In this document: one piece after another, positions 1-64,000 of the stretch
Position numbering within the stretch: position 1 is the first letter of the stretch
How the letters are laid out: each line of letters begins with the position of its first letter
From: Thermoplasmatota archaeon
Lineage (GTDB): Archaea; Thermoplasmatota; E2; DHVEG-1
Direction of reading: 5' to 3'
Assembly (NCBI GenBank): GCA_030619765.1
Contig: JAUXAU010000003.1
Span: 11,654-75,653 of the forward strand
DNA: 64,000 nucleotides
Program-made: the position numbers and the translations under genes
The notes under the pieces: generated by a model
Told to the model about the DNA's origin: nothing
Databases searched by the model: none
The model's input: only the letters and a program-made list of their open reading frames with translations

Positions 1-34
1 AAAGTTAAACAAACGTATTAGTGAACTTGAAAAG

Positions 35-403
35 ATGCTTTCTACATTGATTCAACCTTTTCAGAAAATACAGGATACAACGTCAAATTATTTGAAGATA
101 ATCCAGCTTTCACTTGAACACGGTGGTTTAACCCCAGATCTTATTCTTCCCGAAGTAAAAGATTCAATTTCAAAAGAAATTGTTCGAGTGCTTCTTGATA
201 GAAACGAGCAGAATATCTCTCAGATTACAGAACTTGTAAGGAGTAAACGCGGCACTGCTTCGCGAAGGATAGTTCGTGAGAAAATTAATGAGTTAACTAG
301 AAAAAACATCATTCAAAAAAAGCAAAAAGGATCACTATATGTATACGGTTTATCGGAGGACGTGATCAAGAAGTGGTCACAACTGCTCGGTATTAATATA
401 TAA
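35..403 (+). CDS. Winged-helix DNA-binding protein, probably 5'-partial
   Basis: Frame is open back to position 2. C-terminal wHTH-like pattern NISQITELVR..ASRRIVREKINEL..KNII..GSLYVYGL. Confidence 0.6.
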   Translation: MLSTLIQPFQKIQDTTSNYLKIIQLSLEHGGLTPDLILPEVKDSISKEIVRVLLDRNEQNISQITELVRSKRGTASRRIVREKINELTRKNIIQKKQKGSLYVYGLSEDVIKKWSQLLGINI

Positions 404-454
404 ACTGGCCACTCTACCGTAGTTTAAAATTTAAAAATTGGAGGTATATAAAAA

Positions 455-748
455 ATGAATAAACACGAAGGAATACCCGACCCGGAAAAAATAAAGGAAA
501 TATTGAATGTTGTGTCAGAGAAAATACCTGGACTTCTCAAGGATCTCAGTGATGTACTCTATAGCCCAAGCCAAGCTAAACAGTTTGGTGTTGCGGTGGC
601 GACATTTTACAAAGAACTAAAAGATGCAGGTATGACTGATGAGCAAGCATATGATCTCACACGCCAGTATATGTCCACATTAAACCTTGGGCAAATGGTA
701 AAAGGGTTTGGACACCACACGGGTAAAGGCCATGGAGACGATGAATAG
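455..748 (+). CDS. Small helical hypothetical protein
   Basis: ORF with GGAGG RBS upstream. Confidence 0.7.
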   Translation: MNKHEGIPDPEKIKEILNVVSEKIPGLLKDLSDVLYSPSQAKQFGVAVATFYKELKDAGMTDEQAYDLTRQYMSTLNLGQMVKGFGHHTGKGHGDDE

Positions 749-760
749 GAGTAAAAAAGC

Positions 761-1015
761 ATGACTGAGGAAGTTGAGGATCAAGAGAAGACAAACGGTT
801 TCCGTATCTTTGGTATGATGTTACCCTCTCCTCCCTCACTTATGTTTAAACTTGGAAGCATATTCCTGCGGTTTAAAAGAGAAGCAAAAAAAAGGGGACA
901 AACATTTCAAAAAGAACTCATCAATCAAGGGCTTGACGAGATAACTGCAGCACAACTTACTGAGATATATCTAGAATCAAGTAATATTGCAAATTACATA
1001 AGTTTATTTCGTTAA
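761..1015 (+). CDS. Small hypothetical protein, partly similar to the upstream ORF
   Basis: GGAG RBS. LINQGLDEITAAQLTEIYL resembles LKDAGMTDEQAYDLTRQYM of 455..748. Confidence 0.6.
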   Translation: MTEEVEDQEKTNGFRIFGMMLPSPPSLMFKLGSIFLRFKREAKKRGQTFQKELINQGLDEITAAQLTEIYLESSNIANYISLFR

Positions 1016-1108
1016 AATCAGGGTTTTTACCCCTCTCTTTTTGATAACATAATCTGTTATTTAAATAAAAAGGCATAAAAAATGAATTTTATGCTGGTAA
1101 GTGTATAA

Positions 1109-1798
1109 TTATTGAAGGCATCGTTCTTCTAGTGTTATAATCCCTTGCTTGCTTCCAACTATTATTTCATCTGCCAAATCTATAAACAAACCGTTTTCTA
1201 TAACCCCAGGTATCGAATTGATTTCTTTCTCAAGAGATTCAGGTTCATTGATTTTTCCAAAATCACAATCTAATATGTAGTTTGAGTTATCAGTAATGTA
1301 TACTTCATCCATAATTGTTCTTAATTCTGTTGTACAGCCAAGTTCTTCGAGGGTTTTTTTGGTAGCATTCCAGCCGAATTTTGTAACCTCAACAGGCACG
1401 GGAAAGTCAATTCCCAATTTTTTGACAACCTTTGTTTCGTCTACAACTATTATCTCTTTTTTCGAGTGATATGCAATTATTTTCTCTCGAGTTAAGGCTC
1501 CACCTCCTCCCTTAATTAAATTTAGAAATGAGTCAACTTCGTCAGCTCCATCTATGGTTAAATCAATTTTCGTGTAGTCGTTTAGATCCACCAGAGGAAT
1601 ATTCAATTCTGTCGCTAGTTTTTTTGTTCTTAAGGATGTCGGAATTCCTTCTATTTTTAATCCTGTATTAACCCTTTCTCCCAATTTTTTTATTGCATAT
1701 TTTACAGTTGATCCTGTCCCTAATCCAATAACCATTCCATTATCCACATGTTCAACTGCTTTTTCTGCTGCCATCTTTTTCATTTCTTCTTGTTCCAA
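1109..1798 (-). CDS. rpiA: Ribose-5-phosphate isomerase A
   Basis: Motifs GLGTGST, DGADEVD, KGGGGALTREK. TTG start with GGTGA RBS. Confidence 0.97.
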   Translation of the reverse strand: MEQEEMKKMAAEKAVEHVDNGMVIGLGTGSTVKYAIKKLGERVNTGLKIEGIPTSLRTKKLATELNIPLVDLNDYTKIDLTIDGADEVDSFLNLIKGGGGALTREKIIAYHSKKEIIVVDETKVVKKLGIDFPVPVEVTKFGWNATKKTLEELGCTTELRTIMDEVYITDNSNYILDCDFGKINEPESLEKEINSIPGVIENGLFIDLADEIIVGSKQGIITLEERCLQ

Positions 1799-1871
1799 TA
1801 GTTCACCAAATGTGTAATAATAAATGTATACAAAAACTTATACTTATTATTCTTATTATGGGAAAGAGAAG

Positions 1872-2537
1872 ATGTTAGGCGAATGTGAAGAGCACGGTTA
1901 TTATCGTGGGGAATCCTGTCCAGTTTGTGGTGAAAAAGGAAAATTCCTAATGAATGATAGAGAACTTAATTCACTAGGGCGCATTATTGCAGGAGTGCTT
2001 CGTCATTTTCCAGATAAACTTGGAGTAATGATCGATGGCCATGGATGGATAGACATTTCTGAATTTGTTGAAGCTATAGGAATTAGCAGGTCAGGATTTC
2101 ATTGGCTCCGTAATCATCATATTGAGGCCATTGCACTTACCGATCCCAAAGGAAGATATCAGATTGATGGAGGAATGGTGCGCGCAACTTACGGTCACAC
2201 CATAGATGTCAATCTTGATGATTTGCCTCTAGCAGATATAGATGAATTTTTCTACCCTGTTACAGAAGAAGAAATAGACATAATAGTAGAAGGTGGGTTA
2301 AACCCTATAGATAGGAAAAATGTGCATCTTAGTGGAAGTATCGAAAAAGCACTTGAGGCGGGAAAGGTGAGAACAGAAGAGCCACTTATTTTAAAGATAG
2401 ACGGCGCTAAAGCAAAAAAAGACGGAATAAAAATATATCATGCCGGTAAAGATGTCTATATTACTGATAGGATTGATGCCAAGTATATATCTAAAGTCGA
2501 CGAATCAGAGATAAAGCAATCAGAAGAAAAACATTAA
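1872..2537 (+). CDS. kptA: RNA 2'-phosphotransferase (Tpt1/KptA) with N-terminal Zn ribbon
   Basis: Motifs LRH, KGRY, RATYGHT, VHLS. Likely start is the ATG at 1872 rather than 1824. Confidence 0.93.
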   Translation: MLGECEEHGYYRGESCPVCGEKGKFLMNDRELNSLGRIIAGVLRHFPDKLGVMIDGHGWIDISEFVEAIGISRSGFHWLRNHHIEAIALTDPKGRYQIDGGMVRATYGHTIDVNLDDLPLADIDEFFYPVTEEEIDIIVEGGLNPIDRKNVHLSGSIEKALEAGKVRTEEPLILKIDGAKAKKDGIKIYHAGKDVYITDRIDAKYISKVDESEIKQSEEKH

Positions 2538-2572
2538 TAGATGTCATTTAATTCAGGCATCTCTCCTGTTTT

Positions 2573-2646
2573 GGGCTTGTAGCTCAGCTAGGTGGAGCAA
2601 TCGGCTCTTAACCGATCGGTCGAGGGTTCGAATCCCTCCAAGCCCG
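2573..2646 (+). tRNA. tRNA-Lys(CTT)
   Basis: Acceptor stem GGGCTTG/CAAGCCC, anticodon arm ATCGG-CT CTT AA-CCGAT, T-loop GTTCGAATC. Confidence 0.96.
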
Positions 2647-2828
2647 TTTTGTCTTAGATAGGCATGTAATCGTATATCATCAATTTACATTTTTTTTATT
2701 GCCTTCCACAGCATCAAATAAGTTAGCTGTAGGATCTGAATCATAATGATTATTAACATTATTTTTCTGATTCAATTAAACAAGACATCCAAAAATGTTA
2801 ATATGTAATAGACTATGTTGGAAAACAT

Positions 2829-3035
2829 ATGCCCTCTGAAAATATCGACACTGAATCAGATAGAATTGGAAATTCGGCTCTAATATTTTCTTTGTCTTTT
2901 TTGATATTTTTAATAGCATTAATGTTGACAATAAATGATTCTTTTTGGATAGGAATAATCGCATTTTCCTGTAGCTTTGTACTTTCTTTAGGACATTACA
3001 TAAGATCAACAATAAAAAGTGCCATTCCTAAGTAA
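2829..3035 (+). CDS. Small two-TM membrane protein
   Basis: Two hydrophobic segments. Confidence 0.55.
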   Translation: MPSENIDTESDRIGNSALIFSLSFLIFLIALMLTINDSFWIGIIAFSCSFVLSLGHYIRSTIKSAIPK

Positions 3036-3167
3036 TATGGTATAGAAAGGATATTGTAAAAGGAGTCAATTTGAAGGAAGAAAGGAAATATTAGAGATTT
3101 TACCAAAATTTTGACCCTATTTGACAGAAGGTATAGTTATTTGGTTAATAAAATCACTCTTTAACTC

Positions 3168-3710
3168 TTATTCAGAGATAAAAAACTCTTTAAGTTTTTC
3201 CAGATTTGGATTATCAATGCCACCTTTTTGAAGAGGAAACAGTACTTCCAATGTTTTCATTTCAGCAATATACTCTCCAAACATTTTGTTTAGGGCATTA
3301 GTTAATATCACCAATTCTTTAACACCCCGTGCAGTAGCACATAATGCTAAGTCGTAATCACCATGAACTAATAAGCTAAAATCAATCTCAATTCCCATCT
3401 TTGTTAACTCCTGTTTTACTACTCCTTTGATTGGTATTTGTAATTTTTCTGGAGAAATGGGCTTATTTGTTCGTTTAAGAAGGATAATATACTTTTTCAA
3501 ACCTAACTTTTCCTCATCAAACACAGCATTATATCCCCAGATTGTTTTATCTTTTTCCAGTCTTTTTTTGATTCTCGATACCTTCTGTCTGGAAAAACCA
3601 CATTTTTTCGCTATATTTTCAACGTTATCTCCAGAACTTGTCTGAAGTATTTTAAGAAGCTTCTTTTCATCTTCATTGATTTGTTTTTTACTGCTTTTCG
3701 GCATATTCAT
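3168..3710 (-). CDS. Lrp/AsnC family transcriptional regulator
   Basis: HTH NVENIAKKCGFSRQKVSRIKKRLE, then IWGYNAVFD..KLG and a RAM-like domain. Confidence 0.85.
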   Translation of the reverse strand: MNMPKSSKKQINEDEKKLLKILQTSSGDNVENIAKKCGFSRQKVSRIKKRLEKDKTIWGYNAVFDEEKLGLKKYIILLKRTNKPISPEKLQIPIKGVVKQELTKMGIEIDFSLLVHGDYDLALCATARGVKELVILTNALNKMFGEYIAEMKTLEVLFPLQKGGIDNPNLEKLKEFFISE

Positions 3711-4269
3711 TCATCCCTTTCTCCTTAGTGTATTCCCTTACTGTTCTTAAATGTTATCATATTTGATACTTTTGTAACATGCCTTTTTAATTAATAGTTA
3801 ATTTTTTAGTTACTTACATTACAGATGTTCTATTATAAGGATAATGTTTATATACTACTCTAATTATATAATAATTATAAATGGGGGAAAATATTTTTGG
3901 GAACCTTTCCTTTTCCGACCTCCTCCTTTCCCTCATTTTTATTGCTGCTATGGGGCAGTATTTAAATATATTTATTAATGTATATATACATATACACGAT
4001 TTTGACACGTTCTAAACCTAATGATGGGTATATTACCAAAAAAGAAAGAAAATGTGTAAGAGGACTTAGTTGCACTGTTTTAATAAATAATTTTCAACAG
4101 AGTTTTTTTAATATAATTCCTATCCCTGATACTGTTCTTGCTTTGATAAAATCAAGGTAGCTCTACATCCACACCGATAAAATCTGTTGTCCAAGCCCGT
4201 GAAAACCCTGCAATATTTATAAGGATACTTTTTTATAGTATAAATCATTTATTTTTATGGGGATAAAAA

Positions 4270-6777
4270 ATGAAAAAATCCATACCTATATTTATAGCTA
4301 TTATAATGGTCCTTGGAGGACTTGGGGCAGCTGCCATCAATGTTGATAGCACCGAAAATGCATATTCGAAAACCGTCATTAAAACAATAGAGATCGACTT
4401 TTCAAAACCAAGCTTTGCCGATAGCGATAACAAGTACATCAGATTATATCTTGGAGATGAGGAAACCTACTTGATGAATCCTGGTCAACCAATGATTCCA
4501 AGAGTGCTTAAAACATTCGAGCTCCCCTTTGGAGTAACCAACATAAGGATTGATGCAGAACCATCAGATATCCAAGAACTTGAAATTTCAAAAGAAATAG
4601 AACCCGCACCAGCTCCAGTACCACTAACACCAAGGCCAGATTCCGTCATCCGATCCAAGAAGGATGAAACGGTGTATAATAGCAATGATCTATACCCACA
4701 TGAGTGGTATGGCTCTCATGTTGGTTGTGGATTGAACGCCGAAGGTGAGCACGTTACTCATCTAACAGTAAATGTTTTCCCACTGAGATATAGACCTGCA
4801 TCAGGGAAAATAATTGTAGCTGAGAAGGTTGATATTAAAATAACCTATGAAGATCCAGGATTAAATATTTTCCCGCAGACGAGCACCTATGATCTCGTAA
4901 TTATTACTCCATCAAAATTCTCAAGTGAACTTGAAAGACTAGTTGAACATAAAAACACATTTGGTATGAACACGACTTTAAAAACAACAGAAGAAATATA
5001 TGCTGATCCAAATTATAATGGTAGAGATAAACCTGAGCAAATTAAGTATTTCATAAAGGATGCAATAGAAACATGGGGAATTCAATATGTACTACTTTTC
5101 GGTGGTTTAAAATCGATAATTTATGCAAAAGCCAAAGATGATCAAAACCATGGTGCAAAAGGCTGGCATGTCCCCGTGAGATATTCTAATTTTCAGTATG
5201 ATGGTGATCCAAATTATAACTTCACTAGTGGGGAGCCTGGCTACATCAGTGATCTCTACTATGCAGATATCTACAAAGAAGGAGGCGAGTTCGATGATTG
5301 GGATTCCAATGGAAACGATATATTTGCTGAATGGTCAGGTGACGACCTACGAGATGAACTTGATCTATATCCTGATGTAGCATTTGGAAGACTCGCTGTA
5401 CGAAACAACAAAGAAGCAAAAAATGTAATAACAAAAATCATCGACTATGAAAAACTACCAGCTGACCCAACCTGGTTCAAAAGAATGATCTCGATATCTG
5501 GAGATGGATTCCTCGACCAAGAAGATTGGGATATAGAATGGGACACTGATGGTCTAACAGATGGAGAATATATCATTTGTGCACAAAGCAAAAATCCAGA
5601 GGGAGAAAAAGGGCCAGTCGATGAAATACACATAACACTGGATAAAACAGTTGAAACTAACATAACTTTCAACCATGATGACCACCTCAAAGAAGAACTA
5701 CAAGGTTATCTTTATCCAGCACCACCTATCGCAGAAATCATGACAATATCAAACGGTAACACCCTTGGGAACACAGACTACACCTACAGACCACATGATG
5801 GAGAAGCGTACTGCAACGACCTATACTGGTACGCAAACATCTCCTATGTGGATGAAATTCTTACAATACGTGGGAAATCATATGATCCAAAACCATATGG
5901 TAATATAACCCACATTAAAGTGTGGATTAATAACAGCAATGAAGAAACGATATTTACAGTATGGAGAAATAATACAGAAACGTACTACGAGGGTGAATGG
6001 ATTGTCGGAGAAAAATTCCTACGTGGCAGAGGAGGAGCCCTTACCTATATTCCTGATGATTTCGATACAAACAGTGTGTTTACTTCAAATGGTAAATGGT
6101 TTGATCAATCAGATGTAATCGAGGAGTTTAGCAAAGGATACGGCCTTGCGTTTTTCTCAGGACATGGAAGCCCTGGATGGTGGGGAGATCATTACCCTGG
6201 AATACCGGGTAACAGACGATATGGCTCAGTAGCTGGACTTGTGGTTACTCAGTTATCACCCTACTTCCCGTTTTTAAATTTCCCACTTTTCCCGATGAAG
6301 AAATTAACAAATACTAATAAGCTCCCAGTTGTTAGTGTTGGCGGCTGCCATAACAGTATGTTTAGTATATCGTTGATTCCTGCAATCCTGGACCGATACC
6401 TTCCTTTATACATGCATACCTATGGCACGCCGGTTCCTGAATGCTGGGGCTGGTTTATGGTAAAACTTCCAAAAACTGGTGCTATTGCAACAATGGGCAA
6501 TACTGGATATGGATGGGGATCAGAAGGCGACGTGTGCACAATTGGTACTGGTGACGGGTGGATAAATACTGAGTTTTTCAGGTTATACGGGGAAGAAGAA
6601 CAACATATGCTAGGTATGGCATATATTGGGGCGATATCTAACTATGTAACCCATCATAAGACATTTGAACTTGAGTATTGGCGTCATGACTATGGATGGG
6701 ATGGAATTGATGAGAAGACCGTAGAGCAATGGCAACTATTAGGTGATCCAAGTCTCCAAATAGGCGGATACTCCTAA
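4270..6777 (+). CDS. Secreted C25 (gingipain-type) cysteine peptidase with propeptide
   Basis: Signal peptide; SDLYYAD, PDVAFGRL, FSGHG (catalytic His), GGCHNS (catalytic Cys), WQLLGDPSL. Confidence 0.92.
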   Translation: MKKSIPIFIAIIMVLGGLGAAAINVDSTENAYSKTVIKTIEIDFSKPSFADSDNKYIRLYLGDEETYLMNPGQPMIPRVLKTFELPFGVTNIRIDAEPSDIQELEISKEIEPAPAPVPLTPRPDSVIRSKKDETVYNSNDLYPHEWYGSHVGCGLNAEGEHVTHLTVNVFPLRYRPASGKIIVAEKVDIKITYEDPGLNIFPQTSTYDLVIITPSKFSSELERLVEHKNTFGMNTTLKTTEEIYADPNYNGRDKPEQIKYFIKDAIETWGIQYVLLFGGLKSIIYAKAKDDQNHGAKGWHVPVRYSNFQYDGDPNYNFTSGEPGYISDLYYADIYKEGGEFDDWDSNGNDIFAEWSGDDLRDELDLYPDVAFGRLAVRNNKEAKNVITKIIDYEKLPADPTWFKRMISISGDGFLDQEDWDIEWDTDGLTDGEYIICAQSKNPEGEKGPVDEIHITLDKTVETNITFNHDDHLKEELQGYLYPAPPIAEIMTISNGNTLGNTDYTYRPHDGEAYCNDLYWYANISYVDEILTIRGKSYDPKPYGNITHIKVWINNSNEETIFTVWRNNTETYYEGEWIVGEKFLRGRGGALTYIPDDFDTNSVFTSNGKWFDQSDVIEEFSKGYGLAFFSGHGSPGWWGDHYPGIPGNRRYGSVAGLVVTQLSPYFPFLNFPLFPMKKLTNTNKLPVVSVGGCHNSMFSISLIPAILDRYLPLYMHTYGTPVPECWGWFMVKLPKTGAIATMGNTGYGWGSEGDVCTIGTGDGWINTEFFRLYGEEEQHMLGMAYIGAISNYVTHHKTFELEYWRHDYGWDGIDEKTVEQWQLLGDPSLQIGGYS

Positions 6778-6986
6778 AGTCATTTGTCTTTTTTAGCGAT
6801 ATTCCAGTCCCGCCCGTCTTGCCAAAACCAATGATTCCAAAGAAAAGAGCGAAGAAAAATATCCAATATTAATAACCTATATCTTTTTGAATGGGCTTTA
6901 TGTTTAGTTGTCAGATATGTTTTAAAACCAAACGATGATTTAGATACTGAATATAATACTTATGAAGTTAATCGATGGTGTGAAAC

Positions 6987-7307
6987 ATTAAAAAGAAATG
7001 CCCAGAATGCAGATCAAAGGCTGTACGATTATACCAGAACAGAACAGTAGATGGAAAAAGAAAATGGATTCCAACGGCATGGAATTGTACTAAGTGCAAT
7101 TATGTGTATATGGTAGCTTCTGACACACTCATGTACTCTGTGGGAGGCGAAGAGTATAAAGAATCTTTCAAAGGCAAATGCCCAAAATGTGATCTTAAAT
7201 TAACAAAAATATATCGGCATAAAAATCCTGTACATGGAAAACAAGAATGGATATCTACTGCTTGGTACTGCACCAGATGTAAATATGTTTGGATGAATAA
7301 AAAATAA
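6987..7307 (+). CDS. Tandem double zinc-ribbon protein; start codon uncertain (ATT proposed)
   Basis: The frame of track ORF 7104..7307 is open from 6984 and contains two CxxC-x~25-W-x-CxxC-x-YV repeats. Confidence 0.7.
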   Translation: MKKKCPECRSKAVRLYQNRTVDGKRKWIPTAWNCTKCNYVYMVASDTLMYSVGGEEYKESFKGKCPKCDLKLTKIYRHKNPVHGKQEWISTAWYCTRCKYVWMNKK

Positions 7308-7448
7308 TGTTGGATAGAAACTACATATTTTGAGAAAACTATTTTATGTTTATATCTAATTTATAATAAATCGCCTTATGGTCCAATCCTAAACTATTAA
7401 ATATAACTATCTATTTTAGGGCACCTTATACAATTAGAGGCATAATTA

Positions 7449-7547
7449 ATGAAAAGAAGTTCAAGAGTCTGGAAGAAAAGAGGAAAAATGCGGTGGAAAT
7501 GGCGGAAAAAACGAATGAGACGCGAAAAGAGAAGTAGAAAAAAGTAA
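7449..7547 (+). CDS. rpl41e: Ribosomal protein eL41 (absent from the ORF track)
   Basis: Translates to MKRSSRVWKKRGKMRWKWRKKRMRREKRSRKK, containing the MRWKWRKKRMRR signature. Confidence 0.9.
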   Translation: MKRSSRVWKKRGKMRWKWRKKRMRREKRSRKK

Positions 7548-7551
7548 ATAT

Positions 7552-7690
7552 GGGAGCATGGTGTAACCCGGCATCATTGTGGGCTCCAGTTAGGAATGAT
7601 TACACGAGGGTCATCTGATCTATGATGAATAACTGGAGCGATGACCTAAGAAGAGACCCGCCGATCTGGGTTCAAATCCCAGTGCTCCCA
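7552..7690 (+). tRNA. tRNA-Trp(CCA) with a 66-nt intron at position 37/38
   Basis: Acceptor stem GGGAGCA/TGCTCCC, anticodon stem GTGGG/CCCGC, loop CTCCAG-[intron 7590-7655]-A, T-loop GTTCAAATC. Confidence 0.95.
7590..7655 (+). ncRNA. Intron-encoded box C/D guide RNA (predicted Cm34 and Cm39)
   Basis: Box C ATGATTA, guide ..GGGTC.. then D' CTGA, C' ATGATGA, guide AACTGGAGC then D ATGA. The N+5 rule lands on C39 and C34. Confidence 0.88.
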
Positions 7691-8983
7691 TATCTCACTA
7701 CTCCTGTTGTTTCCAGTCGAAACAGGGGTTTTTAGTGGTTTTCTTGAATTTATCGAATTATCCTCTCTCGGAGTACGAAATTTAAGGATCCGATTAATCC
7801 AATTATACGGGGCCTGCAGGTAATACATTTTGGCGTATTGTATATAAGCCATAGTCGTTTTTGGATCGGTATGCCCTAACCAACTGCATACTTCAAACTC
7901 ATCGAATTTATCATTTTCGACCTTGGTTTCAATCAGTCGGGCTATTGCACACCAATGCCTCATATCATATGGTCGGAAGGTCGGCCATACTTGTTTTCCT
8001 AATACACTCAATCGATGTCCTAATAGTCTTACTGTAACAGGCTTACCACTTGGCCATAAGAATAAGGTGTTACCACTGTATTGGTTTTCAACTTTTGGGC
8101 GCCAATGATCAATCCAATTTTTGAAACTCTTATGTCGCGGACAGGAAAGGATTTCTTTTCTCGGCAGAATAGTATGTTTTTTATTTCGTTTTTTGACTTC
8201 AGTGATTTCTATGCCACCAGTTCCATCACCATTAATTTGGATGTCATCGATAGTTAATGCACAGAGTTCTGATGGTGGTCTCATACCAATTGTAAACCCT
8301 ATTGTAAAAATGTATTGATACAATTTGGTTTCATAAAGATCGTTGGAATACTTGTAATGCATTATCTGATATACTGTATTAGGAAATGGTAATAACCGTA
8401 AATGAGGTTCAGGTTTTCTTGGTGGTTTAAAATTCCATAGAGGGATCTCATATGCCCTTAACAACATTTTTAAGGCGTCCCATTCGTGGCGTATAGCAGC
8501 GTAACCTGCATTCTCATATTTTATCCTATACCAAGTATGTTGTCGGAAGTTTTCAAGATTGGGATTTTTTAGATCAACAGAGATCTTGTGCATTTCCATA
8601 AAGCGTAAATAACACAAGTGTTTCTCTACCGTTTTTATCCCCAAATGTTGCACTTCTATAGCATTTCGGTAAAGATCTGTAAATGTTGATTGACCAGGTA
8701 TTAATCGTTGTGGGAAATCTGGATATTTAACTCCAAAAATATCTTTTGTATTACATCTTTTTTTCGCCATATCCTGAACCAATCCAGGTTCGAATTGATG
8801 TTTGACAGGATACCAGCTTTTTTCCATTTTTATATTGCATTTTTTATGTTCACATCCTATCCAATCATCGTATGTTTGATGATCAGATAAGGGTAAATTA
8901 AATCCTTTATCATTTATAAAATTTGTGATATCGTTAAAATCTATTAAATGCAAGTTATCATTATTATAATAAATAAATATCAC
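7646..8983 (-). CDS. int: Tyrosine recombinase/integrase whose 3' end crosses attL
   Basis: GMRPPSEL (R), VKK (K), YDMRH (R), LGHTDPKTTMAY (H, Y). Start uncertain: GTG 8983, ATT 8974 or TTG 8953. Confidence 0.92.
   Translation of the reverse strand: MIFIYYNNDNLHLIDFNDITNFINDKGFNLPLSDHQTYDDWIGCEHKKCNIKMEKSWYPVKHQFEPGLVQDMAKKRCNTKDIFGVKYPDFPQRLIPGQSTFTDLYRNAIEVQHLGIKTVEKHLCYLRFMEMHKISVDLKNPNLENFRQHTWYRIKYENAGYAAIRHEWDALKMLLRAYEIPLWNFKPPRKPEPHLRLLPFPNTVYQIMHYKYSNDLYETKLYQYIFTIGFTIGMRPPSELCALTIDDIQINGDGTGGIEITEVKKRNKKHTILPRKEILSCPRHKSFKNWIDHWRPKVENQYSGNTLFLWPSGKPVTVRLLGHRLSVLGKQVWPTFRPYDMRHWCAIARLIETKVENDKFDEFEVCSWLGHTDPKTTMAYIQYAKMYYLQAPYNWINRILKFRTPREDNSINSRKPLKTPVSTGNNRSSEIWEHWDLNPDRRVSS
7679..7691 (+). 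repeat. attL core
   Basis: CCAGTGCTCCCAT, the tRNA-Trp 3' end. Confidence 0.88.
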
Positions 8984-9270
8984 TCCTTTTTTTTCCTGGA
9001 AATAGAAAATAAAAAGTAAAGACCGAAAGAGAGGGGTGATAACTTGAATGCACCCTTTTGGTTGTTTTGGTAGGAGCAAAAACACCCTCTCCAAAGGTCG
9101 GCTTTACAGAATATCCAAATGCAAATGGATTGATAAACGTTTGGTTAGTCAGTCTTTTCCACACCAAAAACAACCAAAGGTAGGAAACACAATCAACAAT
9201 ATAAAACCCCTACCAATATTTTTTTAGTGGCGCACAGATAGTGCATAGAGTTGAAAGCATAAATCAAAAA

Positions 9271-9315
9271 TCATACTGACACTCATACTGACATTTTATG
9301 ATATTTCATATGACA
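9271..9315 (+). promoter_or_regulatory. Direct repeats TCATACTGACA x2 plus degenerate TCATATGACA (operator or arm-site candidates)
   Basis: Copies at 9271-9281, 9283-9293 and 9306-9315, between the divergent int and HTH genes. Confidence 0.45.
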
Positions 9316-9332
9316 TATCAGAGTAAAAATAT

Positions 9333-9926
9333 ATGACATACGATACCCATACCAGAGAGAGGACAATGAAGAAAGATCTAAAGAAAACCAATAAAGAATT
9401 GAAAAAAGATGTAGCCACAGAATTAAGAGATATGGGATATATCAACGATGAGATAAGACGAGCTCTGGGTTGCACAGAGAGAACATTATATAGGTGGCAA
9501 TCCGAAGACATAGACGATGAGCAACAAAAAGAAATAGAACAACAAACAGAAGAGTTAGAACAGAAACAACAAAAAGAAATCGATGAAATTAAAGAACGCC
9601 TTGACAACTTAAGCAGATATTACGAAAATCTATGGAAAGAAAAACACACACCGGAAAAACCGACCGAACAAGATAAAGCCGAGGCAATAATCCTTCAAAT
9701 GATGTTAGAAAGAAGCTTCAAAAACGATAAACTCTTAGAACTGCAGAGACAGAGAACGCGAGAGATATGGGAGACCCACCAATGGATAGAGCAAAACCCG
9801 ATATGGAATGAAACAGAATACACAGAAGGCAATGCGAGATGGCAACGATTGATGGACAAATGGGATGGAAAGATGGAGAGAAAATATAGATATCCCCAAC
9901 AACTACAAGGATATCAAAACCCTTAA
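9333..9926 (+). CDS. HTH plus acidic coiled-coil protein directly upstream of the dual-spacer array
   Basis: GYINDEIRRALGCTERTLYRW (HTH) followed by E/Q-rich heptads. Alternative start at 9366. Confidence 0.8.
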   Translation: MTYDTHTRERTMKKDLKKTNKELKKDVATELRDMGYINDEIRRALGCTERTLYRWQSEDIDDEQQKEIEQQTEELEQKQQKEIDEIKERLDNLSRYYENLWKEKHTPEKPTEQDKAEAIILQMMLERSFKNDKLLELQRQRTREIWETHQWIEQNPIWNETEYTEGNARWQRLMDKWDGKMERKYRYPQQLQGYQNP

Positions 9927-9947
9927 ATAAAAACACAACCATATAAG

Positions 9948-10306
9948 TGCAACCATAAAATACCTGGTAGCCACGTAAAAAATGAAAACCATAAGATAAT
10001 TGCGAGCCAAGGCATCAATGAAAACCATCAATAAATTGCGTAGCCAGAGGTGGGATGAAGCCCATAAAAATCTTGCGTAGCCAATACAGCAATGAAATCC
10101 AGGGTTCACTTGCGTAGCCAAAATATGAATGAAAACCGCGGGTATGTTGCGTAGCCAAGAAAGAAATGAATTCCAAATTGATGTTGCGTAGCCAATAATA
10201 AAGTGGAATCCAACCCATTACTGCGTAGCCAACTGGATGATGAAAACCATATCAATATTGCGTAAGTATGTAAACAATGAAGCACATACAAATGTGCGCG
10301 TAAGCA
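9948..10306 (+). repeat. TIGR-like dual-repeat, dual-spacer array (8 regular units plus degenerate flanking units)
   Basis: Edge repeat TGCG(T)AGCCA, 9-nt spacer A, loop repeat TGAAAACCA-like, 9-nt spacer B. Period 37 nt (36 once); all spacers differ. Confidence 0.85.
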
Positions 10307-10317
10307 ACGCAAAAAGT

Positions 10318-10349
10318 GGTATCGGCCGTTTTTGGGAATAGCCGATACC
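10318..10349 (+). terminator. Hairpin closing the array
   Basis: GGTATCGGC / GCCGATACC, a 9-bp perfect inverted repeat. Confidence 0.5.
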
Positions 10350-10500
10350 TATACCACTAAACAACAGAGAGAAAGCGCTACAAAGCCTTAAAATAAGTAT
10401 TTTTTGTAGAAATAAAAATAAAAACTACCTTTTTAAAAAATGTCTCCTTAAAATCGATTTAAACCAAGGTAGAAATTCAACATTCATACGAACAACACCA

Positions 10501-10833
10501 TCAAGATTGTTTAAAGGGAAGTTCTACAGCTGAAGGTTCAAGCGAGTAACCATAAGACAGAAGCATAGAAATCATTAAAACACAAATCAATGGCAATATC
10601 AACCCTGGTAGGCTAAAAGCAAAAGTTGTGTCAGTAACCACCGCAACAAGAAATGCAACTGTAGGAGCAACCAATCCCCCGCAGATAGGCAATGTAAATA
10701 TAATTCCTATGCTACCGTTACGATCGATTGTAAAAGCGCCCACCACCATTGCAAAAATACCGCCCACAATGATATACAATAAAACGTTACCCACAAGGAG
10801 CTCCTGTATTATTTGTTGCATTGTAGTAATCAT
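10501..10833 (-). CDS. Three-TM membrane protein
   Basis: Three hydrophobic stretches. Confidence 0.7.
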   Translation of the reverse strand: MITTMQQIIQELLVGNVLLYIIVGGIFAMVVGAFTIDRNGSIGIIFTLPICGGLVAPTVAFLVAVVTDTTFAFSLPGLILPLICVLMISMLLSYGYSLEPSAVELPFKQS

Positions 10834-10857
10834 ACTTCAAGCCTCATAGGTGAGTTT

Positions 10858-10903
10858 GGGTTGATTGCAACGAAAGATCTCACTAGAAGATTGCAATCAA
10901 CCC
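10858..10903. repeat. 13-bp perfect inverted repeat with a 20-nt loop
   Basis: GGGTTGATTGCAA / TTGCAATCAACCC. Confidence 0.8.
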
Positions 10904-10947
10904 GCCAAGTTTAGAAGAGTTCGAGGCGCCAAAAGGTTCAGAAGCCT

Positions 10948-11148
10948 TTAAGGAGACTTAGCCCGCTTTTTCTCGCGTTCGTCCAAGATTATCGATGCAC
11001 AATCTTCACTAATCAGATTTCGTTTTCCGAATTCATAAATCTTTTCATCCGAATACGTACTGGCCCACCGATACTCCAAGATAGAACACGGATGGAGCTC
11101 CGCTTCTTCCTTTTTGGCTTCTGGGATATATACTTCTTCTTCTGGCAT
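10948..11148 (-). CDS. Small hypothetical protein
   Basis: MPEEEVYIPEAKK.. within track ORF 10948..11220. Confidence 0.45.
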   Translation of the reverse strand: MPEEEVYIPEAKKEEAELHPCSILEYRWASTYSDEKIYEFGKRNLISEDCASIILDEREKKRAKSP

Positions 11149-11253
11149 TGTTAACAAACCTTCTATATCTGTAGATGTAGACCTGGCTAATAAAAGTAAC
11201 TGGGCACCCCCTACCCCCAAAAGTTATACATAGAATTTGGATCTGGGCCCCGA

Positions 11254-11505
11254 ATGCCAAACCCTAAAAAAACTATGTCCATCAATCGAACCGTATGGGT
11301 TAAGGCAAGAAAAAAAAGACTACGACACAGTAAAAAACACGGTGTAAAAATCGGTAGAAATTGCTTATTGTGTGTTTATGGGAATACACCCATTAACACA
11401 GACGCAAAAGTTCGATGTTCATTCCATAACCCCGATGTTGTGTTCGATAACAAAAAAGGATATTGGATATGCTACACATATCAATACGATAAAAGGTTAT
11501 CCTGA
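11254..11505 (+). CDS. Small basic Cys/His-containing protein (possible Zn binder)
   Basis: K/R-rich N-terminus; CLLC..C..H..C. Confidence 0.5.
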   Translation: MPNPKKTMSINRTVWVKARKKRLRHSKKHGVKIGRNCLLCVYGNTPINTDAKVRCSFHNPDVVFDNKKGYWICYTYQYDKRLS

Positions 11506-11676
11506 TGACAACATTATATTTATCAAAAATCCACAGAGAAACAAAAGTTACCCCCTGTGGTAACTGTAGATTTATTGGATGTGCAAACACCTATACCAAA
11601 CGATTGTCATAACAACCATTAGAATAAAAACTAATTCCGTTTTTACAATCTGTTATAAAGTCATCAGTAAAATTTC

Positions 11677-11808
11677 TTATCTTTCAGAACTATATATCTT
11701 GTTAAGAAGGTATGATACTTCTCCACTGATTGACCTGTAGTTTTCTTTTGCTTTTTCCCGCAGTAGTTTCTCATCTTCTTTTGATAATGATATCGTTATT
11801 TTTGCCAT
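11677..11808 (-). CDS. Ribbon-helix-helix (Arc/CopG-like) repressor, 43 aa, absent from the track
   Basis: MAKITISLSKEDEKLLREKAKENYRSISGEVSYLLNKIYSSER: alternating beta-strand, helix, RSIS..V turn. Confidence 0.85.
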   Translation of the reverse strand: MAKITISLSKEDEKLLREKAKENYRSISGEVSYLLNKIYSSER

Positions 11809-12060
11809 AAAGCCAATTACTATAGATAGAACTTTCAATCGTTTTTCTAATTTATACGAATATATACTACAAAGGAATTAAATAGATGTATAAGGATGTC
11901 TATTTTAATAGAATGAAAGAAAAAATTAGAAAACCGATGAAAAAGGAAGAAATGAGTTTTGCAATGCGATGTTTCTATTATGGTTACAAAGCATATTATA
12001 TGAATTTAGACTAACCCCATAAAAATATTTTTGGGATTAATTGATTTTATTTTTTGATAA

Positions 12061-12261
12061 CTAAACAATACCTATAAATACAAACAAACCGCCAATACCC
12101 CCAATTTTTGTGCAAGGGAACGATAATTCGATGGGCAACGTTATTTTTTTCCCGTTCCTACGTATCAGAAACGGTGTGCCTACGTAAAAACTATCGTTGT
12201 CAATCCAATGCCTTTCATAATACCTAAAATTGTTATTTAGTCCTATTCTTACAACTATCAT
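12061..12261 (-). CDS. Small hypothetical protein
   Basis: ORF collinear with the minus-strand gene run. Confidence 0.4.
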   Translation of the reverse strand: MIVVRIGLNNNFRYYERHWIDNDSFYVGTPFLIRRNGKKITLPIELSFPCTKIGGIGGLFVFIGIV

Positions 12262-12444
12262 TATATAGTATTAACAGTTACTTTAACTCCAATAGTTATA
12301 CTGAAAAAGTATACCTGGAACTAAGCATAGACTGTTCACGGAGTTATGGGCAAACCCTCCTGGTATTTAACCAGGGCGATTACTTAGCATATGCTTATCC
12401 CAGGTGTTTATTACTGAATACTGAAATTGTAAGTCATTTGCCTC

Positions 12445-13269
12445 TTACAATTTCTTATTCTTATCTTTAGGCCCAACAGGTTTGTCAGGTTCAGATTTGT
12501 TAGACGATGTAGTCCCTATATCGTCTATTATACTGTTAATACCGTCAATTAGGCTATGTAACATATCTATGTCTTCAGGTAATCCAATATAATTTTTGGC
12601 CCAACCAAAACCAACACCTTCGCTACCGTCAGTTAAGGTTACCTCAATCATCGGTCCGCTATCAATGGAGTAAAAGATACCGTAGTCTCCTTCTTTTTTC
12701 GTTGTTTTAATCCATTTGTCATCATTATGTGCCTCAGAAAATAGTTTTAATTCTTTAGGTCTGCTACTTCTGTTGCCTTTTGCCATTTTACAGTTCACCT
12801 CCTGTATGCTATGTTCTCGCATTTTAGTCGATGAAACCAAAAACTCAGACCGAAAAATCATTTTTTCCTCTTTTCTTTCTGTCGCAACAGCGACAGTTTC
12901 ATCAGTTTTAGAGAAATCACTTTTTCTCGTGTGAGTTTCCTTCGTTTGTGTTTCATCAGAAATTTGAGAACCGTGAAACTTAGAATTTTTAATCTTAGAA
13001 CCTGAAAGCCTGCCATCGGCCTTTTTTTCAAAAATGATATTGACTTGACGAATTGTAATCTTAAAATCCAGGTTTTTCCACTGTGCAAATTCTTGGAGGT
13101 ATTGCACAATTTCAATTTCTTTCCAACCTAATTTATCTCTCATAAAACAGACTAAAAATAATCGTTCAGGATCTCGGGCATTTGGATCTTCAATTATTCT
13201 GTTCAGTTCGTTACGCCATTTATTGCTTTTAATGAAATATCGGGAAGTGTTATCATCTGTAAAAGTCAT
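12445..13269 (-). CDS. Putative replication protein: PriX/PriL-CTD-like helical N-domain plus beta-rich C-domain
   Basis: RLFLVCFMRDKLGW..EIVQYL...WKNLDFKITIRQV resembles the primase large-subunit C-terminal pattern (by eye). Confidence 0.5.
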   Translation of the reverse strand: MTFTDDNTSRYFIKSNKWRNELNRIIEDPNARDPERLFLVCFMRDKLGWKEIEIVQYLQEFAQWKNLDFKITIRQVNIIFEKKADGRLSGSKIKNSKFHGSQISDETQTKETHTRKSDFSKTDETVAVATERKEEKMIFRSEFLVSSTKMREHSIQEVNCKMAKGNRSSRPKELKLFSEAHNDDKWIKTTKKEGDYGIFYSIDSGPMIEVTLTDGSEGVGFGWAKNYIGLPEDIDMLHSLIDGINSIIDDIGTTSSNKSEPDKPVGPKDKNKKL

Positions 13270-13565
13270 TGTTTATTCTCCTTACAAAAACTACAATATC
13301 CAAAATATCCATCAATGTATAAAATACCCTTTTTATTGACTACAGACTTACAGCTGGCAATCAAAAAATGTCGTTGTTGGTTGCAATTAATACAATAATG
13401 AATAATGTAGGGTTGTTGCCAGATAATCTTAATGTCATCGGGTTTACTATTTTTTTTGTTAATGTATGCAATTTTCCAACCTAAATCTCGTAAGGTTTTC
13501 TTTTCATTGCCAATGTCAATATAATTAGGAATAAACTGTTGTCTAGACAACGGATTTACCTCCAT
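13266..13565 (-). CDS. Zn-ribbon protein
   Basis: CINC..CSFC; overlaps the next gene by ATGA. Confidence 0.65.
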   Translation of the reverse strand: MEVNPLSRQQFIPNYIDIGNEKKTLRDLGWKIAYINKKNSKPDDIKIIWQQPYIIHYCINCNQQRHFLIASCKSVVNKKGILYIDGYFGYCSFCKENKQ

Positions 13566-13725
13566 AATTAAGATCTTCCAAAAAAGTAATTTTAATGGGT
13601 TTTGGTTTTGAAGATAAAAAAAAGAAAAAGAAAAGTTTAAAGTGTTTGGAATTGATATCTGAAATCAAGAAGGCGTAAAAATGGAATTTCTTGATCAAAT
13701 TCCCTTCTGTTGGTGTATGGGAGTT

Positions 13726-13738
13726 CCAGTGCTCCCAT
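13726..13738 (+). repeat. attR core
   Basis: Exact copy of CCAGTGCTCCCAT. Confidence 0.88.
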
Positions 13739-13768
13739 TCACTCATATAAAATTGGAAGAGGATTGAA

Positions 13769-13963
13769 ATGAATATGAAGGATGTTAATGAATGGACGAT
13801 ATTATCATTACTCGCTATAGTAGCAGGGATAATATTTTATGTATATTGGGGCATAACGTATGGTGTTTGGGCAGATATAGGCATCTATTCTATAACTATA
13901 GTTTTAGTTTTCTCTGGAGTGTGTGGAATATTATTGTCACTTCATCCAAAGAAGGAAGATTAA
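13769..13963 (+). CDS. Small two-TM membrane protein
   Basis: Hydrophobic ORF with GAGG RBS. Confidence 0.7.
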   Translation: MNMKDVNEWTILSLLAIVAGIIFYVYWGITYGVWADIGIYSITIVLVFSGVCGILLSLHPKKED

Positions 13964-14035
13964 AAACTTCTTTTTAGCATATTTTGGTTAAAGTCGGCAC
14001 AACATTTATATATGGTAGATAGTAATTGATGCCTG

Positions 14036-14239
14036 ATGGAACAGGATAATTTCTTCAAGAAACATTCTGGGGAATGGCTTTTGCTTTTTAATGACGAAAT
14101 TGTAGATCACAGTGTTAATTTAGAAGATTTATTAAAAGAGGCAGATGAAAAATATCCTGCCGAAAAGTTTCCAGATGATAATATAAAGATATCAAAAGTA
14201 TTACAAGGGACACCAAGAAATATCTTACGGGATAGATAA
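14036..14239 (+). CDS. DUF5678-like small protein
   Basis: HSGEWLLL...IVDHS..LEDLLKEA pattern; coupled to the downstream aspartyl protease. Confidence 0.65.
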   Translation: MEQDNFFKKHSGEWLLLFNDEIVDHSVNLEDLLKEADEKYPAEKFPDDNIKISKVLQGTPRNILRDR

Positions 14240-14638
14240 ATGTCTGAATTACAATTTATATTTGAATACAGGGATTTCCCCCTTATTCCTATAAAGTTTT
14301 GTACTACGAGAAGAGAAACTCCAACTATTGATGCACTGTTAGATTCAGGTGGAGATTTTATTGTTATCCCCCATGCCATAGCCAAATATTTGGAATTGAA
14401 CTTACAAAAAGCAGGCCATGTTGATACTGCAGGGGGAGAAACAACCCTGTATAAGTCATTTGTTAACATGGTGATAAATGATAAAGATAAGAAATTTACT
14501 TATGAGGATCTAGAAATCCATGTTTCTGATCGAAACGACATACCTGTTCTTCTTGGCAGAAAACCAATTTTTGAAGATAATGAAATCATATTTAAAAAGC
14601 ACGAAAATAAACTTATTTTAAATCCAATAGAAAAATAA
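14240..14638 (+). CDS. Retropepsin-like aspartyl protease
   Basis: ALLDSGGD and VLLGR motifs. Confidence 0.85.
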   Translation: MSELQFIFEYRDFPLIPIKFCTTRRETPTIDALLDSGGDFIVIPHAIAKYLELNLQKAGHVDTAGGETTLYKSFVNMVINDKDKKFTYEDLEIHVSDRNDIPVLLGRKPIFEDNEIIFKKHENKLILNPIEK

Positions 14639-14748
14639 TAAAAAATGTTGCAGTTTTTTTTGAAAAAATTGTTATTTGTATGCTTTTTATGGAGAAAATT
14701 AGGAGAAGGTTTAAATCATAGATTGTTTATTCAGTTATGAGGTAGAAT

Positions 14749-14934
14749 ATGGCATATACACATGAAGGTTGGACATTATATAAGAGAGATGTTACCTTAA
14801 AAGGTGGAAGGAATCAAACTATCTATTTCTTTAGCAAGAGAACACCAAAAAGCGGCTCACCATGTGACAAGCCCGATAATATGGTTGTTGGTGTTAACAA
14901 GAGAACGGGTCTTCCATACTTAAAAAAGAAATAA
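14749..14934 (+). CDS. Small basic protein
   Basis: GAGGT RBS; K/R-rich 61 aa with WTLY..V.LKGG..QTIYFF. Confidence 0.8.
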   Translation: MAYTHEGWTLYKRDVTLKGGRNQTIYFFSKRTPKSGSPCDKPDNMVVGVNKRTGLPYLKKK

Positions 14935-15229
14935 AATTAATCATCTCTTTTTCTTTTTTTAATTTCATATAGATGTATTGTTTTGTCAGAGTGAGGTAGA
15001 TAAAGGAAAATGAACGTTTTTCTCATTTGAAAGTGCTAGAAATAATGAACTGATAGAATTCTTACAATAGGGAACTGCGAAAGATCGTATTGATATATAT
15101 TGTACCTTACTTGCTTCTTTAATGCTTATTGTGTTACATATATGACGTTCGAAAAACATATCTTGTCATTGATTAACATATAACTTTATATATATGACAT
15201 ACATTAGATTATATAGGGAGGTATGAAGA

Positions 15230-15652
15230 ATGCAAAATAGGATGTTAAAAAAAGGCCTGGTCATCGGTGTTATCTGTGTTTTGATACTAGTGTCTTTACC
15301 TACTATTACTGCAGATGTAGAGAATTATAATAATTCTATTGTTTTGATTGCAGGTAAGAGCAATTCTACAAGTTGCCTGAGTTTATGGTGGAGAATCGGG
15401 TTATATATCCCTGTTATGAAAAGGCATTTTTTTGTAGCGGCAAACGGAGAAGAAGGAGAATCACTCAATGTCTTGATATTTAGTAGAAACAATGGAATTG
15501 CTACTTATTATGACTACGAAGACATTAGAATTGAGTTACAACGTGCCCGAGGTGTGTTTTATTGGGGAGAAAAATCCCTTCTGTTTAATCATAGTGAGCC
15601 GTCGCCAGTGTTTGTACTGTGTAGGGCCGAAAGAGCGTATGTAACCACTTAA
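15230..15652 (+). CDS. Secreted hypothetical protein
   Basis: Signal peptide MLKKGLVIGVICVLILV. Confidence 0.75.
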   Translation: MQNRMLKKGLVIGVICVLILVSLPTITADVENYNNSIVLIAGKSNSTSCLSLWWRIGLYIPVMKRHFFVAANGEEGESLNVLIFSRNNGIATYYDYEDIRIELQRARGVFYWGEKSLLFNHSEPSPVFVLCRAERAYVTT

Positions 15653-15671
15653 AAAATAATGAGATAAAAAA

Positions 15672-16589
15672 ATGAAAATTAACAATCTTCTTAATAGAGG
15701 AATTACCCTTATTGTAATTGTTTTATTTATCGGAGTATCTTGCATACCAACTGGTATCACTTCAAAGGTTGCTCCATTAGATGATATTCAAAAGGAACCT
15801 CATGGCTTCTTTTTCGGTTTAAAAGGGCATATAAAGTTTGATTTCAATCTGGATGATTTTCTCGAACCGATAGAACCAGGCGGTGGAGGATGGTTTCTAT
15901 ATAATGTGAGCTATAAGGTTTCTGGTATATTCGCCGATATTATAGCAAGATGGTTTCATGGAAGGGTGTTTATGACAATTGAATTATCCATTAAGGATGT
16001 CCCTGAATGGGCTTCAATTAGCGTTTTCCCCGATACGGTGCACTTCGATATTAGTTCAGATTGGGAGACACCTATTGAAAGTCCTGCAATCTTGATTATT
16101 TTAAATGAAAGTGCACCTGCTTTTAATATATCCTACTTTAAAATAGTGGGGACAACTAATTGTACAAAGGGACCTTTTGGTATTCTCACTTGGATACATG
16201 GTTCAAAGGTTGAAAAGGAGTTCCCCATTGTCCCAGGTTATCTGCCATTAATAAATGTAACACCAGAGACAAATAACATACATACCCCACCAGGTCAAAT
16301 AACGGAACTAAACATCTCAATAGAAAATCTTGGTAATGGTTTAACTTTAGTTAAATCTGAAATTATTGACAGTCCATCCCCGAATTGGTGGGTTTATATC
16401 CAACCTGAAACAGTTTTGGATGTAGGTGAAGAAAAAGAGGCGTCTCTATTCATCATGCCTCCTGAAAATTACACGGGTAATGATTCGATAAATCTTACTT
16501 TCACTCCATGTTACTACTATGACCCAAATAATCCTGAATTACAAGGAATGCCTATAACTGAAGTTATCACAGTTAGATCTCAGCCTTAA
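15672..16589 (+). CDS. Secreted protein with Ig-like domains
   Basis: Signal peptide; ISIENLGNG beta-sandwich pattern. Confidence 0.75.
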   Translation: MKINNLLNRGITLIVIVLFIGVSCIPTGITSKVAPLDDIQKEPHGFFFGLKGHIKFDFNLDDFLEPIEPGGGGWFLYNVSYKVSGIFADIIARWFHGRVFMTIELSIKDVPEWASISVFPDTVHFDISSDWETPIESPAILIILNESAPAFNISYFKIVGTTNCTKGPFGILTWIHGSKVEKEFPIVPGYLPLINVTPETNNIHTPPGQITELNISIENLGNGLTLVKSEIIDSPSPNWWVYIQPETVLDVGEEKEASLFIMPPENYTGNDSINLTFTPCYYYDPNNPELQGMPITEVITVRSQP

Positions 16590-16680
16590 GGAAGATTTAC
16601 GATTCCATTGAATCTCTATTTGATAAAGAGGTTGAATTTATATATTAAATACTGCATATAACATAGTTAGTGGTAAAAAT

Positions 16681-17781
16681 ATGAAGAAAGCTGTTACAAT
16701 TTTCGTTCTATTACTATTTCTTATACCTATAAATATCATGAGTGCTGAAAAGTTAGATAATGTTGTAGAACAATATGAACTACCCCCTTATTTCAGTTGG
16801 CAGGACATCAATGGTACTGATTATACCACACCTATTAAAGATCAATCACCAGCTCCCACATGCGAGACATACGCAATATGTGCCTCACTTGAAACAATAA
16901 TGCAATACCAAATGGGAGAGGTATATGAACCAGATCTTTCAGAAACACACCTTTATTTCTATGCAGGTGGGACATATGAAGCAGGATATGTAAACCTAAT
17001 AGACGCAGCAAATTACCTCATAGAATATGGCGTCCCTGACGAAGGATGCTATCCTGATCCACATAGAGCATTTGATTACCCATTTGAAAGTCTACCTGGA
17101 TGGGAAAATAGAACAGTAAAAATAACTGAATGGGGATGGGTCGACCACGACGTAGAGGCAATAAAAGAAGCATTAATCGAATATGGCCCACTCATCATAT
17201 GTTTCTATGTTTACAATGATTTTTACTATTACTTAGGAGGCGTTTATAGACACCGATGGGGAGAACGCGTTGGAGGACACGTAGTAACCATCGTTGGATA
17301 TGATGATTCCCATAAATGCTGGATTGTAAAAAACAGCTGGGGAACAAAATGGGGTGGAAAAGGCTGGTTTAGATTGGCATACGATGCAGACATATTTGCA
17401 GAATGGTATGGGGAAGGTACAGGGGTAATGTACCTCGATGGCATCTATGGAAACTTGAAACCTGATGTTCCGAAAATAAAGGTTGAAAAACCGACATTCT
17501 ACCATACCTATATATTTAATATAGGTTTTACTACGATTTATAGAAAACTACAGATTCAAGTAGCAGCGGCAAGAGTATTTGGAAATCTAAATGTAAAAGT
17601 AAATGCTGAAAACACCAATATAGTTGAATTCTACGTCGATGATGTATTGCATCATATCGATAATGAAGCACCATTTACATGGAATATGCAAGCTACACGT
17701 GGAATCCACACTTTAGAAATAAGAGCAAAGAATGACTACAATACATCATTAGGCATAGTTGATTTCTATGTGTTTCCCTAA
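16681..17781 (+). CDS. Secreted C1A papain-family cysteine peptidase with C-terminal Ig-like domain
   Basis: IKDQ...C (atypical QSPAPTCETYA), GGHVVTIVGY, KNSWG. Confidence 0.88.
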   Translation: MKKAVTIFVLLLFLIPINIMSAEKLDNVVEQYELPPYFSWQDINGTDYTTPIKDQSPAPTCETYAICASLETIMQYQMGEVYEPDLSETHLYFYAGGTYEAGYVNLIDAANYLIEYGVPDEGCYPDPHRAFDYPFESLPGWENRTVKITEWGWVDHDVEAIKEALIEYGPLIICFYVYNDFYYYLGGVYRHRWGERVGGHVVTIVGYDDSHKCWIVKNSWGTKWGGKGWFRLAYDADIFAEWYGEGTGVMYLDGIYGNLKPDVPKIKVEKPTFYHTYIFNIGFTTIYRKLQIQVAAARVFGNLNVKVNAENTNIVEFYVDDVLHHIDNEAPFTWNMQATRGIHTLEIRAKNDYNTSLGIVDFYVFP

Positions 17782-17990
17782 ACATCTTTTTTTAAAGGAA
17801 AAGAAATCTAACTAAATATGAGATTGAATATTTGGTATACTATTAGTCGAATTGGAAGGCTATGATTAGATATTGAAGCAGTACTAATCAAAATGGTTAT
17901 TGGAGTGTTTCTTCAATCTTAAAAACATTGTATCATAGCTATCACTTCAATACGATTATTTTATATATATTAAAATTAATATTAAATTTA

Positions 17991-20039
17991 ATGAGTTCAA
18001 TGACATCTAGAGAAAACTTTCAATCATTTATCCCTGCGAAAAACATTATACCTGAATTAACACTGAAAGCAGTGTTAGTTGGCGCATTGCTCGCAATTGT
18101 TTTAGGATCAGCAAATGCCTATTTTGGATTATATGCTGGTATGACAGTATCCGCTGCCATTCCTGGTGCCGTCCTGGCATTTGCCTTACTTAGATCATTC
18201 AAAGCAACAATTCTTGAAGTAAACATTGGGATGATGGGAGCAGCAGCTGGTACTGCGCTTGCAGCAGGCGTTATCTTTACGATTCCTGCAATGTTACTTC
18301 TTGGAGCATGGACAGAAATTCATTATTTTGAAACAACAATTGTTGCAGCACTAGGAGGGATTCTTGGTGTTTTATGGATGGTATCACTCAGGCGTGCCCT
18401 GATTATCAAAACAGATCTACCATTTCCAGAAGGAGTCGCAGTTGCTGCAGTATTAACATCAACAGTAGGTGATGGTGATACAAAGAAAAAAGGACATTCT
18501 GGAGTGAGTGGTATCTGGTTATTTATAGGTGCCGTGCTTGGAGCATTGTTAAAATTTGGACAAGTTGGACTTCAAGCAATTGAGGGAAAACTGCATGGTG
18601 TTATCAATATTGGAAGATTCAATATTGGTGGAGGAGAAAATGATGGATTGTTTTATGGCGGCGTTGCAACCTCCCCAGCACTTCTTGGAGTAGGTTGGAT
18701 TATTGGACCAAGAATAGCATCTTTTGTTTTTGTCGGAGGACTACTTGGCTGGGTGGTAATTGCACCACTGATTGCTCTTGCAATTGGTATTCCAACACCA
18801 ATAACTTCAGGAGAAATCACAGATGCCATGGCTATGGCAGGTGGAAACCTCGAAGCCGGTAAGTATATCTGGGGTTTTTATAAAATCTGGGAAGATTACA
18901 TCCGATATATTGGCGTAGGTGCCATGGTTGTTGGTGGGTTATGGACGGTTTTCAAACTTAGACATAATCTTGCTGATGGAATTAGAGAGGCAGTCGTTGG
19001 CATAAAAAGTGGCCAAGTGCAGGCAAAAAAACGAACAGATCAAGATTTAAATTTCAAATATGTGTTTTTAATGATTGGAGTACTAACAATTCCTGTGTTT
19101 TTACTTTACGTATGGATTTCAAATGAATGGTTAATTTCAGGAGTCATGGCTGTGTTTGCTATTCTTTTTGCATTTATTGCAAGTGCGATTGCTGGATACA
19201 TGGCAGGATTGGTTGGCTCATCAAATAACCCAACCTCAGGAGTTACTGTTTCAGTGTTACTTTTAACCTGTTTGATTCTCCTTGGATTTGGTGTATCTGG
19301 AAGTGTGGGTGCGTATGGTATTGCACTTCTTATTGCAGCGGTTATAGCTTGTTGTGCAGCAATTTCAGGAGATGTGTTACAGTCCATGACCGCTGGACAA
19401 ATGATAGGGGCAACCCCATCCAAACAACAGATTGCTGAATTAGTTGGAATTCTTGCTGCAGCACCCGTTCTTGCACTTGTGGTATCCGCACTTCATCAAG
19501 CATATACAATCGGAAGTACGAATTTACCTGCTCCTCAAGCATTTCTTATGAGTGGTGTTGTACGTGGTGTGCTTGGTGGTGAAATGGTCTGGCCGTTTGT
19601 GCTTGCTGGAATGGTGCTTGCATTTGTTCTGATCCTCATCGATGTACCCGTACTTCCCGTGGCCATTGGTATATATCTACCGTTTACCCTTGCGGCTCCT
19701 ATTTTTTGTGGAGGAGTAATTCGCTATATCACTAATAAAAAGATTAAGAAGCATTATGGATCTGATGAAGGAGAACAAGCGAGTGAATGGGAACTAGCTA
19801 TTAAACAAACAGAAGTGAAACCAAAAGAACGCATTATTCGAACAGGTCTTTTGTTCACAGCAGGTCTTATTGCTGGAGAAGCATTAACTGGAGTGATTGT
19901 TGCATTTATTATTATCGCAGGAATAAACATTGTAATGTTTGAATTCTCCCCTGCTCTTCCAGGGCTCTTGTTATGGTTGTTTGTTGCCCTTCTTGTATTC
20001 TATATTCCATTAAGAGAAATATATGCTAAAGGTAAATAA
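17991..20039 (+). CDS. OPT family oligopeptide transporter
   Basis: ELTLKAV, ANAYFGLYAGMTVSAAIP, FPEG, SNNPTSG, APQA. Confidence 0.93.
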   Translation: MSSMTSRENFQSFIPAKNIIPELTLKAVLVGALLAIVLGSANAYFGLYAGMTVSAAIPGAVLAFALLRSFKATILEVNIGMMGAAAGTALAAGVIFTIPAMLLLGAWTEIHYFETTIVAALGGILGVLWMVSLRRALIIKTDLPFPEGVAVAAVLTSTVGDGDTKKKGHSGVSGIWLFIGAVLGALLKFGQVGLQAIEGKLHGVINIGRFNIGGGENDGLFYGGVATSPALLGVGWIIGPRIASFVFVGGLLGWVVIAPLIALAIGIPTPITSGEITDAMAMAGGNLEAGKYIWGFYKIWEDYIRYIGVGAMVVGGLWTVFKLRHNLADGIREAVVGIKSGQVQAKKRTDQDLNFKYVFLMIGVLTIPVFLLYVWISNEWLISGVMAVFAILFAFIASAIAGYMAGLVGSSNNPTSGVTVSVLLLTCLILLGFGVSGSVGAYGIALLIAAVIACCAAISGDVLQSMTAGQMIGATPSKQQIAELVGILAAAPVLALVVSALHQAYTIGSTNLPAPQAFLMSGVVRGVLGGEMVWPFVLAGMVLAFVLILIDVPVLPVAIGIYLPFTLAAPIFCGGVIRYITNKKIKKHYGSDEGEQASEWELAIKQTEVKPKERIIRTGLLFTAGLIAGEALTGVIVAFIIIAGINIVMFEFSPALPGLLLWLFVALLVFYIPLREIYAKGK

Positions 20040-20197
20040 AAAAACACGATTTGGTTTATGTATTATTTTACAGGTTCATTTTTCTGTTGTATTGATTATT
20101 TAAAACCAATGATATTTGATGCAATACATAGTAATAATTTTTTATAGATAATCTTTAAATATAATTTATTGATTAATTACTTAAGGGAGAATAATTT

Positions 20198-22387
20198 ATG
20201 AAAAATAAAAAGATAAAGAATAATTTTGTATTAGTTATGATTTTAGTTTTAGTTCTTTCAACAGCATCTCCATTTGCTGTGGGTGAAGTTTTACAGCAAA
20301 AAAATGATGACAAAAATAGTTCAATTACTCTCAACAGAGGTGTAACTTTTGTTTCCAAATCATCAGGACTTCAAGTTCCAGCAAAAGAAGGAGGAAAGAC
20401 CGAATTGGAACTTGCTGATATCAACAATGATGGACATTTAGATATTATCTGTGTTGGTGATCATGGTTCTCCTTATATTAATAGTGATCAACATGGAATC
20501 ATGGTATGGCTAGGTGATGGAGAGGGCACATGGTCTGTTGCTCAAGTTGGGAATTTCGGTTATGGTGGTATTGAAGCAGGAGACCTTAACTTAGACGGCT
20601 ATCTTGATGTAGTCTGGGGGATACATCATGATTATAGTAGCACTCCTGGTTTTGGTGATACTTTAATTGGTGCCGCTTTGGGGGATGGTACTGGCTCGAA
20701 TTGGATTCCATGGGCAACAGGGCTTGGTACTGGTGGTGAAGATTACGGTATGTTTTCAACTGATCTTGCTGATTTTGATTGTAATGGTCTACTTGATGTT
20801 ATATCTCTATCATTTGGTTGTTGCAACGGTTATCACCAGTATGAAAACCATGGAGATGGAACTTGGAGTCATACTTGGGCTTTATCTGGAGGAAATGCTA
20901 GAAATAATCTTGAAACATGTGATTTCAATGCTGATGGATATCCTGATTTTGCTGGACTTCGTGAGAATACCTATGTTTTTCTTGGAGATGGTTCTTTTGG
21001 ATTTACTATGAATCAAAATGGTCTTCCAGCTGGATACTATTATGGTATTGATTGCGGAGATATGAATAATGACGGATGTGATGATTTAGTTATTGGTTTT
21101 GGATCGTCTGGAGTACGTTGCTACAAGTTTGATAAACAAAATGATGAATGGGTTTCAGCATCCAGTGGTCTACCAACCGCTGGGACCTACGAGGTACAAT
21201 TTGGAGATATTGATGGGGATGGTTTTCTTGATATTCTTGCTTATGATGCTCCCACAGGTTATGCATATCTAGGGGATGGAAATGGGAACTGGATGCTCGA
21301 TGGAACATTTACTATGTCTAGTCCTGGTTATTATTCTGCACTTACTGTTGATGGTGATTTTGACCATGATGGTCGTGAAGATGTTTTAATACAAGCTGAG
21401 CAGGGTAGTTGGCCCTCATATCAAAATATATTAAAGGCTTATTCTCCATGGCTTGAACCAACGGAACCTACTGCTCAAGTGACGGGACCTCATGGCGGTG
21501 AAACGTTTAGAAGTGGGTCTATTCGTAATATTCGTTGGCTTTCTGCTGTTCCACCATCACAAGGAGATGCTACTGTTGAAATTCAAGTATCTCTAGATGG
21601 CGAATCAGGTCCATGGAATACAATTGCATCTGATATTCCAAATAATGGCTGCTTTCAATGGTTAGTTGATGCGGGTGGATCTGAGCATTGTAGGATAAAG
21701 ATTATTGTTTCTACATCATCTGCGAGTATATCTGCTATATCAGCATCTGATTTTACCATTATAGGTTTTAATGTGGATGCACATGGTCCTTACCAGGGAC
21801 TTATAGGTGAGTCTGTGCAATTTACAGGTTCAGCAGAAAATGGAACACCACCGTATGATTATCATTGGGATTTTGGAGATAGTGATACATCTGTTTTGCA
21901 GAACCCAACACATATTTATGATGACGCTGGAAATTTTACAGTTACTTTAACTGTTACTGATGATGATGGTATAACTGTTCGTGATTCAACCTGGGCTTTT
22001 ATTCGAGGAGATAACAACCCTCCAAGTACACCTATAATTGATGGTCCAACTAGTGGAAACGCAGGAGTTACTTATTATTACAACTTCACAATAAACGACA
22101 TAGACGGTGACCCTATGTATCTGTGGGTTGACTGGGATGACGGAACTCAGGGACCATATATTGGACCATATGAATCTGGAATAGTAAACCTTGGACATGC
22201 ATGGTCCGAGGATGGAACTTATACAATCAGAGCCAAAGCAAAAGACGTCCATGGTAATGAGAGTGAATGGGGAACACTGGAAGTTACCATGCCAAGAAAT
22301 AGAGTGTTATCTAACTCATTATTCCTACGGTTTTTACAACAATTCCCAAATGTTTTTCCAATACTCAGATACATATTAGGGCTCTAG
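20198..22387 (+). CDS. Secreted FG-GAP (VCBS) repeat protein with PKD domains
   Basis: Repeated D-x-N/D-x-DG-x-x-D motifs; WDFGD and DWDDG PKD motifs. Confidence 0.88.
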   Translation: MKNKKIKNNFVLVMILVLVLSTASPFAVGEVLQQKNDDKNSSITLNRGVTFVSKSSGLQVPAKEGGKTELELADINNDGHLDIICVGDHGSPYINSDQHGIMVWLGDGEGTWSVAQVGNFGYGGIEAGDLNLDGYLDVVWGIHHDYSSTPGFGDTLIGAALGDGTGSNWIPWATGLGTGGEDYGMFSTDLADFDCNGLLDVISLSFGCCNGYHQYENHGDGTWSHTWALSGGNARNNLETCDFNADGYPDFAGLRENTYVFLGDGSFGFTMNQNGLPAGYYYGIDCGDMNNDGCDDLVIGFGSSGVRCYKFDKQNDEWVSASSGLPTAGTYEVQFGDIDGDGFLDILAYDAPTGYAYLGDGNGNWMLDGTFTMSSPGYYSALTVDGDFDHDGREDVLIQAEQGSWPSYQNILKAYSPWLEPTEPTAQVTGPHGGETFRSGSIRNIRWLSAVPPSQGDATVEIQVSLDGESGPWNTIASDIPNNGCFQWLVDAGGSEHCRIKIIVSTSSASISAISASDFTIIGFNVDAHGPYQGLIGESVQFTGSAENGTPPYDYHWDFGDSDTSVLQNPTHIYDDAGNFTVTLTVTDDDGITVRDSTWAFIRGDNNPPSTPIIDGPTSGNAGVTYYYNFTINDIDGDPMYLWVDWDDGTQGPYIGPYESGIVNLGHAWSEDGTYTIRAKAKDVHGNESEWGTLEVTMPRNRVLSNSLFLRFLQQFPNVFPILRYILGL

Positions 22388-22519
22388 TGCTAAAAAACCC
22401 CTCTTTTTTTAATCTAATCGGAAGGCTAATTAGGGCAATCGCCTTTGATAAGAGGATTTTTTGAATACATAGCCATAATCAGCAAGTTTTTTATCATAAT
22501 CTTAAAGTTAATATTATAA

Positions 22520-23749
22520 CTATGATGCGAGTCTATTAGCTCTCATAAATAATGCATTTGTTATTAACCAGAATGCCAGTCCCTCTATATTTCTATAACC
22601 TTGGGTTGAGTCTAAACAATTTGTAAAAATAATAATTGCGGTATTGTCATCTGATCGAACTGTCATTAATGTATGGACACCTGGCCAGCCTCCACTATGG
22701 CCAATTTCCTTTTTACCAGATTTACTTACTTTAATACTCCATCCTAGCCCATAACCATACCCTTTATCGTTTATAGGGTAATGTGCTGTATGCATTAATT
22801 CAACGGTGGATTCGTTTAATATTCTAACATCATTGTATATTCCGCCGTTCATATGTGCAATCAAAAAATGTGAAAACTCTTCAACCGATGTTCTCAGAGA
22901 AGCCGCAGGGTAGAGAACCAACATTCCATAATGTGGATTAGGGATATAATCTCCCTTCTTATAGAAATAAGGAATTGCTATTTTACTAATATCGAGATCC
23001 TTAAGTCGGAAGCTAGTGTTATACATGCCTAATGGTATGAAAATATGTTCTTTGCAGTATTCATTAAAATTTTGACCAGATATTGTTTCGACAAGAAATC
23101 CAATGATTGAAAAACCAATATTTGCATAGTAGTATTGCTCCCCTGGTGGATAATCTGACCAAACTGATGAATGATAGGCATATCCGTCAGGCGTTAAATA
23201 TTCTTCTAGCCATGGGTCAGGATATGATGGTATATCTGGATCTCCTGGTATGTATGATAAACACAGTCGATCCGAATTATCCGAAGCTAAACTAGATCGA
23301 TGAGAAAGAAGCATACGGAATGTTATAGGAATATCAGGATAATTAGGGTTTCTAAGGCTAAATGGTAAATAATCGTTCACATCATCATCAAGATTAAAAA
23401 ATCCTTGTTCATACAACTGCATTAAGGCAGTAGCCGTAACAGTTTTGGATATCGAAGCAAGAAGATAAAGAGTATCAGATGTCGCTGGTTTATTATTTTC
23501 AATATCATAAAGACCGTATCCCTTTGACCAAACAGCACTATCGTTTATTATAATGCATGCTGAAACTGAGGGTTTATGAGCAAGTTTCATTAGAATTGTT
23601 ATAAATCTATCAAAAAGTAATTCATTTGAATCTCCACCGTATTCAAATTTATTAATTATATCATTTCTACTGGATCCAGTAGTTGCTGGGTTAATGATAA
23701 TTCCAATAAACAAAACCATAATTACAAGAGCAATTATTTTTTTCTTCAT
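22520..23749 (-). CDS. Secreted serine hydrolase, beta-lactamase/class C family
   Basis: SISK (SxxK), YAN, GHSGG. Confidence 0.9.
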   Translation of the reverse strand: MKKKIIALVIMVLFIGIIINPATTGSSRNDIINKFEYGGDSNELLFDRFITILMKLAHKPSVSACIIINDSAVWSKGYGLYDIENNKPATSDTLYLLASISKTVTATALMQLYEQGFFNLDDDVNDYLPFSLRNPNYPDIPITFRMLLSHRSSLASDNSDRLCLSYIPGDPDIPSYPDPWLEEYLTPDGYAYHSSVWSDYPPGEQYYYANIGFSIIGFLVETISGQNFNEYCKEHIFIPLGMYNTSFRLKDLDISKIAIPYFYKKGDYIPNPHYGMLVLYPAASLRTSVEEFSHFLIAHMNGGIYNDVRILNESTVELMHTAHYPINDKGYGYGLGWSIKVSKSGKKEIGHSGGWPGVHTLMTVRSDDNTAIIIFTNCLDSTQGYRNIEGLAFWLITNALFMRANRLAS

Positions 23750-23851
23750 TTCATAATCACCTTTTTTATCTGATATTATTTTTAATAACGTTTAAATTAT
23801 AAAAAACTTCTGTAATTAGGGAGCTATGATTGGAGCCTATAAAGAGAAATA

Positions 23852-25741
23852 CTATCCTCCAACTTTAAGGCTTGGGTCTCCGAATAGCTGCCATTGTTGT
23901 ACCATTTTTGGATCCATTTCATCGTGGCTGCATAGAAACGTATGTAGGTAATCCTTTATTGCTCCGCTATGTAAATCTCCGAGAATGTCTACTTTTTCTT
24001 GGTTATATAGTTGGAAGAATCTTAGCTCAAGCCATCCATCTAGTACTTCAAGATAGTCGTTTACATTATTTTGATCTGCATCGCTCATGGCATGTGTCCC
24101 TAGTCCTGTGTTGGCTATAGTTGCTATTGCTCCTCCTCCTTTTTTACTGGTTAGTTTCCATGCCCAACAGCTAGCCGGTGCAAGTTTTATTTTCCCTCTT
24201 TTAAGGCTATTACCTATTGACAAGTCAAATTTTCCGTTGAAACATCCTCCTACTACTGTTATCGGGAGTTTGTTTTTATTTCTAAGAAAATTCATGTATG
24301 TTGTGTGGTAGAAGGTGATTAATCCTAATCTGCTAAGTGATGGCCCCCATCCGGTGGCATCAGGTGGGTAATGTATTCCCCAACTAGTTGCTGAGCCGTG
24401 TCCGCAGAAATAAGCAAATCCCGCTCCTTTGTTTATGGCTTTGTTTATATTTCTAACTAATAATTTATTTTCCTTAGTGGCATATAGTTTTACAGGAGTA
24501 AAACCTGACATTATTTCTGATGCTTCTTCCATTATTAGTACGCCTTCACTTATCTGACCTGGGTCTTTCCAGTGGTCACCTGACACAAGTATCATTTTTT
24601 TGAACCAATCATCATCGGCCTTTTTTTTCTCGTAGTCAATTATTTTATTTACTACGATTCTAACTTCACGTTTATTTCTACATGGTAGCCGACCGAGGTA
24701 GACGTCTGGGTATAGGTCCATTTCATCTATTTCTGTTGATCCCTCCCATTCCGCAAAAATATTGTTGTCGTTGGTATCCCAGCTAGAGAAATTCCCTTCA
24801 CTGTCATAAATATCTGCAAAGTATAGATCGCAGATGAACTTTGGCTCTGGTACTTCTTGTTTATCTTCTGAGACTAGAACATGGCTGTATCTAGTTGGTA
24901 GGTTCCATTTTGTTGTTTGACCTTTAATACCGCCAACTAATAGAACATATTCGATTCCCCAGTTTTCGATTGCTTCTTTGATATAGTATTTTATCTTTTC
25001 TTGTGTATCTCTACCGTTGGTGTCTTGGATTTCATTTAATGTTACAAGTTTTGTTTTGATACCTATTTTTTCTTTATGGTTTACAAATGGTTGTAGAGGT
25101 TTTTTAAAATCTGAAACAGTGAGAATTAATAGATCATATTCATCTTTGTTTTCTAATAATGGGTCGTCAGGTTGTTCATAGATTATGGTAACCATAGCTT
25201 GTTCAATAAAATCTATCTCATAGTCTGCTGGTCTATATGTTATGGGGTTAACTCTAACGGTTAGGAATGTTTTGTGTATACCGTTGGATAAACCTCCACC
25301 CGTGTTATAAGATATAAAACTAGATGGAAACCTTGTATCCTTATCATAAATATTTGGGTCTTCGCCTGTAAGAGTGGAACATGAGCCAACCGAGATTTTT
25401 TTCGTAAGAGTTATTGCTTCAGGTTCTGAGTATTCATAGATAATATCTAGTATTTTTGTTCCAAAAGGAAACTCATATGTTGTGGTTTTTACAGGTATCA
25501 CAGGCCATCCATCATGTATATCGTAAAAATCTGCTTCATCAACGTACACACAGGTATATTCTCCAAATTCGCCGAAGGTAGGATATGAAAAAGTGTATTT
25601 TTGTGTTATCGTTTCCCCTTGTATATTTAAATATTGGTCTACGTTGTCTTCTGTATCTCTATCTTTATCTTCATATATAATAAAGACTACAGCGCATGCA
25701 ATTAATACAAAAGCCATAATTATTGCAAGGATATTTTTCAT
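23852..25741 (-). CDS. C25 (gingipain-type) cysteine peptidase
   Basis: DLYFAD, PDVYLGRLP, FCGHG, GGCFNG, WQLFGDPSL. Confidence 0.92.
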   Translation of the reverse strand: MKNILAIIMAFVLIACAVVFIIYEDKDRDTEDNVDQYLNIQGETITQKYTFSYPTFGEFGEYTCVYVDEADFYDIHDGWPVIPVKTTTYEFPFGTKILDIIYEYSEPEAITLTKKISVGSCSTLTGEDPNIYDKDTRFPSSFISYNTGGGLSNGIHKTFLTVRVNPITYRPADYEIDFIEQAMVTIIYEQPDDPLLENKDEYDLLILTVSDFKKPLQPFVNHKEKIGIKTKLVTLNEIQDTNGRDTQEKIKYYIKEAIENWGIEYVLLVGGIKGQTTKWNLPTRYSHVLVSEDKQEVPEPKFICDLYFADIYDSEGNFSSWDTNDNNIFAEWEGSTEIDEMDLYPDVYLGRLPCRNKREVRIVVNKIIDYEKKKADDDWFKKMILVSGDHWKDPGQISEGVLIMEEASEIMSGFTPVKLYATKENKLLVRNINKAINKGAGFAYFCGHGSATSWGIHYPPDATGWGPSLSRLGLITFYHTTYMNFLRNKNKLPITVVGGCFNGKFDLSIGNSLKRGKIKLAPASCWAWKLTSKKGGGAIATIANTGLGTHAMSDADQNNVNDYLEVLDGWLELRFFQLYNQEKVDILGDLHSGAIKDYLHTFLCSHDEMDPKMVQQWQLFGDPSLKVGG

Positions 25742-25899
25742 ATGTTTTCACATTTTATCTTTAAATATATTCAATGGTATTTATATACGCTTTGTTATTT
25801 AACATATAAAAACTTTTATAAATATTTTCTATTGGAAGCAATACCTAGCAAGGTTTCTAATGAGACTATGATTAGGTGCAGGAGTAGTAACTAGCAGGT

Positions 25900-27090
25900 T
25901 TAAGACCTTCTAATGTGCCCTTTAAGCTTAATAAAATACAATATTAATAGTGCAGGACCAAAAACCCATGCAGAATAGAGAAATGTACGGGCAAAACCAA
26001 TTGTAGCAACCATAGAGCCTGTGATCATTCCACCGCCGTTTAAACCAACGTTTGCAACACCTGTGAAAATACCATATTGAGTAGCACCGATTCTTGGATT
26101 TGTTACATCCATAAACAGTGCACAAGATACTGTTGAATGAGCACCCATCAGAAATCCAATTATACCATAAATTATTGATAATTTCCACCAGTTATTTGTG
26201 AAAATAAGGGATGCAGTAAAAATTGCATTTAATCCAAGGAAAATATATAATGTTAATTTCCTTCCAATTTTATCTGTGGTAATCCCACCGGCTACCGAAC
26301 CAATGGCTAAAAATATTGGAAAAATCATAGATATAAGCCCAATTTGAACATCACTAATTCCAAGACTGTCCCTCATATAAATAGGCATAATAAATGACAA
26401 CATTCCCTCACTCATGAAAACGATTGGCGAAAAAATTGCTATTAACTGAGTTGTCTTCTTCTTAAACTCTTTTATAACTAGAGATACTATTTTTTGTCTT
26501 GACTTGAACTTAATCGTTTCCTTTACAAGAAAAGGAAAGATAAGAATTAGCAAAATTATAAGACCGTTTGTGAGATAGGCATAACCATAACCAAAATTAG
26601 AGCCTATTAAGGGGAGTAAAGCTGCCCCAATAGCCCAGGCGGAGTATTGACCTGCAAACATTGAACCATTTATTTTTCCCCGGTCTTTATCTGTTGAAAC
26701 ATCAATTGCCCAAGCATCTGTTGAAACATCTATGAAACCGATACCAATATGGCCTAGAAATATCAAAAGAGTAAATGGTATCAAAGAAACACCAGGGTCA
26801 ACCATGGAGACTAAAAACATGGAAGAAACGGTTAGTAGCCCTCCAAATATGATAAAAGTTTTTCTTCCAAACCTAATAAATCGGTCAACTATAGGACCCC
26901 AAATAAATTTTAGCATCCAGGGTATATTGACAATACCAACAATAAGAGTGGTGAGTGGAATAGGAACTGCTTTTTCTCGTAGATAAAGTGATGTAACTAC
27001 CGTTGTTATTGCAATCATTAATCCTTCTGAGAAGTAGAGATTCCCAAATAAGGAGTATTTCAGAAAACTGTGTTTAGTGATATCAATCAT
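25900..27090 (-). CDS. MFS transporter (AmpG-like)
   Basis: About 12 TM; LYFSEG, KFIWGPIVD, DVSTDAWA. Confidence 0.88.
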   Translation of the reverse strand: MIDITKHSFLKYSLFGNLYFSEGLMIAITTVVTSLYLREKAVPIPLTTLIVGIVNIPWMLKFIWGPIVDRFIRFGRKTFIIFGGLLTVSSMFLVSMVDPGVSLIPFTLLIFLGHIGIGFIDVSTDAWAIDVSTDKDRGKINGSMFAGQYSAWAIGAALLPLIGSNFGYGYAYLTNGLIILLILIFPFLVKETIKFKSRQKIVSLVIKEFKKKTTQLIAIFSPIVFMSEGMLSFIMPIYMRDSLGISDVQIGLISMIFPIFLAIGSVAGGITTDKIGRKLTLYIFLGLNAIFTASLIFTNNWWKLSIIYGIIGFLMGAHSTVSCALFMDVTNPRIGATQYGIFTGVANVGLNGGGMITGSMVATIGFARTFLYSAWVFGPALLILYFIKLKGHIRRS

Positions 27091-27250
27091 GGTTTTTTAA
27101 TTGTAAAAAAAGATTTAAATGTTGCTATAAAAATATCAAATGCAATACTTAACTATAATCACTATTTATGATTAGAGTTTGGAATGTGTATCGGCTTTTG
27201 TAATATTTGACCGATACCGATATATATTAGTTTTAACATATCGGTATATT

Positions 27251-28174
27251 ATGAAATATGCCGATACCGATATTTACATTGATGAATTATTACTAAAAAG
27301 AGTAGAAGAAAAGAAAAAACGATTAGATAAACTTAGACCACTTCCTAAAGATGCAATAAAGAAATTGCTTGAAGATATTAGACTTCGACACACTTATCAT
27401 TCTGATGCAATCGAAGGAAACACATTAACATTACAAGAAACAAAACTTGTACTTGAAGAAGGAATTACCATAGGTGGCAAACCATTAAAAGATCATGTTG
27501 AAGCAAAAAACGATGCTGAGGCTTTTGATCTAATGGTTAAGTTAGTTCATGCAAAAAAACCTATCTCACAGGAAATTATCCAAGAGATTCATGAAATAGT
27601 TACTAAAGGATTATTAAAAGATTCTGGAAAATATCGAACAGAAAATGTAAGAATCACAGGATCGAAAACCACGCCACCAAGTTATTCCAAAATTGTAAAA
27701 CTCATGGAAGAATATGTGTGCAATATAAAACAATTAAAACTCAACTCTATAAAGAAAGCTGCATTTATTCAACACGAACTTGTTCGTATACATCCTTTTC
27801 TTGATGGTAATGGACGAGTAGCAAGGCTTATTACAAATCTCTATTTGATGCAAATGGGATACCCCCCTATTATTTTAAAAAAGGGAGATCGACGTAGATA
27901 CTATCAGGTTTTACAAATAGCTGATGATGGTGATTTATCATCATTTGCTACCTTTATTGCAAAGGCCTCACATGAAGCATTGATGTACTATCTGTCAAGT
28001 TTTGTGGAGGATGAACAACTTATGTCATTAAAGGAAATTGCTGATTTTTTTCCTTATTCTCAGGAATACCTTAGTCTTCGTGCGAGACAAGGCAAACTTG
28101 ATGCAGTAAAAATGGATAATGTCTGGTATTCATCAAAACGTGCTCTCAAAGAGTATCTGAAAAGTATGAGATGA
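27251..28174 (+). CDS. Fic family protein with C-terminal DNA-binding domain
   Basis: HPFLDGNGRVAR catalytic motif, SDAIEGN. Confidence 0.92.
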   Translation: MKYADTDIYIDELLLKRVEEKKKRLDKLRPLPKDAIKKLLEDIRLRHTYHSDAIEGNTLTLQETKLVLEEGITIGGKPLKDHVEAKNDAEAFDLMVKLVHAKKPISQEIIQEIHEIVTKGLLKDSGKYRTENVRITGSKTTPPSYSKIVKLMEEYVCNIKQLKLNSIKKAAFIQHELVRIHPFLDGNGRVARLITNLYLMQMGYPPIILKKGDRRRYYQVLQIADDGDLSSFATFIAKASHEALMYYLSSFVEDEQLMSLKEIADFFPYSQEYLSLRARQGKLDAVKMDNVWYSSKRALKEYLKSMR

Positions 28175-28381
28175 CCATGATCTAATCAAGGTTTTGATTA
28201 GATATAGGCATAATTATTGATGAGGCTAAGATTAGATACTTAGATATCATCTTGTGGTTTAGAATATTATGATTGGATTATTACAGTATTTTTTTAAAAA
28301 TGTAGATAGTGGCTATGATTAGAATCTAAACATTTATAATCTAGCATAGAATCATAAATTTTATTAGGAGAGATAGAAAAA

Positions 28382-28576
28382 ATGCCAATTGTTCAAGTAG
28401 ATGTATGGAAAGGGTTTGGAGAAGAAAAAGCGAAAACCGTGATTCAAAATATTACTAAAGTATTTGTTGATTTGGGAATTCCAGAACAGGCTGTGGAAGT
28501 AATTGTAAATGAAATCCCAAAATCGCATTGGGGGATTGGTGGAGAGCCTGCATCAGAAAAGTTCAAGAACATATGA
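28382..28576 (+). CDS. 4-oxalocrotonate tautomerase family protein
   Basis: Pro at position 2 (MPIVQV), WGIGG. Confidence 0.88.
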   Translation: MPIVQVDVWKGFGEEKAKTVIQNITKVFVDLGIPEQAVEVIVNEIPKSHWGIGGEPASEKFKNI

Positions 28577-28795
28577 TTGAGGCTATGATTAGAGTTTTTA
28601 AGGAGAAAAACTAACTCTAATTATGTTTTTGATTAGATAATGTAGACAATATCGAGCAGGTTTTGTTTATTGATCTTTTAATTATTTTTTAGTAATAAAC
28701 TTATGATAACGATTTAATACGGATAAGCAATATATTTATTCGAAATAACAAGAAGTAAAAATGAAGGCTAATAAATCAGTTTATAAGGAGATGAA

Positions 28796-29551
28796 ATGAG
28801 GAAATCAAGGAATTTACACCAATTGTTAGTTGTTCTATTTGTGTTTGTATTTTTTATTCTTAATTTGCCATCTGTTTGCTCTGATTATTATGCGGATATA
28901 GATATAAGAGTTGATGATTCAGGTGTTGTTAGTATTAATGGAAAGACTAATCATCCGGATCTATTAGTGGAAAAATCAGAGTTGTATACTTTTAAAAAAC
29001 AGAGTTATTGGTTGTTAAATATTACAAAAAATGAGGTTTTTTCAGATTATATTTATACTTTAACATTGCCTCAAGGTTCTACAATTAATTATATTAAATC
29101 ATCTGGTTTTAGAGGAATTAAGGAAGAATCGGGTAATTTAATTATAACCGGTTCTGGTGGAAATGAATCTTTATCAATTGTTGTTCAATATCAAATAAAT
29201 AAGAGTTCACTTGATTTTAATATATTGCTGATACTTGGAATGTTAATGTTAATTTTAGTTATATTATTGTTTTTTACTATTAATCAAAATAAAAGAAAAA
29301 AATTGGTAGGTTCTAATGAAAAATTAGATAATGACGTTGAATATAGTTTCAGAGGGCTTACTGATAGACAGAAACAGATTATGGAACTTTTAATTGAGAC
29401 AAAGAGGCCTTTAACTCAAGTTGAGATTGAAAAGGAATTAGATATTCCAAAGGCTGCTGTTTCAAGAAATGTTCATTCTTTGGAGATTAAAGGCCTTATT
29501 GAAATTGAGAAAATTGGTATGTCAAATCTTATTCGTTTGAAAAAACCATAG
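28796..29551 (+). CDS. Membrane-anchored protein with cytoplasmic winged-HTH
   Basis: Signal peptide, extracellular domain, TM, then LTQVEIEKELDIPKAAVSRNVHSLE. Confidence 0.8.
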   Translation: MRKSRNLHQLLVVLFVFVFFILNLPSVCSDYYADIDIRVDDSGVVSINGKTNHPDLLVEKSELYTFKKQSYWLLNITKNEVFSDYIYTLTLPQGSTINYIKSSGFRGIKEESGNLIITGSGGNESLSIVVQYQINKSSLDFNILLILGMLMLILVILLFFTINQNKRKKLVGSNEKLDNDVEYSFRGLTDRQKQIMELLIETKRPLTQVEIEKELDIPKAAVSRNVHSLEIKGLIEIEKIGMSNLIRLKKP

Positions 29552-29661
29552 ATCATTGTTTTTAGTAGTTGTTCCGGTTTGTTCCGGTTAAAATATATAT
29601 GTTCTTCCATCCAATATGAAAGTATAATCGGAAAAAAAATGGTTTCCGAGGTGAGTATGAT

Positions 29662-30594
29662 ATGAAAAAGATAGTGAGTTTATCTATGGTGCTTGTGCTA
29701 ATGATTTCAATTTCTTCATTAGCAATAGCAGATGACGCTGGAGTAAATCCTGAAGATGATTTAGAATTTGATGTAGAAACAGAAAATGGAGAAAATGAGA
29801 CGGGAGCTCCTGAGGGTAATGAGACTGAAGAGCCTGACGGTAACGAATCTGAAATTGATGATGATACAGAAGAAGAAATAGAAATAATGAACAATACTCT
29901 TGGAGCAGAAATCAGATTATTGCAGCTTGAAAAAGCTATAACAAAAAATCTTCTCAAGGGAGAAAGAGCTGTTGCAGTATTACAAGCAATGGGATATAAC
30001 ACATCCAGACTTGAGACGATACTTGATGAAATGAGGCTGGTTTTAGAAGAAGTTCAAGCAGCAAACGCTTCAGCAAATGATTCAGTACAACAATTTGTTG
30101 ATCTAAAAAGCGATGCAAAAAAATTAACTACAGAATTTAGAGAAACAATAAAAGAACTACTTAGTGACGAAAAAATAAAAGAACTCAAAGAGCAAATAAA
30201 AGAAATTGTTGGTGAAGGATTACAAAATTATAGTAAAAAAATCCAAAACAGAATTAAACAATTTAACAGAAATCAGATACATAGACTATATGGAATTATT
30301 GGAGTGACAAATGAGTCACTAATTGAAGCATATCAAAATGGCAATATAACAATGGAGGAAGCCAAATCACAAATAAGTAAAATGGTAAATATGATGACAA
30401 AAGAAAAGAAAAATCAGATTTTTTTAGAGTTGAAAAAAGAAAAAATCAATAAAAAAGATTATGCCGATGGAGAAATAGGAGATGCAATGTTAGACTTTGG
30501 AGAAAGAGAACAAAATAGGTCACAAAACAGATCAGATAAAGCAAAAAATGAGAATGGTAATGGAAATGGTAAGGGTCCGCATAATGGTAAATAA
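29662..30594 (+). CDS. Secreted acidic coiled-coil protein
   Basis: Signal peptide, D/E-rich linker, helical body. Confidence 0.75.
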   Translation: MKKIVSLSMVLVLMISISSLAIADDAGVNPEDDLEFDVETENGENETGAPEGNETEEPDGNESEIDDDTEEEIEIMNNTLGAEIRLLQLEKAITKNLLKGERAVAVLQAMGYNTSRLETILDEMRLVLEEVQAANASANDSVQQFVDLKSDAKKLTTEFRETIKELLSDEKIKELKEQIKEIVGEGLQNYSKKIQNRIKQFNRNQIHRLYGIIGVTNESLIEAYQNGNITMEEAKSQISKMVNMMTKEKKNQIFLELKKEKINKKDYADGEIGDAMLDFGEREQNRSQNRSDKAKNENGNGNGKGPHNGK

Positions 30595-30613
30595 TTGGAG
30601 GATGTGGTATTAA

Positions 30614-30826
30614 ATGGATAAAAAAATTATGTCACTGTGTTTTCTTTTACTTATTGTAATGGCCGTTACAGTAACATACGTTGCTTTTAATCAGCCGTTT
30701 TCAGGTGAAAATCAACAGAGTTATATCCCTGCTGATGGTGCTGTGACTGATGAAGATATAATTGATGAAATTGATGATTCTTTCATCCCCGAGGATGATG
30801 AAATAGAAATCGGTGAGATGGTTTAA
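30614..30826 (+). CDS. Small single-TM protein
   Basis: GGAGG RBS, TM segment, acidic tail. Confidence 0.65.
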   Translation: MDKKIMSLCFLLLIVMAVTVTYVAFNQPFSGENQQSYIPADGAVTDEDIIDEIDDSFIPEDDEIEIGEMV

Positions 30827-31012
30827 ATTTTTTAACACTCTTTTTCTTTCATTTTTTAGACCTATCAATAATCAAAAGGCCATGATTAGAGTTTCTTATT
30901 AATCACAAGGAAAGATTCAATATTCAATTACAATTTAAGTCTAAATTATTTAGAATCAGCAAAAATTAGTCTGAAAAAAGAAAAAGAGGTTCTATTTTAT
31001 AACTATATTGTT

Positions 31013-32197
31013 TTATTTTCTGTTTTTTTGATTAGGTCTTCTAGGATATGATTTTCTTCTTCTTTTTGTTTTTCTGTAAAAAGCTACTTTTTCAAAATCT
31101 GGCATTTCCGCTCTTTCAATATTTAACTCATCATTACTTTGTACTCTTCTAAAATTGTCATGATCCGGTGCAGTAAGTAGAGTTATTGCTGCTCCGTTTT
31201 CTCCTGCACGAGCTGTTCTACCAATACGGTGAATATACTCAATAGACGTCTTTGGGACATCATAATTGTAGATATGACTAACATTTTTAATATCAAGACC
31301 TCTAGCCGCTACATCAGTTGCTGCTAGAACATCTGTTCTCTGATTCTTTAGAGAATCTAATGATTGTGATCTTTTATTTTGACTCATCCCTCCATGTATC
31401 GCAGAGGCATTGATTCCATGATGTCTAAGGTTCCTTGCGACAATATCAGATTCTCTCCTTGTTGCACAGAACACAATTGCAAGACCTGATGTATCATTTT
31501 TTAACAAATGTACAAGTAGTGAGAATTTTTCATTCTGCTTATAAATATCATAATAAGTCTGATGCAGTTTGCTTTTATCCACCTGTGATTTAGTTTTAAT
31601 CACAACAGGGTTTCGTAGATGCCTATTCATAAGCCTATGAATACTTCTCATAATCGTTGCACTAAACATGAGTGTTTGCCTTTTCTTTGGCACATGATGT
31701 ATTATTTTTTCTACATCATCGATAAAACCCATGTCTAGCATTTTATCAGTTTCATCAAGTACAAGAAATCTTACATTTCTAAAATCTATTGTTTCTCTGC
31801 GTAAGTGATCAAGCATTCTGCCAGGTGTACCAACAACTATCTCAGAAGTACGTATTTTTTTTATCTGCAGTTCTATACCTACACCGCCATACACACTTGT
31901 TGTCTTAATACCAAGTATTTTTCCAAAATCTTTGAATACATCTGTCACCTGCACACACAGCTCTCTTGTAGGAGTAAGAACAACTGTTTGAAGTCCTTCA
32001 CCAGGGATGATTCTATCTAATATAGGGAGACAAAATGCTAGTGTTTTCCCTGATCCTGTCTCTGCTTGACCGACAACATCTTTTCCATCTATGATTTCAG
32101 GTAAACATTTCTCTTGAATAAGAGTTAGTTCTTCGAATCCTTGTTCACGTGTTTTATCTATGAGTTTTTTGTTTATATTGAGTTCTTCAAATTTCAT
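31013..32197 (-). CDS. DEAD-box RNA helicase (DETD variant)
   Basis: Q motif, AETGSGKT, PTREL, TPGR, DETD, SAT, HRIGRTAR. Confidence 0.93.
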   Translation of the reverse strand: MKFEELNINKKLIDKTREQGFEELTLIQEKCLPEIIDGKDVVGQAETGSGKTLAFCLPILDRIIPGEGLQTVVLTPTRELCVQVTDVFKDFGKILGIKTTSVYGGVGIELQIKKIRTSEIVVGTPGRMLDHLRRETIDFRNVRFLVLDETDKMLDMGFIDDVEKIIHHVPKKRQTLMFSATIMRSIHRLMNRHLRNPVVIKTKSQVDKSKLHQTYYDIYKQNEKFSLLVHLLKNDTSGLAIVFCATRRESDIVARNLRHHGINASAIHGGMSQNKRSQSLDSLKNQRTDVLAATDVAARGLDIKNVSHIYNYDVPKTSIEYIHRIGRTARAGENGAAITLLTAPDHDNFRRVQSNDELNIERAEMPDFEKVAFYRKTKRRRKSYPRRPNQKNRK

Positions 32198-32255
32198 TTT
32201 TTTTCACCGATTATAAAATATTTTTTTATACATTTTTTTTAAAATAAGATTTTTT

Positions 32256-33215
32256 TTACGTAACAATATCTATATCCAGTTTTTTTGCAAGCTCCTTGTA
32301 ACGATTTCTAATAGTTACCTCTGTAACACCCGCGATTTCTGCAACCTCACGTTGAGTCCTGCGTTCACCGCAAAGAACTGAAGCTATATACAAAGCAGCA
32401 GCTGCAAGACCCGTGGGGCCTCGTCCACTAGTAAGCTCGTTACTAGCTGCTTTTTTAAGTATCTCAATAGTCTTTGCTTGAACATCACTACTAAGACTCA
32501 ACTGACTGCAGAAACGAGAAATATAATCCTGAGGCGATGTAGGGAGTAATTTTAATTCAAGTTTACGTGAAATATTCCTATAATTCCTCCCAATTTCTTT
32601 CTTTTTCATTTGTGCTACACTGCTTATTTCTTCAAGAGTCCGTGGTACATTACACTGACGACATGCTGCATATAAAACCGCTGCTGATACGCCTTCGATA
32701 CTACGACCACGAATAAGCTTTCTCCTAACAGCCTTACGATAAATCATAGCAGCAGTTTCTCGGACACTACGTGGAAGACCCAAAGTCGATGACATCCGAT
32801 CCAGAGCAGAGAGCGCAAGTGCTAGATTTCTTTCTGTACCATCACTGATTCTAGTTCTAGTCTGCCATTTTCTTAATCTATATAACTGTGCCCTGTTTCT
32901 TGTCGGAATAGATTTCCCGTAAGCATCTCTGTTTGTCCAACTGATCATGGTACTAAGACCCTTGTCATGAATAGTATACGTCATTGGTGCTCCAGTTCGA
33001 GCTCGTTTTTCTCTTTGTTCGCTGTCGAATGCACGCCATTCCGGTCCATGATCTATTATTTCAGCGTCAATTACTAGTCCACATTTTTCACAAACAAGTT
33101 CTGCACGGGAATAATCTTTTGTAAGATGAGTACTACCGCAAGAAGGACAGTTCATAGTTTCTTCTATTGTCTGTTTATTTTTGTTTTGTTTCTTTTTTTC
33201 CTTTTCATTTTTCAA
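32256..33215 (-). CDS. tfb: Transcription initiation factor B
   Basis: Zn ribbon CPSC..CEKC, GPEWRAF, two cyclin repeats, [14 protein letters not shown]. Confidence 0.97.
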
Positions 33216-33292
33216 TTAGATCAAACCTATAAAGAAATCAAAGGAATTTTTTTTACAAATATAATGATATATTGTTACTTAATTGATAATTA

Positions 33293-33484
33293 TTAGATCT
33301 TTTTCACATTTGTTGCTTTTGGACCTTTTTCAGATTCTTCTTTTTCATATTCAACAGGGTCTTCTTCATTAAGAGCTGTACCCTCAGCTATGTCATTCTG
33401 ATGAACAAAGATATCTTTTCCATCTTCACCAACTATAAATCCAAAGCCTTTTCGTGGGTTGAACCATTTTACTTTTCCTTTCAT
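33293..33484 (-). CDS. Cold-shock domain protein
   Basis: [19 protein letters not shown]. Confidence 0.95.
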
Positions 33485-33721
33485 ATTTTTTTACCTCATT
33501 TATTTGTTTTTTTTACTATTTCTTTTTCAAAAAGAATTTAAATAAAAATTCCTAAGTTTGAAAAATCAAAAATATGGAACCTTATCTATACTCTTTTTTT
33601 GAAAGAGAACTGCTTATACTATAAATAAGTTTCTACTTTTATTTTTTTTAGTAATTGGAGATATAATAATCCTTTTAATTTTTTATTCAAACATGGGAAC
33701 AATACCTTACATTGTATAAGT

Positions 33722-34468
33722 TCATTGTTTTTGCATTACAAAAAATACTGAACCATACCAGGCGTTATATTTTTTAAAAAGATATATTTCTTTGTACTCT
33801 TCATTAATCATATCTAATGCTTTGGGATCATCCTTATATTTAATCTTAAGTTTTTCCAGACGTTTCTCAAGTGGGTTGTAATAAAACTCCCACCATGCAT
33901 CTTCAGGTAATGGGAAGTAACCAAGAATTTTATATCCACATTTTTTAATGATCCGTAGATTATCCTCTATTGTTGTAATATCTGGATAAACTGCTTCCCA
34001 GTAATCGCTTATTTCTTTTGGTGGATTATTTTTTATCCAGGCCATTTCATGAAATGCAAGGAACCCCCCTGGTTTAATGTACTTCTTCCATTCCAATAAT
34101 CCTTTTTCAAAGCCTATTATAAAAATTGAGCCTTCAGCCCATATTATATCAAAATATTCTTCTGGATATTTAATTTCAGACATTGATTGATTTACAGCTT
34201 TAACCCTGTCTTGGAGATTTTCTTTTTCTATTAGTTCTTGTAGTTGGTCAAGATATTGCTGAAATATATCGATACCAATAACTTCTCCATCAGAAAGTTT
34301 GGCAAGTTTAATCGTCTGCATACCTGGTCCGCAGCCGATATCTAAAATCTTTGGCTGATTAATTTTCGGAATTAATTCAAAAGCTTTCTGTGTGTATTCA
34401 TCTCGTCCGGATCCTTGTCTAGGCATGTCTTTATGAATATCTAATAATAGTTCCCAGTCTAACTCCAT
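33722..34468 (-). CDS. Class I SAM-dependent methyltransferase
   Basis: ILDIGCGPG, FDIIWAEG. Confidence 0.9.
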   Translation of the reverse strand: MELDWELLLDIHKDMPRQGSGRDEYTQKAFELIPKINQPKILDIGCGPGMQTIKLAKLSDGEVIGIDIFQQYLDQLQELIEKENLQDRVKAVNQSMSEIKYPEEYFDIIWAEGSIFIIGFEKGLLEWKKYIKPGGFLAFHEMAWIKNNPPKEISDYWEAVYPDITTIEDNLRIIKKCGYKILGYFPLPEDAWWEFYYNPLEKRLEKLKIKYKDDPKALDMINEEYKEIYLFKKYNAWYGSVFFVMQKQ

Positions 34469-34596
34469 ATCTTTGGTTATTCATAATTTGCTATTTTAAA
34501 ATATTGGAGCAATACCTAGCAGGTATGTTTTAACAGATTTAACATCACTTAAAATTACAAAATTAACTTGTAATACCTTGCAGGTTTTAAAAAAAA

Positions 34597-35064
34597 TTAT
34601 TTAGTGAACTTTCTAAAAAACTTGCTCAGTGCCGAGTTTCGTTTTTTATAAAGTCTTTCTTCTTCTTTTTCATCGAATTTTGCTACTTCATCAGGTTCGA
34701 ATCCTTTTTCTGAGGTTTCCTTTAGTTTCTCAAGCTCACCCTCATCTAACCATACACCACCACATGTTAAGCATACGTCAACTTCGATGTCCTCCGCCTT
34801 TTCGATATCCATTGTCATACCACATCTGGGGCAAACCATCGGACTTCTACTTTTAGTTCCAATATGTTTGGTTAAATAATTTGTTAATTTTTTATCTTTA
34901 AGAAGTTTACCAAGCTCGCCTTTATCAAGCCATATGCCTTTACATTTAGGGCATACATCAATTATTATATTTGGTCCAAATGTTTCAATTTCTTCTTTCT
35001 TCATTTCTACCCAGCAATGGTGACACTCATATTTCCTTTCGGATTCAATTTTGTTAGATGACAT
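34597..35064 (-). CDS. Tandem zf-TFIIB-like zinc-ribbon protein
   Basis: Two CxxC..IDVCxxCxGxWLDxGEL repeats. Confidence 0.85.
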   Translation of the reverse strand: MSSNKIESERKYECHHCWVEMKKEEIETFGPNIIIDVCPKCKGIWLDKGELGKLLKDKKLTNYLTKHIGTKSRSPMVCPRCGMTMDIEKAEDIEVDVCLTCGGVWLDEGELEKLKETSEKGFEPDEVAKFDEKEEERLYKKRNSALSKFFRKFTK

Positions 35065-35203
35065 GAGTACACTGTATAATATTATTGATTTTATCTTTTT
35101 TGGAAGCAATACCTAGCAGGTTTTGAATGCAATCAGATGGCTATGATTAGAGTTTTTAAGGAGAAATATTAACTATAATCACTATTTATGATTAGATAAT
35201 GAC

Positions 35204-35377
35204 TTATGTCTTCTTCCATTTATCCCGATGAGACAAACCAATTATCATATATATTATCCCTAATCCAGTGAATCCTATGAATCCCGGGCTTACTGTTATC
35301 ATAAATACGGTGCCCATTGGTAAAAAACAAATTCCAAGGATGAAAAAGACACAATAGTCCGGTTCTACGTATTTGCC
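35204..35377 (-). pseudogene. 5'-truncated small membrane-protein gene
   Basis: GKYVEPDYCVFFILGICFLPMGTVF..RDKWKKT*, preceded directly by an in-frame TAA. Confidence 0.5.
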
Positions 35378-35383
35378 TTACTC

Positions 35384-35593
35384 AACTCTCGATTTTGGCC
35401 AGCTGAAGGGTATAAGCCTGAAAAATCTCAACCAAGTTTTGACAAACAATTTGTACGAGATTACTTGAATACTACTAGCTGGAATAAAAACTCACAGCCA
35501 CCAAACCTGCCAGATGATGTGATTAAAGAAACTCAAAGGAAGTATCAAGAAGCATATGAGAAGATAACTGGAAAGAAATTTAAATTCTTTTAA
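35384..35593 (+). pseudogene. purC: 3' fragment of SAICAR synthetase
   Basis: SRFWPAEGYKPEKSQPSFDKQFVRDYL..KYQEAYEKITG, the PurC C-terminus, with no N-terminal part. Confidence 0.85.
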
Positions 35594-35641
35594 ACAAACA
35601 TTTATATAACACCTACTATTATTTAAAAAAAGGGGAAAAAT

Positions 35642-38275
35642 ATGAAGAAAAAGGGCTTGAGTACAATAATAATAGTGAGCCTAATAATTTCCATGATGTC
35701 TTTTGCTGCAAATGGTGAGGTCGCAGAAAATCAAAATAAGATGGATGCTAAGAATGACCATATATCAGAGCAATCTATTAGTCATACAATAAATGATCCT
35801 AACTATCAAGATGGGCGCTTTATAGAAAGATTACAATGGATTTCTCCAGATGGAGAAATGCCTGGTACGTATGAGAATTATCTAAGAAATCATCCGCTAG
35901 AACCCGCCCTGTTCTTTACACCTGAAGATAGAATTAATCCTAATCAACCTTTGGGAGAAAAATTCTCTATTTTAGTTGATGAAGTTTTATATCCTCAGAT
36001 AACAACTGCCATTACTCAATATATTGATGATTTAGAATTAGAGGGATATTCTGTATTTATAGAGACAGTTAACGGAGGGACACCTGAAGAAATCAAAGAT
36101 TGGGTAGCCCAACGTTTAGATTCTGGTTGCGATAGCATTGTTTTTATTGGAGACATTACAGCAGCATGGGCTGAGGTTTCAGGATCGGTTTTTCCTTGCG
36201 ATTTATTTTACATGGATCTCGATGGGAATTGGGAGGACCAAGATCAAGATGGCGATTATGAAACCCATACGGCAGGTGATGGAGACATGGGTCCAGAAGT
36301 TTATGTGGGCCGAATATATGCTCATACGCTTACTTATGATACAGAACCAAATATGGTCAACGATTACCTCTCAAAAGCACACGCGTACAGAGATGGTACG
36401 TTGACCCCGGAGTGGCGTGGTCTCGAATATGTCGAAGAAGACTGGTATGATATGGATGTTTTTCTAGATCTTATCTATGAGGAGGATGTTGTTCGTCACG
36501 ATTATGGTTACTTTACCACTGCAGACGACTATCTTGATCAGATGGATTTGGGACAGCATTTTGTTCAGGTATGTGCCCATAGTTATTCAGGCGGACATCA
36601 TTTTGGTACACGTCCTACTGAGTCAGCATCCTATGTCCATATCTATGTTTATAGCCCTTCAAGTCGATCTGCTAAATTATTGCTTGGTTGTGATGATGGC
36701 ATTAAAGCTTGGTTGAACAAAGTAAATGTATATACAAGAGACAGATATGGAGGTTGGATTGAGGATGCCTACGAAGTGGACATCTCTTTGAATGAAGGAT
36801 GGAATCAGTTATTGTGCAAAGTAAGTCAAGGCGGTGGAGAATATAAGCTATCTGCTCGATTCACTGATACTGATTATTCAACATTTGATGATTTGAATTA
36901 TCAAATCAATGATCCAGATACACATGGACCTGAAGCTGAGTACATTCGAAGCTGGATCCTAAATGGATTTCATCAAGATATTCCTGACAACTTTTGGAAC
37001 TACCTTACTACAAACTATCTTGGCGTAAATGAAGGAAATATCAATCCCCAAGATGGCGAGGTAATGGGTGGTAAAACATGGACCACCTATGATTCTGGTT
37101 TCCCCTACATTGATATGCTAGACTATGATGAAAGTGACTATGGAGTAACATATGCGTTTGCTCGTGTCTACGCTGATTCAGGAAAATCTTGTCAACTATG
37201 GATGGGATATGATGACGGTTCACGAATCTGGCTTAATGGACAGGAAGTTTTGTATGATAATCGATATGGTGGATTTGAAGCGGATATGACCAAATTTAAT
37301 GTAACTTTAAATCCTGGTGAGAACCGCTTACTCATCAAAATTTCAGAATGGATGGGAGATCATGGTTTTAGTGCTCGCTTTTGCCAACAGGACGGCAGTC
37401 CAGTTGAAGGATTGACCTATGATCCAGAGTCAATACCAATCACCCACATTGGCACGTGGCTAATTAACGGCCCTTATGTAAATCCAGATCAAAATTCCAG
37501 ATTGAGCACTGATTATCTTGGCGATGAGGGTAATACCACCCCAAGTGAGGGCGATCCAGCTCCATTTGGAACATGGGAACGTGGTATAGGCAATGGTTGT
37601 CCCTTTGGTCTGGATACCTACTTTGATCACGGCGATTGGGTTTTATCTGAGGATATCCAAAATCGCGATCCGCCCGTATTATTCTATAATCTTTTTGCAT
37701 GTGGACCTGGTCGCTTTCCTGATCAGAACTACCTTGCCGGTGCTTATATATTCCATACAACGTATGGATTAATAACCGTTGCTTCTTCCAAAAGTGGTAG
37801 TATGTTAAACTTCAATGATTTTACTGCACCGCTTGGAGCAGGGAAGAGCATTGGAGAAGCCTTTAGAGAATGGTTTGAAGCACAGGCACCATATGTGCAG
37901 TGGGAGAAAGAATGGTACTATGGAATGGTTGTTTGTGGAGACCCTACTCTTCGTGTTTTTCCTGAAGCTGAGACAATAGTTAGAATAACAAAACCAGAAA
38001 ATGCAATTTATATTCGAGATAGCAAGATTTTACGCTTTTTTGCACCGTTTTTAATCGGCAAACTTACTTTTGAAGCAAATGCCACTAATCAAGAATATGG
38101 AATAGATAGGGTTGAATTCTATCTTGACGATGTACTAAAAGAAAACGATACTTCAGATCCTTATAGTTGGTTATGGGGCGAAAAAGCCTTCTTTAGACAT
38201 ACTGTGAAAGTAGTAGCTTATGACAATACTGGAAATAATGTTAGTGAAGAAATCTATGTTTGGAAGTTTTTCTAA
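35642..38275 (+). CDS. Secreted C25-like peptidase with inserted DDG-W-LN beta-domains and a C-terminal Ig-like domain
   Basis: CDLFYMD, PEVYVGR, CAH (His), FAC (Cys), VCGDPTL. Confidence 0.85.
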   Translation: MKKKGLSTIIIVSLIISMMSFAANGEVAENQNKMDAKNDHISEQSISHTINDPNYQDGRFIERLQWISPDGEMPGTYENYLRNHPLEPALFFTPEDRINPNQPLGEKFSILVDEVLYPQITTAITQYIDDLELEGYSVFIETVNGGTPEEIKDWVAQRLDSGCDSIVFIGDITAAWAEVSGSVFPCDLFYMDLDGNWEDQDQDGDYETHTAGDGDMGPEVYVGRIYAHTLTYDTEPNMVNDYLSKAHAYRDGTLTPEWRGLEYVEEDWYDMDVFLDLIYEEDVVRHDYGYFTTADDYLDQMDLGQHFVQVCAHSYSGGHHFGTRPTESASYVHIYVYSPSSRSAKLLLGCDDGIKAWLNKVNVYTRDRYGGWIEDAYEVDISLNEGWNQLLCKVSQGGGEYKLSARFTDTDYSTFDDLNYQINDPDTHGPEAEYIRSWILNGFHQDIPDNFWNYLTTNYLGVNEGNINPQDGEVMGGKTWTTYDSGFPYIDMLDYDESDYGVTYAFARVYADSGKSCQLWMGYDDGSRIWLNGQEVLYDNRYGGFEADMTKFNVTLNPGENRLLIKISEWMGDHGFSARFCQQDGSPVEGLTYDPESIPITHIGTWLINGPYVNPDQNSRLSTDYLGDEGNTTPSEGDPAPFGTWERGIGNGCPFGLDTYFDHGDWVLSEDIQNRDPPVLFYNLFACGPGRFPDQNYLAGAYIFHTTYGLITVASSKSGSMLNFNDFTAPLGAGKSIGEAFREWFEAQAPYVQWEKEWYYGMVVCGDPTLRVFPEAETIVRITKPENAIYIRDSKILRFFAPFLIGKLTFEANATNQEYGIDRVEFYLDDVLKENDTSDPYSWLWGEKAFFRHTVKVVAYDNTGNNVSEEIYVWKFF

Positions 38276-38285
38276 AAACCTTTTT

Positions 38286-38504
38286 TTATCCTTCCCGTAC
38301 AGGAGGATCTCCAGGCATATCGGATGCAGCCACTAGAGTTGCAATTTCAACTGAAATACCTTTGTCTACAAGATATATGGGAATTAACACTGGTACAATT
38401 ATGCCAATAATACCTTCGGGAAAATATAGATCAGCAAATAATGCATATTTTAAAATACTCCTTTTCTCGATATCGATTGTAATTCCTTTTCCCCCTAAAC
38501 TCAA
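38286..38504 (-). pseudogene. N-terminal fragment of an MFS transporter, paralog of 25900..27090
   Basis: IDIEKRSILKYALFADLYFPEG aligns with IDITKHSFLKYSLFGNLYFSEG, then truncates. Confidence 0.75.
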
Positions 38505-38612
38505 TTAACAAATCAATAAAAAATTAATTTATATAATTTCCTAGAGCAATATCTAACAAACTATAATCATAATATGTAATGCGAGTCTTAGCCTCTAATC
38601 ACTGTACTTTGA

Positions 38613-40265
38613 TTACAATCTAAAGATATATCGTAAAATTGGAAACGCATATGGGAATCGTTCAAGAAGTCTCAAAAACAACGGATTAATTAATACTTTG
38701 TTTAAAGGCATTGTGACTTGTAATGTTGACCAACCACTCTCAGCACCATTTGAATCTTTTGCTTTTGCTTCAATGGTAAATGCTCCTTGGTTTGCATAAG
38801 TATGATCAATATCTACATCTACCCCAGTGCCATGAGGACCATCCCAAACTTCAGTTTGACCATCGCCCCATTTTATATAATAATAAACATCGTCACCATC
38901 TGGGTCTACTGAATTAAATGTATATGTGTAAGATGTTCCTGCTTTTCCATTAGTTGTACCATCTATATCTGGCTTCTCAGGAGGGAAATTTGGACTGGTA
39001 AATGGATTACCGACTGGAACAACAGATAATGGTACAAGGTTTGTTTGTGAAGATATCCCTAATGCAGAGCGCAATCCCGCTTCATTAGAAATATCATAAA
39101 TAACATTGGCACTTAGATTTAATGCAGCTGTTTCGAGAAGAACATTATGTATTATTGCACCGTTCTCATAATACCAAAATCTTTGATACTGAGAACTTCC
39201 AATATTAGTATCGAGACATGGTATAATAATAAACGATGCTGTATCAATTATGATATTATTATACTCAACACAGTTTTTTATCTCCTCCCGTTGATCACCT
39301 TGAAGGATTTCAGTGATGGAATGAGTATTATAAAAGTACTGATACACACCACTATGGTTTGCAGCAAAAATCTTGAAAGGATAATACCCAATAGCACTAG
39401 GTAGCGTTCGATGTCTTTTACTATTTACATTATCAATTAAATATGAATATCCATATGAGCTCCAAATTAATTGAGATTGTTCCAGCAGTGATAGAGGAAT
39501 GTCATCCCAAAGATCTATTATCTGTCGATTATTAATGGCATCCTCAAGACTTATTGTATTATCAATAACCGCAGGTAAGTTTGATACTGGAAGTGGGTCA
39601 TAAGTAAAATCATATGGAGAAGAAGGATGTCCAAGCGGCATGATTATTTCAGGTTTTTCATTTGAAGGAATGCCAAGTTCATAAAGATCCTCAACATAAA
39701 GTCCAGTTGTGACTGTACCTAAATCAAGAGCATTAGCATCAAAATAGATGTCCTGCCCTATCATTCCTATGTCCGCCATTCCTCTCAATTCATCTGATTC
39801 AGCATTCATATCCCATACAAGACCAAATTTTATAGGAGATGTGTATTGACCGAGATGCAAATAGTTCCCACTTTTAAACAAAGAGAGAGAATGATTTTCA
39901 GGGACGTATTTATATGTAGCATCACTCCTAATCACATAAATTATAGTTGAATAAGTTCCGTCTGGATTGAAGATCGAGCGATTACCATTTTCCGTGTAGC
40001 CATAAGCAGCCCATAAAATTGTGGATAATTCTTCATCAGTAACTGCCTCTCCAGTAAATGATCTTACAGACATCCTCCGGCAAATAGATTCCTCAAGCAC
40101 CATATCAACGGATATTGGAGGTGGAAGAGGATACTCATCCATAATAAGATTAATATTTTCTATTGCATTTTTGGGCTTTATTTTAGGTAGTTCGCCTGTT
40201 ACTGGTAAAACAGCAGCAAATATCAGTATCGTACATATTAAAATACCAAATATTATCTTCGTCAT
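38613..40265 (-). CDS. Secreted tandem nitroreductase-fold (SagB/ThcOx-like) protein with PKD domain
   Basis: RRMSVRSF..LWAAYG and RQII..IWSSYG..RTLPSA repeats; signal peptide; WGDG. Confidence 0.85.
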   Translation of the reverse strand: MTKIIFGILICTILIFAAVLPVTGELPKIKPKNAIENINLIMDEYPLPPPISVDMVLEESICRRMSVRSFTGEAVTDEELSTILWAAYGYTENGNRSIFNPDGTYSTIIYVIRSDATYKYVPENHSLSLFKSGNYLHLGQYTSPIKFGLVWDMNAESDELRGMADIGMIGQDIYFDANALDLGTVTTGLYVEDLYELGIPSNEKPEIIMPLGHPSSPYDFTYDPLPVSNLPAVIDNTISLEDAINNRQIIDLWDDIPLSLLEQSQLIWSSYGYSYLIDNVNSKRHRTLPSAIGYYPFKIFAANHSGVYQYFYNTHSITEILQGDQREEIKNCVEYNNIIIDTASFIIIPCLDTNIGSSQYQRFWYYENGAIIHNVLLETAALNLSANVIYDISNEAGLRSALGISSQTNLVPLSVVPVGNPFTSPNFPPEKPDIDGTTNGKAGTSYTYTFNSVDPDGDDVYYYIKWGDGQTEVWDGPHGTGVDVDIDHTYANQGAFTIEAKAKDSNGAESGWSTLQVTMPLNKVLINPLFLRLLERFPYAFPILRYIFRL

Positions 40266-40492
40266 TTTTTATTAACCTCTCTTAACAATATAGTAATATC
40301 GCGTTATAATTTAAATATATCTGTCCAACTATAAATATCCCATATTAAACTCTAATCAAAAAATGAAATACGATTCTTTTTCTATCATCACTGTACATTG
40401 AAACCTGCTAGGTATGAAAATTTAACCTAATAAATAACAGCTGATTTATTTCTTTAGTAAATCTTATATGATGTAGATATTTAATCAATACT

Positions 40493-40840
40493 ATGGATGA
40501 GAAAGTTGATGAATATATAAAAAAACAAAAATCCCCGCAAAAGGAGATTTGTCAGAGATTAAGGAAGATTATTCTAAAAACATTTCCTGAAATCAATGAA
40601 GAAATGAGAGTAGGAGTTCCTTGTTATGGTCATACAAAAGAAGATCCTTGTGGAAAATATTACATCGCTGCACTTAAGGACCATGTTAATTTAGGTTTTT
40701 CATTAAAAGGATTATCAAAAAAGGAGCAAGAATTATTTGAAGGTAGTGGAAAAACAATGAAGCATATTAAGGTTTATTCTTTGAAAGAAATGGATGAAAA
40801 AAAGATTATTAAGCTAATTAAATTGGTAAAAGAAAAATAA
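40493..40840 (+). CDS. DUF1801 (YdhG-like) protein
   Basis: VDEYI..LRKII..GVPCY..HVNLGF..GSGKTMKHIK. Confidence 0.85.
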   Translation: MDEKVDEYIKKQKSPQKEICQRLRKIILKTFPEINEEMRVGVPCYGHTKEDPCGKYYIAALKDHVNLGFSLKGLSKKEQELFEGSGKTMKHIKVYSLKEMDEKKIIKLIKLVKEK

Positions 40841-41231
40841 GATCTATCTGCAAGCTGCAATTTTCTCTCTCTTTTTACAGAACCTCTGAAGTTCTAATCA
40901 TTAACAGCTAATTAGAGTAAGAGCCTGCTAGGTATGACATTGATATTCAGCAGGCTCTAATCATAAAATGTAATGCGACTCTTAGCCTCTAATCACTGTA
41001 CTTTAATGAGAATCTTAGTCTCTAATCATTGAACATATTAGATGTTCAAACTCTGATCATAAAATATGATTAGAGTGTTTTTATAAGTTAAATAGAATAA
41101 TACTTTCAGTGATCCTATCAAATTGTTTATTAACGATAACATCGTGGCATTTTATAGAGTTGTTTAGGAAAATGACATTATTTAACAAAGTCCTTATATA
41201 CTATGGTATACATAAGTATACTATGGTAGAC

Positions 41232-41474
41232 ATGAGTACGACCACGATTAAAATTCACAAAGAAACAAAAGCAGAAATAGATCAATTTAGAGAATACAAA
41301 AATGAAAGCTATGATGAGGTTCTGAAAAAACTCATTTATATAGTAAAAAATATCAGAAAGAAACCTGAACTAAGCAAAGAAACTATTAAAGCAATCGAAC
41401 AAGCACGAGAACGTATAAAAAAAGGACACTTTGTGACTGAGGAAGAAGCAAAAAGACGGCTGGGTCTAAGCTGA
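41232..41474 (+). CDS. Antitoxin-like protein (archaeal RelB type)
   Basis: TTIKI..ESYDEVLKKL..G.FVTEEEAKRRLGL. Confidence 0.75.
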   Translation: MSTTTIKIHKETKAEIDQFREYKNESYDEVLKKLIYIVKNIRKKPELSKETIKAIEQARERIKKGHFVTEEEAKRRLGLS

Positions 41475-41497
41475 TGTATGAAATTAAAACTTTATAA
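41474..41497 (+). pseudogene. Possible stub of a RelE-like toxin (MYEIKTL*)
   Basis: The ATG overlaps the antitoxin TGA (TGATG) and the frame stops after 7 codons. Confidence 0.45.
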
Positions 41498-41535
41498 ATA
41501 AAAACACTATTCGTTATTCAAAGGGTGAGGCATTT

Positions 41536-42105
41536 ATGATTGCAGAAAATGGTGAAAAGATCTGGAAAATATTCTTGAGAAAGCATTGGAAAATGCTTGT
41601 TTTATTTGTAGTAGGAGCTATTTTGGCATCGATAGGTGCAGTTCTTGTCTATTTATGGTTCGTAGGAGATGCTCAATTAACTGGTCTTGTACCTGCGACT
41701 TTAGGTCTATGGACAATGGGACATTTCGTGACTTTTTTGTTACATTTGATTTTCTGGGAACTTCTCTTCATCGGAGTCCCAGTAATTTTAGCAGCAGTAG
41801 TAGGTTGGCTATGGTGGAAAAAATTACCTGATGATGAAAAGGAAGAATATAAGCGCGGACATCTTTTCGGCAAACGTTCGCACAGAACAGAAGGAGGAGA
41901 AGGAATATCGTTTTTGATCTTTATTGCGTTCATCATCAAGGTTTACCTTGATGGAAACTGGAATGTTCCTTTTGCAACTTGGACATTTGACTATCTCGTG
42001 TATTCTTGTCTTTGGGCATTAATCTGGGTTTTAATCATCTTCGGAATTCCTATGGCTTTAGGAGGCACCTGGTGGATACGCCATGAGATGAAAAAGAAAT
42101 CCTAG
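41536..42105 (+). CDS. Four-TM membrane protein
   Basis: Hydrophobic segments; GGTGAGG RBS. Confidence 0.8.
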   Translation: MIAENGEKIWKIFLRKHWKMLVLFVVGAILASIGAVLVYLWFVGDAQLTGLVPATLGLWTMGHFVTFLLHLIFWELLFIGVPVILAAVVGWLWWKKLPDDEKEEYKRGHLFGKRSHRTEGGEGISFLIFIAFIIKVYLDGNWNVPFATWTFDYLVYSCLWALIWVLIIFGIPMALGGTWWIRHEMKKKS

Positions 42106-42286
42106 AAACAAAACCTGCTAGGTCTGATAATTATTCTTAACAAACTCCAATCATAAAACATAATAAGAATCTTACCCTCTAATCACTGTACATATTAGAT
42201 TTTCTTAGACTCTAATCATAAAATACGATTAGAGTTTTAAACTCTAATCAAAGAATATAATTACAATTTAAAGGATAGTAAGTCGT

Positions 42287-42619
42287 CTAACGGACAATAG
42301 CTTCTACTTTCTGTGTAAAATATTTTTCAGTTTCCAGATAGAGTAACGTATCATATAATTTAATTAATTTTTCCACTGCTGGATTTTCTTCATTTAATTT
42401 AAACAACTTAGCCCTTCCAATTTCTCTTGTTGGAATGACTATATTCAATCGTAATAAATTGTCCCAAATTCTATGTAAGGTCGTCCATCCTATATTTGCA
42501 TTTTCTGCTATATCTGTTAACGAGTAATCTAATCCTCTCCCTTCGATTAAAAAGTCAAGAACTCTAATTACAGGAGAATTTCCTAATGCTTCTCTAAATA
42601 TAGTTGTTTCTTTCATCAT
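42287..42619 (-). CDS. Winged-helix protein
   Basis: YSLTDIAENANIGWTTLHRIW..IGRAKLFKLN. Confidence 0.8.
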   Translation of the reverse strand: MMKETTIFREALGNSPVIRVLDFLIEGRGLDYSLTDIAENANIGWTTLHRIWDNLLRLNIVIPTREIGRAKLFKLNEENPAVEKLIKLYDTLLYLETEKYFTQKVEAIVR

Positions 42620-42727
42620 ATAATACTATATCCTACCCACTATATAAAACTTTCTAATTTGGTATATTGACATACCGTAATATTAGATAACATTTATATG
42701 TTTCTATGATTTAACCTTAAAAGGATA

Positions 42728-42997
42728 ATGGAAAAAAGAGCAATTCAAGAAAAAACTTTAAGAAAATTAATGGCAATGAAACCCCCAAAATGGGGAAGTT
42801 CTCATACTGAAGAAACAAATTTAGTAAAAGGTTTACCATCACATTTAAGAGGGGCGAAAATTGTCGAAAAAGCTGTAAAAGAATTATATCAAAAAGAATT
42901 TCTCATAAAACCAAAAAAAACTGGTGAATGGCACGTTTCCTTAAACCCTCAAAAGAGAAAAGAGATATACAGATTCTTAGGATTACCACCAAAATGA
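42728..42997 (+). CDS. Small basic hypothetical protein
   Basis: ORF divergent from the wHTH gene. Confidence 0.7.
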   Translation: MEKRAIQEKTLRKLMAMKPPKWGSSHTEETNLVKGLPSHLRGAKIVEKAVKELYQKEFLIKPKKTGEWHVSLNPQKRKEIYRFLGLPPK

Positions 42998-43113
42998 CAA
43001 TAGTAAATTACTACTTCAACAATCATCATAAAATGTAATTATAGTTAGTCATTTTCTCCTATAAACTTGCGGATTAATCTCTAATCACTGTATCTTGATT
43101 AGAGGAAGGATTA

Positions 43114-44100
43114 TCAAAAGAATTTCCAGACCATTAATTCCTTTGTTGCATCTGAAGCATAGTTCCTATGGGCAATTATTTCTAGTTTATGACGAAATCT
43201 TAAAGGAGTTTTTTCATTCCAATGATAAATATAAGGTTCTGTAGTAAAATTATATTTAGAAATGCCATCGATTAATATTTCAACATGATCAATTGGAATA
43301 CCAGAATTTAATGTAACATCAATTTCTAGATCAACAGGTCCAATTATAATTGGAAAATAAAAAGGAATTATCATTTCATTTTTGTAATAAATTCCATTTT
43401 TCGGCTTTAATATATCAACAATAAGCTCTTTATCAAGTGAAAAATTTATGCATATAGTTTCAAAATCACCTATTTCGTACTGATATGAATACTTACCAAT
43501 ATAACCCCATTTTTCAACAGAAACATCAAAATGTCCAGCACCAAGATTCATAGTATAAAAACCATTTTTATCAGATGTAGTGCCATTATAGGTTAACTGA
43601 CTATGAATATCCCACCAGTGAAGAACAAGGCTTGCATTAAAAATAGGTTTACCTGTAAAATTATCGAATACATATCCACAGACTTTTGATGTTTCAGGTT
43701 GAAAAGGATACATTGACATATTTACCCAAACAGTCTCATTTTCTCCGATGTCAATATTTCCTTTCCAATAGAAATGATAACCACTTGCATGCGCCCCATA
43801 TTCATGACAGTGACCTGCTGCAACATTTTCAATGATATAAAAACCAGTCTCATTTGACCATGTTTCATAATCGTAATGGTTACCTTGATCATCGTCAATA
43901 AAAAAACTAATAATGGCTCCTTCAATAGGTTCACCTGTTTCAAAATCAGTTGTAAACCCACAAATCGTTGAATTTTCAGAAAATATTAGCTTATTGGATT
44001 TCTTTGCAATTGTTCCAAAAGATTGGATAACGCTCATAAAGATAAACAAAATAATTAAAGCAGAGACAATTCCCTTTCGATATAGAATTGATTTTTCCAT
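43114..44100 (-). CDS. Secreted protein with two carboxypeptidase-regulatory-like beta-sandwiches and an Ig-like C-terminus
   Basis: G.V.D..TG.PI..A repeats. Confidence 0.8.
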   Translation of the reverse strand: MEKSILYRKGIVSALIILFIFMSVIQSFGTIAKKSNKLIFSENSTICGFTTDFETGEPIEGAIISFFIDDDQGNHYDYETWSNETGFYIIENVAAGHCHEYGAHASGYHFYWKGNIDIGENETVWVNMSMYPFQPETSKVCGYVFDNFTGKPIFNASLVLHWWDIHSQLTYNGTTSDKNGFYTMNLGAGHFDVSVEKWGYIGKYSYQYEIGDFETICINFSLDKELIVDILKPKNGIYYKNEMIIPFYFPIIIGPVDLEIDVTLNSGIPIDHVEILIDGISKYNFTTEPYIYHWNEKTPLRFRHKLEIIAHRNYASDATKELMVWKFF

Positions 44101-44325
44101 TTAATTCCTCCCTATTTAATAAATTTAAAGGTTATTCTATATTTAAATCTTTGTTGAAAAGAACCTAATCAAAAAACATAATGCGACTCTTACTCTCTAA
44201 TCACTGTACATATATAGAGGTTCAAACTCTAATCATAAAAGATGATGCGAGTCTCAGGCTCTTATTACCGTACGTATAAACCTGCTAGGTATGATAATTT
44301 TAATTAACAAATATAAACAATAGTT

Positions 44326-46170
44326 TTAATTTGAAATCATATATGTTACAACGATTTCAAGATTAAAAGTATTTGAAGAATCCTTAATTGAAATTATATT
44401 AGCTCCAAAAACTGGATAGAAATTACCACATTTTACAAGTTCAATTTCAACATTTGCATTACAACCAATCTTATTAGTAAAACCAGCGGTATCATATCTC
44501 AAATTAATTTTACCCGACTGATCATGCATATTTGTACAACGATATTCATCAACAACTTTGTTATCAATTATGATTTTAGCAGAAAAAGTATCACCCGTGT
44601 TTTCAAATCTTCTTAAACGTCTGATATCAGGTTCATCAGCCCAACTAAGATTAAGAACAATCTGATCAATATAAGATATATTGGAAAGAGATATATCATA
44701 TGAAACAGATTCTGCCTCATCCAGTTCTCCGTTAAATGAAAAACTTTTATTTAGAGATATCCAAATTTTTTCATCTATAATGTTATCTTCAAAGCCTTCT
44801 TCAGATAAAACTCCTCGATAAATCGGATCAGGTCCAAATGAAAAACCAATAATTAGAATAACAGGGATCATAAGAATTGGAATGTTTGCAGAAACTTTAG
44901 AAATAAAAGGATATCTATTAAACGCTTTGGAAAAACCTTTATCTTTAGATTTTATTTTATTCTTCTTATTATAATGGCGGTCATAATGAATGAATGCTGA
45001 AGCAGAAACCAAACCGATAGATGCAACGATTGCCCAAAACAGCCTGCCCATAGCCATATTCTCACCAATATAATAATAAAGAAATCCTCCAATTATTGGT
45101 GCAGATGAACCTGCAATTGCCAAAGGAATAAAAGAATAACCCATGTAAATCGAACGTTTTTCTTTAGGAGGAATTTTTGAAACATAACTAAGAAAAGCTG
45201 GATAAGAAACCAACTCGCCAAAGGATAAAATAATAATGCCAACAATAAATAATATAGGGTTCATAGAAAAACCTGCAATGATAAAGCCAAGAGAGACAAT
45301 AATAACACCAGCAATGAGCATTTTCAATGAATCGATATTACGATCTTTAATGATATAACCCCAAACTTGACCTAACGTGATAATAGTTCCTGGGTTAAGT
45401 GCTGCTAATACTGGTATGAACCAAGCAGGTAAAATTCTAAAATCAACCATAAATATAGGCATAAATGGTTTACGCATGTATAGCATGAACCAGCATCCAG
45501 AAAAAATGATTAATACATAGGCAAACTTAGGATCTTTAAAAAGAACTTTTAGGTTTTTAACAGCTTTAAGTGCAGGAATTGATGGATCAGGTTCTATCGG
45601 GTTTTTATATGATACGAAAATGATGAGAAAACTACAGATGATAAACAACGCCATTAAGAAAAATACACTACCATAATTTGCAGGAACAAATAAAAATGTG
45701 AGGCTAAGAGGAATGAAAAAAGCACCAAAGTTAATCACCCAATAATATATGTTAAACGCATAATCACGGTTTTTTTCATCTGATGAATGAGAAATTGATG
45801 CAGCAATAAGAGCTTTTTCAAATCCAGAACCTGTACTCATTATAATAACTGCTAAAAAAATCAATGCAAGTGAATAACCAAAACCTAAGACGATATAGCC
45901 TACAGCTAGAGTTGTATAGGAAAATAAAAGAAGTTTTTTGAAACCATATTTGCTTGCTAAAGCTGTAGAAATCAAAGGTAAAAAATTTATCATTCCCATA
46001 GAAATTCCAGTTAGTATTCCCACCATCCAACTTTCTATTCCAACATTATAGATTAGATGATATGAAAAAACAGCTAACATGCCATAATATGCACCTCTTT
46101 CAAAAAGGTTAGAAGCATTTACCGCCCAGAATTCTCTTGGTAGTTTTGTTTTTTTACCCATAGATTTCAC
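44326..46170 (-). CDS. MFS transporter (POT/peptide-like) with C-terminal extracellular domain
   Basis: FERGAYYG, FNIYYWVINFGA. Confidence 0.85.
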   Translation of the reverse strand: MKSMGKKTKLPREFWAVNASNLFERGAYYGMLAVFSYHLIYNVGIESWMVGILTGISMGMINFLPLISTALASKYGFKKLLLFSYTTLAVGYIVLGFGYSLALIFLAVIIMSTGSGFEKALIAASISHSSDEKNRDYAFNIYYWVINFGAFFIPLSLTFLFVPANYGSVFFLMALFIICSFLIIFVSYKNPIEPDPSIPALKAVKNLKVLFKDPKFAYVLIIFSGCWFMLYMRKPFMPIFMVDFRILPAWFIPVLAALNPGTIITLGQVWGYIIKDRNIDSLKMLIAGVIIVSLGFIIAGFSMNPILFIVGIIILSFGELVSYPAFLSYVSKIPPKEKRSIYMGYSFIPLAIAGSSAPIIGGFLYYYIGENMAMGRLFWAIVASIGLVSASAFIHYDRHYNKKNKIKSKDKGFSKAFNRYPFISKVSANIPILMIPVILIIGFSFGPDPIYRGVLSEEGFEDNIIDEKIWISLNKSFSFNGELDEAESVSYDISLSNISYIDQIVLNLSWADEPDIRRLRRFENTGDTFSAKIIIDNKVVDEYRCTNMHDQSGKINLRYDTAGFTNKIGCNANVEIELVKCGNFYPVFGANIISIKDSSNTFNLEIVVTYMISN

Positions 46171-46425
46171 GTCATATCAAAACACTAAAAAAAGATGCAA
46201 ATCTTTATGCATCCCCTTCAGGTGCTAATAATATTATAATTTAATACATTATATATACTTATAATAATATAATAATATAAAAAACCTGCTAGGTATGATA
46301 ATTTTATCTGATAGACCCTAATCATAAATTCAGCTCATTAGGAGCAGAATCTCCAATCATAAAACGTAACGCAACTCTCAACCTCCAATCACTGTACATT
46401 GATTAAAACCTACTAGGTTTGATAA

Positions 46426-47241
46426 TTAACTAATAGCCCTCTTTACTCTTTCAATAGTTTTATTGATAAAATCCTTATCTTCAATAATTAACTCAATTGC
46501 ATTATTTGGACAAATTTCAACACAACGACCACAAGCAAGGCAACTATCACTTTTTACTGCAATACCATCTTTAATTTTTATTGCATCTATAAAACAAACA
46601 CCTTCTGTACAAGCACCACAACCAGTACAATTTTCATTTACTTTTATTTTGACACCAGGCATCTTTTTAACAGTTGAAGAAAGCGTATCATCCAAATACG
46701 GAAGCATTCTATAAAGGCAACAACAGTTACAACAATTACAAACAGTAATTAACGGAATCTTTGAGCCTACTCCAAGCCAGGTCTCATCAAGTTTATCTCT
46801 ACCGATGAGATGAACCAAACCTTCCTTGCGGCATTTTTCAACATGGGCAAGGGCTTCCTTTTTAGAAGCAGGTTTACCAAGCTTGGGAGGAATTTTTTTT
46901 GCTGCTTCACCCATAAAAAGACATCCAAGGGAAGCAGAATAGTTTTTACATTTCATTGCTTCACGACATAAACAAAAATTCATGATGAAACGGTAACTAG
47001 ATTTTTCAATGAAATATTCAACAACTTTCGAAGGAACTACAATGTTATCTGGTGGTTCAATTTTTTTGTTAAGCTGTATTTCAACAACATTGTCTTTTAT
47101 TAGATATGTAAGATTGCTTTTATCAAAAAGCATTTTGGTAATAATTTTTCTAACAATAGGAATATGGGTTAATTTTGCTATTTTAAATCGATGAGGAAAA
47201 ACTTTTTCTATAAGTCTAACAAATCTTTTAGAAGGCTCCAT
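46426..47241 (-). CDS. 4Fe-4S dicluster domain protein
   Basis: CTGCGAC..C, CLACGRCVEICP, CNCCNCCC. Confidence 0.88.
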   Translation of the reverse strand: MEPSKRFVRLIEKVFPHRFKIAKLTHIPIVRKIITKMLFDKSNLTYLIKDNVVEIQLNKKIEPPDNIVVPSKVVEYFIEKSSYRFIMNFCLCREAMKCKNYSASLGCLFMGEAAKKIPPKLGKPASKKEALAHVEKCRKEGLVHLIGRDKLDETWLGVGSKIPLITVCNCCNCCCLYRMLPYLDDTLSSTVKKMPGVKIKVNENCTGCGACTEGVCFIDAIKIKDGIAVKSDSCLACGRCVEICPNNAIELIIEDKDFINKTIERVKRAIS

Positions 47242-47452
47242 GATAGGGTGAAGAAGACAAAATCACTTGATAAATATTATTGTTAGTTTTTATCACAATG
47301 AAAATGTAAGATTCAAGTTAGGTATATTTATTAAAAGTAACCTGCCAGGTATGACAATTGTCATCTGAAACTCTAATCATAAAATATAATACGACCCTTA
47401 GTCTCTAATCATCACAAATGACTAGAAAATGAACACAACTAACACCACTACA

Positions 47453-48343
47453 TTACTTTGTCTTATACAACATCATATACGTACCATCATCAAGCTCTAT
47501 AACTGAAGGATCAGCAGTCAACAAGTTTATACTAGATTCAAACCTGTAAGATGTTTTAGTAAAACTTGCACCATCAGATGAAGTAGAAATATCAATCCCA
47601 GCGGTATAAAGATAATACACCCCATCTTTGTAAAAAACATCAGGAACTGCACCGCCAGTATAAGCAACACCCTCTTCAACAAAATTCAAACCATCGGAAG
47701 AAGTAGCAGAAATAACTCTGTTACCTTCAAGATCCCCAACATACATACGATACATACTATCAACCTCGATAACATCAGGATCAAACACACCTTCTTTAGA
47801 AAAACAAACACCCTCCTCAACAAAGTTCACACCATCGGACGAAATCGCAGAATAAATCTTGTTTTCCGATTCAGAACCCATAGAAGATCGTTCTTCATCA
47901 ATATCAAAATAATAGAGCCTAATACCATCGTCCAAGAGAAACGGTGCAGGATCAACTGGTACCTTATCACCAACACCATCAACATCAATATATTCCTTTT
48001 CAGACCACGTTTGACCATTATCATTAGAACTAATCATACCAATACGTTCAGCTATCCCATCAACAGAAACATCCACAAAATACACATAAATCACACCATC
48101 CTTATAGATAGCACCAGGAACCGATGCATGTATTGCTAACACAGTCTCAGAATCAGTCCAATTAAACAGATCGCTGCTCGTAGCAAAAGAGACTTTATCA
48201 TTGTAAGGTCCTTCATTCATGGTAGACCAATCATATTCCTGTGCTGGTTTCCCATTGATATCTTCATCAATATCTTCTTCTATACATCCACTATACAAAA
48301 CCACCATAAACAACAGACCAACAATCACCAGAGTTCTCTTCAT
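47453..48343 (-). CDS. Lipoprotein with beta-propeller (glycoside hydrolase 32/43-like) repeats
   Basis: Lipobox LYSGC; repeated DP and S.DG..F motifs. Confidence 0.7.
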   Translation of the reverse strand: MKRTLVIVGLLFMVVLYSGCIEEDIDEDINGKPAQEYDWSTMNEGPYNDKVSFATSSDLFNWTDSETVLAIHASVPGAIYKDGVIYVYFVDVSVDGIAERIGMISSNDNGQTWSEKEYIDVDGVGDKVPVDPAPFLLDDGIRLYYFDIDEERSSMGSESENKIYSAISSDGVNFVEEGVCFSKEGVFDPDVIEVDSMYRMYVGDLEGNRVISATSSDGLNFVEEGVAYTGGAVPDVFYKDGVYYLYTAGIDISTSSDGASFTKTSYRFESSINLLTADPSVIELDDGTYMMLYKTK

Positions 48344-48522
48344 CTCTCAACACTCACCTTGATAAAAACACTATTTGCGTTTCATTAATAAATATTGTTG
48401 CAAATAATCTCTAATCACTGTACACTTGATTATAAAAAACTTGCAATTACTATAGTATAATGTTCATCGCATGTAAAACAATAAATAAAGCTTAATTAAG
48501 AAACCTTACATAAGGAAACGAA

Positions 48523-49194
48523 ATGATACTTGAAATATTCCTAATTATTATAATTGGATTATTTGTTTCATACTTTATTTTTCTGAGGATAATTCGGAAG
48601 TTTATTCCTTCCCCTGCACCAGCATTCATCGGTCGAATTCTTGATAGCAATCTTAGAAGAAAAATGCAATCACCTGAGAAAGTGATACAGCGCAGTGGTA
48701 TACAAAAAGGAATGCAAGTATTAGAAGTCGGCTGTGGAAGTGGGGCAATTACCACTTTTGTTGCACGAGCTGTCGGAAACAAAGGAAATGTATATGCTCT
48801 TGACATTCAACCAGAAATGCTACAGCAGTTAGAAAATAAACTCTCTTGGCCAGAAAACAAGGATATCACTAATATTAAACTGATAGAAAGTAGTGCTTAT
48901 GATCTACCATTTGATGACAACTCTCTTGACCTTGTCTATATGGTAACGGTATTTGGGGAGATTCCTGATCATGATAAGGCATTAAAAGAAATAAAGAGAG
49001 TTTTAAAACCCGGTGGAATTCTTGCGATAACAGAGTTGTTTCTTGACCCTGACTATCTGTTAAAATCCACGGTTACGAAAAAAGGAGGGGAGGCAGGATT
49101 TATCCTTGATGAGATATCGGGAAATTTCTGGCATTATACTATTAGACTTAAAAAAATGCATAATAAAAAAACTAATCATAAAAACGGTCCATGA
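48523..49194 (+). CDS. Class I SAM-dependent methyltransferase
   Basis: VLEVGCGSG, LKPGG. Confidence 0.9.
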   Translation: MILEIFLIIIIGLFVSYFIFLRIIRKFIPSPAPAFIGRILDSNLRRKMQSPEKVIQRSGIQKGMQVLEVGCGSGAITTFVARAVGNKGNVYALDIQPEMLQQLENKLSWPENKDITNIKLIESSAYDLPFDDNSLDLVYMVTVFGEIPDHDKALKEIKRVLKPGGILAITELFLDPDYLLKSTVTKKGGEAGFILDEISGNFWHYTIRLKKMHNKKTNHKNGP

Positions 49195-49382
49195 GGAGTA
49201 GAAATTCTATTCATAAAATGTAATGCGACTTTTAGTCTCTAATCATTGTACATTGATTAAAACCTGCTAGGTATGACATTGTTATCCAAAAAAACAAACT
49301 AGAAAATTCTAATAATGTTGTTCATATTCTGAATCATTAATTTGTCCAAAATAGGTCTAATTCTTTTGTGAGGGCTTAGGTA

Positions 49383-50114
49383 ATGGATAAGAAAATTTCT
49401 GAACTTAAAAAAATTGTAGCAACTTCAGACCAAATTGTTGCATTCACTGGTGCAGGGTTCTCAGCTGAAAGCGGTATTTCTACCTTTCGTGGTACTGGTG
49501 GTCTTTGGTCAAAGTATGATCCTAACATTTATGCGAATATCAATATCTTCATGCAGGATTCAACATATTACTGGAATTTTTTTAGAGATGAAAGGTATCC
49601 AGTAATTAAGAAAGCTAAACCCAATGATGGTCATTATGCGTTGGTTGAGCTGGAGAAGCGTGGGAAGATCTACCGTGTAATAACTCAAAATATCGACGGA
49701 TTGCACCAGGAGGCAGGGCAATCTGATGTAATTGAACTTCATGGGAGTACCAGGAAGACTAATTGTTTGAGTTGCGGCAAGACTTATACTATAGATGAGA
49801 CCTACAAATTATTGCAAAAAGAGCTGCCTCCAAAATGTTCATGTGGGGGAAATCTAAAACCAGGTACTGTACTTTTTGGAGAGCCTTTACCTCAAGTTGC
49901 ACTTGATATGGCATCACTTGCCTCTAAGAACTGTGATTTATTTCTAGTATTAGGTAGTTCACTTGTTGTGTATCCTGCAGCTTCTATGCCGATGATTGCT
50001 AAGAAAAGTGGAGCTGCTTTGGTTATTGTAAATATTGACCCAACTCCAATGGATGACATTGCTGATTTAATCTTTCGTGAGAGTGCTTCAAAGGTTTTGT
50101 CTAAGTTGATATGA
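49383..50114 (+). CDS. cobB: Sir2-family NAD-dependent deacylase
   Basis: FTGAGFSAESGISTFRG, TQNIDGLH, HGS, Zn-binding cysteines. Confidence 0.93.
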   Translation: MDKKISELKKIVATSDQIVAFTGAGFSAESGISTFRGTGGLWSKYDPNIYANINIFMQDSTYYWNFFRDERYPVIKKAKPNDGHYALVELEKRGKIYRVITQNIDGLHQEAGQSDVIELHGSTRKTNCLSCGKTYTIDETYKLLQKELPPKCSCGGNLKPGTVLFGEPLPQVALDMASLASKNCDLFLVLGSSLVVYPAASMPMIAKKSGAALVIVNIDPTPMDDIADLIFRESASKVLSKLI

Positions 50115-50211
50115 TGACATTGATATTTAGCAGGATCTAATCATAGAATGTAATGCTTTTTTAGATTCTAATCACTGTACATTGATTAAAACCTGCCAGG
50201 TATGATAATTC

Positions 50212-51042
50212 TTACAAATCAACATACCTTATACTCAAATCCCAAAGCCTTTCTGCCAAGTTCATATCATAAGATTCTTTCGATGATTTATGTATCTCTT
50301 TCTTTGCGAAATATTCCCCGGTAATGTTTTCCAGGTCAGATGAGCTTGCAAGATATATTGAGGTTTCAGCACCTATCTTAGGATCTTTTCCCATTAACTT
50401 AAATATTGCACGAGAAAAACCACTGGCATCTCTCCCAAGATTGGTTTTATTCATTCCTGGATGAACACAATTAACCACTACACCAGTTCCTTCTAATTTT
50501 TTCGCTAACAGCCGTGTGAATAGAATCAATCCAAGTTTTGATTGTCTATATGCTTTCGCACCAGAGAATTTCTGTTTAAATTCTATATCATCAAAATTAA
50601 TTGTACCATAATGCATTCCAGATGTCACATTTATTATACGAGAGGGACTGCCTTTCTTTAAAACATCAAGTAACAGATTTGTCATGAGAAAAGGGCCAAG
50701 ATAATTTGTTGCAAAAATATTTTCAATACCATCTTTTGATTCTCTTCTTTTAAAATCCCAAACAGCAGCATTATTAATTAAAACATGAAGCTTATTATAT
50801 TTTGATTTAAACTCTTTACAACAATTTCTGATGGAATCAAATGATGCAAGATCACAATTTAAAAAATCAATTTTTTTGTTGTTACTTGACTTTATTAATT
50901 CATCTTTTGTATTCTTACCTCTTAGTTCATCTCTAGTTGTAAAAACAACAGTTGCACCAAATCCTGCAAGCGCTCGTGCAGTCTCTTTTCCAATGCCCGA
51001 AGTTACACCAGTAATCAAAACAATCTTATCTTCCAACAACAA
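50212..51042 (-). CDS. Short-chain dehydrogenase/reductase (retinol-DH-like)
   Basis: TGVTSGIG, NNA, YRQSK. TTG start after GGAGG. Confidence 0.9.
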   Translation of the reverse strand: MLLEDKIVLITGVTSGIGKETARALAGFGATVVFTTRDELRGKNTKDELIKSSNNKKIDFLNCDLASFDSIRNCCKEFKSKYNKLHVLINNAAVWDFKRRESKDGIENIFATNYLGPFLMTNLLLDVLKKGSPSRIINVTSGMHYGTINFDDIEFKQKFSGAKAYRQSKLGLILFTRLLAKKLEGTGVVVNCVHPGMNKTNLGRDASGFSRAIFKLMGKDPKIGAETSIYLASSSDLENITGEYFAKKEIHKSSKESYDMNLAERLWDLSIRYVDL

Positions 51043-51183
51043 CCGCCTCCAATTTATTTTTAAGATAATCAACTAAGTTTGAAAAATGTTTTGCTAGTTA
51101 TGACTTATAATATCTGAATAAGACTCTAATCATAAAACATGATTGTACTCTTAGCCTCTAATCATTGTATCCATAACGATGTA

Positions 51184-51849
51184 TTATATCTCTTTAATGA
51201 GTTCATTAAGAGATAAAATCCTAGCAAACCCTTTTCGTAAAACCTTCAATTCAGCTTCATGCAAATCCGGGAAATGTGCTGATGTCACATCGCTTCCAAA
51301 TACAACCTTAAAGCTTCTTTCAAATGCCTGCCTTGCAGTTGTAGAACAACAATAATTGGTCAACGTTCCACAAATAATCACCGTGTCTTTTTCCATGTTT
51401 TTAAGAATAGTTTCTAATGGAGTATCATAAAACGCTCCATAGGACGATTTATGAATAATAATTTCACCTTCAATTGGGGCTAGTTCATGCCAAACATGTC
51501 CTTTTATGAAAAACGAAGACTGATCAACTTCAAGGTCAGGAAAACGAGTAGGCATAAGAGGTAGAATTTTAGGACGATCAAGATAGTTATGAGTCTTTGA
51601 ATAAACGGTAAAAATAACAGGTATGTTTCTCTCTCGGCAGTGTTCTATCAAGCTTTTGATACGTGGAACTTGCCTCGTCGCCTCTGGTACCCAGTAAGGT
51701 GTCCAGCGTGGTTTAACAAATTCGTCCTGCATATCAACAACTAGTAGAGCACATTTATCTGCATTGATGTCAAACTTAGCTTCTCCTGATTCGTAACCTT
51801 TTTTGGCTAAATCAAGTACCAGTTTTTCTGTAAATTTTCCAATATCCAT
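51184..51849 (-). CDS. Isochorismatase-family cysteine hydrolase
   Basis: VVDMQ, KSSYGAF, TNYCC. Confidence 0.88.
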   Translation of the reverse strand: MDIGKFTEKLVLDLAKKGYESGEAKFDINADKCALLVVDMQDEFVKPRWTPYWVPEATRQVPRIKSLIEHCRERNIPVIFTVYSKTHNYLDRPKILPLMPTRFPDLEVDQSSFFIKGHVWHELAPIEGEIIIHKSSYGAFYDTPLETILKNMEKDTVIICGTLTNYCCSTTARQAFERSFKVVFGSDVTSAHFPDLHEAELKVLRKGFARILSLNELIKEI

Positions 51850-51980
51850 ATTTAACTTACAACAAATGATTTCTTAATAAAATTACGAATAAAAACTCTA
51901 ATCATAGAATATGATTATTTAATAATAGAAATAGACACGATTTTTACAGAATTAAAAAGGTGATGACCGTTAGATGATTT

Positions 51981-52880
51981 CTAGGAAAAACCATTATGTA
52001 ACTGGAGATGTTTTATTCTTTCTTTAATCTCTAGAGGTTTTAGCGTTTCTTTTTCTGTGATAACTCCTGTGAGATATTCTAGCGGTGTGAGATCAAAATA
52101 GTAGTTAATAGGGGTGACGTTTGATATTTTATTGCTTATTATTTCATTTGGGTTTTTTTGCTGATTTAGATTCAATGGGTAGTTGGGTGGGAGGAATTTT
52201 ATAGTTGAACAGAGGGCGTATATTGCTGTGTTGCAGTGTTGTGCTGTCATTGCTATTCCTTTTGTTCCAATCTTGTTTATAAGACCAGTGTTTGTTATCG
52301 CGTCTCCTCCAACTAGGATCACATCGGCATCTGATATAAATGAGAAAACAGCGGAATCAACTATGAGTTTTACTTTAATTCCGTTTTTTCCTAGCTGTTT
52401 TGCCAGTTGTATACCTTCATTCATTGGACGTGATTCAGTGCAAATAACAGAAAATTTTTTTCCAAAGGATTTTGCAAAAAGAAGCGTGTATAAGACTGTG
52501 GAACTATATGAATGGGTGATAATTGTTGCATTGTTTTTAATAAGTTCCATTGCTTGTTTACTGATTGAATTATCTGATGTTTCTAGATCTTGTAGGAATT
52601 TTTTACAATAGTTATTTACTATGTTTTTTTGTTGTTGGTTTTTGTTTTTATCTATAGTTAACATCAGATTGTTGACAAGATTGAAAATAGAAGCCATGGT
52701 TGGCTGGGATTGTACTAAAGAGTAAGCAGTGTTATTTATTTGAGCCAGAGAACCATTTCTGTTTACGAGAAGGATCAATAGCTCTGCTGATTTTTTAGCT
52801 AGTTCTACTGATCCACTGGTGTTATCCAGTCGTATTTGCTCTATCGATTTACGGATGTTTCTAGGTAGTATCTCTTTCAT
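51981..52880 (-). CDS. aIF-2B alpha/beta/delta / ribose-1,5-bisphosphate isomerase-like protein
   Basis: THSYSSTV, ESRP..EG, GGDAI, NKIGT, FDLTP. Confidence 0.85.
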   Translation of the reverse strand: MKEILPRNIRKSIEQIRLDNTSGSVELAKKSAELLILLVNRNGSLAQINNTAYSLVQSQPTMASIFNLVNNLMLTIDKNKNQQQKNIVNNYCKKFLQDLETSDNSISKQAMELIKNNATIITHSYSSTVLYTLLFAKSFGKKFSVICTESRPMNEGIQLAKQLGKNGIKVKLIVDSAVFSFISDADVILVGGDAITNTGLINKIGTKGIAMTAQHCNTAIYALCSTIKFLPPNYPLNLNQQKNPNEIISNKISNVTPINYYFDLTPLEYLTGVITEKETLKPLEIKERIKHLQLHNGFS

Positions 52881-53027
52881 AATTTTCCTAGATTAACCAT
52901 GTTTTAAGTAAAAAAATGTTTTGGGAACAATCATAATTGTTACCAATGAGTAGTTTACTAGATATTACATCCTAATTTGCAAAGTAATAACTATATTTCA
53001 GTCTTCTGTTGGCCTTAATGAAACCTG

Positions 53028-54965
53028 CTATGTATGACTAGATAACGTTTGTTTCAACCTGTTTATTTTATCCCTAAGAAAGATCGCTTTTTCAAAATCA
53101 AGATTATCTGCTGCCTCTCTCATTTCAAACTCAATCAAAATAATCATCTTCGGAATGTCTTCTTTTGGGATATGTTTTATATCCTTTACCTCAACAATTT
53201 TTTCTTTAATCGGCTTGACAATAGTCTTTGGAACAATGTTGTGTAATTTATTATGCTCAACTTGAATGTTTCTTCGTCGGTTTGTCTCATCAAGTGCTTG
53301 CCTAATTGAATTAGTAATATTATCTGCATACAACACAACTTTCGAATTCACATTCCTTGCAGCTCTCCCGATAATCTGAATAAGACTCCTTGCATCACGT
53401 AGGAAACCTTCCTTATCAGCATCAAGGATGCCAATAAAGCCTACCTCAGGAATATCAATTCCCTCACGAAGCAGATTGATACCAACTAAAACATCAAACT
53501 CGCCTAGTCGAAACTGCCGGATAATCTCCGATCGCTCAAGTGTTTCGATCTCCGCGTGAAGATACCGAGTTTTAATATTTTTCCCAGCAAAATAGTTAGC
53601 AAGTTCCTCAGCAAGTTTTTTTGTAATTGTTGTGACAATTACCCTTTCCTTCCGCTTCACAGTTTTATCAATTTCAGTTATCAAATCGGCTATTTGACCT
53701 TGGATACCCCGAACTTCAATTAGTGGATCAACAAGACCTGTTGGTCGGATAATCTGCTCGACAACCTGATCAGATATCCCTAGTTCATAGTCACCTGGTG
53801 TTGCTGATACAAAAATCACGCTCTTCATATACTGTGTAAATTCATCAAAGGTTAGTGGTCTATTATCAAAGGCACTAGGAAGTCGAAAACCATAATCAAC
53901 CAATGCCCTCTTCCGTGAATAATCTCCGTGATTCATCCCATGAATCTGAGGAATGGTCCGATGACTCTCATCTATAAACAATAGGAAATCCTTAGGGAAA
54001 TAATCAAGTAAGCAAAATGGCTTATCCCCGGGTTTCCGCCCGTCAAAATGTCGGGAATAGTTCTCAATACCTTTACAATAACCCATCTCATCAATCATCT
54101 CAAGATCATAAAGCGTCCGCTGTTTCAACCGATGGGTCTCAATCATATCAAGTTTTGGTAACTGTTCTTCAAGCTCATTCCTAATAGACTCAATCGCCTG
54201 CTTTTTTTTACCCCCTTCAATAACAAAATGCTTAGCAGGATATACAAAAACATGATCAAATACATCAGACGTTTCACCAGTAATCTTGTTGATCTCCCGT
54301 ATTTTTTCAATCTCATCACCAAACATCTCAACACGGATAATATTGTCATAATACCCAGGGATAAGATCAATTGTATCACCTTTCACCCGAAACCGACCAG
54401 GTGCAAGATCAAAATCATTCCTCTCATATTGCATGTCAACAAGATGTTCAAGAATCTTTTTCCGTTCCACATTCTGCCCTTTGCTTATTTCAAAGCCAAG
54501 CGTGGCAAAATCATGAGGATCCCCAACACTATAAATACAGGAAACAGACGCCACAACAATTACATCCTCTCTAGAAAGAAGAGATGCTGTCGCGGCAAGC
54601 CGCATCTGTTCAATCTTTGGGTTGATATCAGCATCCTTTTCGATATATTGATCCTTTGAAGGAATATACGACTCCGGCTGATAATAATCATAATATGAAA
54701 CAAAATACTCCACACGGTTTTCTGGGAAAAACTCCCGAAACTCACTATACAACTGCGCGGCAAGTGTTTTATTATGAGCAAAAACAAGCGCTGGCTTCTG
54801 CACCTTTTCAATCACATTGGCCATAGTAAACGTCTTACCAGAGCCAGTAACACCTAGCAGGGTCTGGTACTCCTCACCTCGATGAAGACCTTCAACAAGT
54901 TTTTGTATCGCCTCAGGCTGCGATCCCTTAGGCACTAGGTCAGTGACAAGCTTGAACTTTCTTAT
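53028..54965 (-). CDS. uvrB: Excinuclease ABC subunit B (probable ATA start at 54965)
   Basis: LGVTGSGKT, YYDYYQPE, DESH. The conserved FKLV..P.G.QP N-terminus lies upstream of the track start. Confidence 0.95.
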   Translation of the reverse strand: MRKFKLVTDLVPKGSQPEAIQKLVEGLHRGEEYQTLLGVTGSGKTFTMANVIEKVQKPALVFAHNKTLAAQLYSEFREFFPENRVEYFVSYYDYYQPESYIPSKDQYIEKDADINPKIEQMRLAATASLLSREDVIVVASVSCIYSVGDPHDFATLGFEISKGQNVERKKILEHLVDMQYERNDFDLAPGRFRVKGDTIDLIPGYYDNIIRVEMFGDEIEKIREINKITGETSDVFDHVFVYPAKHFVIEGGKKKQAIESIRNELEEQLPKLDMIETHRLKQRTLYDLEMIDEMGYCKGIENYSRHFDGRKPGDKPFCLLDYFPKDFLLFIDESHRTIPQIHGMNHGDYSRKRALVDYGFRLPSAFDNRPLTFDEFTQYMKSVIFVSATPGDYELGISDQVVEQIIRPTGLVDPLIEVRGIQGQIADLITEIDKTVKRKERVIVTTITKKLAEELANYFAGKNIKTRYLHAEIETLERSEIIRQFRLGEFDVLVGINLLREGIDIPEVGFIGILDADKEGFLRDARSLIQIIGRAARNVNSKVVLYADNITNSIRQALDETNRRRNIQVEHNKLHNIVPKTIVKPIKEKIVEVKDIKHIPKEDIPKMIILIEFEMREAADNLDFEKAIFLRDKINRLKQTLSSHT

Positions 54966-56512
54966 GATACCAACTCCTTTTCACGAAGAAGCCTATTATA
55001 CTTCAATGCAAAACGATGTGCCTCATCACGAATCTCCTGAATAAACCGAAGTGCTTTATCAGTTTTTGTTAGCCGTAAAGGATGAGTTACTCCTGGAACA
55101 AAGATCTCTTCAAACTGTTTTGCAATGGAAACTATTGGGATTTTCACATCAAGTTTTTCAAGCTGCCTTAACGCGAAATTAAGCTGCCCTCTACCTCCAT
55201 CGATTATAATAAGATTTGGAAACTCAGAATCCTCTGCTAAAAGACGGGTGTATCTTCGCTTAACAACCTCACTTATTGCAGCAACATCATCAATACCTTC
55301 AACTGTTCGAATGCGAAAACGGCGATAGTTGCTTTTATCTGGCTTCCCATTGCGAAACTGCACCATAGACCCAACTGTTGACGTCCCAGATAAATGGGAA
55401 ATATCGAAACATTCAATAACCGAAGGACTGTCCTTAAGATTTAATCGTTTTTGTAGCGCTTCAACCTTCTCAACTTCTGCAAAAAAAGATATATCAATAT
55501 TTTTTGCCACTAAATCAAGCAGCTGCTTCTTAGATCCTTTCAAAGGAGTGGTAAGCACTACCTTAGATCCTTTCTTAATTTTCAGAAAAGAAGAAAAAGA
55601 CTCATCCATTTTATCTGGCAGAATAATTTCTTTTGGTACGGGGTATTCCGAATAATATTGAATGAGAAATTCCTCAAGGAAATCCTCATTGAAATCAAAG
55701 ACAAATTCATTCTTATTTGATAACGTACCCTTATAGATGTTAAAGAGCAATAAATAGACCTTTTCATCTTTCACCTGATAATTAATGATATCCTCGTCAT
55801 ATTTTCTCTGTCGATCAATGTTCTGCCGTTCACTAAGATGCTCAAGTGCAGTGATTTGGTTTCGCAGTTCAAGAGCTTGTTCAAACTGAGCGTTCTCTGA
55901 ATGCATTTTCATTTCACGCTGCATCTGTTTTAACAGTTTTTTTTCACTTCCTGATAAAATCAATCTTACCTTCTCTATCCTTTCGTTATACTCCTGCAAA
56001 GAAATAAGGGCAGCACATGGTGCACTACAAAGATGAATATGATACCGCAAACACGGTTTTTTTGGCATACGTTTACAGGTCCTAATCATAAACGTCTTAC
56101 GTAAAAACTGTAAAATATAATCCCGTTCATGATAGGAAACAAACGGGCCGTAAAAACTTCCTTTTCCCATCTTATTTCTGGCGATAAGAAGCCTGGGATA
56201 GTCCTCATCTGTCAACTGAATATAGGCATAATTCTTGGCATCTTTTAATTTGATATTATACCTGGGTTGATACCGTTTAATAAGTGTGTTTTCTAGGATA
56301 AATGCTTCAACTTCAGTATCTGTTACAATACACTCTACCGAGTCAATATTCCTAACCAGACTTAGGCTTTTTATATCTAAATCATTTTTCTTTAGATAAC
56401 TCATCACCCGTTTTCGAAGATTCTTTGCCTTCCCCACGTAGAGTACTTTTCCAAATTCATCTTTGAATTGATAGCATCCAGGGTTCTTTGGAAGATTATT
56501 CACCTCAAACAT
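54962..56512 (-). CDS. uvrC: Excinuclease ABC subunit C
   Basis: [36 protein letters not shown]. Lacks the C-terminal HhH domain. Confidence 0.95.
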
Positions 56513-59318
56513 GTATCCTTTCACACACAATATTTTTTAAGATTTCACCAGTAAAGCTATCCCTGTTTTGTGTAATCTCTTCAGGTGATCCAAACGCAAC
56601 AACATAACCACCCATATCTCCACCTTCGGGCCCAAGATCTAAAATGTAATCCGCTGACTTAATCACTTCAAGGTTATGCTCGATTACAACAATCGTGTTT
56701 CCCATCTCAACTAGGCTATTCAAAACATCAATAAGTTTCTTTACATCATGAAAATGAAGACCAGTTGTTGGTTCATCAAGCAAATACAACGTCCTTCCAG
56801 TACTCTTCTTTGACAACTCCCGCGTAAGTTTAATCCGTTGTGCTTCACCACCAGACAGCGTAGTCGAACTCTGACCAAGTTTAATATAATCAAGACCCAC
56901 ACGTGACAACGTCTCAAATTTCCTCCTAATAAAAGGGATGCGTTCAAAAAGTTCAAGTGCCTCTTCAACACTCATTTCTAAAACATCAGCAATCGTTTTC
57001 CCTTTATACGTAACCTCAAGAGTCTCCTTATTATAGCGTTTTCCTTTACATTCTTCACATTCGATATAGATATCAGGTAAAAAATTCATTTCAATTTTTA
57101 TCAGTCCATCCCCACTGCATGCTTCACACCGTCCACCTCTAACATTAAATGAAAACCTCCCAGGTTTATACCCTCGAACCCGTGCCTCTGGTGTCTTAGC
57201 GAAAATCTTGCGAATCTCATCAAAAACTTTTGTATAAGTAGCAGGGTTACTCCGAGGAGTCTTACCTATAGGACTCTGATCAATCACAATGACCTTATCA
57301 ATCTGTTCATCAAACGTTATAGTATCATGATCACCGGGGTTAACCCGCGAATTATGCAGTTTCTTCATGAGCCCCTTATACAAAATATCATACACAAGGG
57401 TTGATTTCCCACTTCCAGAAACACCTGTAATAAGGGTAAGAACGCCAATGGGAATATCAACATCAATATCTTTCAAGTTATGCTCACGACACCCATGAAC
57501 ATGAATATACCTCTCCGATTTTCTTCTCTTATTTGGAAGAGCAATTTGCAATTCCTTTGAAAGATACTTCCCTGTAAGCGAAGTCGGATGATTCTCAATT
57601 TCCTCAGGTGTCCCCTCGGCTACTATCTTTCCTCCATGAATACCTGCACCAGGTCCCATATCAATAACATAATCAGCATGTCTTATGGTTTCCTCGTCAT
57701 GCTCAACAACAATCAAGGTATTTCCAAGATCCCTCAACCGATATAGCGTATTGATTAATTTCTTATTATCACGCTGATGAAGCCCAATCGACGGCTCATC
57801 AAGGATATATATGACCCCCATCAGATTAGAGCCAATCTGCGTTGCAAGTCGAATCCGTTGCGCCTCTCCCCCAGAGAGCGTCCTAGCACCCCGTGAAAGC
57901 GTTAAATAATTTAGACCCACTTTGTCAAGAAAATCCAACCTAGATCTGATTTCTTTTAATATCTGAAATGCAATCTCCTCCTCTTTTTTAGAAAGTGTTA
58001 ATGTCTTGAAAAAAACGATACAATCTTTAATTGACGTATCAGTAACATCAATAATCGATTTCTCAGCAATCTTCACTGATAGTATCTTTTGTTTTAGTCG
58101 TTTCCCGTGACACACAGGGCACTTGGATATATTCATGAATTTTTCCATATCATTTCTTCTATAATCGGACTCTGTCTGCCTATACAATCGTTCAGATTGC
58201 GGAATGAGGCCCTCCCATGCTCCTCTCCCAGACCATTGAGTATCACCGTTTTTCATAACCACGTTAAACCTGATCTTCTCAGGAGAGCCATACATCAATA
58301 CATTATATTGATGTTCTTTCAAATCCTTTATAGGAGTAAAAATGTCGAATCCAAAGTGTTTGGCAACCGCTCCAAGATAGTGTATCCGCCAACCATCCCG
58401 TACAGTTTTATAAAGTGAAACAGCGCCATCCGCGATGGATTTTTCCTTATCTGGAATAATCAGATCAGGGTCAAACTCCATCTTAATGCCTAGCCCGTGG
58501 CATTCCTCACAAGCACCAAACGGACTGTTAAAAGAAAACATCCTAGGCTGTAATTCCTCAAATACCACCCCGCATTTTGGACACGCCATCTTCGAAGAAT
58601 ACACTACTTCATTTCCCTCTTTGTCAAGAACAATCAAAAGACCATCAGATTTCTTCAAAGCATTTTCACACGCCTCAGCAAGCCGTGACTTATCACTAAT
58701 TTTCAAACGATCAATTATGATTTCTATGTCGTGTTTTTTATACCGCTCCAACTTGATCTCTTCATCGGTTCTAAAAATCGTTTTATTCACTCGAACCCGA
58801 GTGTAGCCTTCTTTGTGCAAACTTCTAAACAGTTGCTCATAAGTCCCTTTTTTCTGCCGAACAATCGGAGAAAGAATTGTAATCATCCCATCAAAGTCTT
58901 TCGAAATACTCCTTGCGATACTTTCAGGAGATTGCGGTTCAATTCTTATATCATGCGCCGGGCAATAGGGCACTCCAATTCGCGCAAAAAGCAATCGTAG
59001 ATAATCATAAATCTCAGTAATCGTGGCAACGGTACTCCGTGGGTTTCTACTTGTCGATTTCTGCTCAATTGATATTGCTGGTGACAAACCCTCAATGCTG
59101 TCTACATCAGGTTTCTGCATACGCCCAAGAAACTGACGTGCATATGCAGAGAGCGACTCAACATATCTCCGTTGTCCTTCTGCATAAATCGTGTCAAAAG
59201 CTAGGGTTGATTTTCCAGATCCAGAAAGCCCAGTAATAACTATGAATTTATCCCTTGGTAGCTCAACTGTAATATTCTTAAGGTTATGTTCGCGAGCACC
59301 CTTAACGATGATCTTCAT
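56505..59318 (-). CDS. uvrA: Excinuclease ABC subunit A
   Basis: Two ABC modules ([21 protein letters not shown]) and Zn fingers. Confidence 0.97.
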
Positions 59319-59662
59319 ATTAAATCCCCTAAAATGTAGATACCTGACTGAAGCAACTTTATACTCATAAGCTTTTATTGGTTAGTTATCTACCACTCTT
59401 AGTAATTTTAATTATTTCAGAGAAGCCTTTCTATTATTTAAGCATATATGTGGGATCATTAAACATATTACTCCGGACGACGGTACTCATCTAAAAAGGC
59501 TTTAATCATAAAACGTGGGCCATAAGAGGAGAAACACTAATCACAGGATGTAATGCGACTCTTGATCTCTAATCCCTGTATCCTGATTATATTCTTAAAC
59601 TCTGTTTTAAACCTAAAGTTCATTTGGTTTTTTCCTGGGTAGAAACCTAAAAATATCTTTAA

Positions 59663-59956
59663 TCACTCAATTTTCTTCCCACATTTCCTACAGAACTTTG
59701 CATCGCTATCAAGCTCTGTCCCGCAATCTGAACAATGCTTTTCCGTTGAGCGTGAACTTTCTCCAACTGATTTTGCAAACGCTTTTGCCTTTTTTTCTAT
59801 CCTTTTGCCAAATTGCTCAGCCTTTCTACCAAATTCTTCAGCAAACTTATCAATATCCTTCTCAAAAGAACTACTCTTGGCTAAATAATTACCACATTTA
59901 GTACAGTATTGCGCATCATCATCATTTTTCTTCCCACATTCATTACAATATGGCAT
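59663..59956 (-). CDS. Double zinc-ribbon protein
   Basis: Two CxxCG..D A.(F/Y)CxxCG repeats. Confidence 0.85.
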   Translation of the reverse strand: MPYCNECGKKNDDDAQYCTKCGNYLAKSSSFEKDIDKFAEEFGRKAEQFGKRIEKKAKAFAKSVGESSRSTEKHCSDCGTELDSDAKFCRKCGKKIE

Positions 59957-60083
59957 TTTTCACTCCCCAATTATAATAATTAAAACCAGTATTGATTTAT
60001 AAAGTTCTCTTTTGAATTTATTTAATCAAAATTCATTAAAATCACTTGATATGACGATAAAAAAAAATTGAAAAAAATGTGTT

Positions 60084-61358
60084 TTACGCTAATGGATCAC
60101 TGATACTACCCATGAAGAGTATCGTTCCTGTTTGTTTATGTTGAATGAGATACATAAAAGGATGATTACAATCAAAAACAACCCTTGATGAACCACCATT
60201 CACAGTGAGTTCCATATATACTGCAGTTGCAGCTGCCGCCTCTGTTCCTTCTTCATTAACATCTATAAACGCTTTATGCAGAACTTTACTGATAAATAAA
60301 TCTCTTCTACCAGTGATGCCTGAGAAATTGGCCTCAGAGGTAAATGGGATATTCATTCCAAGCTCAATAAGATAATCCCCTAACGAATAGGAGGTTTCAA
60401 CCTTAAATTTTGGGAGATAGATATCCACCTTTGTTTCAACCATGGATTCGATCCATTCTGAGAACATGTCGTTATCAATTGTATCGATAGCAGGTGATAA
60501 ATCATTGTTTTTCGGAAGTAGAATTATCATGGATATATCGTCTCCTGTATAGGGCAGTTCTAAAATCTGTAGATCATCAGTTTCAGTATAGTAAAAGACA
60601 TCCTCGGTATCTATGAAGCTCATTGTCGGAGCTTCAACAGATGTTTCTGCTGTGGTTTCAAACGTTCGATTAGTTGTATTCACAGGGTCAAACTGGGTTT
60701 CCCAGATGCCTTTGAAATAGATAGCGTTGGTGAGTATCAACGCGGTAAGAGGGCTTATCGCATCTGCTGTTATGAGATCCTTTATTAATCCATTCGTCTG
60801 GTTTTCGACCCATTGATTGATAATCGCTGCGGATTCTGTAGGATTTGAAAAATCAACCTCGGTGGCATCTCCACCATAATGCTCTCGGATAACATTTAGA
60901 TATGCTTCAAGCAGCTGAAGGTTTTCTTTTACCCACAAGGCATTCGCGGTGCTAATGTTATACTCCTCGTTTTTCGTATTGAGCACTTCATAGAGGTTTT
61001 TCATATAAATGTGAAAGGATTCATTATCCTGCTTAACATTGAGTACGTTCGCCATTTCCTCAGCTGTTTCACCTCTGGCACCCTCATAGGTCATAGCAAG
61101 AGCAGTAAAAATACTGTAGGGTGAGATAAACAGATTACCTTCATTTACCTCATGCACTTCTCTAAAAATATCAAATGCAAATGCATTAACAGCATCCTGA
61201 AAAGAAAGATTGCCAACTGGCGTTGGCTTTTCATCATCCGATATTATATCTTCATCGATAACATCTAAACCTGATTGGTTCTGAAGTAGTGCTACAAAAA
61301 CAGCTGTAGATATGATGATGAATGCCGCTAGAATTGAGACAATATATTTTAATTTCAT
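60084..61358 (-). CDS. Membrane-anchored or secreted serpin
   Basis: SPYSI, NAIYFKG.W, VNEEGTEAAAAT hinge, NHPFMYLI. Confidence 0.95.
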   Translation of the reverse strand: MKLKYIVSILAAFIIISTAVFVALLQNQSGLDVIDEDIISDDEKPTPVGNLSFQDAVNAFAFDIFREVHEVNEGNLFISPYSIFTALAMTYEGARGETAEEMANVLNVKQDNESFHIYMKNLYEVLNTKNEEYNISTANALWVKENLQLLEAYLNVIREHYGGDATEVDFSNPTESAAIINQWVENQTNGLIKDLITADAISPLTALILTNAIYFKGIWETQFDPVNTTNRTFETTAETSVEAPTMSFIDTEDVFYYTETDDLQILELPYTGDDISMIILLPKNNDLSPAIDTIDNDMFSEWIESMVETKVDIYLPKFKVETSYSLGDYLIELGMNIPFTSEANFSGITGRRDLFISKVLHKAFIDVNEEGTEAAAATAVYMELTVNGGSSRVVFDCNHPFMYLIQHKQTGTILFMGSISDPLA

Positions 61359-61499
61359 TTTTCGTTCACTAATTTTCTGTATAATCTGTTTTACTATTTA
61401 AAAGTCTTGAAGATGTTCGGAAAAAACCAAAAGAAACACTGCAGATTTATCTACCGAATAACTTATAAACTCTGAAGTCCATATTCTAGACGTGATAAT

Positions 61500-62714
61500 A
61501 TGGCCAAAGAACAATTTGAACGATTTCAATCAAAAACAGTAGAAGATTTTCTAACCAACTTCACGAGCGGTAGTACGATAAGAGGATACCGGTGCCATCT
61601 GAAATATTTTTTTAAAGTCATAGGAAAGGACCCGGATAACTATATCGTCGACGTAAGGAGGTTAGAGAATAATGAGCAGCTGGATGCACTGGAAACATAC
61701 GAAAGGGACATCAAGATATATTGGAAATGGCTAATTGAGAAAAAACTTGCACCAAAAACAACCTCAAATGCAGTGGATGTCGTCAGAGTGTTTCTGAAAC
61801 AGTACAGAATTCGGCTTGATGATATCGTATGGGAGAACATACGGAGACGTGGAACTGGCAACAAACCAATAACACAGGAAGCAGTTCTCACACCGGAGAT
61901 ACTAAAAAAAATCTTAATCCATGGAGATGCTAAGAGTCGGGCAATGTTTCTAACTCTTGCTTCATCCGGAATGCGGATTGGCGAGCTTGTGCAATTGAAA
62001 CTAGAAGATGTTGATCGTGACTCTAAACCTACGAAAATCGTTGTGCGATACACAGGTCCAAATAGTGTGAAAACAAAAACTACTCGTACCACGTTCATCA
62101 GTAATGAGGCAACCGATGCACTCAATGAATGGTTGAAGCAGAGAAGTAGTGTCCTGGCCCTTGCAGTTCAACGAACCAATTTTCCAAATGTAAAAAAAGA
62201 AATTGAGGACAACCGTGTTTTTCCCTTCGAAACCAGCAATGCAAGGAACATATGGAATGGACTTTTGAAAAAAGCCAAACTGGATCAGAAAGATCCGAGA
62301 ACTGGTCGGTTTCTCATCCACATACACTCCACGAGGAAATTCTTTCGAACCAAATTTAGCAAGCATGATCGAGACGTTGCCGAGCTGCTGATGGGCCACG
62401 AAGGTTATTTGTCTCCGAACTATGTGAGATTTACAGAAGATGAACTGAAGGAAGAATATCTAAAGGGCATGAAGCACCTTTTGATTTTTGAAGCGCCATC
62501 TGATGAAACAACCATAATTAAGGAATTGAGGGAGCACCATCAAAAGGAGATAAGCCGTTTAAATAAGAAAATAAGTGAGCAAGATGCGAAATTATCCAAC
62601 ATTGAAAAAAACCTACTCGAGAACCCATTGTTTATAGAGAAGCTACGAGGTATGATGACGGGTAAGTGGGGAGAACTCCGACAAGAAAAAGAGAAAAAGA
62701 AGGTGAAGGCATAA
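61500..62714 (+). CDS. Tyrosine recombinase/integrase with C-terminal coiled coil
   Basis: SGMRIGE, HSTRKFF, LMGH, PNY. Confidence 0.92.
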   Translation: MAKEQFERFQSKTVEDFLTNFTSGSTIRGYRCHLKYFFKVIGKDPDNYIVDVRRLENNEQLDALETYERDIKIYWKWLIEKKLAPKTTSNAVDVVRVFLKQYRIRLDDIVWENIRRRGTGNKPITQEAVLTPEILKKILIHGDAKSRAMFLTLASSGMRIGELVQLKLEDVDRDSKPTKIVVRYTGPNSVKTKTTRTTFISNEATDALNEWLKQRSSVLALAVQRTNFPNVKKEIEDNRVFPFETSNARNIWNGLLKKAKLDQKDPRTGRFLIHIHSTRKFFRTKFSKHDRDVAELLMGHEGYLSPNYVRFTEDELKEEYLKGMKHLLIFEAPSDETTIIKELREHHQKEISRLNKKISEQDAKLSNIEKNLLENPLFIEKLRGMMTGKWGELRQEKEKKKVKA

Positions 62715-62749
62715 GACTATGATCATTTGTAGAAGCATAAATGTGAACG

Positions 62750-63691
62750 CTAATCCTTTTGTTTCTCCTTTGATTCCATGACAGATTTGAATTCCACTGT
62801 TGCAATATCAATCAATTTTTTCATGCTTCCAGACATAGACATTAAAAATATTTGAGGCACTAGTAATCTCAGTTTTTTTAATAAATCCACCGGGATGGCA
62901 AACAAGATTGCTGCATGATCGATGGTGCCAGGGCGGATGCCTAATGTCACTCCCATCGAGGTAAAATCATCTACTTTCCATGGATCGCCACTTATCGATG
63001 ACATATATTTTTCATATACTCTCCTAAACCATTTCGTTAACTGATTATCTTTAGGCATCCTTTCTTTACACTCTTTCCATTCCGCTTTAAATTCATCAAA
63101 AGTAGTAGGAGAAGGTATTTTCGCATTATTCTTTATTGAAAACAACGTAGTGGATATGCATCCTAACGCAATTATAATAGATCCTATCCCATCGAAGTGG
63201 CGAGAATGCAACAAATTACGGCTTATGGATTTAATGTGCCACAATCCTCTAAACTCATTAGAATCAAAAACAAAATATAGTATTCTTTTTTCACAATCAG
63301 TTAAGTTAATTTTATTCTCTTTCAATGATCGTTCAGTACCATCGACTAAAGGTTTTGGGAGAGATAAGAAACTATTACCACCGCAATCTCTGATGTAGGT
63401 TGCCTTGAGTAGTCGTTTCCTTGCTCTCGACACAGCACTTTCCTCTGCTGGGCTCCCTTTCCTCATAGGGTAAGGTGTTTGTAATTCCATCTCTCCCACC
63501 TTTCTGTGCTTGTATTTCTTATCAAATGGGTAAAACCTTTTTAGTATCTTATCTACAGAAATAGGCTCCGGGTACGCCAGGAAATACACCTGTGATAAGT
63601 AACCTCTTCGTACTTCGTCTCTAAAGTCCATTACATAACTACCCATGTTAGTATCTGTCAATGTTCTACTATATAAATTAGTGCTGAACAC
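62750..63691 (-). CDS. Hypothetical protein, possible N-terminal wHTH
   Basis: 313-aa ORF convergent on the integrase. Confidence 0.65.
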   Translation of the reverse strand: MFSTNLYSRTLTDTNMGSYVMDFRDEVRRGYLSQVYFLAYPEPISVDKILKRFYPFDKKYKHRKVGEMELQTPYPMRKGSPAEESAVSRARKRLLKATYIRDCGGNSFLSLPKPLVDGTERSLKENKINLTDCEKRILYFVFDSNEFRGLWHIKSISRNLLHSRHFDGIGSIIIALGCISTTLFSIKNNAKIPSPTTFDEFKAEWKECKERMPKDNQLTKWFRRVYEKYMSSISGDPWKVDDFTSMGVTLGIRPGTIDHAAILFAIPVDLLKKLRLLVPQIFLMSMSGSMKKLIDIATVEFKSVMESKEKQKD

Positions 63692-63745
63692 TTTTCATTT
63701 TCGTTCAGCACTTGGTAATATGCGAGAACTTTATTACTTTATTGA

Positions 63746-63970
63746 ATGAAAACTAGAGCTAACACCGTAATGTATCCCGGTTATGTCTTTGCTAGGATGG
63801 AAGATCCTGAAATCCTTGTAATCCATCGAATCTGCAACATTAGGGGTGAAACCTTATCAAGCTTCGTGCGTCGTGCTGTAAAACGAGAACTAGCCAGGAT
63901 GGGGTATCTTAGCAAGGCGCAAGCAAAGGCGTTGGGGATGACCGAAGGGAGGCATCATGATGATGGATAA
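63746..63970 (+). CDS. Ribbon-helix-helix (CopG-like) protein
   Basis: VFARM..RGETLSSFVRRAVKREL. Confidence 0.7.
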   Translation: MKTRANTVMYPGYVFARMEDPEILVIHRICNIRGETLSSFVRRAVKRELARMGYLSKAQAKALGMTEGRHHDDG

Positions 63971-64000
63971 AAACCTCCAAAAATTTTTGGAGTTGCACCC
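63957..64000 (+). CDS. Start of the next CDS (partial)
   Basis: GGGAGG RBS then ATG ATG ATG GAT AAA.., open to the window end. Confidence 0.5.
   Translation, partial: MMMDKNLQKFLELH

Follow-up and report, generated by a model that had tools for sequence, protein, structure and literature searches.

An integrated 6-kb element with an orphan TIGR array at the tRNA-Trp gene of a Thermoplasmatota archaeon, probably a mini-plasmid

The stretch of 64,000 nucleotides analysed here (the window) belongs to the metagenome-assembled genome (MAG; 88.8% complete, 3.4% contamination) of a sediment archaeon and contains a mobile element of 6,047 bp (7692-13738), precisely bounded and inserted at the 3′ end of a tRNA-Trp(CCA) gene (Table 1). 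The gene content originally predicted (an integrase, an HTH gene, a periodic array, a 3-TM protein, an RHH protein, two Cys-rich proteins and a 274-aa protein, named p274 here) was confirmed, and all the ORFs of the element were found to be intact. No capsid, helicase, polymerase or known Rep was detected among the element proteins with Pfam, PHROGs and NCBIfam, in agreement with the earlier statement that no structural or canonical replicase gene could be recognised.

Table 1. Features of the element and of its insertion site (window coordinates).
Feature	Position	Strand	Basis or remark
Host tRNA-Trp(CCA)	7551..7691	+	ARAGORN with introns allowed; last 13 nt = attL
attL core CCAGTGCTCCCAT	7679..7691	.	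Exact repeat, empty-site alignment
Tyrosine integrase	7646..9094	-	Pfam PF00589 2.6e-9; phrog_1 2.5e-17
HTH + long helical-hairpin protein, 197 aa	9333..9926	+	HTH_23 0.0009; just upstream of array
Dual-repeat TIGR array, 9 units	9964..10295	+	Anatomy as in Faure et al. 2025 (PMC12045711)
Hairpin GGTATCGGC...GCCGATACC, likely terminator	10318..10349	+	3′ of array; conserved after C11 array
3-TM membrane protein, 110 aa	10501..10833	-	Kept in L013 and larger element L007
Small acidic protein	10948..11220	-	Real start probably M25; L013 ORF at equivalent position
Cys-rich (zinc-ribbon-like) protein, 83 aa	11254..11505	+	Conserved in L013
RHH (CopG/RelB-like) protein, 53 aa	11677..11838	-	Likely start MAKITISL; weak matches only
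66-aa ORF	12061..12261	-	Conserved in L013
p274, 274 aa, candidate replication factor	12445..13269	-	Homology to Prim-Pol C-terminal region; shared with small circles
Cys-rich protein, 99 aa	13266..13565	-	Stop overlaps p274 start (ATGA)
Open frame, 60-aa integrase C-terminal extension in predicted excised circle	13543..13725	-	Overlaps start of 99-aa gene
attR core CCAGTGCTCCCAT	13726..13738	.	Exact repeat, empty-site alignment

The tRNA-Trp gene was detected neither by ARAGORN with default settings nor by Rfam and required the intron setting, its intron being 66 nt long (7588-7653). Intron included, it is 95-99% conserved among relatives. The att core, exact at both ends of the element, was found at these two positions only across the 3.17-Mb assembly, and its 13-bp identity restores the 3′ end of the tRNA gene on insertion. 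By itself, such a pair of 13-mers is weak evidence, as about 0.5 pairs per 8.5 kb are expected by chance. The decisive evidence was a precise empty site, revealed by alignment of both flanks, in two genomes of the same genus. In the first (G002, CP070724.1), window positions 6055-7691 align at 93.1% identity and are followed directly by positions 13726-15225 at 93.2%, with the 13 bp common to both segments; in the second (G004), the junction is the same and the flanks are 87-88% identical. Chiefly because of this empty site, the insertion is considered real. The prediction of a complete integrative element between exact 13-bp att repeats at tRNA-Trp, for which an inspection of the locus in relatives had been proposed, was thus borne out by the exact cores and the empty-site genomes, and related circles were also found to exist, as described below. 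An occupied site is present in a metagenome strain about 93% related (L014), where the element is 88% identical to the one in the window and the flank 93% identical, values that are compatible with long residence as well as with activity.

Regarding the smaller genes, the AF2 model of the HTH protein (pLDDT 75) matched only HTH proteins in Foldseek, and neither a Nop nor a Tas fold was found in it by these means. Homologues of this protein occur both with and without an array, and its gene is a backbone regulator. The 3-TM protein gave no family match in Pfam or PHROGs. For the RHH-like protein, matches to phrog_10182 (2.6e-4) and RelB (0.024) and weak ones to DUF6290 and TraY were obtained, and a 74% paralogue is encoded on contig C116.

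The integrase is intact, with its catalytic residues R272, K301, R379, H408 and Y417 invariant among 10 homologues. Its ORF runs through attL into the tRNA antisense strand, and the att core codes for the residues WEHW (469-472), downstream of the catalytic Tyr. As the core lies inside the int frame, recombination would alter the gene product, and as the crossover falls 52 codons past the catalytic Tyr, the integrated copy retains a complete catalytic domain. In the predicted excised circle, the tail would be replaced by a 60-aa extension; L014, in spite of an indel of 60 nt, keeps the corresponding frame open as well. Of 31 related genomes, 21 were found to encode this integrase family, whose ORFs often extend into tRNA genes. 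In SSV-type archaeal integrases attP likewise lies inside int; in contrast, the int gene of the window element is not partitioned by integration into two non-functional parts, the tail alone being swapped.

The p274 protein consists of an N-terminal four-helix domain, a disordered linker and a C-terminal domain of four strands plus a helix, and the two accessory domains and the linker use up all of its 274 residues. No Pfam match whatever was found for it, including the Prim-Pol catalytic domain (PF09250). Among 1.84 billion representatives, 74 relatives were identified, the distant ones with a Pfam Prim-Pol domain N-terminal to the p274-like region. In an hhalign comparison, p274 aligned over 206 columns with residues 204-421 of the protein P0039 (probability 96.9%, E 1.3e-10), in which Pfam Prim-Pol is located at residues 36-158. 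Judged from these alignments, the homology of p274 is confined to the C-terminal half of Prim-Pol replicases, which is non-catalytic. The primase-like domain that had been predicted therefore stands as homology to the Prim-Pol C-terminal accessory region, but not as a primase catalytic domain. Structure comparison with an AF2 model of mediocre quality (pLDDT 61) gave no significant match. The pRN1-type protein ORF904 (PF09250) has a separate helix-bundle domain. In a group of uncultured Prim-Pol proteins, the part that comes after the catalytic domain is homologous to p274, which is also the chief protein of very small plasmids in archaea. p274 differs from ORF904 in having neither an AEP/Prim-Pol catalytic domain nor a helicase, and no match in sequence or fold to the solved ORF904 structures was found.

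Three distinct circular contigs (2.7, 2.9 and 4.0 kb) have a member of the p274 family as their shared large gene. The circle of 2,892 bp was recovered in two independent assemblies, the contig ends overlapping by 141 and 127 nt, and carries an integrase and a p274 homologue only; that of 2,745 bp (overlap 55) carries a p274 homologue and small ORFs without an integrase; and in that of 4,004 bp (overlap 28) one ORF closes over the joint. The order int to p274 in the small circles, and in the loci L017 and L018, is that predicted for the excised window element. As one small circle encodes no other large protein, p274 is likely a plasmid replication factor, a putative role that derives from the gene content of these circles. 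Since this family is shared with circles of 2.7-4.0 kb, the element resembles a mini-plasmid of a wider family in integrated form, although the circles could also be tiny viruses or satellites. With a putative non-canonical replication factor of its own, the element need not require a helper for its replication.

In TIGR-Tas systems, known since 2025 (Faure et al. 2025, PMC12045711), dual-repeat arrays are defined by two alternating repeats of 8-12 nt, 9-nt spacers and 5-15 units. The array of the window, earlier called guide-like, consists of eight units of 37 nt and one of 36 nt with a 10+9+9+9 nt layout, in which an edge repeat TGCG(T)AGCCA is followed by a 9-nt spacer A, the loop repeat TGAAANCCA and a 9-nt spacer B. 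At the ends of the array, the first edge is truncated and the last unit degenerate. With the edge TGCGTAGCCA and this loop, the array presents the TG start, the CCA end, the A-rich loop and the extra C-G pair in the edge; for comparison, the TaTasR and ParTasR arrays have the edge TGCGAGCCA and the loop TGAAACCCA (PMC12045711). In repeat lengths, spacers, unit number and repeat features it agrees with the definition, and by this anatomy it is a textbook dual-repeat TIGR array. Besides the repeat features, it shares with TasR/TasA-type arrays the two 9-nt spacers, the number of nine units, the truncated first edge, the terminal hairpin and the location on a mobile element, and it differs from them in the absence of an adjacent tas gene and in an edge repeat 1 nt longer, which results in 37-nt units. 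The same repeats with unrelated spacers are found in L009, indicating spacer turnover.

No tas gene was found in the element or within 6 kb, and the element proteins match no Tas model. Elsewhere in the assembly, two tas genes were the only loci detected with a Tas HMM and NF052498, on contigs C96 (5089-5976) and C16 (25356-26099). The C96 Tas is nuclease-less, and the repeats flanking its gene are near-identical to those of the window array; moreover, one C96 array (18517-18740) mixes the edges TGCGAGCCA, TGCGTATAGCCA and TGCGTAGCCA. Because of these near-identical repeats and of the presence of both edge types in a single C96 array, it is plausible that the window array is served by a Tas in trans. 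The window unit type was detected in one of 108 family genomes, which is also the sole genome with tas genes over the NCBIfam cut-off in a search that covered 41 genomes. Because the genome is metagenome-assembled, C96 and C110 might derive from different cells, and a tas gene might be hidden in unassembled DNA. Four tas-less arrays are present at different loci of this one genome, one of them on the 6-kb element. Viruses and plasmids that bear orphan or mini CRISPR arrays, or solitary repeat units, offer a parallel (see also references 49-51 of PMC12045711): the guides alone are carried and, as would be the case for the window element, an effector from elsewhere in the cell is relied on or interfered with. 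The system of the window differs in being a TIGR one, with dual 9-nt spacers and a Nop-domain effector. Since two TIGR-Tas surveys began from tas loci (PMC12045711; preprint by Xu et al. 2026, 10.64898/2026.09.09.750476), tas-less arrays fall outside them.

The best explanation, to which we assign a probability of about 0.6, is that the element is an integrated, apparently intact mini-plasmid of an undescribed Thermoplasmatota family that carries an orphan TIGR array. Its position at the 3′ end of tRNA-Trp is the work of its tyrosine integrase. In the circle formed on excision, int would be joined with the 99-aa gene and p274 in a single overlapping operon, which integration would cut at att with the swap of the integrase tail, so that the replication functions would be silenced while the element is integrated. 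The role of p274 would be to attach to the origin or template and bring in a primase-polymerase provided by the host or by a further resident element. The array would be co-transcribed with the upstream HTH gene up to the hairpin, and its guides of about 37 nt would be taken up by a Tas supplied in trans, the best candidate being the nuclease-less C96 protein, and would direct the binding or repression of DNA targets. To spread from cell to cell, the element would rely on help from a virus, vesicles or some other element, or else pass on mostly vertically. That such a mini-plasmid borrows on both sides, with a primase of the host or of another element recruited by a Prim-Pol-derived p274 that has lost the catalytic domain, and with the Tas of a different element in the cell programmed or jammed by a tas-less array, is a tentative proposal that we hold at somewhat less than even odds.

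The original prediction had proposed a satellite or minimal integrative element that depends on a helper virus or plasmid, which its array might target. A virus satellite of the pSSVi/pSSVx type, with its own replication or persistence, packaging and spread by a helper virus, and an array acting on that helper or on competitors, would account for the 6-kb size, the integrase and the absence of a capsid or transfer gene; provirus-like regions are present in the same genome, such as C16 with a DnaB-like helicase, a primase and ParB-TasA, and a small membrane-protein module (the 3-TM protein and its neighbours) is common to the larger element L007. The plasmid-virus satellites pSSVi and pSSVx of Saccharolobus (about 5.7 kb), which in early 2025 were the sole satellites known from archaea (bioRxiv 10.1101/2025.02.15.638363), are as small and also have no capsid gene, and pSSVi has an integrase and integrates at a tRNA; however, no genes shared with the window element were detected, their host belongs to another phylum, and the window integrase is tail-swapped and not split. 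Unlike pSSVx, which has helper-shared genes, the element encodes no homologue of virus morphogenesis proteins; no helper was identified, no virion or packaging match was obtained in PHROGs or Pfam, and relatives of p274 are absent from IMG/VR. Spacer-pair targets were not enriched in the genome, and matches to resident elements were not above controls. A satellite is considered rather unlikely, and the results support neither dependence on a helper for spread, which is possible, nor targeting of that helper by the array. We judge even less probable a decaying or domesticated island, once inserted and now fixed and immobile, whose array and small genes serve the host. Its G+C (35.4%) equals that of the host (35.7%), and the same insertion is found in a diverged strain in which the element has diverged at least as far as the flank, but the intact ORFs, including the integrase catalytic residues, the identical att cores and the empty site in equally close relatives argue against it, as does the different cargo of close relatives (L013 compared to the window), which reveals ongoing modular exchange.

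The array itself could be read in other ways. It is very improbable that it is an iteron-type replication origin bound by the adjacent HTH protein, and no guide array, even though short repeats in tandem adjoin a DNA-binding gene, with a hairpin and an A+T-rich stretch behind them. The unit matches published TIGR arrays as far as its exact 9-nt spacers, the additional C-G pair of its edge repeat and its UG...CCA boxes, and elsewhere in this genome near-identical repeats lie beside a genuine tas gene; furthermore, HTH homologues exist without arrays. Iterons should be required by, and conserved in, every replicon of a family, but neither L013, the relative closest in synteny, nor any of the small circles has the array, which is dispensable cargo. 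A decoy whose transcripts titrate or misdirect the Tas of a competing element, by analogy with the solitary-repeat RNA anti-CRISPRs, appears doubtful, with a low probability. The absence of an own tas together with repeats compatible with a Tas encoded elsewhere would fit a decoy, and equally supports use in trans; the four tas-less arrays of the genome and the point changes in spacers between homologous units of the window and C11 arrays, as if drifting, also fit. Against it, exact 9-nt spacers and complete units are retained and the L009 spacers are unrelated, which suggests that spacers matter, and TIGR decoys have no experimental precedent in the literature searched.

A precisely bounded 6-kb element with an array, in the same genome as two tas genes, offers a concrete setting in which the use of TIGR arrays in trans or as decoys can be examined. 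If the mini-plasmid does borrow in this way, these would be the first trans-acting (orphan) TIGR arrays, and TIGR guides would be exchanged among archaeal mobile elements as weapons or regulators. The replicons defined by the p274 family (2.7-6 kb) are among the smallest in archaea. Their candidate replication protein corresponds to the Prim-Pol accessory region alone and bears on the recruitment of host primases by minimal plasmids and on the modular construction of Prim-Pol replicases. To our knowledge, almost no mobile elements had been described before in sediment Thermoplasmatota, to which new ones are added here.

The limits of the insertion were set by comparison with related genomes. 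The 13-mer CCAGTGCTCCCAT is present as an exact direct repeat at both ends, with no third copy in the 3.17-Mb assembly; such a pair is by itself weak evidence for an element, and the proof comes from the comparative data. In G002 (CP070724.1, 'Thermoplasmatales archaeon bin45', same genus), the alignment with window positions 6055-7691 (93.1% identity) runs straight into 13726-15225 (93.2%), with the 13 bp shared, and an equally continuous empty-site alignment was found in G004, another relative, at 87-88% identity. Therefore, the insertion comprises positions 7692-13738, and the original prediction of a 6,047-bp element at tRNA-Trp bounded by exact 13-bp att repeats is confirmed. The locus in relatives, proposed there as a check, is found in both states, as the metagenome contig L014 crosses attR with 92.9% identity in the flank and 88% in the element. 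One lineage carries the insert at tRNA-Trp, and relatives just as close have the empty site. In G+C content, the element (35.4%) equals the genome (35.7%). In two further related genomes, G005 (ends of its contigs C28 and C23) and G014 (end of C108), contigs stop within tRNA-Trp, at or near the att core, the expected effect of strain-level presence or absence of an insert.

No tRNA was called at the left repeat by default ARAGORN or Rfam. Once introns were allowed, ARAGORN called a tRNA-Trp(CCA) that contains a 66-nt intron and ends at 7691, with the left repeat as its 3' end. The intron is 95-99% conserved along with the tRNA in relatives.

Coordinates of the element's features and of related features elsewhere.
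Feature	Contig	Position	Strand	Remarks
tRNA-Trp(CCA)	window	7551-7691
tRNA intron	window	7588-7653
attL	window	7679-7691
Integrase ORF	window	7646-9094	-	482 codons
Array	window	9964-10295		9 units
Hairpin after array	window	10318-10349
p274 gene	window	12445-13269	-	274 aa
99-aa gene	window	13266-13565	-	Cys-rich
attR	window	13726-13738
Array	C11	9216-9688		tas-less; 37-nt unit type as in window
Array	C13	10446-10512		tas-less; 37-nt unit type as in window
Array	C52	28170-28526		tas-less; 37-nt unit type as in window
tas	C96	5089-5976	-	NF052498 137.9 bits; 1e-23 vs solved TasR
Full TIGR-Tas locus	C96	3900-6800
Third, small array	C96	18517-18740		12.7 kb away
ParB-like gene, then TasA, then 36-nt array	C16	24700-27000		TasA 158 bits
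Second integrase (L004)	C45	2800-4152		same family, 42% identical
Integrated element of another archaeon	L007	300-12500		about 12 kb
Exact 18-mer	C133	2660-2677		rc(spacer A)+rc(spacer B) of window unit 6 (10148-10184)

The ORF that reads into the tRNA encodes a tyrosine recombinase, in which R272, K301, R379, H408 and Y417 were invariant in the integrase comparison. Homologues were detected in 21 of 31 related genomes, many with reading frames that extend into tRNA genes. Codons 469-472, beyond the catalytic Tyr, lie in the att core and encode WEHW; in the integrated state the C-terminus (...WEHWDLNPDRRVSS) is translated from the tRNA antisense. By frame analysis, the integrase would gain 60 residues in the predicted circle, where its stop would overlap the start of the 99-aa gene, the stop of which overlaps in turn the start of p274. 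The extension frame is also open in L014, despite a 60-nt indel there, and in related contigs the p274 homologue directly follows the integrase on the same strand. The three genes would then form one operon only in the circle, and integration would uncouple them. At 61 related integrase loci, there was no array and no homologue of any other gene of the element. A second integrase of this family lies on another contig of the genome, C45, as a neighbour of ftsZ, and its frame runs into a tRNA; since G002 has this arrangement as well, it may be an old, fixed copy.

The 274-aa protein p274, described in the original prediction as primase-domain-like, has no primase catalytic domain, and its function as a primase was ruled out on this basis. 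Its 11 close family members all lie on contigs shorter than 5 kb, and no relatives were detected in 60 related genomes, GTDB representatives or IMG/VR. In the AF2 model (pLDDT 61), an N-domain of four helices is joined by 80 disordered residues to a C-domain of four strands plus a helix. No significant structural neighbour was found in PDB or BFVD, the searches yielding only a weak PUR-alpha-like hint (E 0.2), and PDB contained no sequence match. A profile search against 1.84 billion representative proteins yielded 74 relatives; the distant ones, of 250-460 aa, carry a Pfam Prim-Pol domain N-terminal to a p274-like N-domain, C-domain or both. In one such Prim-Pol protein, P0039, the p274 family aligned by hhalign to residues 204-421 (probability 96.9%, E 1.3e-10), and the Prim-Pol domain occupies residues 36-158. 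Homology is restricted to the region after Prim-Pol, and p274 thus corresponds to the accessory half of a Prim-Pol replicase and lacks the catalytic one. The missing activity could be supplied by the proteins of three Prim-Pol ORFs outside the element, on C17, C130 and C55 of the same genome, or by the host primase.

Four contigs with p274 homologues had terminal overlaps of assembler word size. Two of them, L038 (141 nt) and L116 (127 nt), represent the same 2,892-bp circle, which codes for an integrase and a p274 homologue only; this circle, of 27% G+C, was obtained in independent assemblies of an ENA and a JGI dataset. L114 (55 nt), a 2,745-bp circle, has a p274 homologue and small ORFs but no integrase, and L015 (28 nt) forms a 4,004-bp circle, an 88-aa ORF being completed across its joint. 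Given this presence on small circles, the p274 family is the leading candidate for the protein that drives replication in a family of very small replicons. The circles have integrases from families other than that of the window integrase, so modules are exchanged.

The guide-like array noted earlier in the element shows the anatomy of published TIGR arrays. Each of its units comprises an edge repeat (TGCGTAGCCA, in one case TGCGAGCCA), a 9-nt spacer, a loop repeat (TGAAANCCA, in one case TGAAGCCCA) and a second 9-nt spacer; the array begins with a truncated edge, and a hairpin follows its last, degenerate unit. TIGR arrays are defined by two alternating repeats of 8-12 nt with 9-nt spacers in 5-15 units, both repeats having UG at the start and CCA at the end, with an A-rich loop and an extra pair in the edge; such arrays open with an incomplete edge and are followed by a terminator (Faure et al., PMC12045711). 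For TaTasR and ParTasR, the edge is TGCGAGCCA and the loop TGAAACCCA (Faure et al. Table S1, PMC12045711). At locus L009, an HTH gene 62% identical to that of the element precedes the same repeats, here with unrelated spacers. At the syntenic locus L013, whose p274 is 84% identical, the corresponding genes enclose no array, so the array is cargo and not backbone. An initial reading of the array as an iteron origin was dropped on the likeness to TIGR arrays and on such array-less relatives.

No element protein resembled Tas. The HTH protein was considered as a hidden Tas/Nop partner, and its match to Nop5, in the coiled-coil part, was not significant (E 2.4). Its AF2 model consists of an HTH and a helical hairpin, Foldseek matched HTH structures only, and homologues occur without arrays at L007, L012 and L013; the HTH-only fold matches and array-less homologues ruled this role out. 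Three more tas-less arrays were found in the genome. That on C11 has homologous units and the terminal hairpin in common with the window array and shares with that on C13 an upstream gene pair (a 120-aa protein and an HTH/coiled-coil protein); that on C52 lies 1.4 kb from the contig end, beside 764-aa and 488-aa proteins of unknown family. No protein family was common to the four tas-less loci other than spurious ORFs inside the arrays.

A tas search of the assembly and 40 relatives, with NCBIfam NF052498 and an HMM built on seven published Tas proteins, revealed two genes in the assembly and none above the cut-off in the relatives. The first, on C96, encodes a Tas without the N-terminal nuclease part and is flanked on both sides by 36-nt arrays with edge TGCGAGCCA and loop TGAAGCCCA; among the neighbours of this full TIGR-Tas locus are an additional TFB gene and a short topoisomerase IA. 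A third array on this contig has mixed edges of three lengths (TGCGAGCCA, TGCGTATAGCCA and TGCGTAGCCA); one Tas probably tolerates both edge lengths. Among the 108 family genomes, the 37-nt unit pattern was found in one, that with tas. Taken together, the mixed-edge array and the presence of 37-nt units and tas in the same genome make it plausible that the C96 Tas serves the window array in trans. The second gene, on C16, follows a ParB-like gene as in the published tasParB-tasA arrangement; the surrounding region is provirus-like and encodes a DnaB-type helicase and a Toprim primase. The array here (edge AGCGAGTCA, loop AGAAAACCA) is of a different repeat type.

From the 8-nt 3' overhang geometry in Faure et al. 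(PMC12045711), targets are predicted to read spacer A followed by the reverse complement (rc) of spacer B. An own-genome search with these 18-mers, allowing up to two mismatches, showed no enrichment over control orientations (0, 2 and 21 matches at 0, 1 and 2 mismatches, against 0-1, 1-3 and 34-35). An exact 18-mer within a membrane-protein gene on C133 is in a control orientation, not that predicted from TasR geometry, and may be a chance match.

The other element ORFs had no family match to capsid, packaging, helicase, polymerase or Rep proteins in Pfam, PHROGs and NCBIfam, as anticipated in the original prediction; no capsid or packaging gene was found in any ORF, nor among the small proteins that the related circles encode. 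The 53-aa protein gave only weak matches as an RHH protein. An integrated element in another archaeon (L007), sited between the L31e and eIF-6 genes, has in common with the window element the HTH gene and a module of the 3-TM protein and small proteins; it has no array, and it carries two integrases and, where the window element has p274, a 625-aa protein. Dependence on a helper for the spread of the window element is possible, with no positive evidence found. As read from its gene content and comparisons, the element is an integrated mini-plasmid, probably still mobile, that represents a new family and bears an orphan TIGR array.

Follow-up and report, generated by a model that had tools for sequence, protein, structure and literature searches.

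The window, which is the whole stretch of 64,000 nucleotides (64 kb) of archaeal DNA analysed here, carries a candidate integrative element of about 6 kb (7679-13738), bounded by putative att repeats. Inside it, a gene encoding a protein with an N-terminal HTH is followed on the same strand by a dual-repeat TIGR array. A related locus was read in the metagenomic contig L001 (BARV01000551.1). The following features are relevant to the interpretation.

7552..7690, + strand: intron-containing tRNA on the attL side (Rfam tRNA, 39 bits, E 1.4e-5; anticodon CCA by eye)
7646..9094, − strand: tyrosine integrase gene (Pfam Phage_integrase, E 2.6e-9), its 3′ end overlapping the 3′ exon of the tRNA-Trp
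9271..9340, + strand: candidate operator cluster around the TATA-like box of the HTH gene
9275-9281 and 9287-9293, + strand: two copies of ACTGACA
9310-9321, + strand: near-palindrome ATGACATATCAG, a perfect 12-bp palindrome in L001
9323-9334, + strand: TATA-like box AAAAATATAT of the HTH gene, flanked by four TGACA-containing sites
9332-9340, + strand: TGACA-containing site TATGACATA
9333..9926, + strand: gene of the HTH / acidic coiled-coil / Trp-rich protein (ORF of 197 aa)
9366, + strand: ATG, the likely start of the HTH gene, giving 186 aa
9916..9929, + strand: putative BRE/TATA-like promoter of the array, AAAACCCTTAAATA, overlapping the stop codon of the HTH gene
9948..10311, + strand: dual-repeat TIGR array of eight well-formed units (the first at 9965) and degenerate end units
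10315..10405, + strand: hairpin after the array (core 10318-10349) with a conserved tail and a T6 run (10400-10405)
10501-10833, − strand: gene of a membrane protein of 110 aa with a homologue in L001
13726..13738, + strand: candidate attR, a 13-nt copy of the tRNA 3′ end, CCAGTGCTCCCAT

The tRNA at 7552-7690 was missed by ARAGORN and at the Rfam gathering threshold. Its anticodon CCA, read by eye, would so make it a tRNA-Trp, and it would be the integration site of the element. The intron of this tRNA matches box C/D sRNA (sR3-like, E 0.01), in which it resembles self-guiding tRNA-Trp introns known from archaea. The 13-nt repeat of the candidate attR is the sole exact word of at least 11 nt shared by the tRNA region and positions 7800-22000. 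The integrase and HTH genes point away from each other. A 53-aa protein encoded further along the element (11677-11838, − strand) has the look of a ribbon-helix-helix (CopG-like) protein (PHROG 10182, E 2.5e-4), which would give the element another small regulator. The membrane-protein gene, together with positions 10337-10432, shows 67-72% DNA identity to L001.

The HTH gene probably starts at the ATG at 9366, because in the alignment its homologues have their first residue at position 12-16 of the ORF, residues 1-15 have a pLDDT below 50 in the AlphaFold2 model, and in L001 a stop codon comes after the equivalent of the first ATG of the ORF. A GAGAGG stretch precedes the ATG at 9366. The model, based on a seven-sequence alignment (mean pLDDT 75, pTM 0.27), contains a three-helix HTH at residues 20-59 (helices 20-33, 38-45 and 49-59), followed by long helices at 62-105, 112-154 and 160-185. 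Residues 57-95 are acidic and rich in E, Q, K and D, and five tryptophans lie within residues 145-176. The N-terminal HTH, acidic coiled coil and Trp-rich C-terminal region described in the original prediction are thus borne out by the model and the sequence. Out of the five C-terminal tryptophans, W169 alone is common to the four closest homologues, and the only family-wide invariant tryptophans are W55 and W101. The gene also contains a 45-nt tandem duplication (9498-9587; copies 73% identical), which gives two similar 15-residue E/Q-rich blocks in the acidic coiled-coil segment.

Comparison of the gene with its L001 homologue gave a pN of 0.39 and a pS of 0.73, the synonymous sites being saturated; these values fit purifying selection, and the gene is a real, conserved one. 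Besides the protein itself, four relatives came out of a word-indexed search in 5.8 billion proteins, the best of them with 62% identity (E 3e-58, from metagenomes), and HMMER, run exhaustively against 1.84 billion representatives, returned only seven matches. The family is real but very small. One of the relatives, P0005, has two such HTHs and a zinc-ribbon tail that is transposase-like by eye. The host genome contains one copy of the HTH gene. The search for related loci with the family alignment returned nothing in viral contigs or genome contigs and one truncated fold-back contig, L001, in metagenome contigs. In a profile search across 400 more genomes of the phylum, four weak matches came up, confined to the HTH.

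The affinities of the protein lie with HTH domains of mobile elements, the matches to family models all being weak. Pfam HTH_23 (PF13384) matched at E 9e-4 with 19.4 bits, not reaching the cut-off of 24.6, and HTH_Tnp_1 (PF01527) at E 0.044 with 14.4 bits, not reaching the cut-off of 24.1. The NCBIfam IS3 OrfA-like model NF033516 matched residues 22-120 at E 2.3e-4, with 20.5 bits against a cut-off of 160. Terminase_5 and a PHROG transcriptional regulator were further weak matches, and the ESM Atlas neighbours are HTH_23/HTH_Tnp_1 clusters. The top Foldseek match in the PDB was SIRV1 ORF55 (2X48; probability 0.99, rmsd 0.7 Å, 32 columns, 44% identity), to which phmmer gave E 0.62, and the next were the HTHs of serine recombinase, Tn3 resolvase, IstA and RpnA-S, with an rmsd of about 1 Å. 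The exhaustive VIA-align comparison with 48,161 chains matched residues 16-61 to the resolvase-type HTHs of 2r0q and 5cy1 (Z 5.7-5.8), and otherwise returned generic coiled coils with Z below 7. The protein accordingly combines a resolvase/transposase-type three-helix HTH with a coiled coil after it.

The 70 nt upstream of the HTH gene are about 90% identical to those of L001, against 73% for the coding sequence. ACTGACA occurs three times in the 64-kb window, twice at the promoter of the HTH gene and once inside a gene. It is quite probable that the HTH protein is a dimeric DNA-binding regulator of the 6-kb tRNA-Trp element and is autoregulated; binding, operator and promoter are predicted here from the sequence. 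The protein would dimerise through its coiled coil, and the dimer would bind the four TGACA-containing sites flanking its own TATA box and so repress its own promoter. It may also repress the integrase gene on the opposite strand, acting as a switch between maintenance and excision. Self-repression, perhaps extending to an integrase promoter, is the ordinary job of OrfA-like and KfrA-like proteins of mobile elements.

An unlikely alternative, though the best placed of those considered, is that the protein is a recombination directionality factor or integrase cofactor, which would bind near att or the integrase promoter and steer excision and integration. The integrase gene adjoins on the opposite strand inside the att-bounded element, and the HTH is of a type associated with resolvases and transposases. 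However, ACTGACA is missing at the att ends, and in L001 as assembled it is the membrane-protein gene that immediately precedes the homologue; an integrase in L001 could only lie past the contig end, of which one weak match (E 0.002) to the integrase-start region of the window is a hint. Moreover, a protein of 186-197 aa with a long coiled coil differs from the small excisionases that are known.

The gene ends shortly before the array. In each array unit the edge repeat TGCG(T)AGCCA and the loop repeat TGAAAWCCA are both followed by a 9-nt spacer, and at least eight units recur with a period of 36-37 nt. The unit pattern has 18 matches in the genome and none for the reversed control, and an array this regular goes far past anything that chance would give. 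The first, degenerate edge repeat, TGCAACCA, lies at 9948 on the same strand as the HTH gene, and among the early units with 9-nt edges, unit 1 has TGGTAGCCA and unit 2 has TGCGAGCCA, the form found in the Tas-1 array described below. The repeats of TasR arrays start with UG (box D) and end with CCA (box C); their edge repeat has one more G-C pair, and their loop repeat is rich in A (Faure et al., PMC12045711). The window array conforms to this. Its repeats, 9-nt spacers, end repeats and terminal hairpin also agree with the definition of a dual-repeat TIGR array in the same work, in which two repeats of 8-12 nt alternate and the end repeats are truncated, and by this organisation it is a genuine TIGR array. 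No targets of its spacers were found in the element with up to 3 mismatches, and no targets of the units of the window array (C110) and of the array on contig C11 were found in the genome with up to 1 mismatch (in both cases 18-mers, spacers A and B on opposite strands, both orders). Searched for in 117 further genomes of the order, the repeat pattern yielded no array; in the viral and genome contig collections, its matches were isolated and chance-like.

Arrays with repeats of this type number five in the genome, on C110 (the window), C11, C52, C78 and C96, and there are two tas genes; the features outside the window are as follows.

C11, 9330-9720, − strand: array of the window type, no adjacent tas gene
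C52, 28100-28560: array of the window type, no adjacent tas gene
C78, 980-1130: array of the window type, no adjacent tas gene
C96, 18480-18760: array of the window type (C96b), no adjacent tas gene
C96, 5086-5970, − strand: Tas-1, 294 aa, with the motif RGIGPV (locus L220, C96:4006-7119; gene at L220:1081-1965)
C16, locus 24132-27326 (L221; gene at L221:1252-1971), + strand: Tas-2, 239 aa, with the motif PGVGPT

Both tas genes were found in a whole-genome search with PF02371. The Pfam Nop model (PF01798) detected only the housekeeping Nop5 on C127 in the whole genome, and phmmer with this Nop5 found nothing else among all ORFs of the genome. The two genes were called TasA-type because the PDB alignments of their products begin past the nuclease domains of TasR and TasH, and no nuclease motif was seen by eye in their N-terminal parts. 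Tas-1 has arrays on both sides, of at least 28 units downstream and at least 10 upstream, with a period of 36 nt, the edge repeat TGCGAGCCA and the loop repeat TGAAGCCCA; the downstream array may extend past the left end of locus L220. Except for the loop interior and a single additional T in the edge repeat, these repeats agree with those of the window. C96b, which lies about 18.5 kb along its contig, combines edge variants of 9 nt and 10 nt in one array. One of its spacers, TATAAAGAT, recurs in the Tas-1 array. Tas-2 directly follows a gene that is ParB-like by eye (L221:600-1250, + strand; no Pfam hit), and the array after Tas-2 has different repeats, starting with AG instead of TG. The tasParB arrangement seen there was reported by Faure et al. 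(PMC12045711). Since about 38 units flanking the TasA of C96 carry near-identical repeats, this protein is the likely partner of the window array in trans, and the window-array guides would most likely be loaded onto it.

The spacing between the HTH gene and the array can be explained by the array promoter. The stop codon of the gene occupies 9924-9926 and is separated by 21 nt from the first edge repeat, on the same strand, much as originally described. The sequence AAA-N3-TTAAAT stands at an equal distance before the first unit in four arrays (C110, C11, C52 and C96b) and looks like an archaeal BRE/TATA, which would be the array's own promoter; in the window, its TTAAATA contains the stop codon of the HTH gene. 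Since the TATA box has a stop codon in two of the three reading frames, a promoter that adjoins a gene is expected, as a by-product, to close the reading frame shortly ahead of the array. The 21-nt gap would then reflect the AT-rich promoter of the array abutting the gene, not guide binding. The hairpin noted earlier as the first strong one after the array is indeed there (10318-10349), its region is conserved with the C11 array locus and L001, and together with the T6 run it is likely to form the end of the array transcript. No terminator-like site was found on the + strand between the HTH gene and the array, and read-through from gene to array is for this reason possible; the single transcript proposed at first is to that extent tenable, but it is not needed if the array has a promoter of its own.

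The other arrays bear on whether gene and array belong together. C11 carries a true paralogue of the window array, the two having the leader, the hairpin and about 80 nt beyond in common and two spacer pairs recognisably shared with few substitutions. In the alignment, the similarity of C110 and C11 starts at the array promoter, and identity upstream of it is at background level. A remnant of the 3′ end of the HTH gene had been suggested by eye at C11 and was rejected on the same alignment. The C52, C96b and C78 arrays lack the HTH gene, C52 and C96b having the promoter and no same-strand upstream gene, and an all-against-all BLASTP found no protein common to any two of the five array neighbourhoods. 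L001, the only homologous locus read outside the host genome and a possible fold-back assembly, has a 60%-identical HTH homologue, the membrane-protein homologue and the post-array region, and contains no TIGR units either after the stop codon or between the promoter and the hairpin remnant. As the membrane-protein gene and the post-array region are conserved in L001, this part of the element backbone persists without the array. L001 also has an exact 84-nt terminal inverted duplication (934-1017 and 1960-2043), which splits the HTH homologue into opposed pieces and could reflect a genuine inversion or a fold-back artefact of assembly. Near the four HTH-only matches in the 400 genomes, no array with a period of 34-40 nt was present within 1.5 kb. 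On this evidence the HTH gene does not belong to the array module, which starts at a conserved, predicted promoter of its own.

A linkage of gene and array nevertheless keeps a small weight, because the C11 array also follows, at a distance of 190 nt and on the same strand, a gene encoding an HTH/acidic/coiled-coil protein. This 304-aa protein has a weak KfrA_N match (PF11740, E 0.0018) and is collinear with the HTH family over the first approximately 100 residues (hhalign probability 21%, E 0.001). An array-linked accessory, non-Nop partner, which would control transcription or processing of the array or couple it to the trans-encoded TasA through coiled coils, is nonetheless improbable, more so than a directionality factor. 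It would agree with the shared strand, the 21-nt gap, the lack of a terminator and the recurrence of an HTH/coiled-coil gene before the C11 sister array, and a coiled-coil adaptor is conceivable because Tas dimerises through a Nop5-like coiled coil (PMC12045711). Sub-significant phmmer matches of the HTH protein to the coiled-coil region of Nop5 (E 2.4-2.8) point the same way, but they fall within low-complexity E/K/Q sequence, are no better than chance and were set aside. The homology of the window and C11 arrays ends at the array promoter, three arrays lack such a gene, L001 has the gene and no array, and there is no TGACA site in the array leader, all of which argues against a partner. The partner reported in the TIGR literature is ParB-like (Faure et al., PMC12045711), and in the main TIGR papers, as covered by a term search, neither an HTH partner nor orphan arrays are mentioned. 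Somewhat less probable still is the more specific notion that HTH/coiled-coil proteins encoded before Tas-less satellite arrays might act as element-encoded adaptors or timers tying guide expression or loading to a TasA that another element supplies in trans; if true, they would be a non-Nop accessory component of TIGR systems, new with respect to the TIGR papers. The proposed role of the protein as a guide-binding partner of the array is thus not supported, given the array's own putative promoter, the arrays without the gene and the gene without an array.

Several comparisons bear on the relation to Tas. Among the phmmer matches of the HTH protein in all PDB sequences (E up to 10) there was no Tas chain, BLASTP against Tas-1 gave E above 1, and hhalign of the HTH family profile with the Tas profile gave a probability of 0.14%. 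The Foldseek search with the predicted structure returned HTH domains, and neither its PDB matches nor the top 50 rows of the VIA-wide comparison included a Tas or Nop chain, absence from a fold list being no proof in itself. The GIG/YAG-type Nop motifs were rightly described as missing: the 197-aa protein contains no GxG anywhere and lacks the HhH motif G-[IV]-G-P, present in Tas-1 as RGIGPV and in Tas-2 as PGVGPT. As positive controls, phmmer matched Tas-1 to 9MTY (TaTasR) at E 9.6e-24 and to TasH at E 2.3e-18, and Tas-2 to 9MTY at E 2.4e-21 and to TasH at E 1.6e-13. The reading as a truncated or highly diverged Tas (Nop-domain) protein, which only the position beside a TIGR array and the all-helical composition favour, is therefore effectively refuted by phmmer, Foldseek, BLASTP, VIA and hhalign, given the missing GIGP HhH and GxG motifs, the hhalign probability and the lack of any sequence or fold match to solved Tas, to which the genome's two true Tas score E 1e-21 to 1e-23. 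The third suggestion made originally, an unrelated regulator left after loss of tas, comes closest to the evidence in its first part; loss of tas is an unnecessary assumption, as the genome has two tas genes and near-identical repeats accompany one of these.

On this evidence the HTH gene before this orphan TIGR array encodes no unrecognised effector and no novel guide-binding protein, and a false lead is removed. What emerges instead is a picture of TIGR array cassettes, probably with their own promoter, on several mobile elements of one archaeon, with TasA encoded elsewhere. The gene also adds a tiny, undescribed family of archaeal HTH regulators of mobile elements with a clear candidate operator.

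Among known systems, Tas proteins (TasA/TasR/TasH; 9MTY, 21KL; PMC12045711) resemble the present case in that the window gene adjoins a dual-repeat TIGR array, a position that alone does not define membership of Tas, and in that a coiled coil is present; unlike them, the window protein lacks a Nop domain and the HhH motif, and it resembles them neither in sequence nor in profile. With IS3-family OrfA, HTH_Tnp_1 and HTH_23 proteins it shares an N-terminal three-helix HTH directly before a coiled coil or leucine zipper, weak collinear matches and an origin on a mobile element. Its scores, however, are far under the curated cut-offs and its Trp-rich third helix is without a counterpart; in contrast to IS3 OrfA, no transposase ORF lies downstream, and the neighbour is a tyrosine integrase. 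SIRV1 ORF55 of the Sulfolobus rudivirus has the closest HTH by structure and sequence, and both proteins come from archaeal mobile elements, but ORF55 has 55 residues and no coiled coil. KfrA-type plasmid regulators, which are autoregulatory, have the same overall design of an HTH and a long coiled coil; the window protein has no KfrA match, and the resemblance is one of architecture alone. The best reading of the HTH protein is that of a small HTH regulator of an archaeal mobile element, belonging to a tiny family that appears not to have been described before.

Follow-up and report, generated by a model that had tools for sequence, protein, structure and literature searches.

A dual-repeat TIGR array carried without tas on a small archaeal integrative element, and a candidate Tas partner elsewhere in the genome

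Introduction

TIGR-Tas systems were first described in 2025. In the dual-repeat type of TIGR array, 9-nt spacers are separated by two repeats of 8-12 nt in alternation (Faure et al., PMC12045711). Each repeat runs from a UG (box D) to a CCA (box C), the loop repeat being rich in A and the edge repeat containing one extra, covarying pair; the arrays carry truncated edge repeats at both ends, followed by a terminator (PMC12045711). Where TIGR systems cleave, they leave 8-nt 3′ overhangs, with the cut falling 5′ of the DNA base paired to spacer position 5 (PMC12045711). Repression mediated by TasA has also been demonstrated (bioRxiv 10.64898/2026.09.09.750476). According to the literature, the natural targets of TIGR systems and their biological role are still open.

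The locus described here lies in a 64-kb window of DNA (the whole stretch analysed, 64,000 nt). Among known systems, TIGR-TasA of Flavonifractor plautii (FpTIGR; Faure et al. 2025, PMC12045711) resembles it in its UG...CCA edge and loop repeats, its units of ~36 nt that each hold two 9-nt spacers, a terminator downstream of the array, and a nuclease-free Tas partner encoded in the genome. The two differ in that the window array lies apart from tas, on a 6-kb integrative element and on a different contig from both tas genes of its genome, and in that an additional U in the edge brings its unit to 37 nt. Operons of tasParB and tasA with arrays have also been reported (PMC12045711); a second locus in the window's genome, on contig C16, is of exactly this type, but its repeats, unlike those of the window, lack the UG box. 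The tas gene that concerns us most is on contig C96, and the solved relative closest in sequence to its product (C96 Tas) is TaTIGR-TasR from a Thermoproteota archaeon (PDB 9MTY). Like the window system, TaTIGR-TasR is archaeal and dual-repeat; box C/D contacts and an additional pair in the edge are likewise common to both. However, TasR is a DNA-cutting protein with an active RuvC nuclease, whereas C96 Tas lacks RuvC, and for it binding or repression would therefore be expected instead of cutting.

Two other kinds of guide RNA locus invite comparison. In orphan or virus-borne mini-CRISPR arrays, the element carries the guides only and the effector lies elsewhere, an arrangement thought to serve conflicts between elements. 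These arrays differ from that of the window in RNA grammar, effector family, and targeting, as TIGR uses two 9-nt spacers on opposite DNA strands. Archaeal box C/D sRNAs, which work with Nop5, are single genes with K-turn boxes, whereas the window contains a tandem array without such boxes; moreover, TIGR has a DNA rather than an RNA target and involves no methyltransferase.

In the literature searched, we found no account of TIGR arrays that move about without tas. The published TIGR surveys in that literature start from tas genes and are thus blind to such arrays. The reading that we favour, with somewhat better than even confidence, is that the window holds a genuine array, carried as a ~410-bp cassette on an element without tas and loaded in trans by the TasA-type C96 Tas.

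Results

Anatomy of the array

Judged by its sequence-level features, the stretch is a genuine dual-repeat TIGR array (Table 1). An initial annotation had called it TIGR-type, and its repeats fit every published sequence-level feature of such arrays (PMC12045711). An edge repeat of 9-10 nt, UGCG(U)AGCCA, and a loop repeat of 9 nt, UGRANNCCR, alternate strictly across eight units, and all 16 regular spacers, two per unit, are exactly 9 nt long. This alternation and spacer length had been proposed initially and are borne out by the positions of all repeats; the eight A/B spacer pairs listed at the time are all correct. The edge TGCGTAGCCA is present six times in the 64-kb window, always within the array (at 10037, 10074, 10111, 10148, 10185, and 10222) and at a strict 37-nt period. 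The variants TGCGAGCCA (at 10001) and TGGTAGCCA (at 9965) lie 5′ of these copies, and loops matching TGRANNCCR begin at 9983, 10019, 10056, 10093, 10130, 10167, 10204, and 10241. The period of 37 nt in the initial annotation holds from the third unit to the eighth; it does not hold for the first two units, which have 9-nt edges and measure 36 nt.

UG (box D) opens and CCA (box C) closes every regular repeat, apart from one loop that ends in CCG. The loops are A-rich between the boxes (UGAAAACCA or UGAAAUCCA). In the edge UGCG(U)AGCCA, C3 pairs with G6 or G7, forming the extra edge pair, and in related arrays beside a related Tas gene (TGTGAACCA and UGUGAACCA) the corresponding pair is U3-A6. 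The swap from C3-G to U3-A6 between arrays indicates that the edge pair covaries, as described for dual-repeat arrays (PMC12045711).

Both the degenerate flanking units and the hairpin after the array that the initial annotation had noted are present, and the hairpin is a strong one. The 111-nt trailer that contains it has a predicted folding energy of -32.6 kcal/mol (z = -3.4), and 0/200 shuffles were equally stable. On the other side, a (C/T)TTAAAT(A/G) box lies 17-25 nt upstream of the first repeat in the window array, in arrays on C11, C13, C52, and C96, and at locus L029. Its sequence and placement suggest that the array is a transcription unit of its own, with this box as its archaeal TATA box.

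Table 1. Features of the window array and its carrier element, and the second TIGR system of the genome. Positions are those of the window unless a contig is given.
Feature	Position	Strand	Basis or remark
tRNA-Trp(CCA), 66-nt intron at 37/38; 3′ end = attachment site	7551..7691	+	ARAGORN, introns allowed
Tyrosine integrase	7646..9094	-	Pfam Phage_integrase E=2.6e-9; PHROG integrase E=2.5e-17
attL, left copy of 13-bp direct repeat CCAGTGCTCCCAT	7679..7691	+	single copy remains in the empty sites of G045 and G047
Integrative element, 6,047 bp	7692..13738	.	insertion relative to congeners
P0001, 197-aa HTH + coiled-coil protein, element backbone gene	9333..9926	+	weak HTH_23 match
TATA-box-like CTTAAATA, predicted array promoter	9922..9929	+	overlaps P0001 stop; 18 nt 5′ of first degenerate repeat
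Dual-repeat TIGR array	9948-10306	+	eight regular and about three degenerate dual-spacer units
Degenerate leader-proximal half unit	9948..9964	+	TGCAACCA + 9 nt
Eight regular TIGR units (edge, spacer A, loop, spacer B)	9965..10258	+	units 1-2 36 nt, units 3-8 37 nt
Degenerate trailer units and small GCG-N7-CGC hairpin	10259..10310	+	homologous to C11 array trailer
Terminal hairpin GGUAUCGGC...GCCGAUACC	10318..10349	+	folding z = -3.4; compensatory change in C11 copy
T6 run, likely archaeal terminator	10400..10405	+	alignment; present in array-less relatives too
110-aa membrane protein, element backbone	10501..10833	-	61% identity with L002 counterpart
274-aa element protein, not a Tas	12445..13269	-	matches none of Pfam, PHROGs, NCBIfam, PDB sequences
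attR, right copy of 13-bp direct repeat CCAGTGCTCCCAT	13726..13738	+	direct-repeat match; empty-site comparison
Second TIGR system (L008): ParB-like gene, 239-aa TasA, ~830-nt array, then DnaB-like helicase gene	C16:24731-26960		

The carrier element

The small integrative element of the initial annotation is real. Its flanks abut in two congeners, G045 (C1:1040553|1040554) and G047 (C61:18291|18290), and these empty sites prove the insertion and set the size of the element at 6,047 bp. As in other tRNA-integrating elements, there is a tyrosine integrase, direct repeats coincide with the 3′ end of a tRNA, and the site is empty in relatives. The integrase gene, which probably starts further downstream than the listed TTG, crosses attL with its 3′ end and extends into tRNA-Trp. 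Besides the genes in Table 1, the element contains several small ORFs without known relatives.

The tRNA-Trp was missed by ARAGORN at default settings and by Rfam at the gathering threshold. Guides within tRNA-Trp introns are known in Euryarchaeota, and the intron in the window (7588-7653) resembles them: it is box C/D guide-like, with ATGATTA, CTGA, and TGATGA motifs, and one stretch, TAACTGGAGC, is complementary to the anticodon loop of the same tRNA. Just left of the tRNA is a gene for a peptidase C25 (gingipain-like; window 4270-6777). From its gene content, the host is an archaeon, with the intron-bearing tRNA-Trp, genes whose sequences look like TFB and Alba, and a Nop-domain gene taken as Nop5.

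The array as a cassette

Comparison with related elements identifies the array as a discrete cassette of ~410 bp within the 6,047-bp element. Three metagenomic relatives (L002, L003, and L007) have the same backbone, consisting of an HTH protein (44-49% identical), the membrane protein, and two small ORFs, and no array; in these, the HTH gene continues directly into the conserved downstream segment that includes the T-run. In the nearest relative, L004 (HTH protein 62% identical), the same repeats follow right after the gene, with different spacers. The initial annotation had reasoned that identical spacers across related elements would point away from guide function, and the spacers of L004 are not identical to those of the window.

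Leader, trailer, hairpin, and two units of the window array recur in a paralogous cassette on contig C11 of the window's genome. The two common units carry 1-3 point changes and the remaining units differ, while the hairpin contains a compensatory C-G to U-A change in its stem. Since both L004 and C11 keep the module while the spacers vary, the window array behaves as maintained cargo.

We considered whether the array could instead be a decaying relic, that is, a cassette that recombined in from a tas-linked array and is now disused. Degenerate units at both ends of the array, related elements that do without it, and the outcome of our target searches, which found no targets in the cell's own genome or in viral contigs, are all consistent with decay. 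Decay is harder to reconcile with six identical edge repeats and spacers that are all exactly 9 nt long, with a TATA box and hairpin that are conserved between paralogous cassettes down to the compensatory stem change, with the retention of six tas-less arrays in one genome, and with the retention of the module, with different spacers, in L004. We therefore regard a relic as unlikely.

In the array-less relatives L002 (8690-8740) and L007 (1225-1275), the end of the HTH gene and the following ~40 nt resemble one degenerate unit, reading AATAGCCA-N9-CCCCAACCA-N9-..GCGCCA. This unit could be a remnant of an array or a seed for one.

No protein family recurs in the neighbourhoods of tas-less arrays. 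Two apparent leads were set aside: the similarity between the C-terminus of P0001 and short frames that precede the arrays of C11 and C13 is more readily attributed to a conserved array leader at the DNA level, and cross-matches that suggested a shared protein family beside tas-less arrays came from ORFs read through the arrays themselves.

Tas genes elsewhere in the genome

According to the initial annotation, the array had no recognisable Tas gene. This is correct for the element and for the 64-kb window, in which six-frame searches with PF01798 and NF052498 found no Tas or Nop domain, but not for the genome, which contains two tas genes, on C96 and C16. The genome (G000) is represented by a 3.17-Mb bin of 134 contigs, 88.8% complete; we take its contigs to share one cell, and a third tas gene could be missing from it. 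Across the whole bin, a six-frame search with Pfam Nop matched one gene only, on C127, which is probably the housekeeping Nop5. NF052498, the NCBIfam model of the TIGR-Tas endonuclease family (TIGR_Tas_endo; cut-off 100 bits), matched two genes, C16:25413-26033 (158 bits) and C96:5086-5970 (138 bits). The window's own contig had no match to either Pfam Nop or NF052498.

C96 Tas (294 aa) matches TasR (9mty; E=1.2e-23) and TasH (E=2e-18). The alignments begin at the coiled-coil start of TasR and TasH, and the RuvC and HNH parts are absent, which assigns C96 Tas to the TasA class. Y269 and H276 of C96 Tas align with the processing residues Y289 and H296 of SpTasH, and both are invariant in four archaeal Tas proteins. 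From these alignments, C96 Tas looks able to process guides and unable to cut DNA.

The C96 tas gene is flanked on both sides by long arrays on the same strand, with UGCGAGCCA/UGAAGCCCA repeats. Borrowing of a Tas in trans had been one of several options in the initial annotation, and these flanking arrays, which have the same grammar as the window array, make it the option that the evidence favours. The repeats of the C16 array, AGCGAGYCA and AGAAAACCA, have no UG box, and on this ground the C16 Tas is an unlikely partner for the window array.

Related-locus searches of genome-contig and viral-contig collections found no close relative of C96 Tas, and congeners have only paralogous TFB modules at the place that corresponds to the C96 tas island. 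A TFB-gene module of ~1.2 kb is present at C96:858-2091 and ~20 other places, its paralogues in the genome and in congeners being 69-75% identical. An ORF of 1,378 aa (C96:19231-23367) lies near the C96 arrays. In the arrays that flank C96 tas (C96:3924-6708), the spacer pair TCGGGATAC/TTGTAATAG is found 3-4 times with point changes and the pair TGTAACATC/TATAGAGAG twice. Such recurring pairs point to segmental duplication.

We also examined partners other than Tas. The P0001 gene, which shares the strand of the array, stops 22 nt short of it; its product has weak phmmer matches to Nop5 (E about 2.5), and the host has one Nop5 gene, such that either P0001 or the host Nop5-fibrillarin-L7Ae complex might be imagined to serve the array. 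However, the Nop5 matches of P0001 fall in its coiled coil and are not significant. Alignment of P0001 with four Tas proteins by hhalign gave a probability of 0.08%, and P0001 does not match NF052498. The AlphaFold model of P0001 (pLDDT 74) consists of a small HTH and three long helices, and Foldseek matches the HTH only. In addition, P0001 homologues are found without arrays and arrays are found without P0001 homologues. On the phmmer, model fold, hhalign, and Foldseek results, P0001 is rejected as a hidden Nop protein, and the suggestion of a new effector is disfavoured, as the adjacent HTH protein is not Nop-like. L7Ae and Nop5 need RUGAUGA/CUGA K-turn boxes. The window repeats do not contain these box C/D sequences, which disfavours the use of host Nop5, another option raised initially. 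Overall, a non-Tas partner is very improbable.

Co-occurrence of arrays and tas

A regex scan of the genome found at least nine arrays of the window type, as runs on C11, C13, C52, and C78, at C96:18518, in the window, and, in three cases, beside C96 tas; these three runs correspond to one upstream array and one downstream array that the scan split in two. Six arrays in the genome, including that of the window, are tas-less. Counted across the family, the unit pattern has 18 occurrences in this genome and a single one in the remaining 107 genomes, namely in G059; a backward-read control of the pattern had 0 occurrences in all 108.

A metagenome scan for the window grammar matched at least 120 contigs, and 80 loci were examined. 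In 45 of the 80 loci (45 of the 48 that were decidable), tas adjoins the array, in every case on the same strand and with a median gap of 10 nt. This association identifies the window repeat family as genuinely TIGR without reference to this genome, although the window array itself has no tas directly upstream or downstream. Within the 108 family genomes, tas scored above the cut-off in five, and multi-unit arrays of the window type are present only in G000 and G074, both of which have tas. Both tas and arrays are missing from the five congeners of G000. At C30:1327-1367 of G059 (L011), a genome without a Tas match, there are one or two units of window grammar, which may represent another tas-less mini-array.

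The association with tas bears on a role at the DNA level, in which the repeats would serve the element's replication or partition, as iterons or as binding sites for proteins. The array does adjoin a DNA-binding HTH protein, and the analogous C11 protein has a weak KfrA_N-like match. Nevertheless, the repeat grammar is identical to that of the arrays adjoining tas in 45 loci, the array is strand-specific, with a predicted promoter and terminator, and spacers differ between related elements. We find a DNA-level role barely credible; this role and a non-Tas partner are both much less likely than an unseen Tas, a relic, or a decoy.

The extra U in the edge

Arrays with and without tas differ in their edges. 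The 10-nt edge UGCGUAGCCA, with an extra U and a 37-nt unit, is found in seven tas-less arrays (C110, C11, C13, C52, C78, L004, and L055), which are those with enough units to be scored for edge type. Tas-adjacent arrays, both those on C96 and those at tas-linked metagenomic loci, predominantly have the 9-nt edge UGCGAGCCA and a 36-nt unit, and no 10-nt-edge array is next to tas among the 45 tas-linked loci. Because of this difference, compatibility of the window array with C96 Tas is assumed. Edges of 9 and 10 nt are mixed within the window array, at its unit 2, and within the array at C96:18518. The extra U falls between the bases of the edge that pair, in the region cut during processing. 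Its effect may be nil, it may alter processing, or it may be the mark of a different cognate Tas.

If the extra U marks a different cognate Tas, the array could be loaded in trans by a 10-nt-edge-specific protein, encoded in the 11% of the genome that the bin lacks or by a co-infecting virus, and C96 Tas would be uninvolved. The use of UGCGUAGCCA by all seven tas-less arrays, with UGCGAGCCA predominant beside tas, would fit such a protein, as would the incompleteness of the bin. We nonetheless consider it rather unlikely. None of the 45 tas-linked loci pairs a 10-nt-edge array with tas, both edge types coexist inside single arrays, and an extra base in the unpaired middle of the edge should matter least.

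A change in processing would fit a different idea, in which the transcript is an RNA decoy that mimics tigRNA precursors and titrates the Tas of a rival element, in the manner of phage RNA anti-CRISPRs. Related cassettes differ in their spacers yet hold the exact spacer length, which would be needless for a sponge, and the extra U may be neutral. For these reasons, a decoy seems quite unlikely to us, even though the element has an array and no effector, the one-base edge change at the processing site is systematic, and no targets were found in the genome itself.

Exact-pattern scans for the 10-nt-edge unit in the genome-contig and viral-contig collections had no match. At C78:1110-1250, the short C78 array gives way to a long low-complexity tract rich in CT (CTCTCCCTCTCTC...) between inverted CCCCCGGGGG motifs.

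A proposed model for loading in trans

Loading by C96 Tas remains our preferred reading, and we infer from it how transcription, processing, trans-loading, and target binding of the window array might proceed. The + strand would be transcribed from the array's own TATA box, perhaps supplemented by transcripts that read through from the HTH gene upstream. The transcript would be cut within the edge repeats to release tigRNAs of 36-37 nt, each with two 9-nt spacers, and both cutting and loading would be carried out in trans by the nuclease-less, TasA-type C96 Tas. The loaded Tas dimer would then bind 18-bp A + revcomp(B) DNA sites and silence or obstruct them without cutting, to the benefit of the element. 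That C96 Tas would bind rather than cut DNA is expected by analogy with TasA-mediated repression (bioRxiv 10.64898/2026.09.09.750476).

A broader proposal is that tas-less elements carry promoter-equipped TIGR cassettes of a distinct 37-nt, extra-U subtype, which reprogram or jam the TasA of another element. We offer this proposal tentatively, as possible but doubtful.

The genome is a compact natural case, with a minimal element on which the array is the only recognisable cargo, five more tas-less arrays, and two tas loci of different types. Should trans-loading prove true, guides and effector would be split between rival mobile elements, pointing to a role in inter-element conflict or regulation. 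Should tas-less cassettes reprogram or jam a foreign TasA, they would represent guide piracy or an RNA decoy, and thus a conflict between elements conducted via TIGR guides alone. C96 Tas, together with arrays of 36-nt and 37-nt units, provides a simple pair for examining the tolerance of Tas for foreign arrays.

Searches for targets

From the overhang length and cut position of TIGR cleavage (PMC12045711), the target is likely to read A + revcomp(B), without a gap. We searched G000, with arrays masked, for 70 spacer pairs in this arrangement and in three control arrangements. The A + revcomp(B) arrangement had 0, 1, and 55 matches at 0, 1, and 2 mismatches, respectively, compared to 0-1, 2-3, and 58-81 for the controls. 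Thus, A + revcomp(B) is not enriched over controls in the cell's own genome, and there is no sign of self-targeting. The only exact 18-mer (C133:2660, - strand) corresponds to unit 6 of the window in B+A order, AATTGATGT+AGAAAGAAA; this is a control arrangement, the site is in coding-like sequence, and the match is probably due to chance.

Viral contigs were scanned with four window spacer pairs, accompanied by two control scans. One of the four pairs had five viral matches, all falling at a single conserved site within a helicase of SNF2 type on giant-virus-like contigs, while the other three pairs and the two control scans had zero. The helicase site was rejected as a target on host-range grounds and treated as chance. 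A search for 18-bp targets had been suggested in the initial annotation, where clustered exact hits were expected to support guide function; it gave neither enrichment in the genome itself nor a credible viral site.

The spacers of G000 have a composition of their own. Across 505 metagenomic spacer pairs from the same repeat family, spacers are neither C-poor nor purine-rich, and the 70 pairs of G000 are both, with ~9% C (1-16% by position) and an excess of purines on the RNA strand.

Follow-up and report, generated by a model that had tools for sequence, protein, structure and literature searches.

A probable chromosomal gene-cassette array bounded by lineage-specific composite palindromic repeats in an uncultured Thermoplasmatota archaeon

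Repeat modules and the genes they separate

In the genome of an uncultured sediment archaeon of the Thermoplasmatota, some 30 unrelated accessory genes lie in a row, split by a single repeat family. Within the window analysed (a stretch of 64,000 nucleotides), single genes or pairs having their own promoters are stacked beside a tRNA-Pro gene, with composite sites between them (Table 1). Inspection of the window sequence resolved the repeat into a cyclic unit of three modules: A, CTCTAATCA-N7-TAATGCGACTCTTAG or alternatively a palindrome with a TGATTAGAG end; B, CTCTAATCA-CTGTACAT-TGATTA; and C, AAACCTGCTAGGTATGA. Where shuffled sequence would give 0.9 copies of the exact 9-mer CTCTAATCA, the window contains 24; for AACCTGCTAGGTATGA, allowing up to two mismatches, 12 copies compare with 0.02 expected. 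Between 38501 and 59700 there are 55 module matches, 50 on the plus strand and the remaining five representing right arms of palindromes; 51 are intergenic, in an interval of which just 14% is intergenic. Modules occupy 15 of the 18 intergenic gaps at 38.5-59.6 kb, with plus polarity throughout; the gap 41475-41535 holds only a remnant of module C, and two gaps (42620-42727 and 59957-60083) show no recognisable repeat. Junctions are irregular, comprising one to six modules with differing start points. Over the whole array, 71 module matches occur in 34 kb, for which the rate elsewhere in the genome predicts 7.7.

A sequence-only reading of this DNA had reported a three-module cyclic palindromic repeat in most gaps, which proves to be real and larger than claimed; it had also rightly located the uvrB TAG within CCTGCTA (at 53028) and put stop codons within or adjacent to the repeat, the distance to a module being 0-50 nt for most genes. 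Its statement that all copies share one polarity holds only within 38544-59592, since a second sub-array of variant modules, at about 25885-35197, has minus polarity; polarity is strict in each sub-array, whatever the direction of the genes. TAATGCGACTCTTAG, which it took for a decayed arm, is instead the majority form of the right end of A, conserved across genera. Interrogation of the 3.17-Mb genome with an nhmmer profile, as that reading had suggested, retrieved the repeat only from this stretch, apart from one solitary copy on contig C116; being almost confined to one stretch, it does not qualify as a REP/BIME or MITE family.

Table 1. Repeat clusters and genes of the array (window positions; G, L and C numbers denote genomes and contigs compared)
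Feature	Position	Strand	Remarks
Module C	25885..25901	-	Outermost copy of left sub-array
A-type palindrome (CTCTAATCA-TAAATAG-TGATTATAG)	27153..27180	-	
Two arm-based sites (ATCTAATCA-AAACCT-TGATTAGAT; TTCTAATCATAGCC)	28180..28324	-	
Variant unit B' (AAACTCTAATCATAGCC) + A palindrome + C-like	28581..28660	-	
Variant site CTCTAATCA-TGGCCTTT-TGATTA	30883..30905	-	
Two C modules	34510..34587	-	
Full variant unit A-B'-C	35107..35197	-	Inner end of left sub-array; also in G004 (L017 9927-11119)
A-B cluster	38558..38616	+	Left end of plus sub-array, flush with nitroreductase-PKD stop; common to G002 at L013 14031
Nitroreductase-PKD protein, 550 aa (Pfam)	38613..40265	-	87% homologue elsewhere in G076 array, same orientation relative to repeat
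A-B-C cluster	40347..40425	+	Upstream of DUF1801; block 95% identical to G003 begins at B arm
DUF1801, 115 aa	40493..40840	+	98% in G003, 89% in G077, identical protein on metagenome contig L099; neighbours differ each time
A0-C-A-B-B-A cluster	40889..41079	+	Six modules, about 190 nt; strain contig L099 and G003 part from window at the ends of CTAATCA and GGTATGA
DUF7557 protein, 121 aa	41109..41474	+	84% homologue in G076 array; absent at this position in G003, G002
Module C remnant (GTATGAAATTAA)	41476..41490	+	Between DUF7557 and 189-aa genes
Four-helix membrane protein, 189 aa	41536..42105	+	No known family; in 8 repeat arrays, B-C always upstream, C(-A-B) always downstream; most of 38 metagenome homologues without repeat
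C-A-B-A-A' cluster	42106..42270	+	Convergent gap
Two-gene cassette: HTH-like protein, 110 aa (-), and 89-aa protein (+)	42287..42997		No repeat between
Degenerate A + full palindromic B (CTCTAATCA-CTGTATCT-TGATTAGAG)	43020..43104	+	Hairpin z -3.3
CarboxypepD_reg-domain protein, 328 aa	43114..44100	-	61-62% homologues in G076, G077 arrays, same relative orientation
A-B-A-B-C cluster	44160..44302	+	
MFS transporter, 614 aa	44326..46170	-	
C-A0-A-B-C cluster	46282..46430	+	
4Fe-4S protein, 271 aa	46426..47241	-	
C-A-B (degenerate) cluster	47338..47430	+	
GH43/BNR-like protein, 296 aa	47453..48343	-	
Solitary B	48405..48428	+	Upstream of methyltransferase cassette; start of block common to G002
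SAM methyltransferase, 223 aa	48523..49194	+	Other neighbours in G002 and on G003 contig C217
A0-A-B-C cluster	49173..49284	+	A0 overlaps final methyltransferase codons
Sir2, 243 aa	49383..50114	+	
C-tail-A-B-C cluster	50115..50213	+	Sir2/SDR convergent gap; left SDR indel joint at end of TAATCA
Short-chain dehydrogenase (SDR), 286 aa	50212..51072	-	Absent here in G002; at another G002 locus, inverted relative to repeat
A-B cluster	51121..51176	+	Right SDR indel joint
Isochorismatase-family hydrolase, 221 aa	51184..51849	-	Also in G009 array
A-type palindrome (CTCTAATCA-TAGAATA-TGATTA)	51893..51920	+	Left joint of IF-2B cassette
IF-2B-family protein, 299 aa	51981..52880	-	In G002 7 kb away, inverted
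Module C	53019..53046	+	Overlaps uvrB stop codon
uvrB-uvrC-uvrA operon	53028..59318	-	Bracketed by C at 3' end, A0-A-B at 5' end; uvrB not found in G001
A0-A-B cluster	59500..59592	+	Upstream of uvrA; duplicated in G002 around extra 452-aa nitroreductase cassette
Zinc-ribbon protein (97 aa) + serpin (424 aa)	59663..61358	-	Last genes of ancestral array, before C-like/arm-like modules and tRNA-Pro(GGG)
Tyrosine recombinase gene	61500..62714		Just outside 38544-59592, 2 kb away

Spread, re-ordering and joints in related genomes

Of 108 genomes from the host's family, 24 bear the repeat (14 of 40 genera), again as local arrays of one polarity; those of G076 (33 kb) and G077 (16 kb) contain no integrase and no tRNA in the sequence examined. 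Arms are kept across the 14 genera while flanks vary, which argues for selection on their sequence. In relatives the same cassettes turn up at other loci and in other orders, mostly accompanied by the modules that flank them and with their orientation to these kept: nine cargo genes were found again with changed order and, usually, unchanged orientation to the repeat, and genes re-ordered in other genomes include those for nitroreductase-PKD, DUF7557, the 189-aa protein, CarboxypepD_reg, DUF1801, the methyltransferase, isochorismatase and serpin. By our own count, about 12 independent placements keep the orientation and two do not (binomial P ~0.007). The source genome (G000) and its sister G002 have eight blocks in common, bounded at modules; in G002 the SDR and IF-2B genes have changed both place and orientation, and duplicated A-B units enclose an inserted 452-aa gene.

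Differences between genomes terminate within repeats, and indel ends recur immediately 3' of the CTAATCA arm or in C. Since repeat copies are alike and alignments run into them, most breakpoints are placed only to within a module, and four joints are sharp. At the SDR joint, the G002 site consists of the left flank through TAATCA and the right flank from TTGTATC, with 7-9 nt of shared sequence at that point. The DUF1801 cassette on L099 matches the window at about 99% identity through CTAATCA, and G003 does so at 95% through GGTATGA, each being unrelated beyond; homology of the 189-aa cassette to five other loci begins exactly at GTATGA. At the arm/spacer boundary, the SDR and L099 joints bring together modules that are not equivalent (an A arm with a B arm). 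The cores involved are at least two and unrelated (the TAATCA arm; module C), and one simple site does not explain both. Microhomology between short direct repeats could be another source of such deletions.

Recombinase genes

The tyrosine recombinase gene at 61500-62714, overlooked by the sequence-only reading, was rejected as the array's enzyme: it is part of a separate integrated element having its own att site. Two classical integrase-bearing elements are inserted at the tRNA-Pro end of the array in the source genome. The statement of that reading that IntI is lacking holds in substance, as no protein reaches the cut-off of 265 with IntI models (best scores, 42-51 bits). No recombinase was found in the arrays of G002, G076 and G077. 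The search for a co-occurring enzyme that the sequence-only reading had proposed yielded no Y1_Tnp match in the complete genomes G002 and G001, both bearing the repeat (Y1 transposase genes are present in G000, G004 and G009), and one suggestive candidate, a recombinase of about 333 aa that is Xer-like over its whole length and encoded in the source genome at C116:20184-21182. This family, present in single copy in 16 of the 108 genomes, accompanies the repeat in 10 of the 16 against 3.6 expected (Fisher P = 1.7e-4) and, by genus, in seven of 10 against 3.5 expected (P = 0.012). In G002, G004 and G059 the gene has repeat units at a distance of 1.8-2.8 kb, and in G000 the sole unit outside the array is 14 kb away from it; at 11 of 15 loci examined there is no repeat unit nearby. 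The gene is missing from 14 repeat-bearing genomes, many of them incomplete MAGs, and occurs in six genomes that lack the repeat.

Interpretation and comparison with known systems

On balance we lean towards a chromosomal gene-cassette array, with lineage-specific composite sites and site-specific recombination. The non-integron cassette recombination proposed by the sequence-only reading is supported by the test that it suggested, in that gains, losses, relocations and inversions of genes between related genomes end at repeats. We infer that site-specific recombination at the repeats excises cassettes and inserts them again. The working cores would be dyad sites whose arm is the 9-10-nt CTCTAATCA; module B (CTCTAATCAC-TGTACA-TTGATTAGAG, with 10-nt arms and a 6-nt spacer) would present the architecture of an Xer/dif-type tyrosine-recombinase site, and module C, joined at CTAG/GTATGA, may provide a second core. 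Because joints lie at the arm/spacer boundary even where spacers are unlike (A-type versus B-type), we propose that one strand pair is exchanged at this boundary and that replication completes the reaction. One-strand exchange is the action of IntI at attC and of XerC on CTX phage. The enzyme would be supplied in trans, the Xer-like recombinase being the best candidate, and near-symmetric sites would fit both the sub-arrays of opposite polarity and the two cassettes inverted in the sister genome.

A passive intergenic repeat with no dedicated enzyme, spread locally by duplication with neighbouring genes and acting as a recombination substrate near a tRNA, is an unlikely account but one that retains some weight. 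Direct repeats of about 100 nt, 75-90% identical, would feed homologous or microhomology-mediated recombination in a hypervariable island, and this agrees with irregular junctions, eroded-looking modules, breakpoints mostly placed only within a repeat, and arrays lacking a recombinase (G002, G076, G077); microhomology could yield the sharp SDR joint within its shared nucleotides. Homologous recombination, however, should favour long equivalent stretches, whereas the SDR and L099 joints pair unlike modules, and the same modules surround the same cargo at unlinked loci in different genera; conservation of arms but not flanks, and the strict polarity of each sub-array, likewise count against passivity. 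Accretive integration at a tRNA resembles the array in that some 95 nt separate the end of the ancestral array from the 3' end of tRNA-Pro(GGG), where the two integrase elements reside, and in that direct repeats part successive insertions; in contrast, the array repeats are no copies of the tRNA 3' end, the cassettes are single genes without integrases, and the large arrays of G076 and G077 have no tRNA in the sequence examined.

Dyad symmetry, conserved arms, a cluster unique in the genome and a loose detoxification/repair cargo (nitroreductases, SDR, Sir2 with the isochorismatase-family hydrolase, uvrABC, MFS) would also suit protein-binding sites, whether operators of stress or detoxification genes, bidirectional terminators or insulators, or a centromere-like or chromatin-boundary cluster. 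We regard this as very unlikely: full units occupy convergent gaps (50115-50211 and 42106-42286) where no promoter is needed, polarity is constant regardless of gene direction, genes between sites are replaced among close relatives with the sites moving along with cargo, and uvrABC of G004 and G005 is free of the repeat.

Highly improbable, too, are single-strand hairpins for an HUH/Y1 enzyme (REP/BIME with RAYT, or IS200/IS605-derived), with replication direction setting polarity. Intact A and B palindromes do form small hairpins (fold z -5.1 and -3.3), polarity is uniform in each sub-array and switched between the two, Y1 genes exist in three of the genomes, and short imperfect intergenic palindromes in composite clusters of one or two units recall REP/BIME, as the sequence-only reading had proposed. 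That likeness fails in that the repeat is undispersed and linked to gene-content variation, and complete array-bearing genomes, the sister among them, have no Y1/RAYT gene; moreover, the majority form of A is incapable of a hairpin, whole units show no folding advantage over shuffled sequence (z -0.6 to -2.4), and the arms keep their sequence, no compensatory changes having been seen.

The array behaves like a bacterial integron, yet with other sites and no integron enzyme. Shared with integron arrays and CALINs (attC clusters without an integrase) are mostly single-gene cassettes of one polarity, an imperfect palindromic site repeated between them with stops in or beside it, relatives differing in cassette order, the frequent lack of an adjacent integrase, and a greater likeness of sites inside a lineage than across lineages. 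Nevertheless, a diverged true integron, of the archaeal CALIN type of Ghaly et al. 2022 (PMC9668308), in which most reported archaeal integrons are CALINs, is scarcely credible: although the layout corresponds and ATTAGAG fits GTTRRRY at five of seven positions, the arms misfit RYYYAAC/GTTRRRY at the crossover base, as the sequence-only reading had noted, there is no IntI with the additional domain, all IntI scores falling far below the cut-off, there is no single long imperfect attC hairpin with R''/R' and L''/L' pairing, junctions are variable mixtures of one to six A, B and C modules rather than one attC, cassettes have their own promoters in either direction, two are inverted relative to the site, sub-arrays have opposite polarities, and the array contains a core-type operon of 6.3 kb, uvrABC.

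The favoured cassette array may also be set beside the XerC/XerD-dependent pdif/dif modules of Acinetobacter plasmids (PMC6449649, PMC13141974) and the IMEX elements that stack at dif (PMC5357621). Whereas pdif sites alternate in orientation and reside on plasmids, the array sites are direct, chromosomal and composite, with no relation found between them and the dif of the host; the archaeal host has an Xer system of a single recombinase, and the candidate enzyme is a putative Xer paralogue that we do not equate with the housekeeping XerA. Both have discrete gene modules that are shuffled between replicons, short dyad sites (arm, 6-8-nt spacer, arm) and a recombinase encoded outside the module. 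CTX-type IMEX elements use a single strand exchange for which no spacer homology is needed, and the same is proposed for the array.

Modules and layout of the repeat array

Repeat finding, hand alignment and profile searches confirmed, in the window of this uncultured Thermoplasmatota archaeon, a family of repeats built from three palindromic modules, A, B and C; their sequences, and the positions of the features discussed here, are collected in the table. The sequence CTCTAATCA occurs in 24 copies in the window against 0.9 expected, and the core of module C in 12 copies against 0.02 expected. Between 38.5 and 59.7 kb, 50 of the 55 module hits lie on the + strand and 51 of the 55 are intergenic, in a region of which intergenic sequence makes up just 14%, and 15 of the 18 gaps carry a module. 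Individual junctions hold from one to six modules, whereas integrons have a single site per cassette. A second sub-array, with variant modules in seven of its 11 gaps, runs in the opposite polarity. An initial sequence-only reading had placed the stop codon of uvrB inside module C, as the sequence bears out; it had also taken TAATGCGACTCTTAG for a decayed arm of module A, which proves instead to be the conserved majority form across genera.

Near the switch in polarity, the cumulative GC skew of the window peaks at ~30-32 kb and genes converge on 30-38 kb, a pattern that may reflect gene orientation only, or a replication terminus. The 532-nt gap at the switch contains an open stretch lacking a start codon, probably a fragment of a gene; by eye, we took it to resemble the C terminus of SAICAR synthase (PurC).

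Positions and composition of the repeat modules, arrays and associated features
Feature	Location	Sequence or size	Remarks
Module A		AAACTCTAATCA-TAAAATG-TAATGCGACTCTTAG	minority form a true palindrome, CTCTAATCA-N7-TGATTAGAG
Module A0			fourth palindrome, A-like, often before A
Module B	full form, window 43078-43104	CTCTAATCA-CTGTACAT-TGATTA(GAG)	
Module C		AAACCTGCTAGGTATGA, then one of two tails, TAATTTTA or CATTGATATT(CAGCAGG)	
Modules of second sub-array	window ~25.9-35.2 kb	A palindrome, B' (AAACTCTAATCATAGCC), C' (AAACCTGCTAGGTATTGCT)	opposite polarity
Open stretch at polarity switch	window 35340-35593		
Sir2 and isochorismatase-family pair	window 49383-51849; L014 (G002 locus) 6014-7459		
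uvrABC	window 53028-59318		
Overlapping homology blocks	window 59892-59968	76 nt	
Additional zinc-ribbon gene	L014 16135-16803	222 aa	G002
Element 1	window 61440-64000, to end of contig C110, onto contig C96 up to 19052		absent from G002
Element 1 integrase	window 61500-62714	404 aa	left end of Element 1
Element 1 flanking direct repeat	window 61420-61439 and C96:19053-19075	GAAAAAACCAAAAGAAA[AC]AC	
Element 2	C96:19228-37618, outside window	~18 kb	inserted in tRNA-Pro(GGG)
Candidate Xer-like gene	contig C116:20184-21182	~333 aa	
Arrays in relative G002	CP070724.1, complete chromosome, 2.32 Mb	one 24-kb array and a smaller one	
Arrays in relatives G003, G004, G009			present
Arrays in G076, G077		33 kb and 16 kb, respectively	different genus
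Fused A-B-X unit	loci L028 10514-10735, L029 3650-3760, L030 10024-10240, L031 10274-10490		found singly on several contigs, frequently at their ends
Contig-end palindromic repeat	contigs C5:1-150 and C10:1-140	CTCGATTCAATGTTTAGAGAC...GTCATTGAATCGAAACCATCATTT	different repeat family

The array lies next to a tRNA gene, on its 3' side, as tRNA-anchored accretion islands do. Beyond Element 1 come a C-like module, an arm-like module, a partial tRNA end, Element 2 and tRNA-Pro(GGG); in the related genome G002 the serpin gene is followed by a C-like module, an arm-like module, 95 nt and the 3' end of tRNA-Pro(GGG). The order up to the tRNA gene is the same in both genomes, interrupted in this one by two integrated elements. 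At its left border, Element 2 has a duplicate of part of the tRNA 3' end (TGGGCCCGCCGA), and the intact tRNA stands at its right border. We rejected a derivation of the modules from copies of the tRNA 3' end: A, B and C have no similarity to that of tRNA-Pro, and TGGGCCCGCCGA was duplicated by Element 2 alone.

Distribution in this genome and its relatives

An nhmmer profile applied to the whole 3.17-Mb assembly retrieved copies of the A-B unit from one stretch of C110, the contig bearing the window, and one solitary unit on contig C116; the repeat family is therefore local. All five + strand copies of AACCTGCTAGGT in the genome fall inside the window. A DNA search matched the full repeat unit in 13 of 41 relative genomes, and a sequence model found the repeat in 24 of 108 family genomes, representing 14 of 40 genera. 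In those relatives with long enough contigs, the copies again form local arrays of one polarity between single genes. Searches of plasmid, phage and viral-contig collections gave no match to the repeat, and Rfam contained no corresponding family, yielding a single chance-level hit.

Because the family is local, it is neither a dispersed REP/BIME nor a MITE. REP/BIME elements occur in hundreds of copies dispersed genome-wide in intergenic regions, together with a RAYT gene flanked by repeats, and a likeness to them had been proposed from the sequence. That likeness did not survive the genome-wide profile, nor the search for Y1/RAYT genes (PF01797), which gave no match in G002 or in relative G001, both repeat-bearing, and eight matches in the present genome, none of them on the array contig. 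MITEs and IS ends have terminal inverted repeats, target-site duplications, scattered copies and a matching autonomous IS; here the copies run in direct orientation, stay local and vary in composition.

Two further repeats were observed. In the sister species G004 and G005, A-B is fused to a conserved extension of ~160 nt (TTGTCAGGTATGGACCACATACC...), forming a dispersed A-B-X unit of ~215 nt that might represent either a small RNA gene or one end of a mobile element. A different palindromic family, found at contig ends, may mark other repeat-bounded regions where the assembly broke.

Gene gain, loss and rearrangement at the repeats

The expectation that gain and loss of genes between relatives would break at the repeats was upheld by comparing this genome with G002, with relative G003 and with L099, a contig from another metagenome. 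Four joints are sharp; the remaining block ends are resolved only to module level, because the repeat copies are alike and alignments run into them. Shared genes of this genome and G002 are 93-97% identical, and synteny between the two is confined to the array. The first sharp joint concerns the SDR gene, absent from G002 at the corresponding place, where the site consists of the left cluster of this genome up to TAATCA joined to its right cluster from TTGTATC. Elsewhere in G002 an SDR homologue, 80% identical, adjoins the same modules and is inverted relative to them. Look-ups of exact proteins for strain variants returned a contig in one case of four, the other three being empty; this contig, L099, encodes an identical DUF1801 protein and matches the window at ~99% for ~490 nt up to CTAATCA, beyond which it is unrelated. 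G003 and this genome are 95% identical across the DUF1801 and 189-aa cassettes, with other DNA between the two in G003; the identity ends at GGTATGA, within module C, on one side and resumes at GTATGA on the other. The 189-aa gene lies in eight arrays, invariably with B-C upstream and C(-A-B) downstream.

Further comparisons agree with this. A 452-aa nitroreductase gene, found in G002 only, lies between two copies of the A-B unit, which is single in this genome, and the IF-2B-family gene of G002 is 7 kb away and inverted. Other genomes also carry, differently ordered, the genes for nitroreductase-PKD (87%), DUF7557 (84%), CarboxypepD_reg, DUF1801, methyltransferase, isochorismatase and serpin. 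In ~12 independent placements the gene keeps its orientation to the repeat, and in two (SDR and IF-2B) it is inverted. Across 23 array loci, no recurrent genes were found besides the cargo families.

Several local features accompany these comparisons. In both genomes the Sir2 gene neighbours one for an isochorismatase-family hydrolase; the two, which could constitute an NAD-salvage pair (deacetylase and nicotinamidase), abut in G002 and are parted here by the SDR cassette. The uvrABC operon is patchy in the genus: those of G004 and G005 stand in repeat-free contexts, and no uvrB was found in G001, a single-contig genome of 86% completeness, or in G003, whose completeness is lower. G002 has an additional zinc-ribbon gene between its zinc-ribbon and serpin genes, and towards the right end of the window two homology blocks overlap as after a local duplication.

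Proposed recombination sites and candidate enzyme

The array is not an integron. Sites of the attC type have the order R''-L''...L'-R', with RYYYAAC/GTTRRRY boxes, and fold as single strands into one long, imperfect hairpin (57-141 nt) that has extrahelical bases. Read against these boxes, CTCTAAT/ATTAGAG has mismatches at two positions, the crossover G and the final Y. Three full units, folded as either strand, gave three small local hairpins of -5 to -12 kcal/mol and nothing resembling the long attC hairpin, and DNA folds of full units were no better than those of shuffled sequence (z -0.6 to -2.4); a canonical attC was rejected on these two comparisons. In addition, junctions hold one to six modules and two cassettes are inverted.

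Nor is its integrase present. Integron integrases are tyrosine recombinases with an IntI-specific additional domain near patch III, and no protein reaches the integron-integrase models: the Element 1 integrase scores 41.7 bits on TIGR02249, for which the cut-off is 265, and Xer-like candidates score 29-51 bits. The sequence-only reading was right that IntI is lacking, and had overlooked the Element 1 integrase. We considered that enzyme as the IntI of the array and rejected it; it is one of 17 paralogues in a genome with 39 PF00589 matches, is absent at that place in G002 and heads a separate insertion. G002 has just seven PF00589 matches, all of them away from its main array, and the arrays of G002, G076 and G077 were found neither to contain nor to adjoin a recombinase.

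The layout of module B is instead that of dif: it reads CTCTAATCAC-TGTACA-TTGATTAGAG, with inverted arms of 10 nt and a 6-nt spacer. Core sites of the Xer/dif type have two inverted arms of about 11 nt and a spacer of 6-8 nt, dif itself being 11-6-11 (PMC8371274, PMC5357621). A-type sites have 10-nt arms and spacers of 5-7 nt. A search of the polarity switch (35100-35660 and 38250-38620) yielded no dif-like dyad, and the position of the G002 array, 127 degrees away from the best orc1/cdc6 gene, is weak as evidence on a relation to dif. The nearest functional analogues are integron CALINs (attC clusters without integrase), the XerCD-dependent pdif modules of Acinetobacter plasmids and IMEX stacked at dif.

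On balance, and with considerable reserve, we infer site-specific recombination of cassettes at the repeats. A tyrosine recombinase acting in trans would cut out and insert cassettes at the boundary of arm and spacer in the CTCTAATCA dyads, and module C (CTAG/GTATGA) may provide a second core. Sites of types A and B, which differ in spacer, appear to have recombined with one another; exchange of a single strand, finished by replication in the manner of attC or CTX phage, would fit better than classical two-step exchange. Cassette recombination predicts cassette circles whose ends meet at CTAATCA| or at CTAG/GTATGA. The main rival holds that a passive repeat does no more than feed homologous or microhomology recombination; we judge it improbable. 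A regulatory or terminator role of the units is unlikely, as complete units occupy convergent gaps, one polarity is kept whatever the gene direction, and units move with their cargo.

The enzyme of such cassette recombination may be a Xer-like family of ~333 aa, a candidate by association to which we give about a third of the weight accorded to cassette recombination itself. Its members, 37-42% identical to one another, reach 97-114 bits with the XerA model, short of its cut-off, and occur in 16 of 108 genomes, in single copy in most of those. Ten of these 16 bear the repeat against 3.6 expected (Fisher P = 1.7e-4), and the overlap at genus level is seven of 10 against 3.5 expected (P = 0.012). 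In G002, G004 and relative G059 the distance between the gene and repeat units is 1.8-2.8 kb, and in this genome the gene shares a 21-kb contig with the sole extra-array unit; no repeat unit was found near it at 11 other loci of the family, and the family is missing from 14 repeat-bearing genomes, many of them incomplete.

Taken jointly, these elements could describe an integron-independent gene-capture platform of sediment Thermoplasmatota, a composite we put forward tentatively and regard as doubtful in its entirety. A dedicated Xer-family paralogue would act on dyads of the form CTCTAATCA | 6-8 nt | TGATTAGAG, promoter-bearing cassettes would be excised and inserted by single strand exchange, and C would be a second core or a cassette-borne partner site. 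The platform would have been seeded beside a tRNA gene, would grow in both polarities, enclosing and moving core-type operons such as uvrABC, and might belong, with others, to a broad class of archaeal cassette systems that is as yet undescribed. To our knowledge, integrons are the sole well-understood platforms that capture single genes as cassettes. For Archaea, canonical IntI/attC integrons are the only kind reported (PMC9668308). Were the same job done here at other sites, probably of Xer/dif type, and without IntI, cassette capture would have evolved more than once; the array would offer a handle on the exchange of accessory genes, even bacterial-type repair genes, in uncultured sediment archaea, and a new pair of recombinase and site for study.

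The protein of the 189-aa cassette was considered as a hidden recombinase and rejected, being a four-helix membrane protein of no enzyme family, most of whose 38 metagenome homologues are repeat-free. In another lineage (loci L048, L062 and L069), the gene for a homologue of this protein is flanked by an unrelated palindromic repeat, GGGGTTAAATTTTAACCCCAAACCCAAAC, which suggests analogous lineage-specific boundary repeats.
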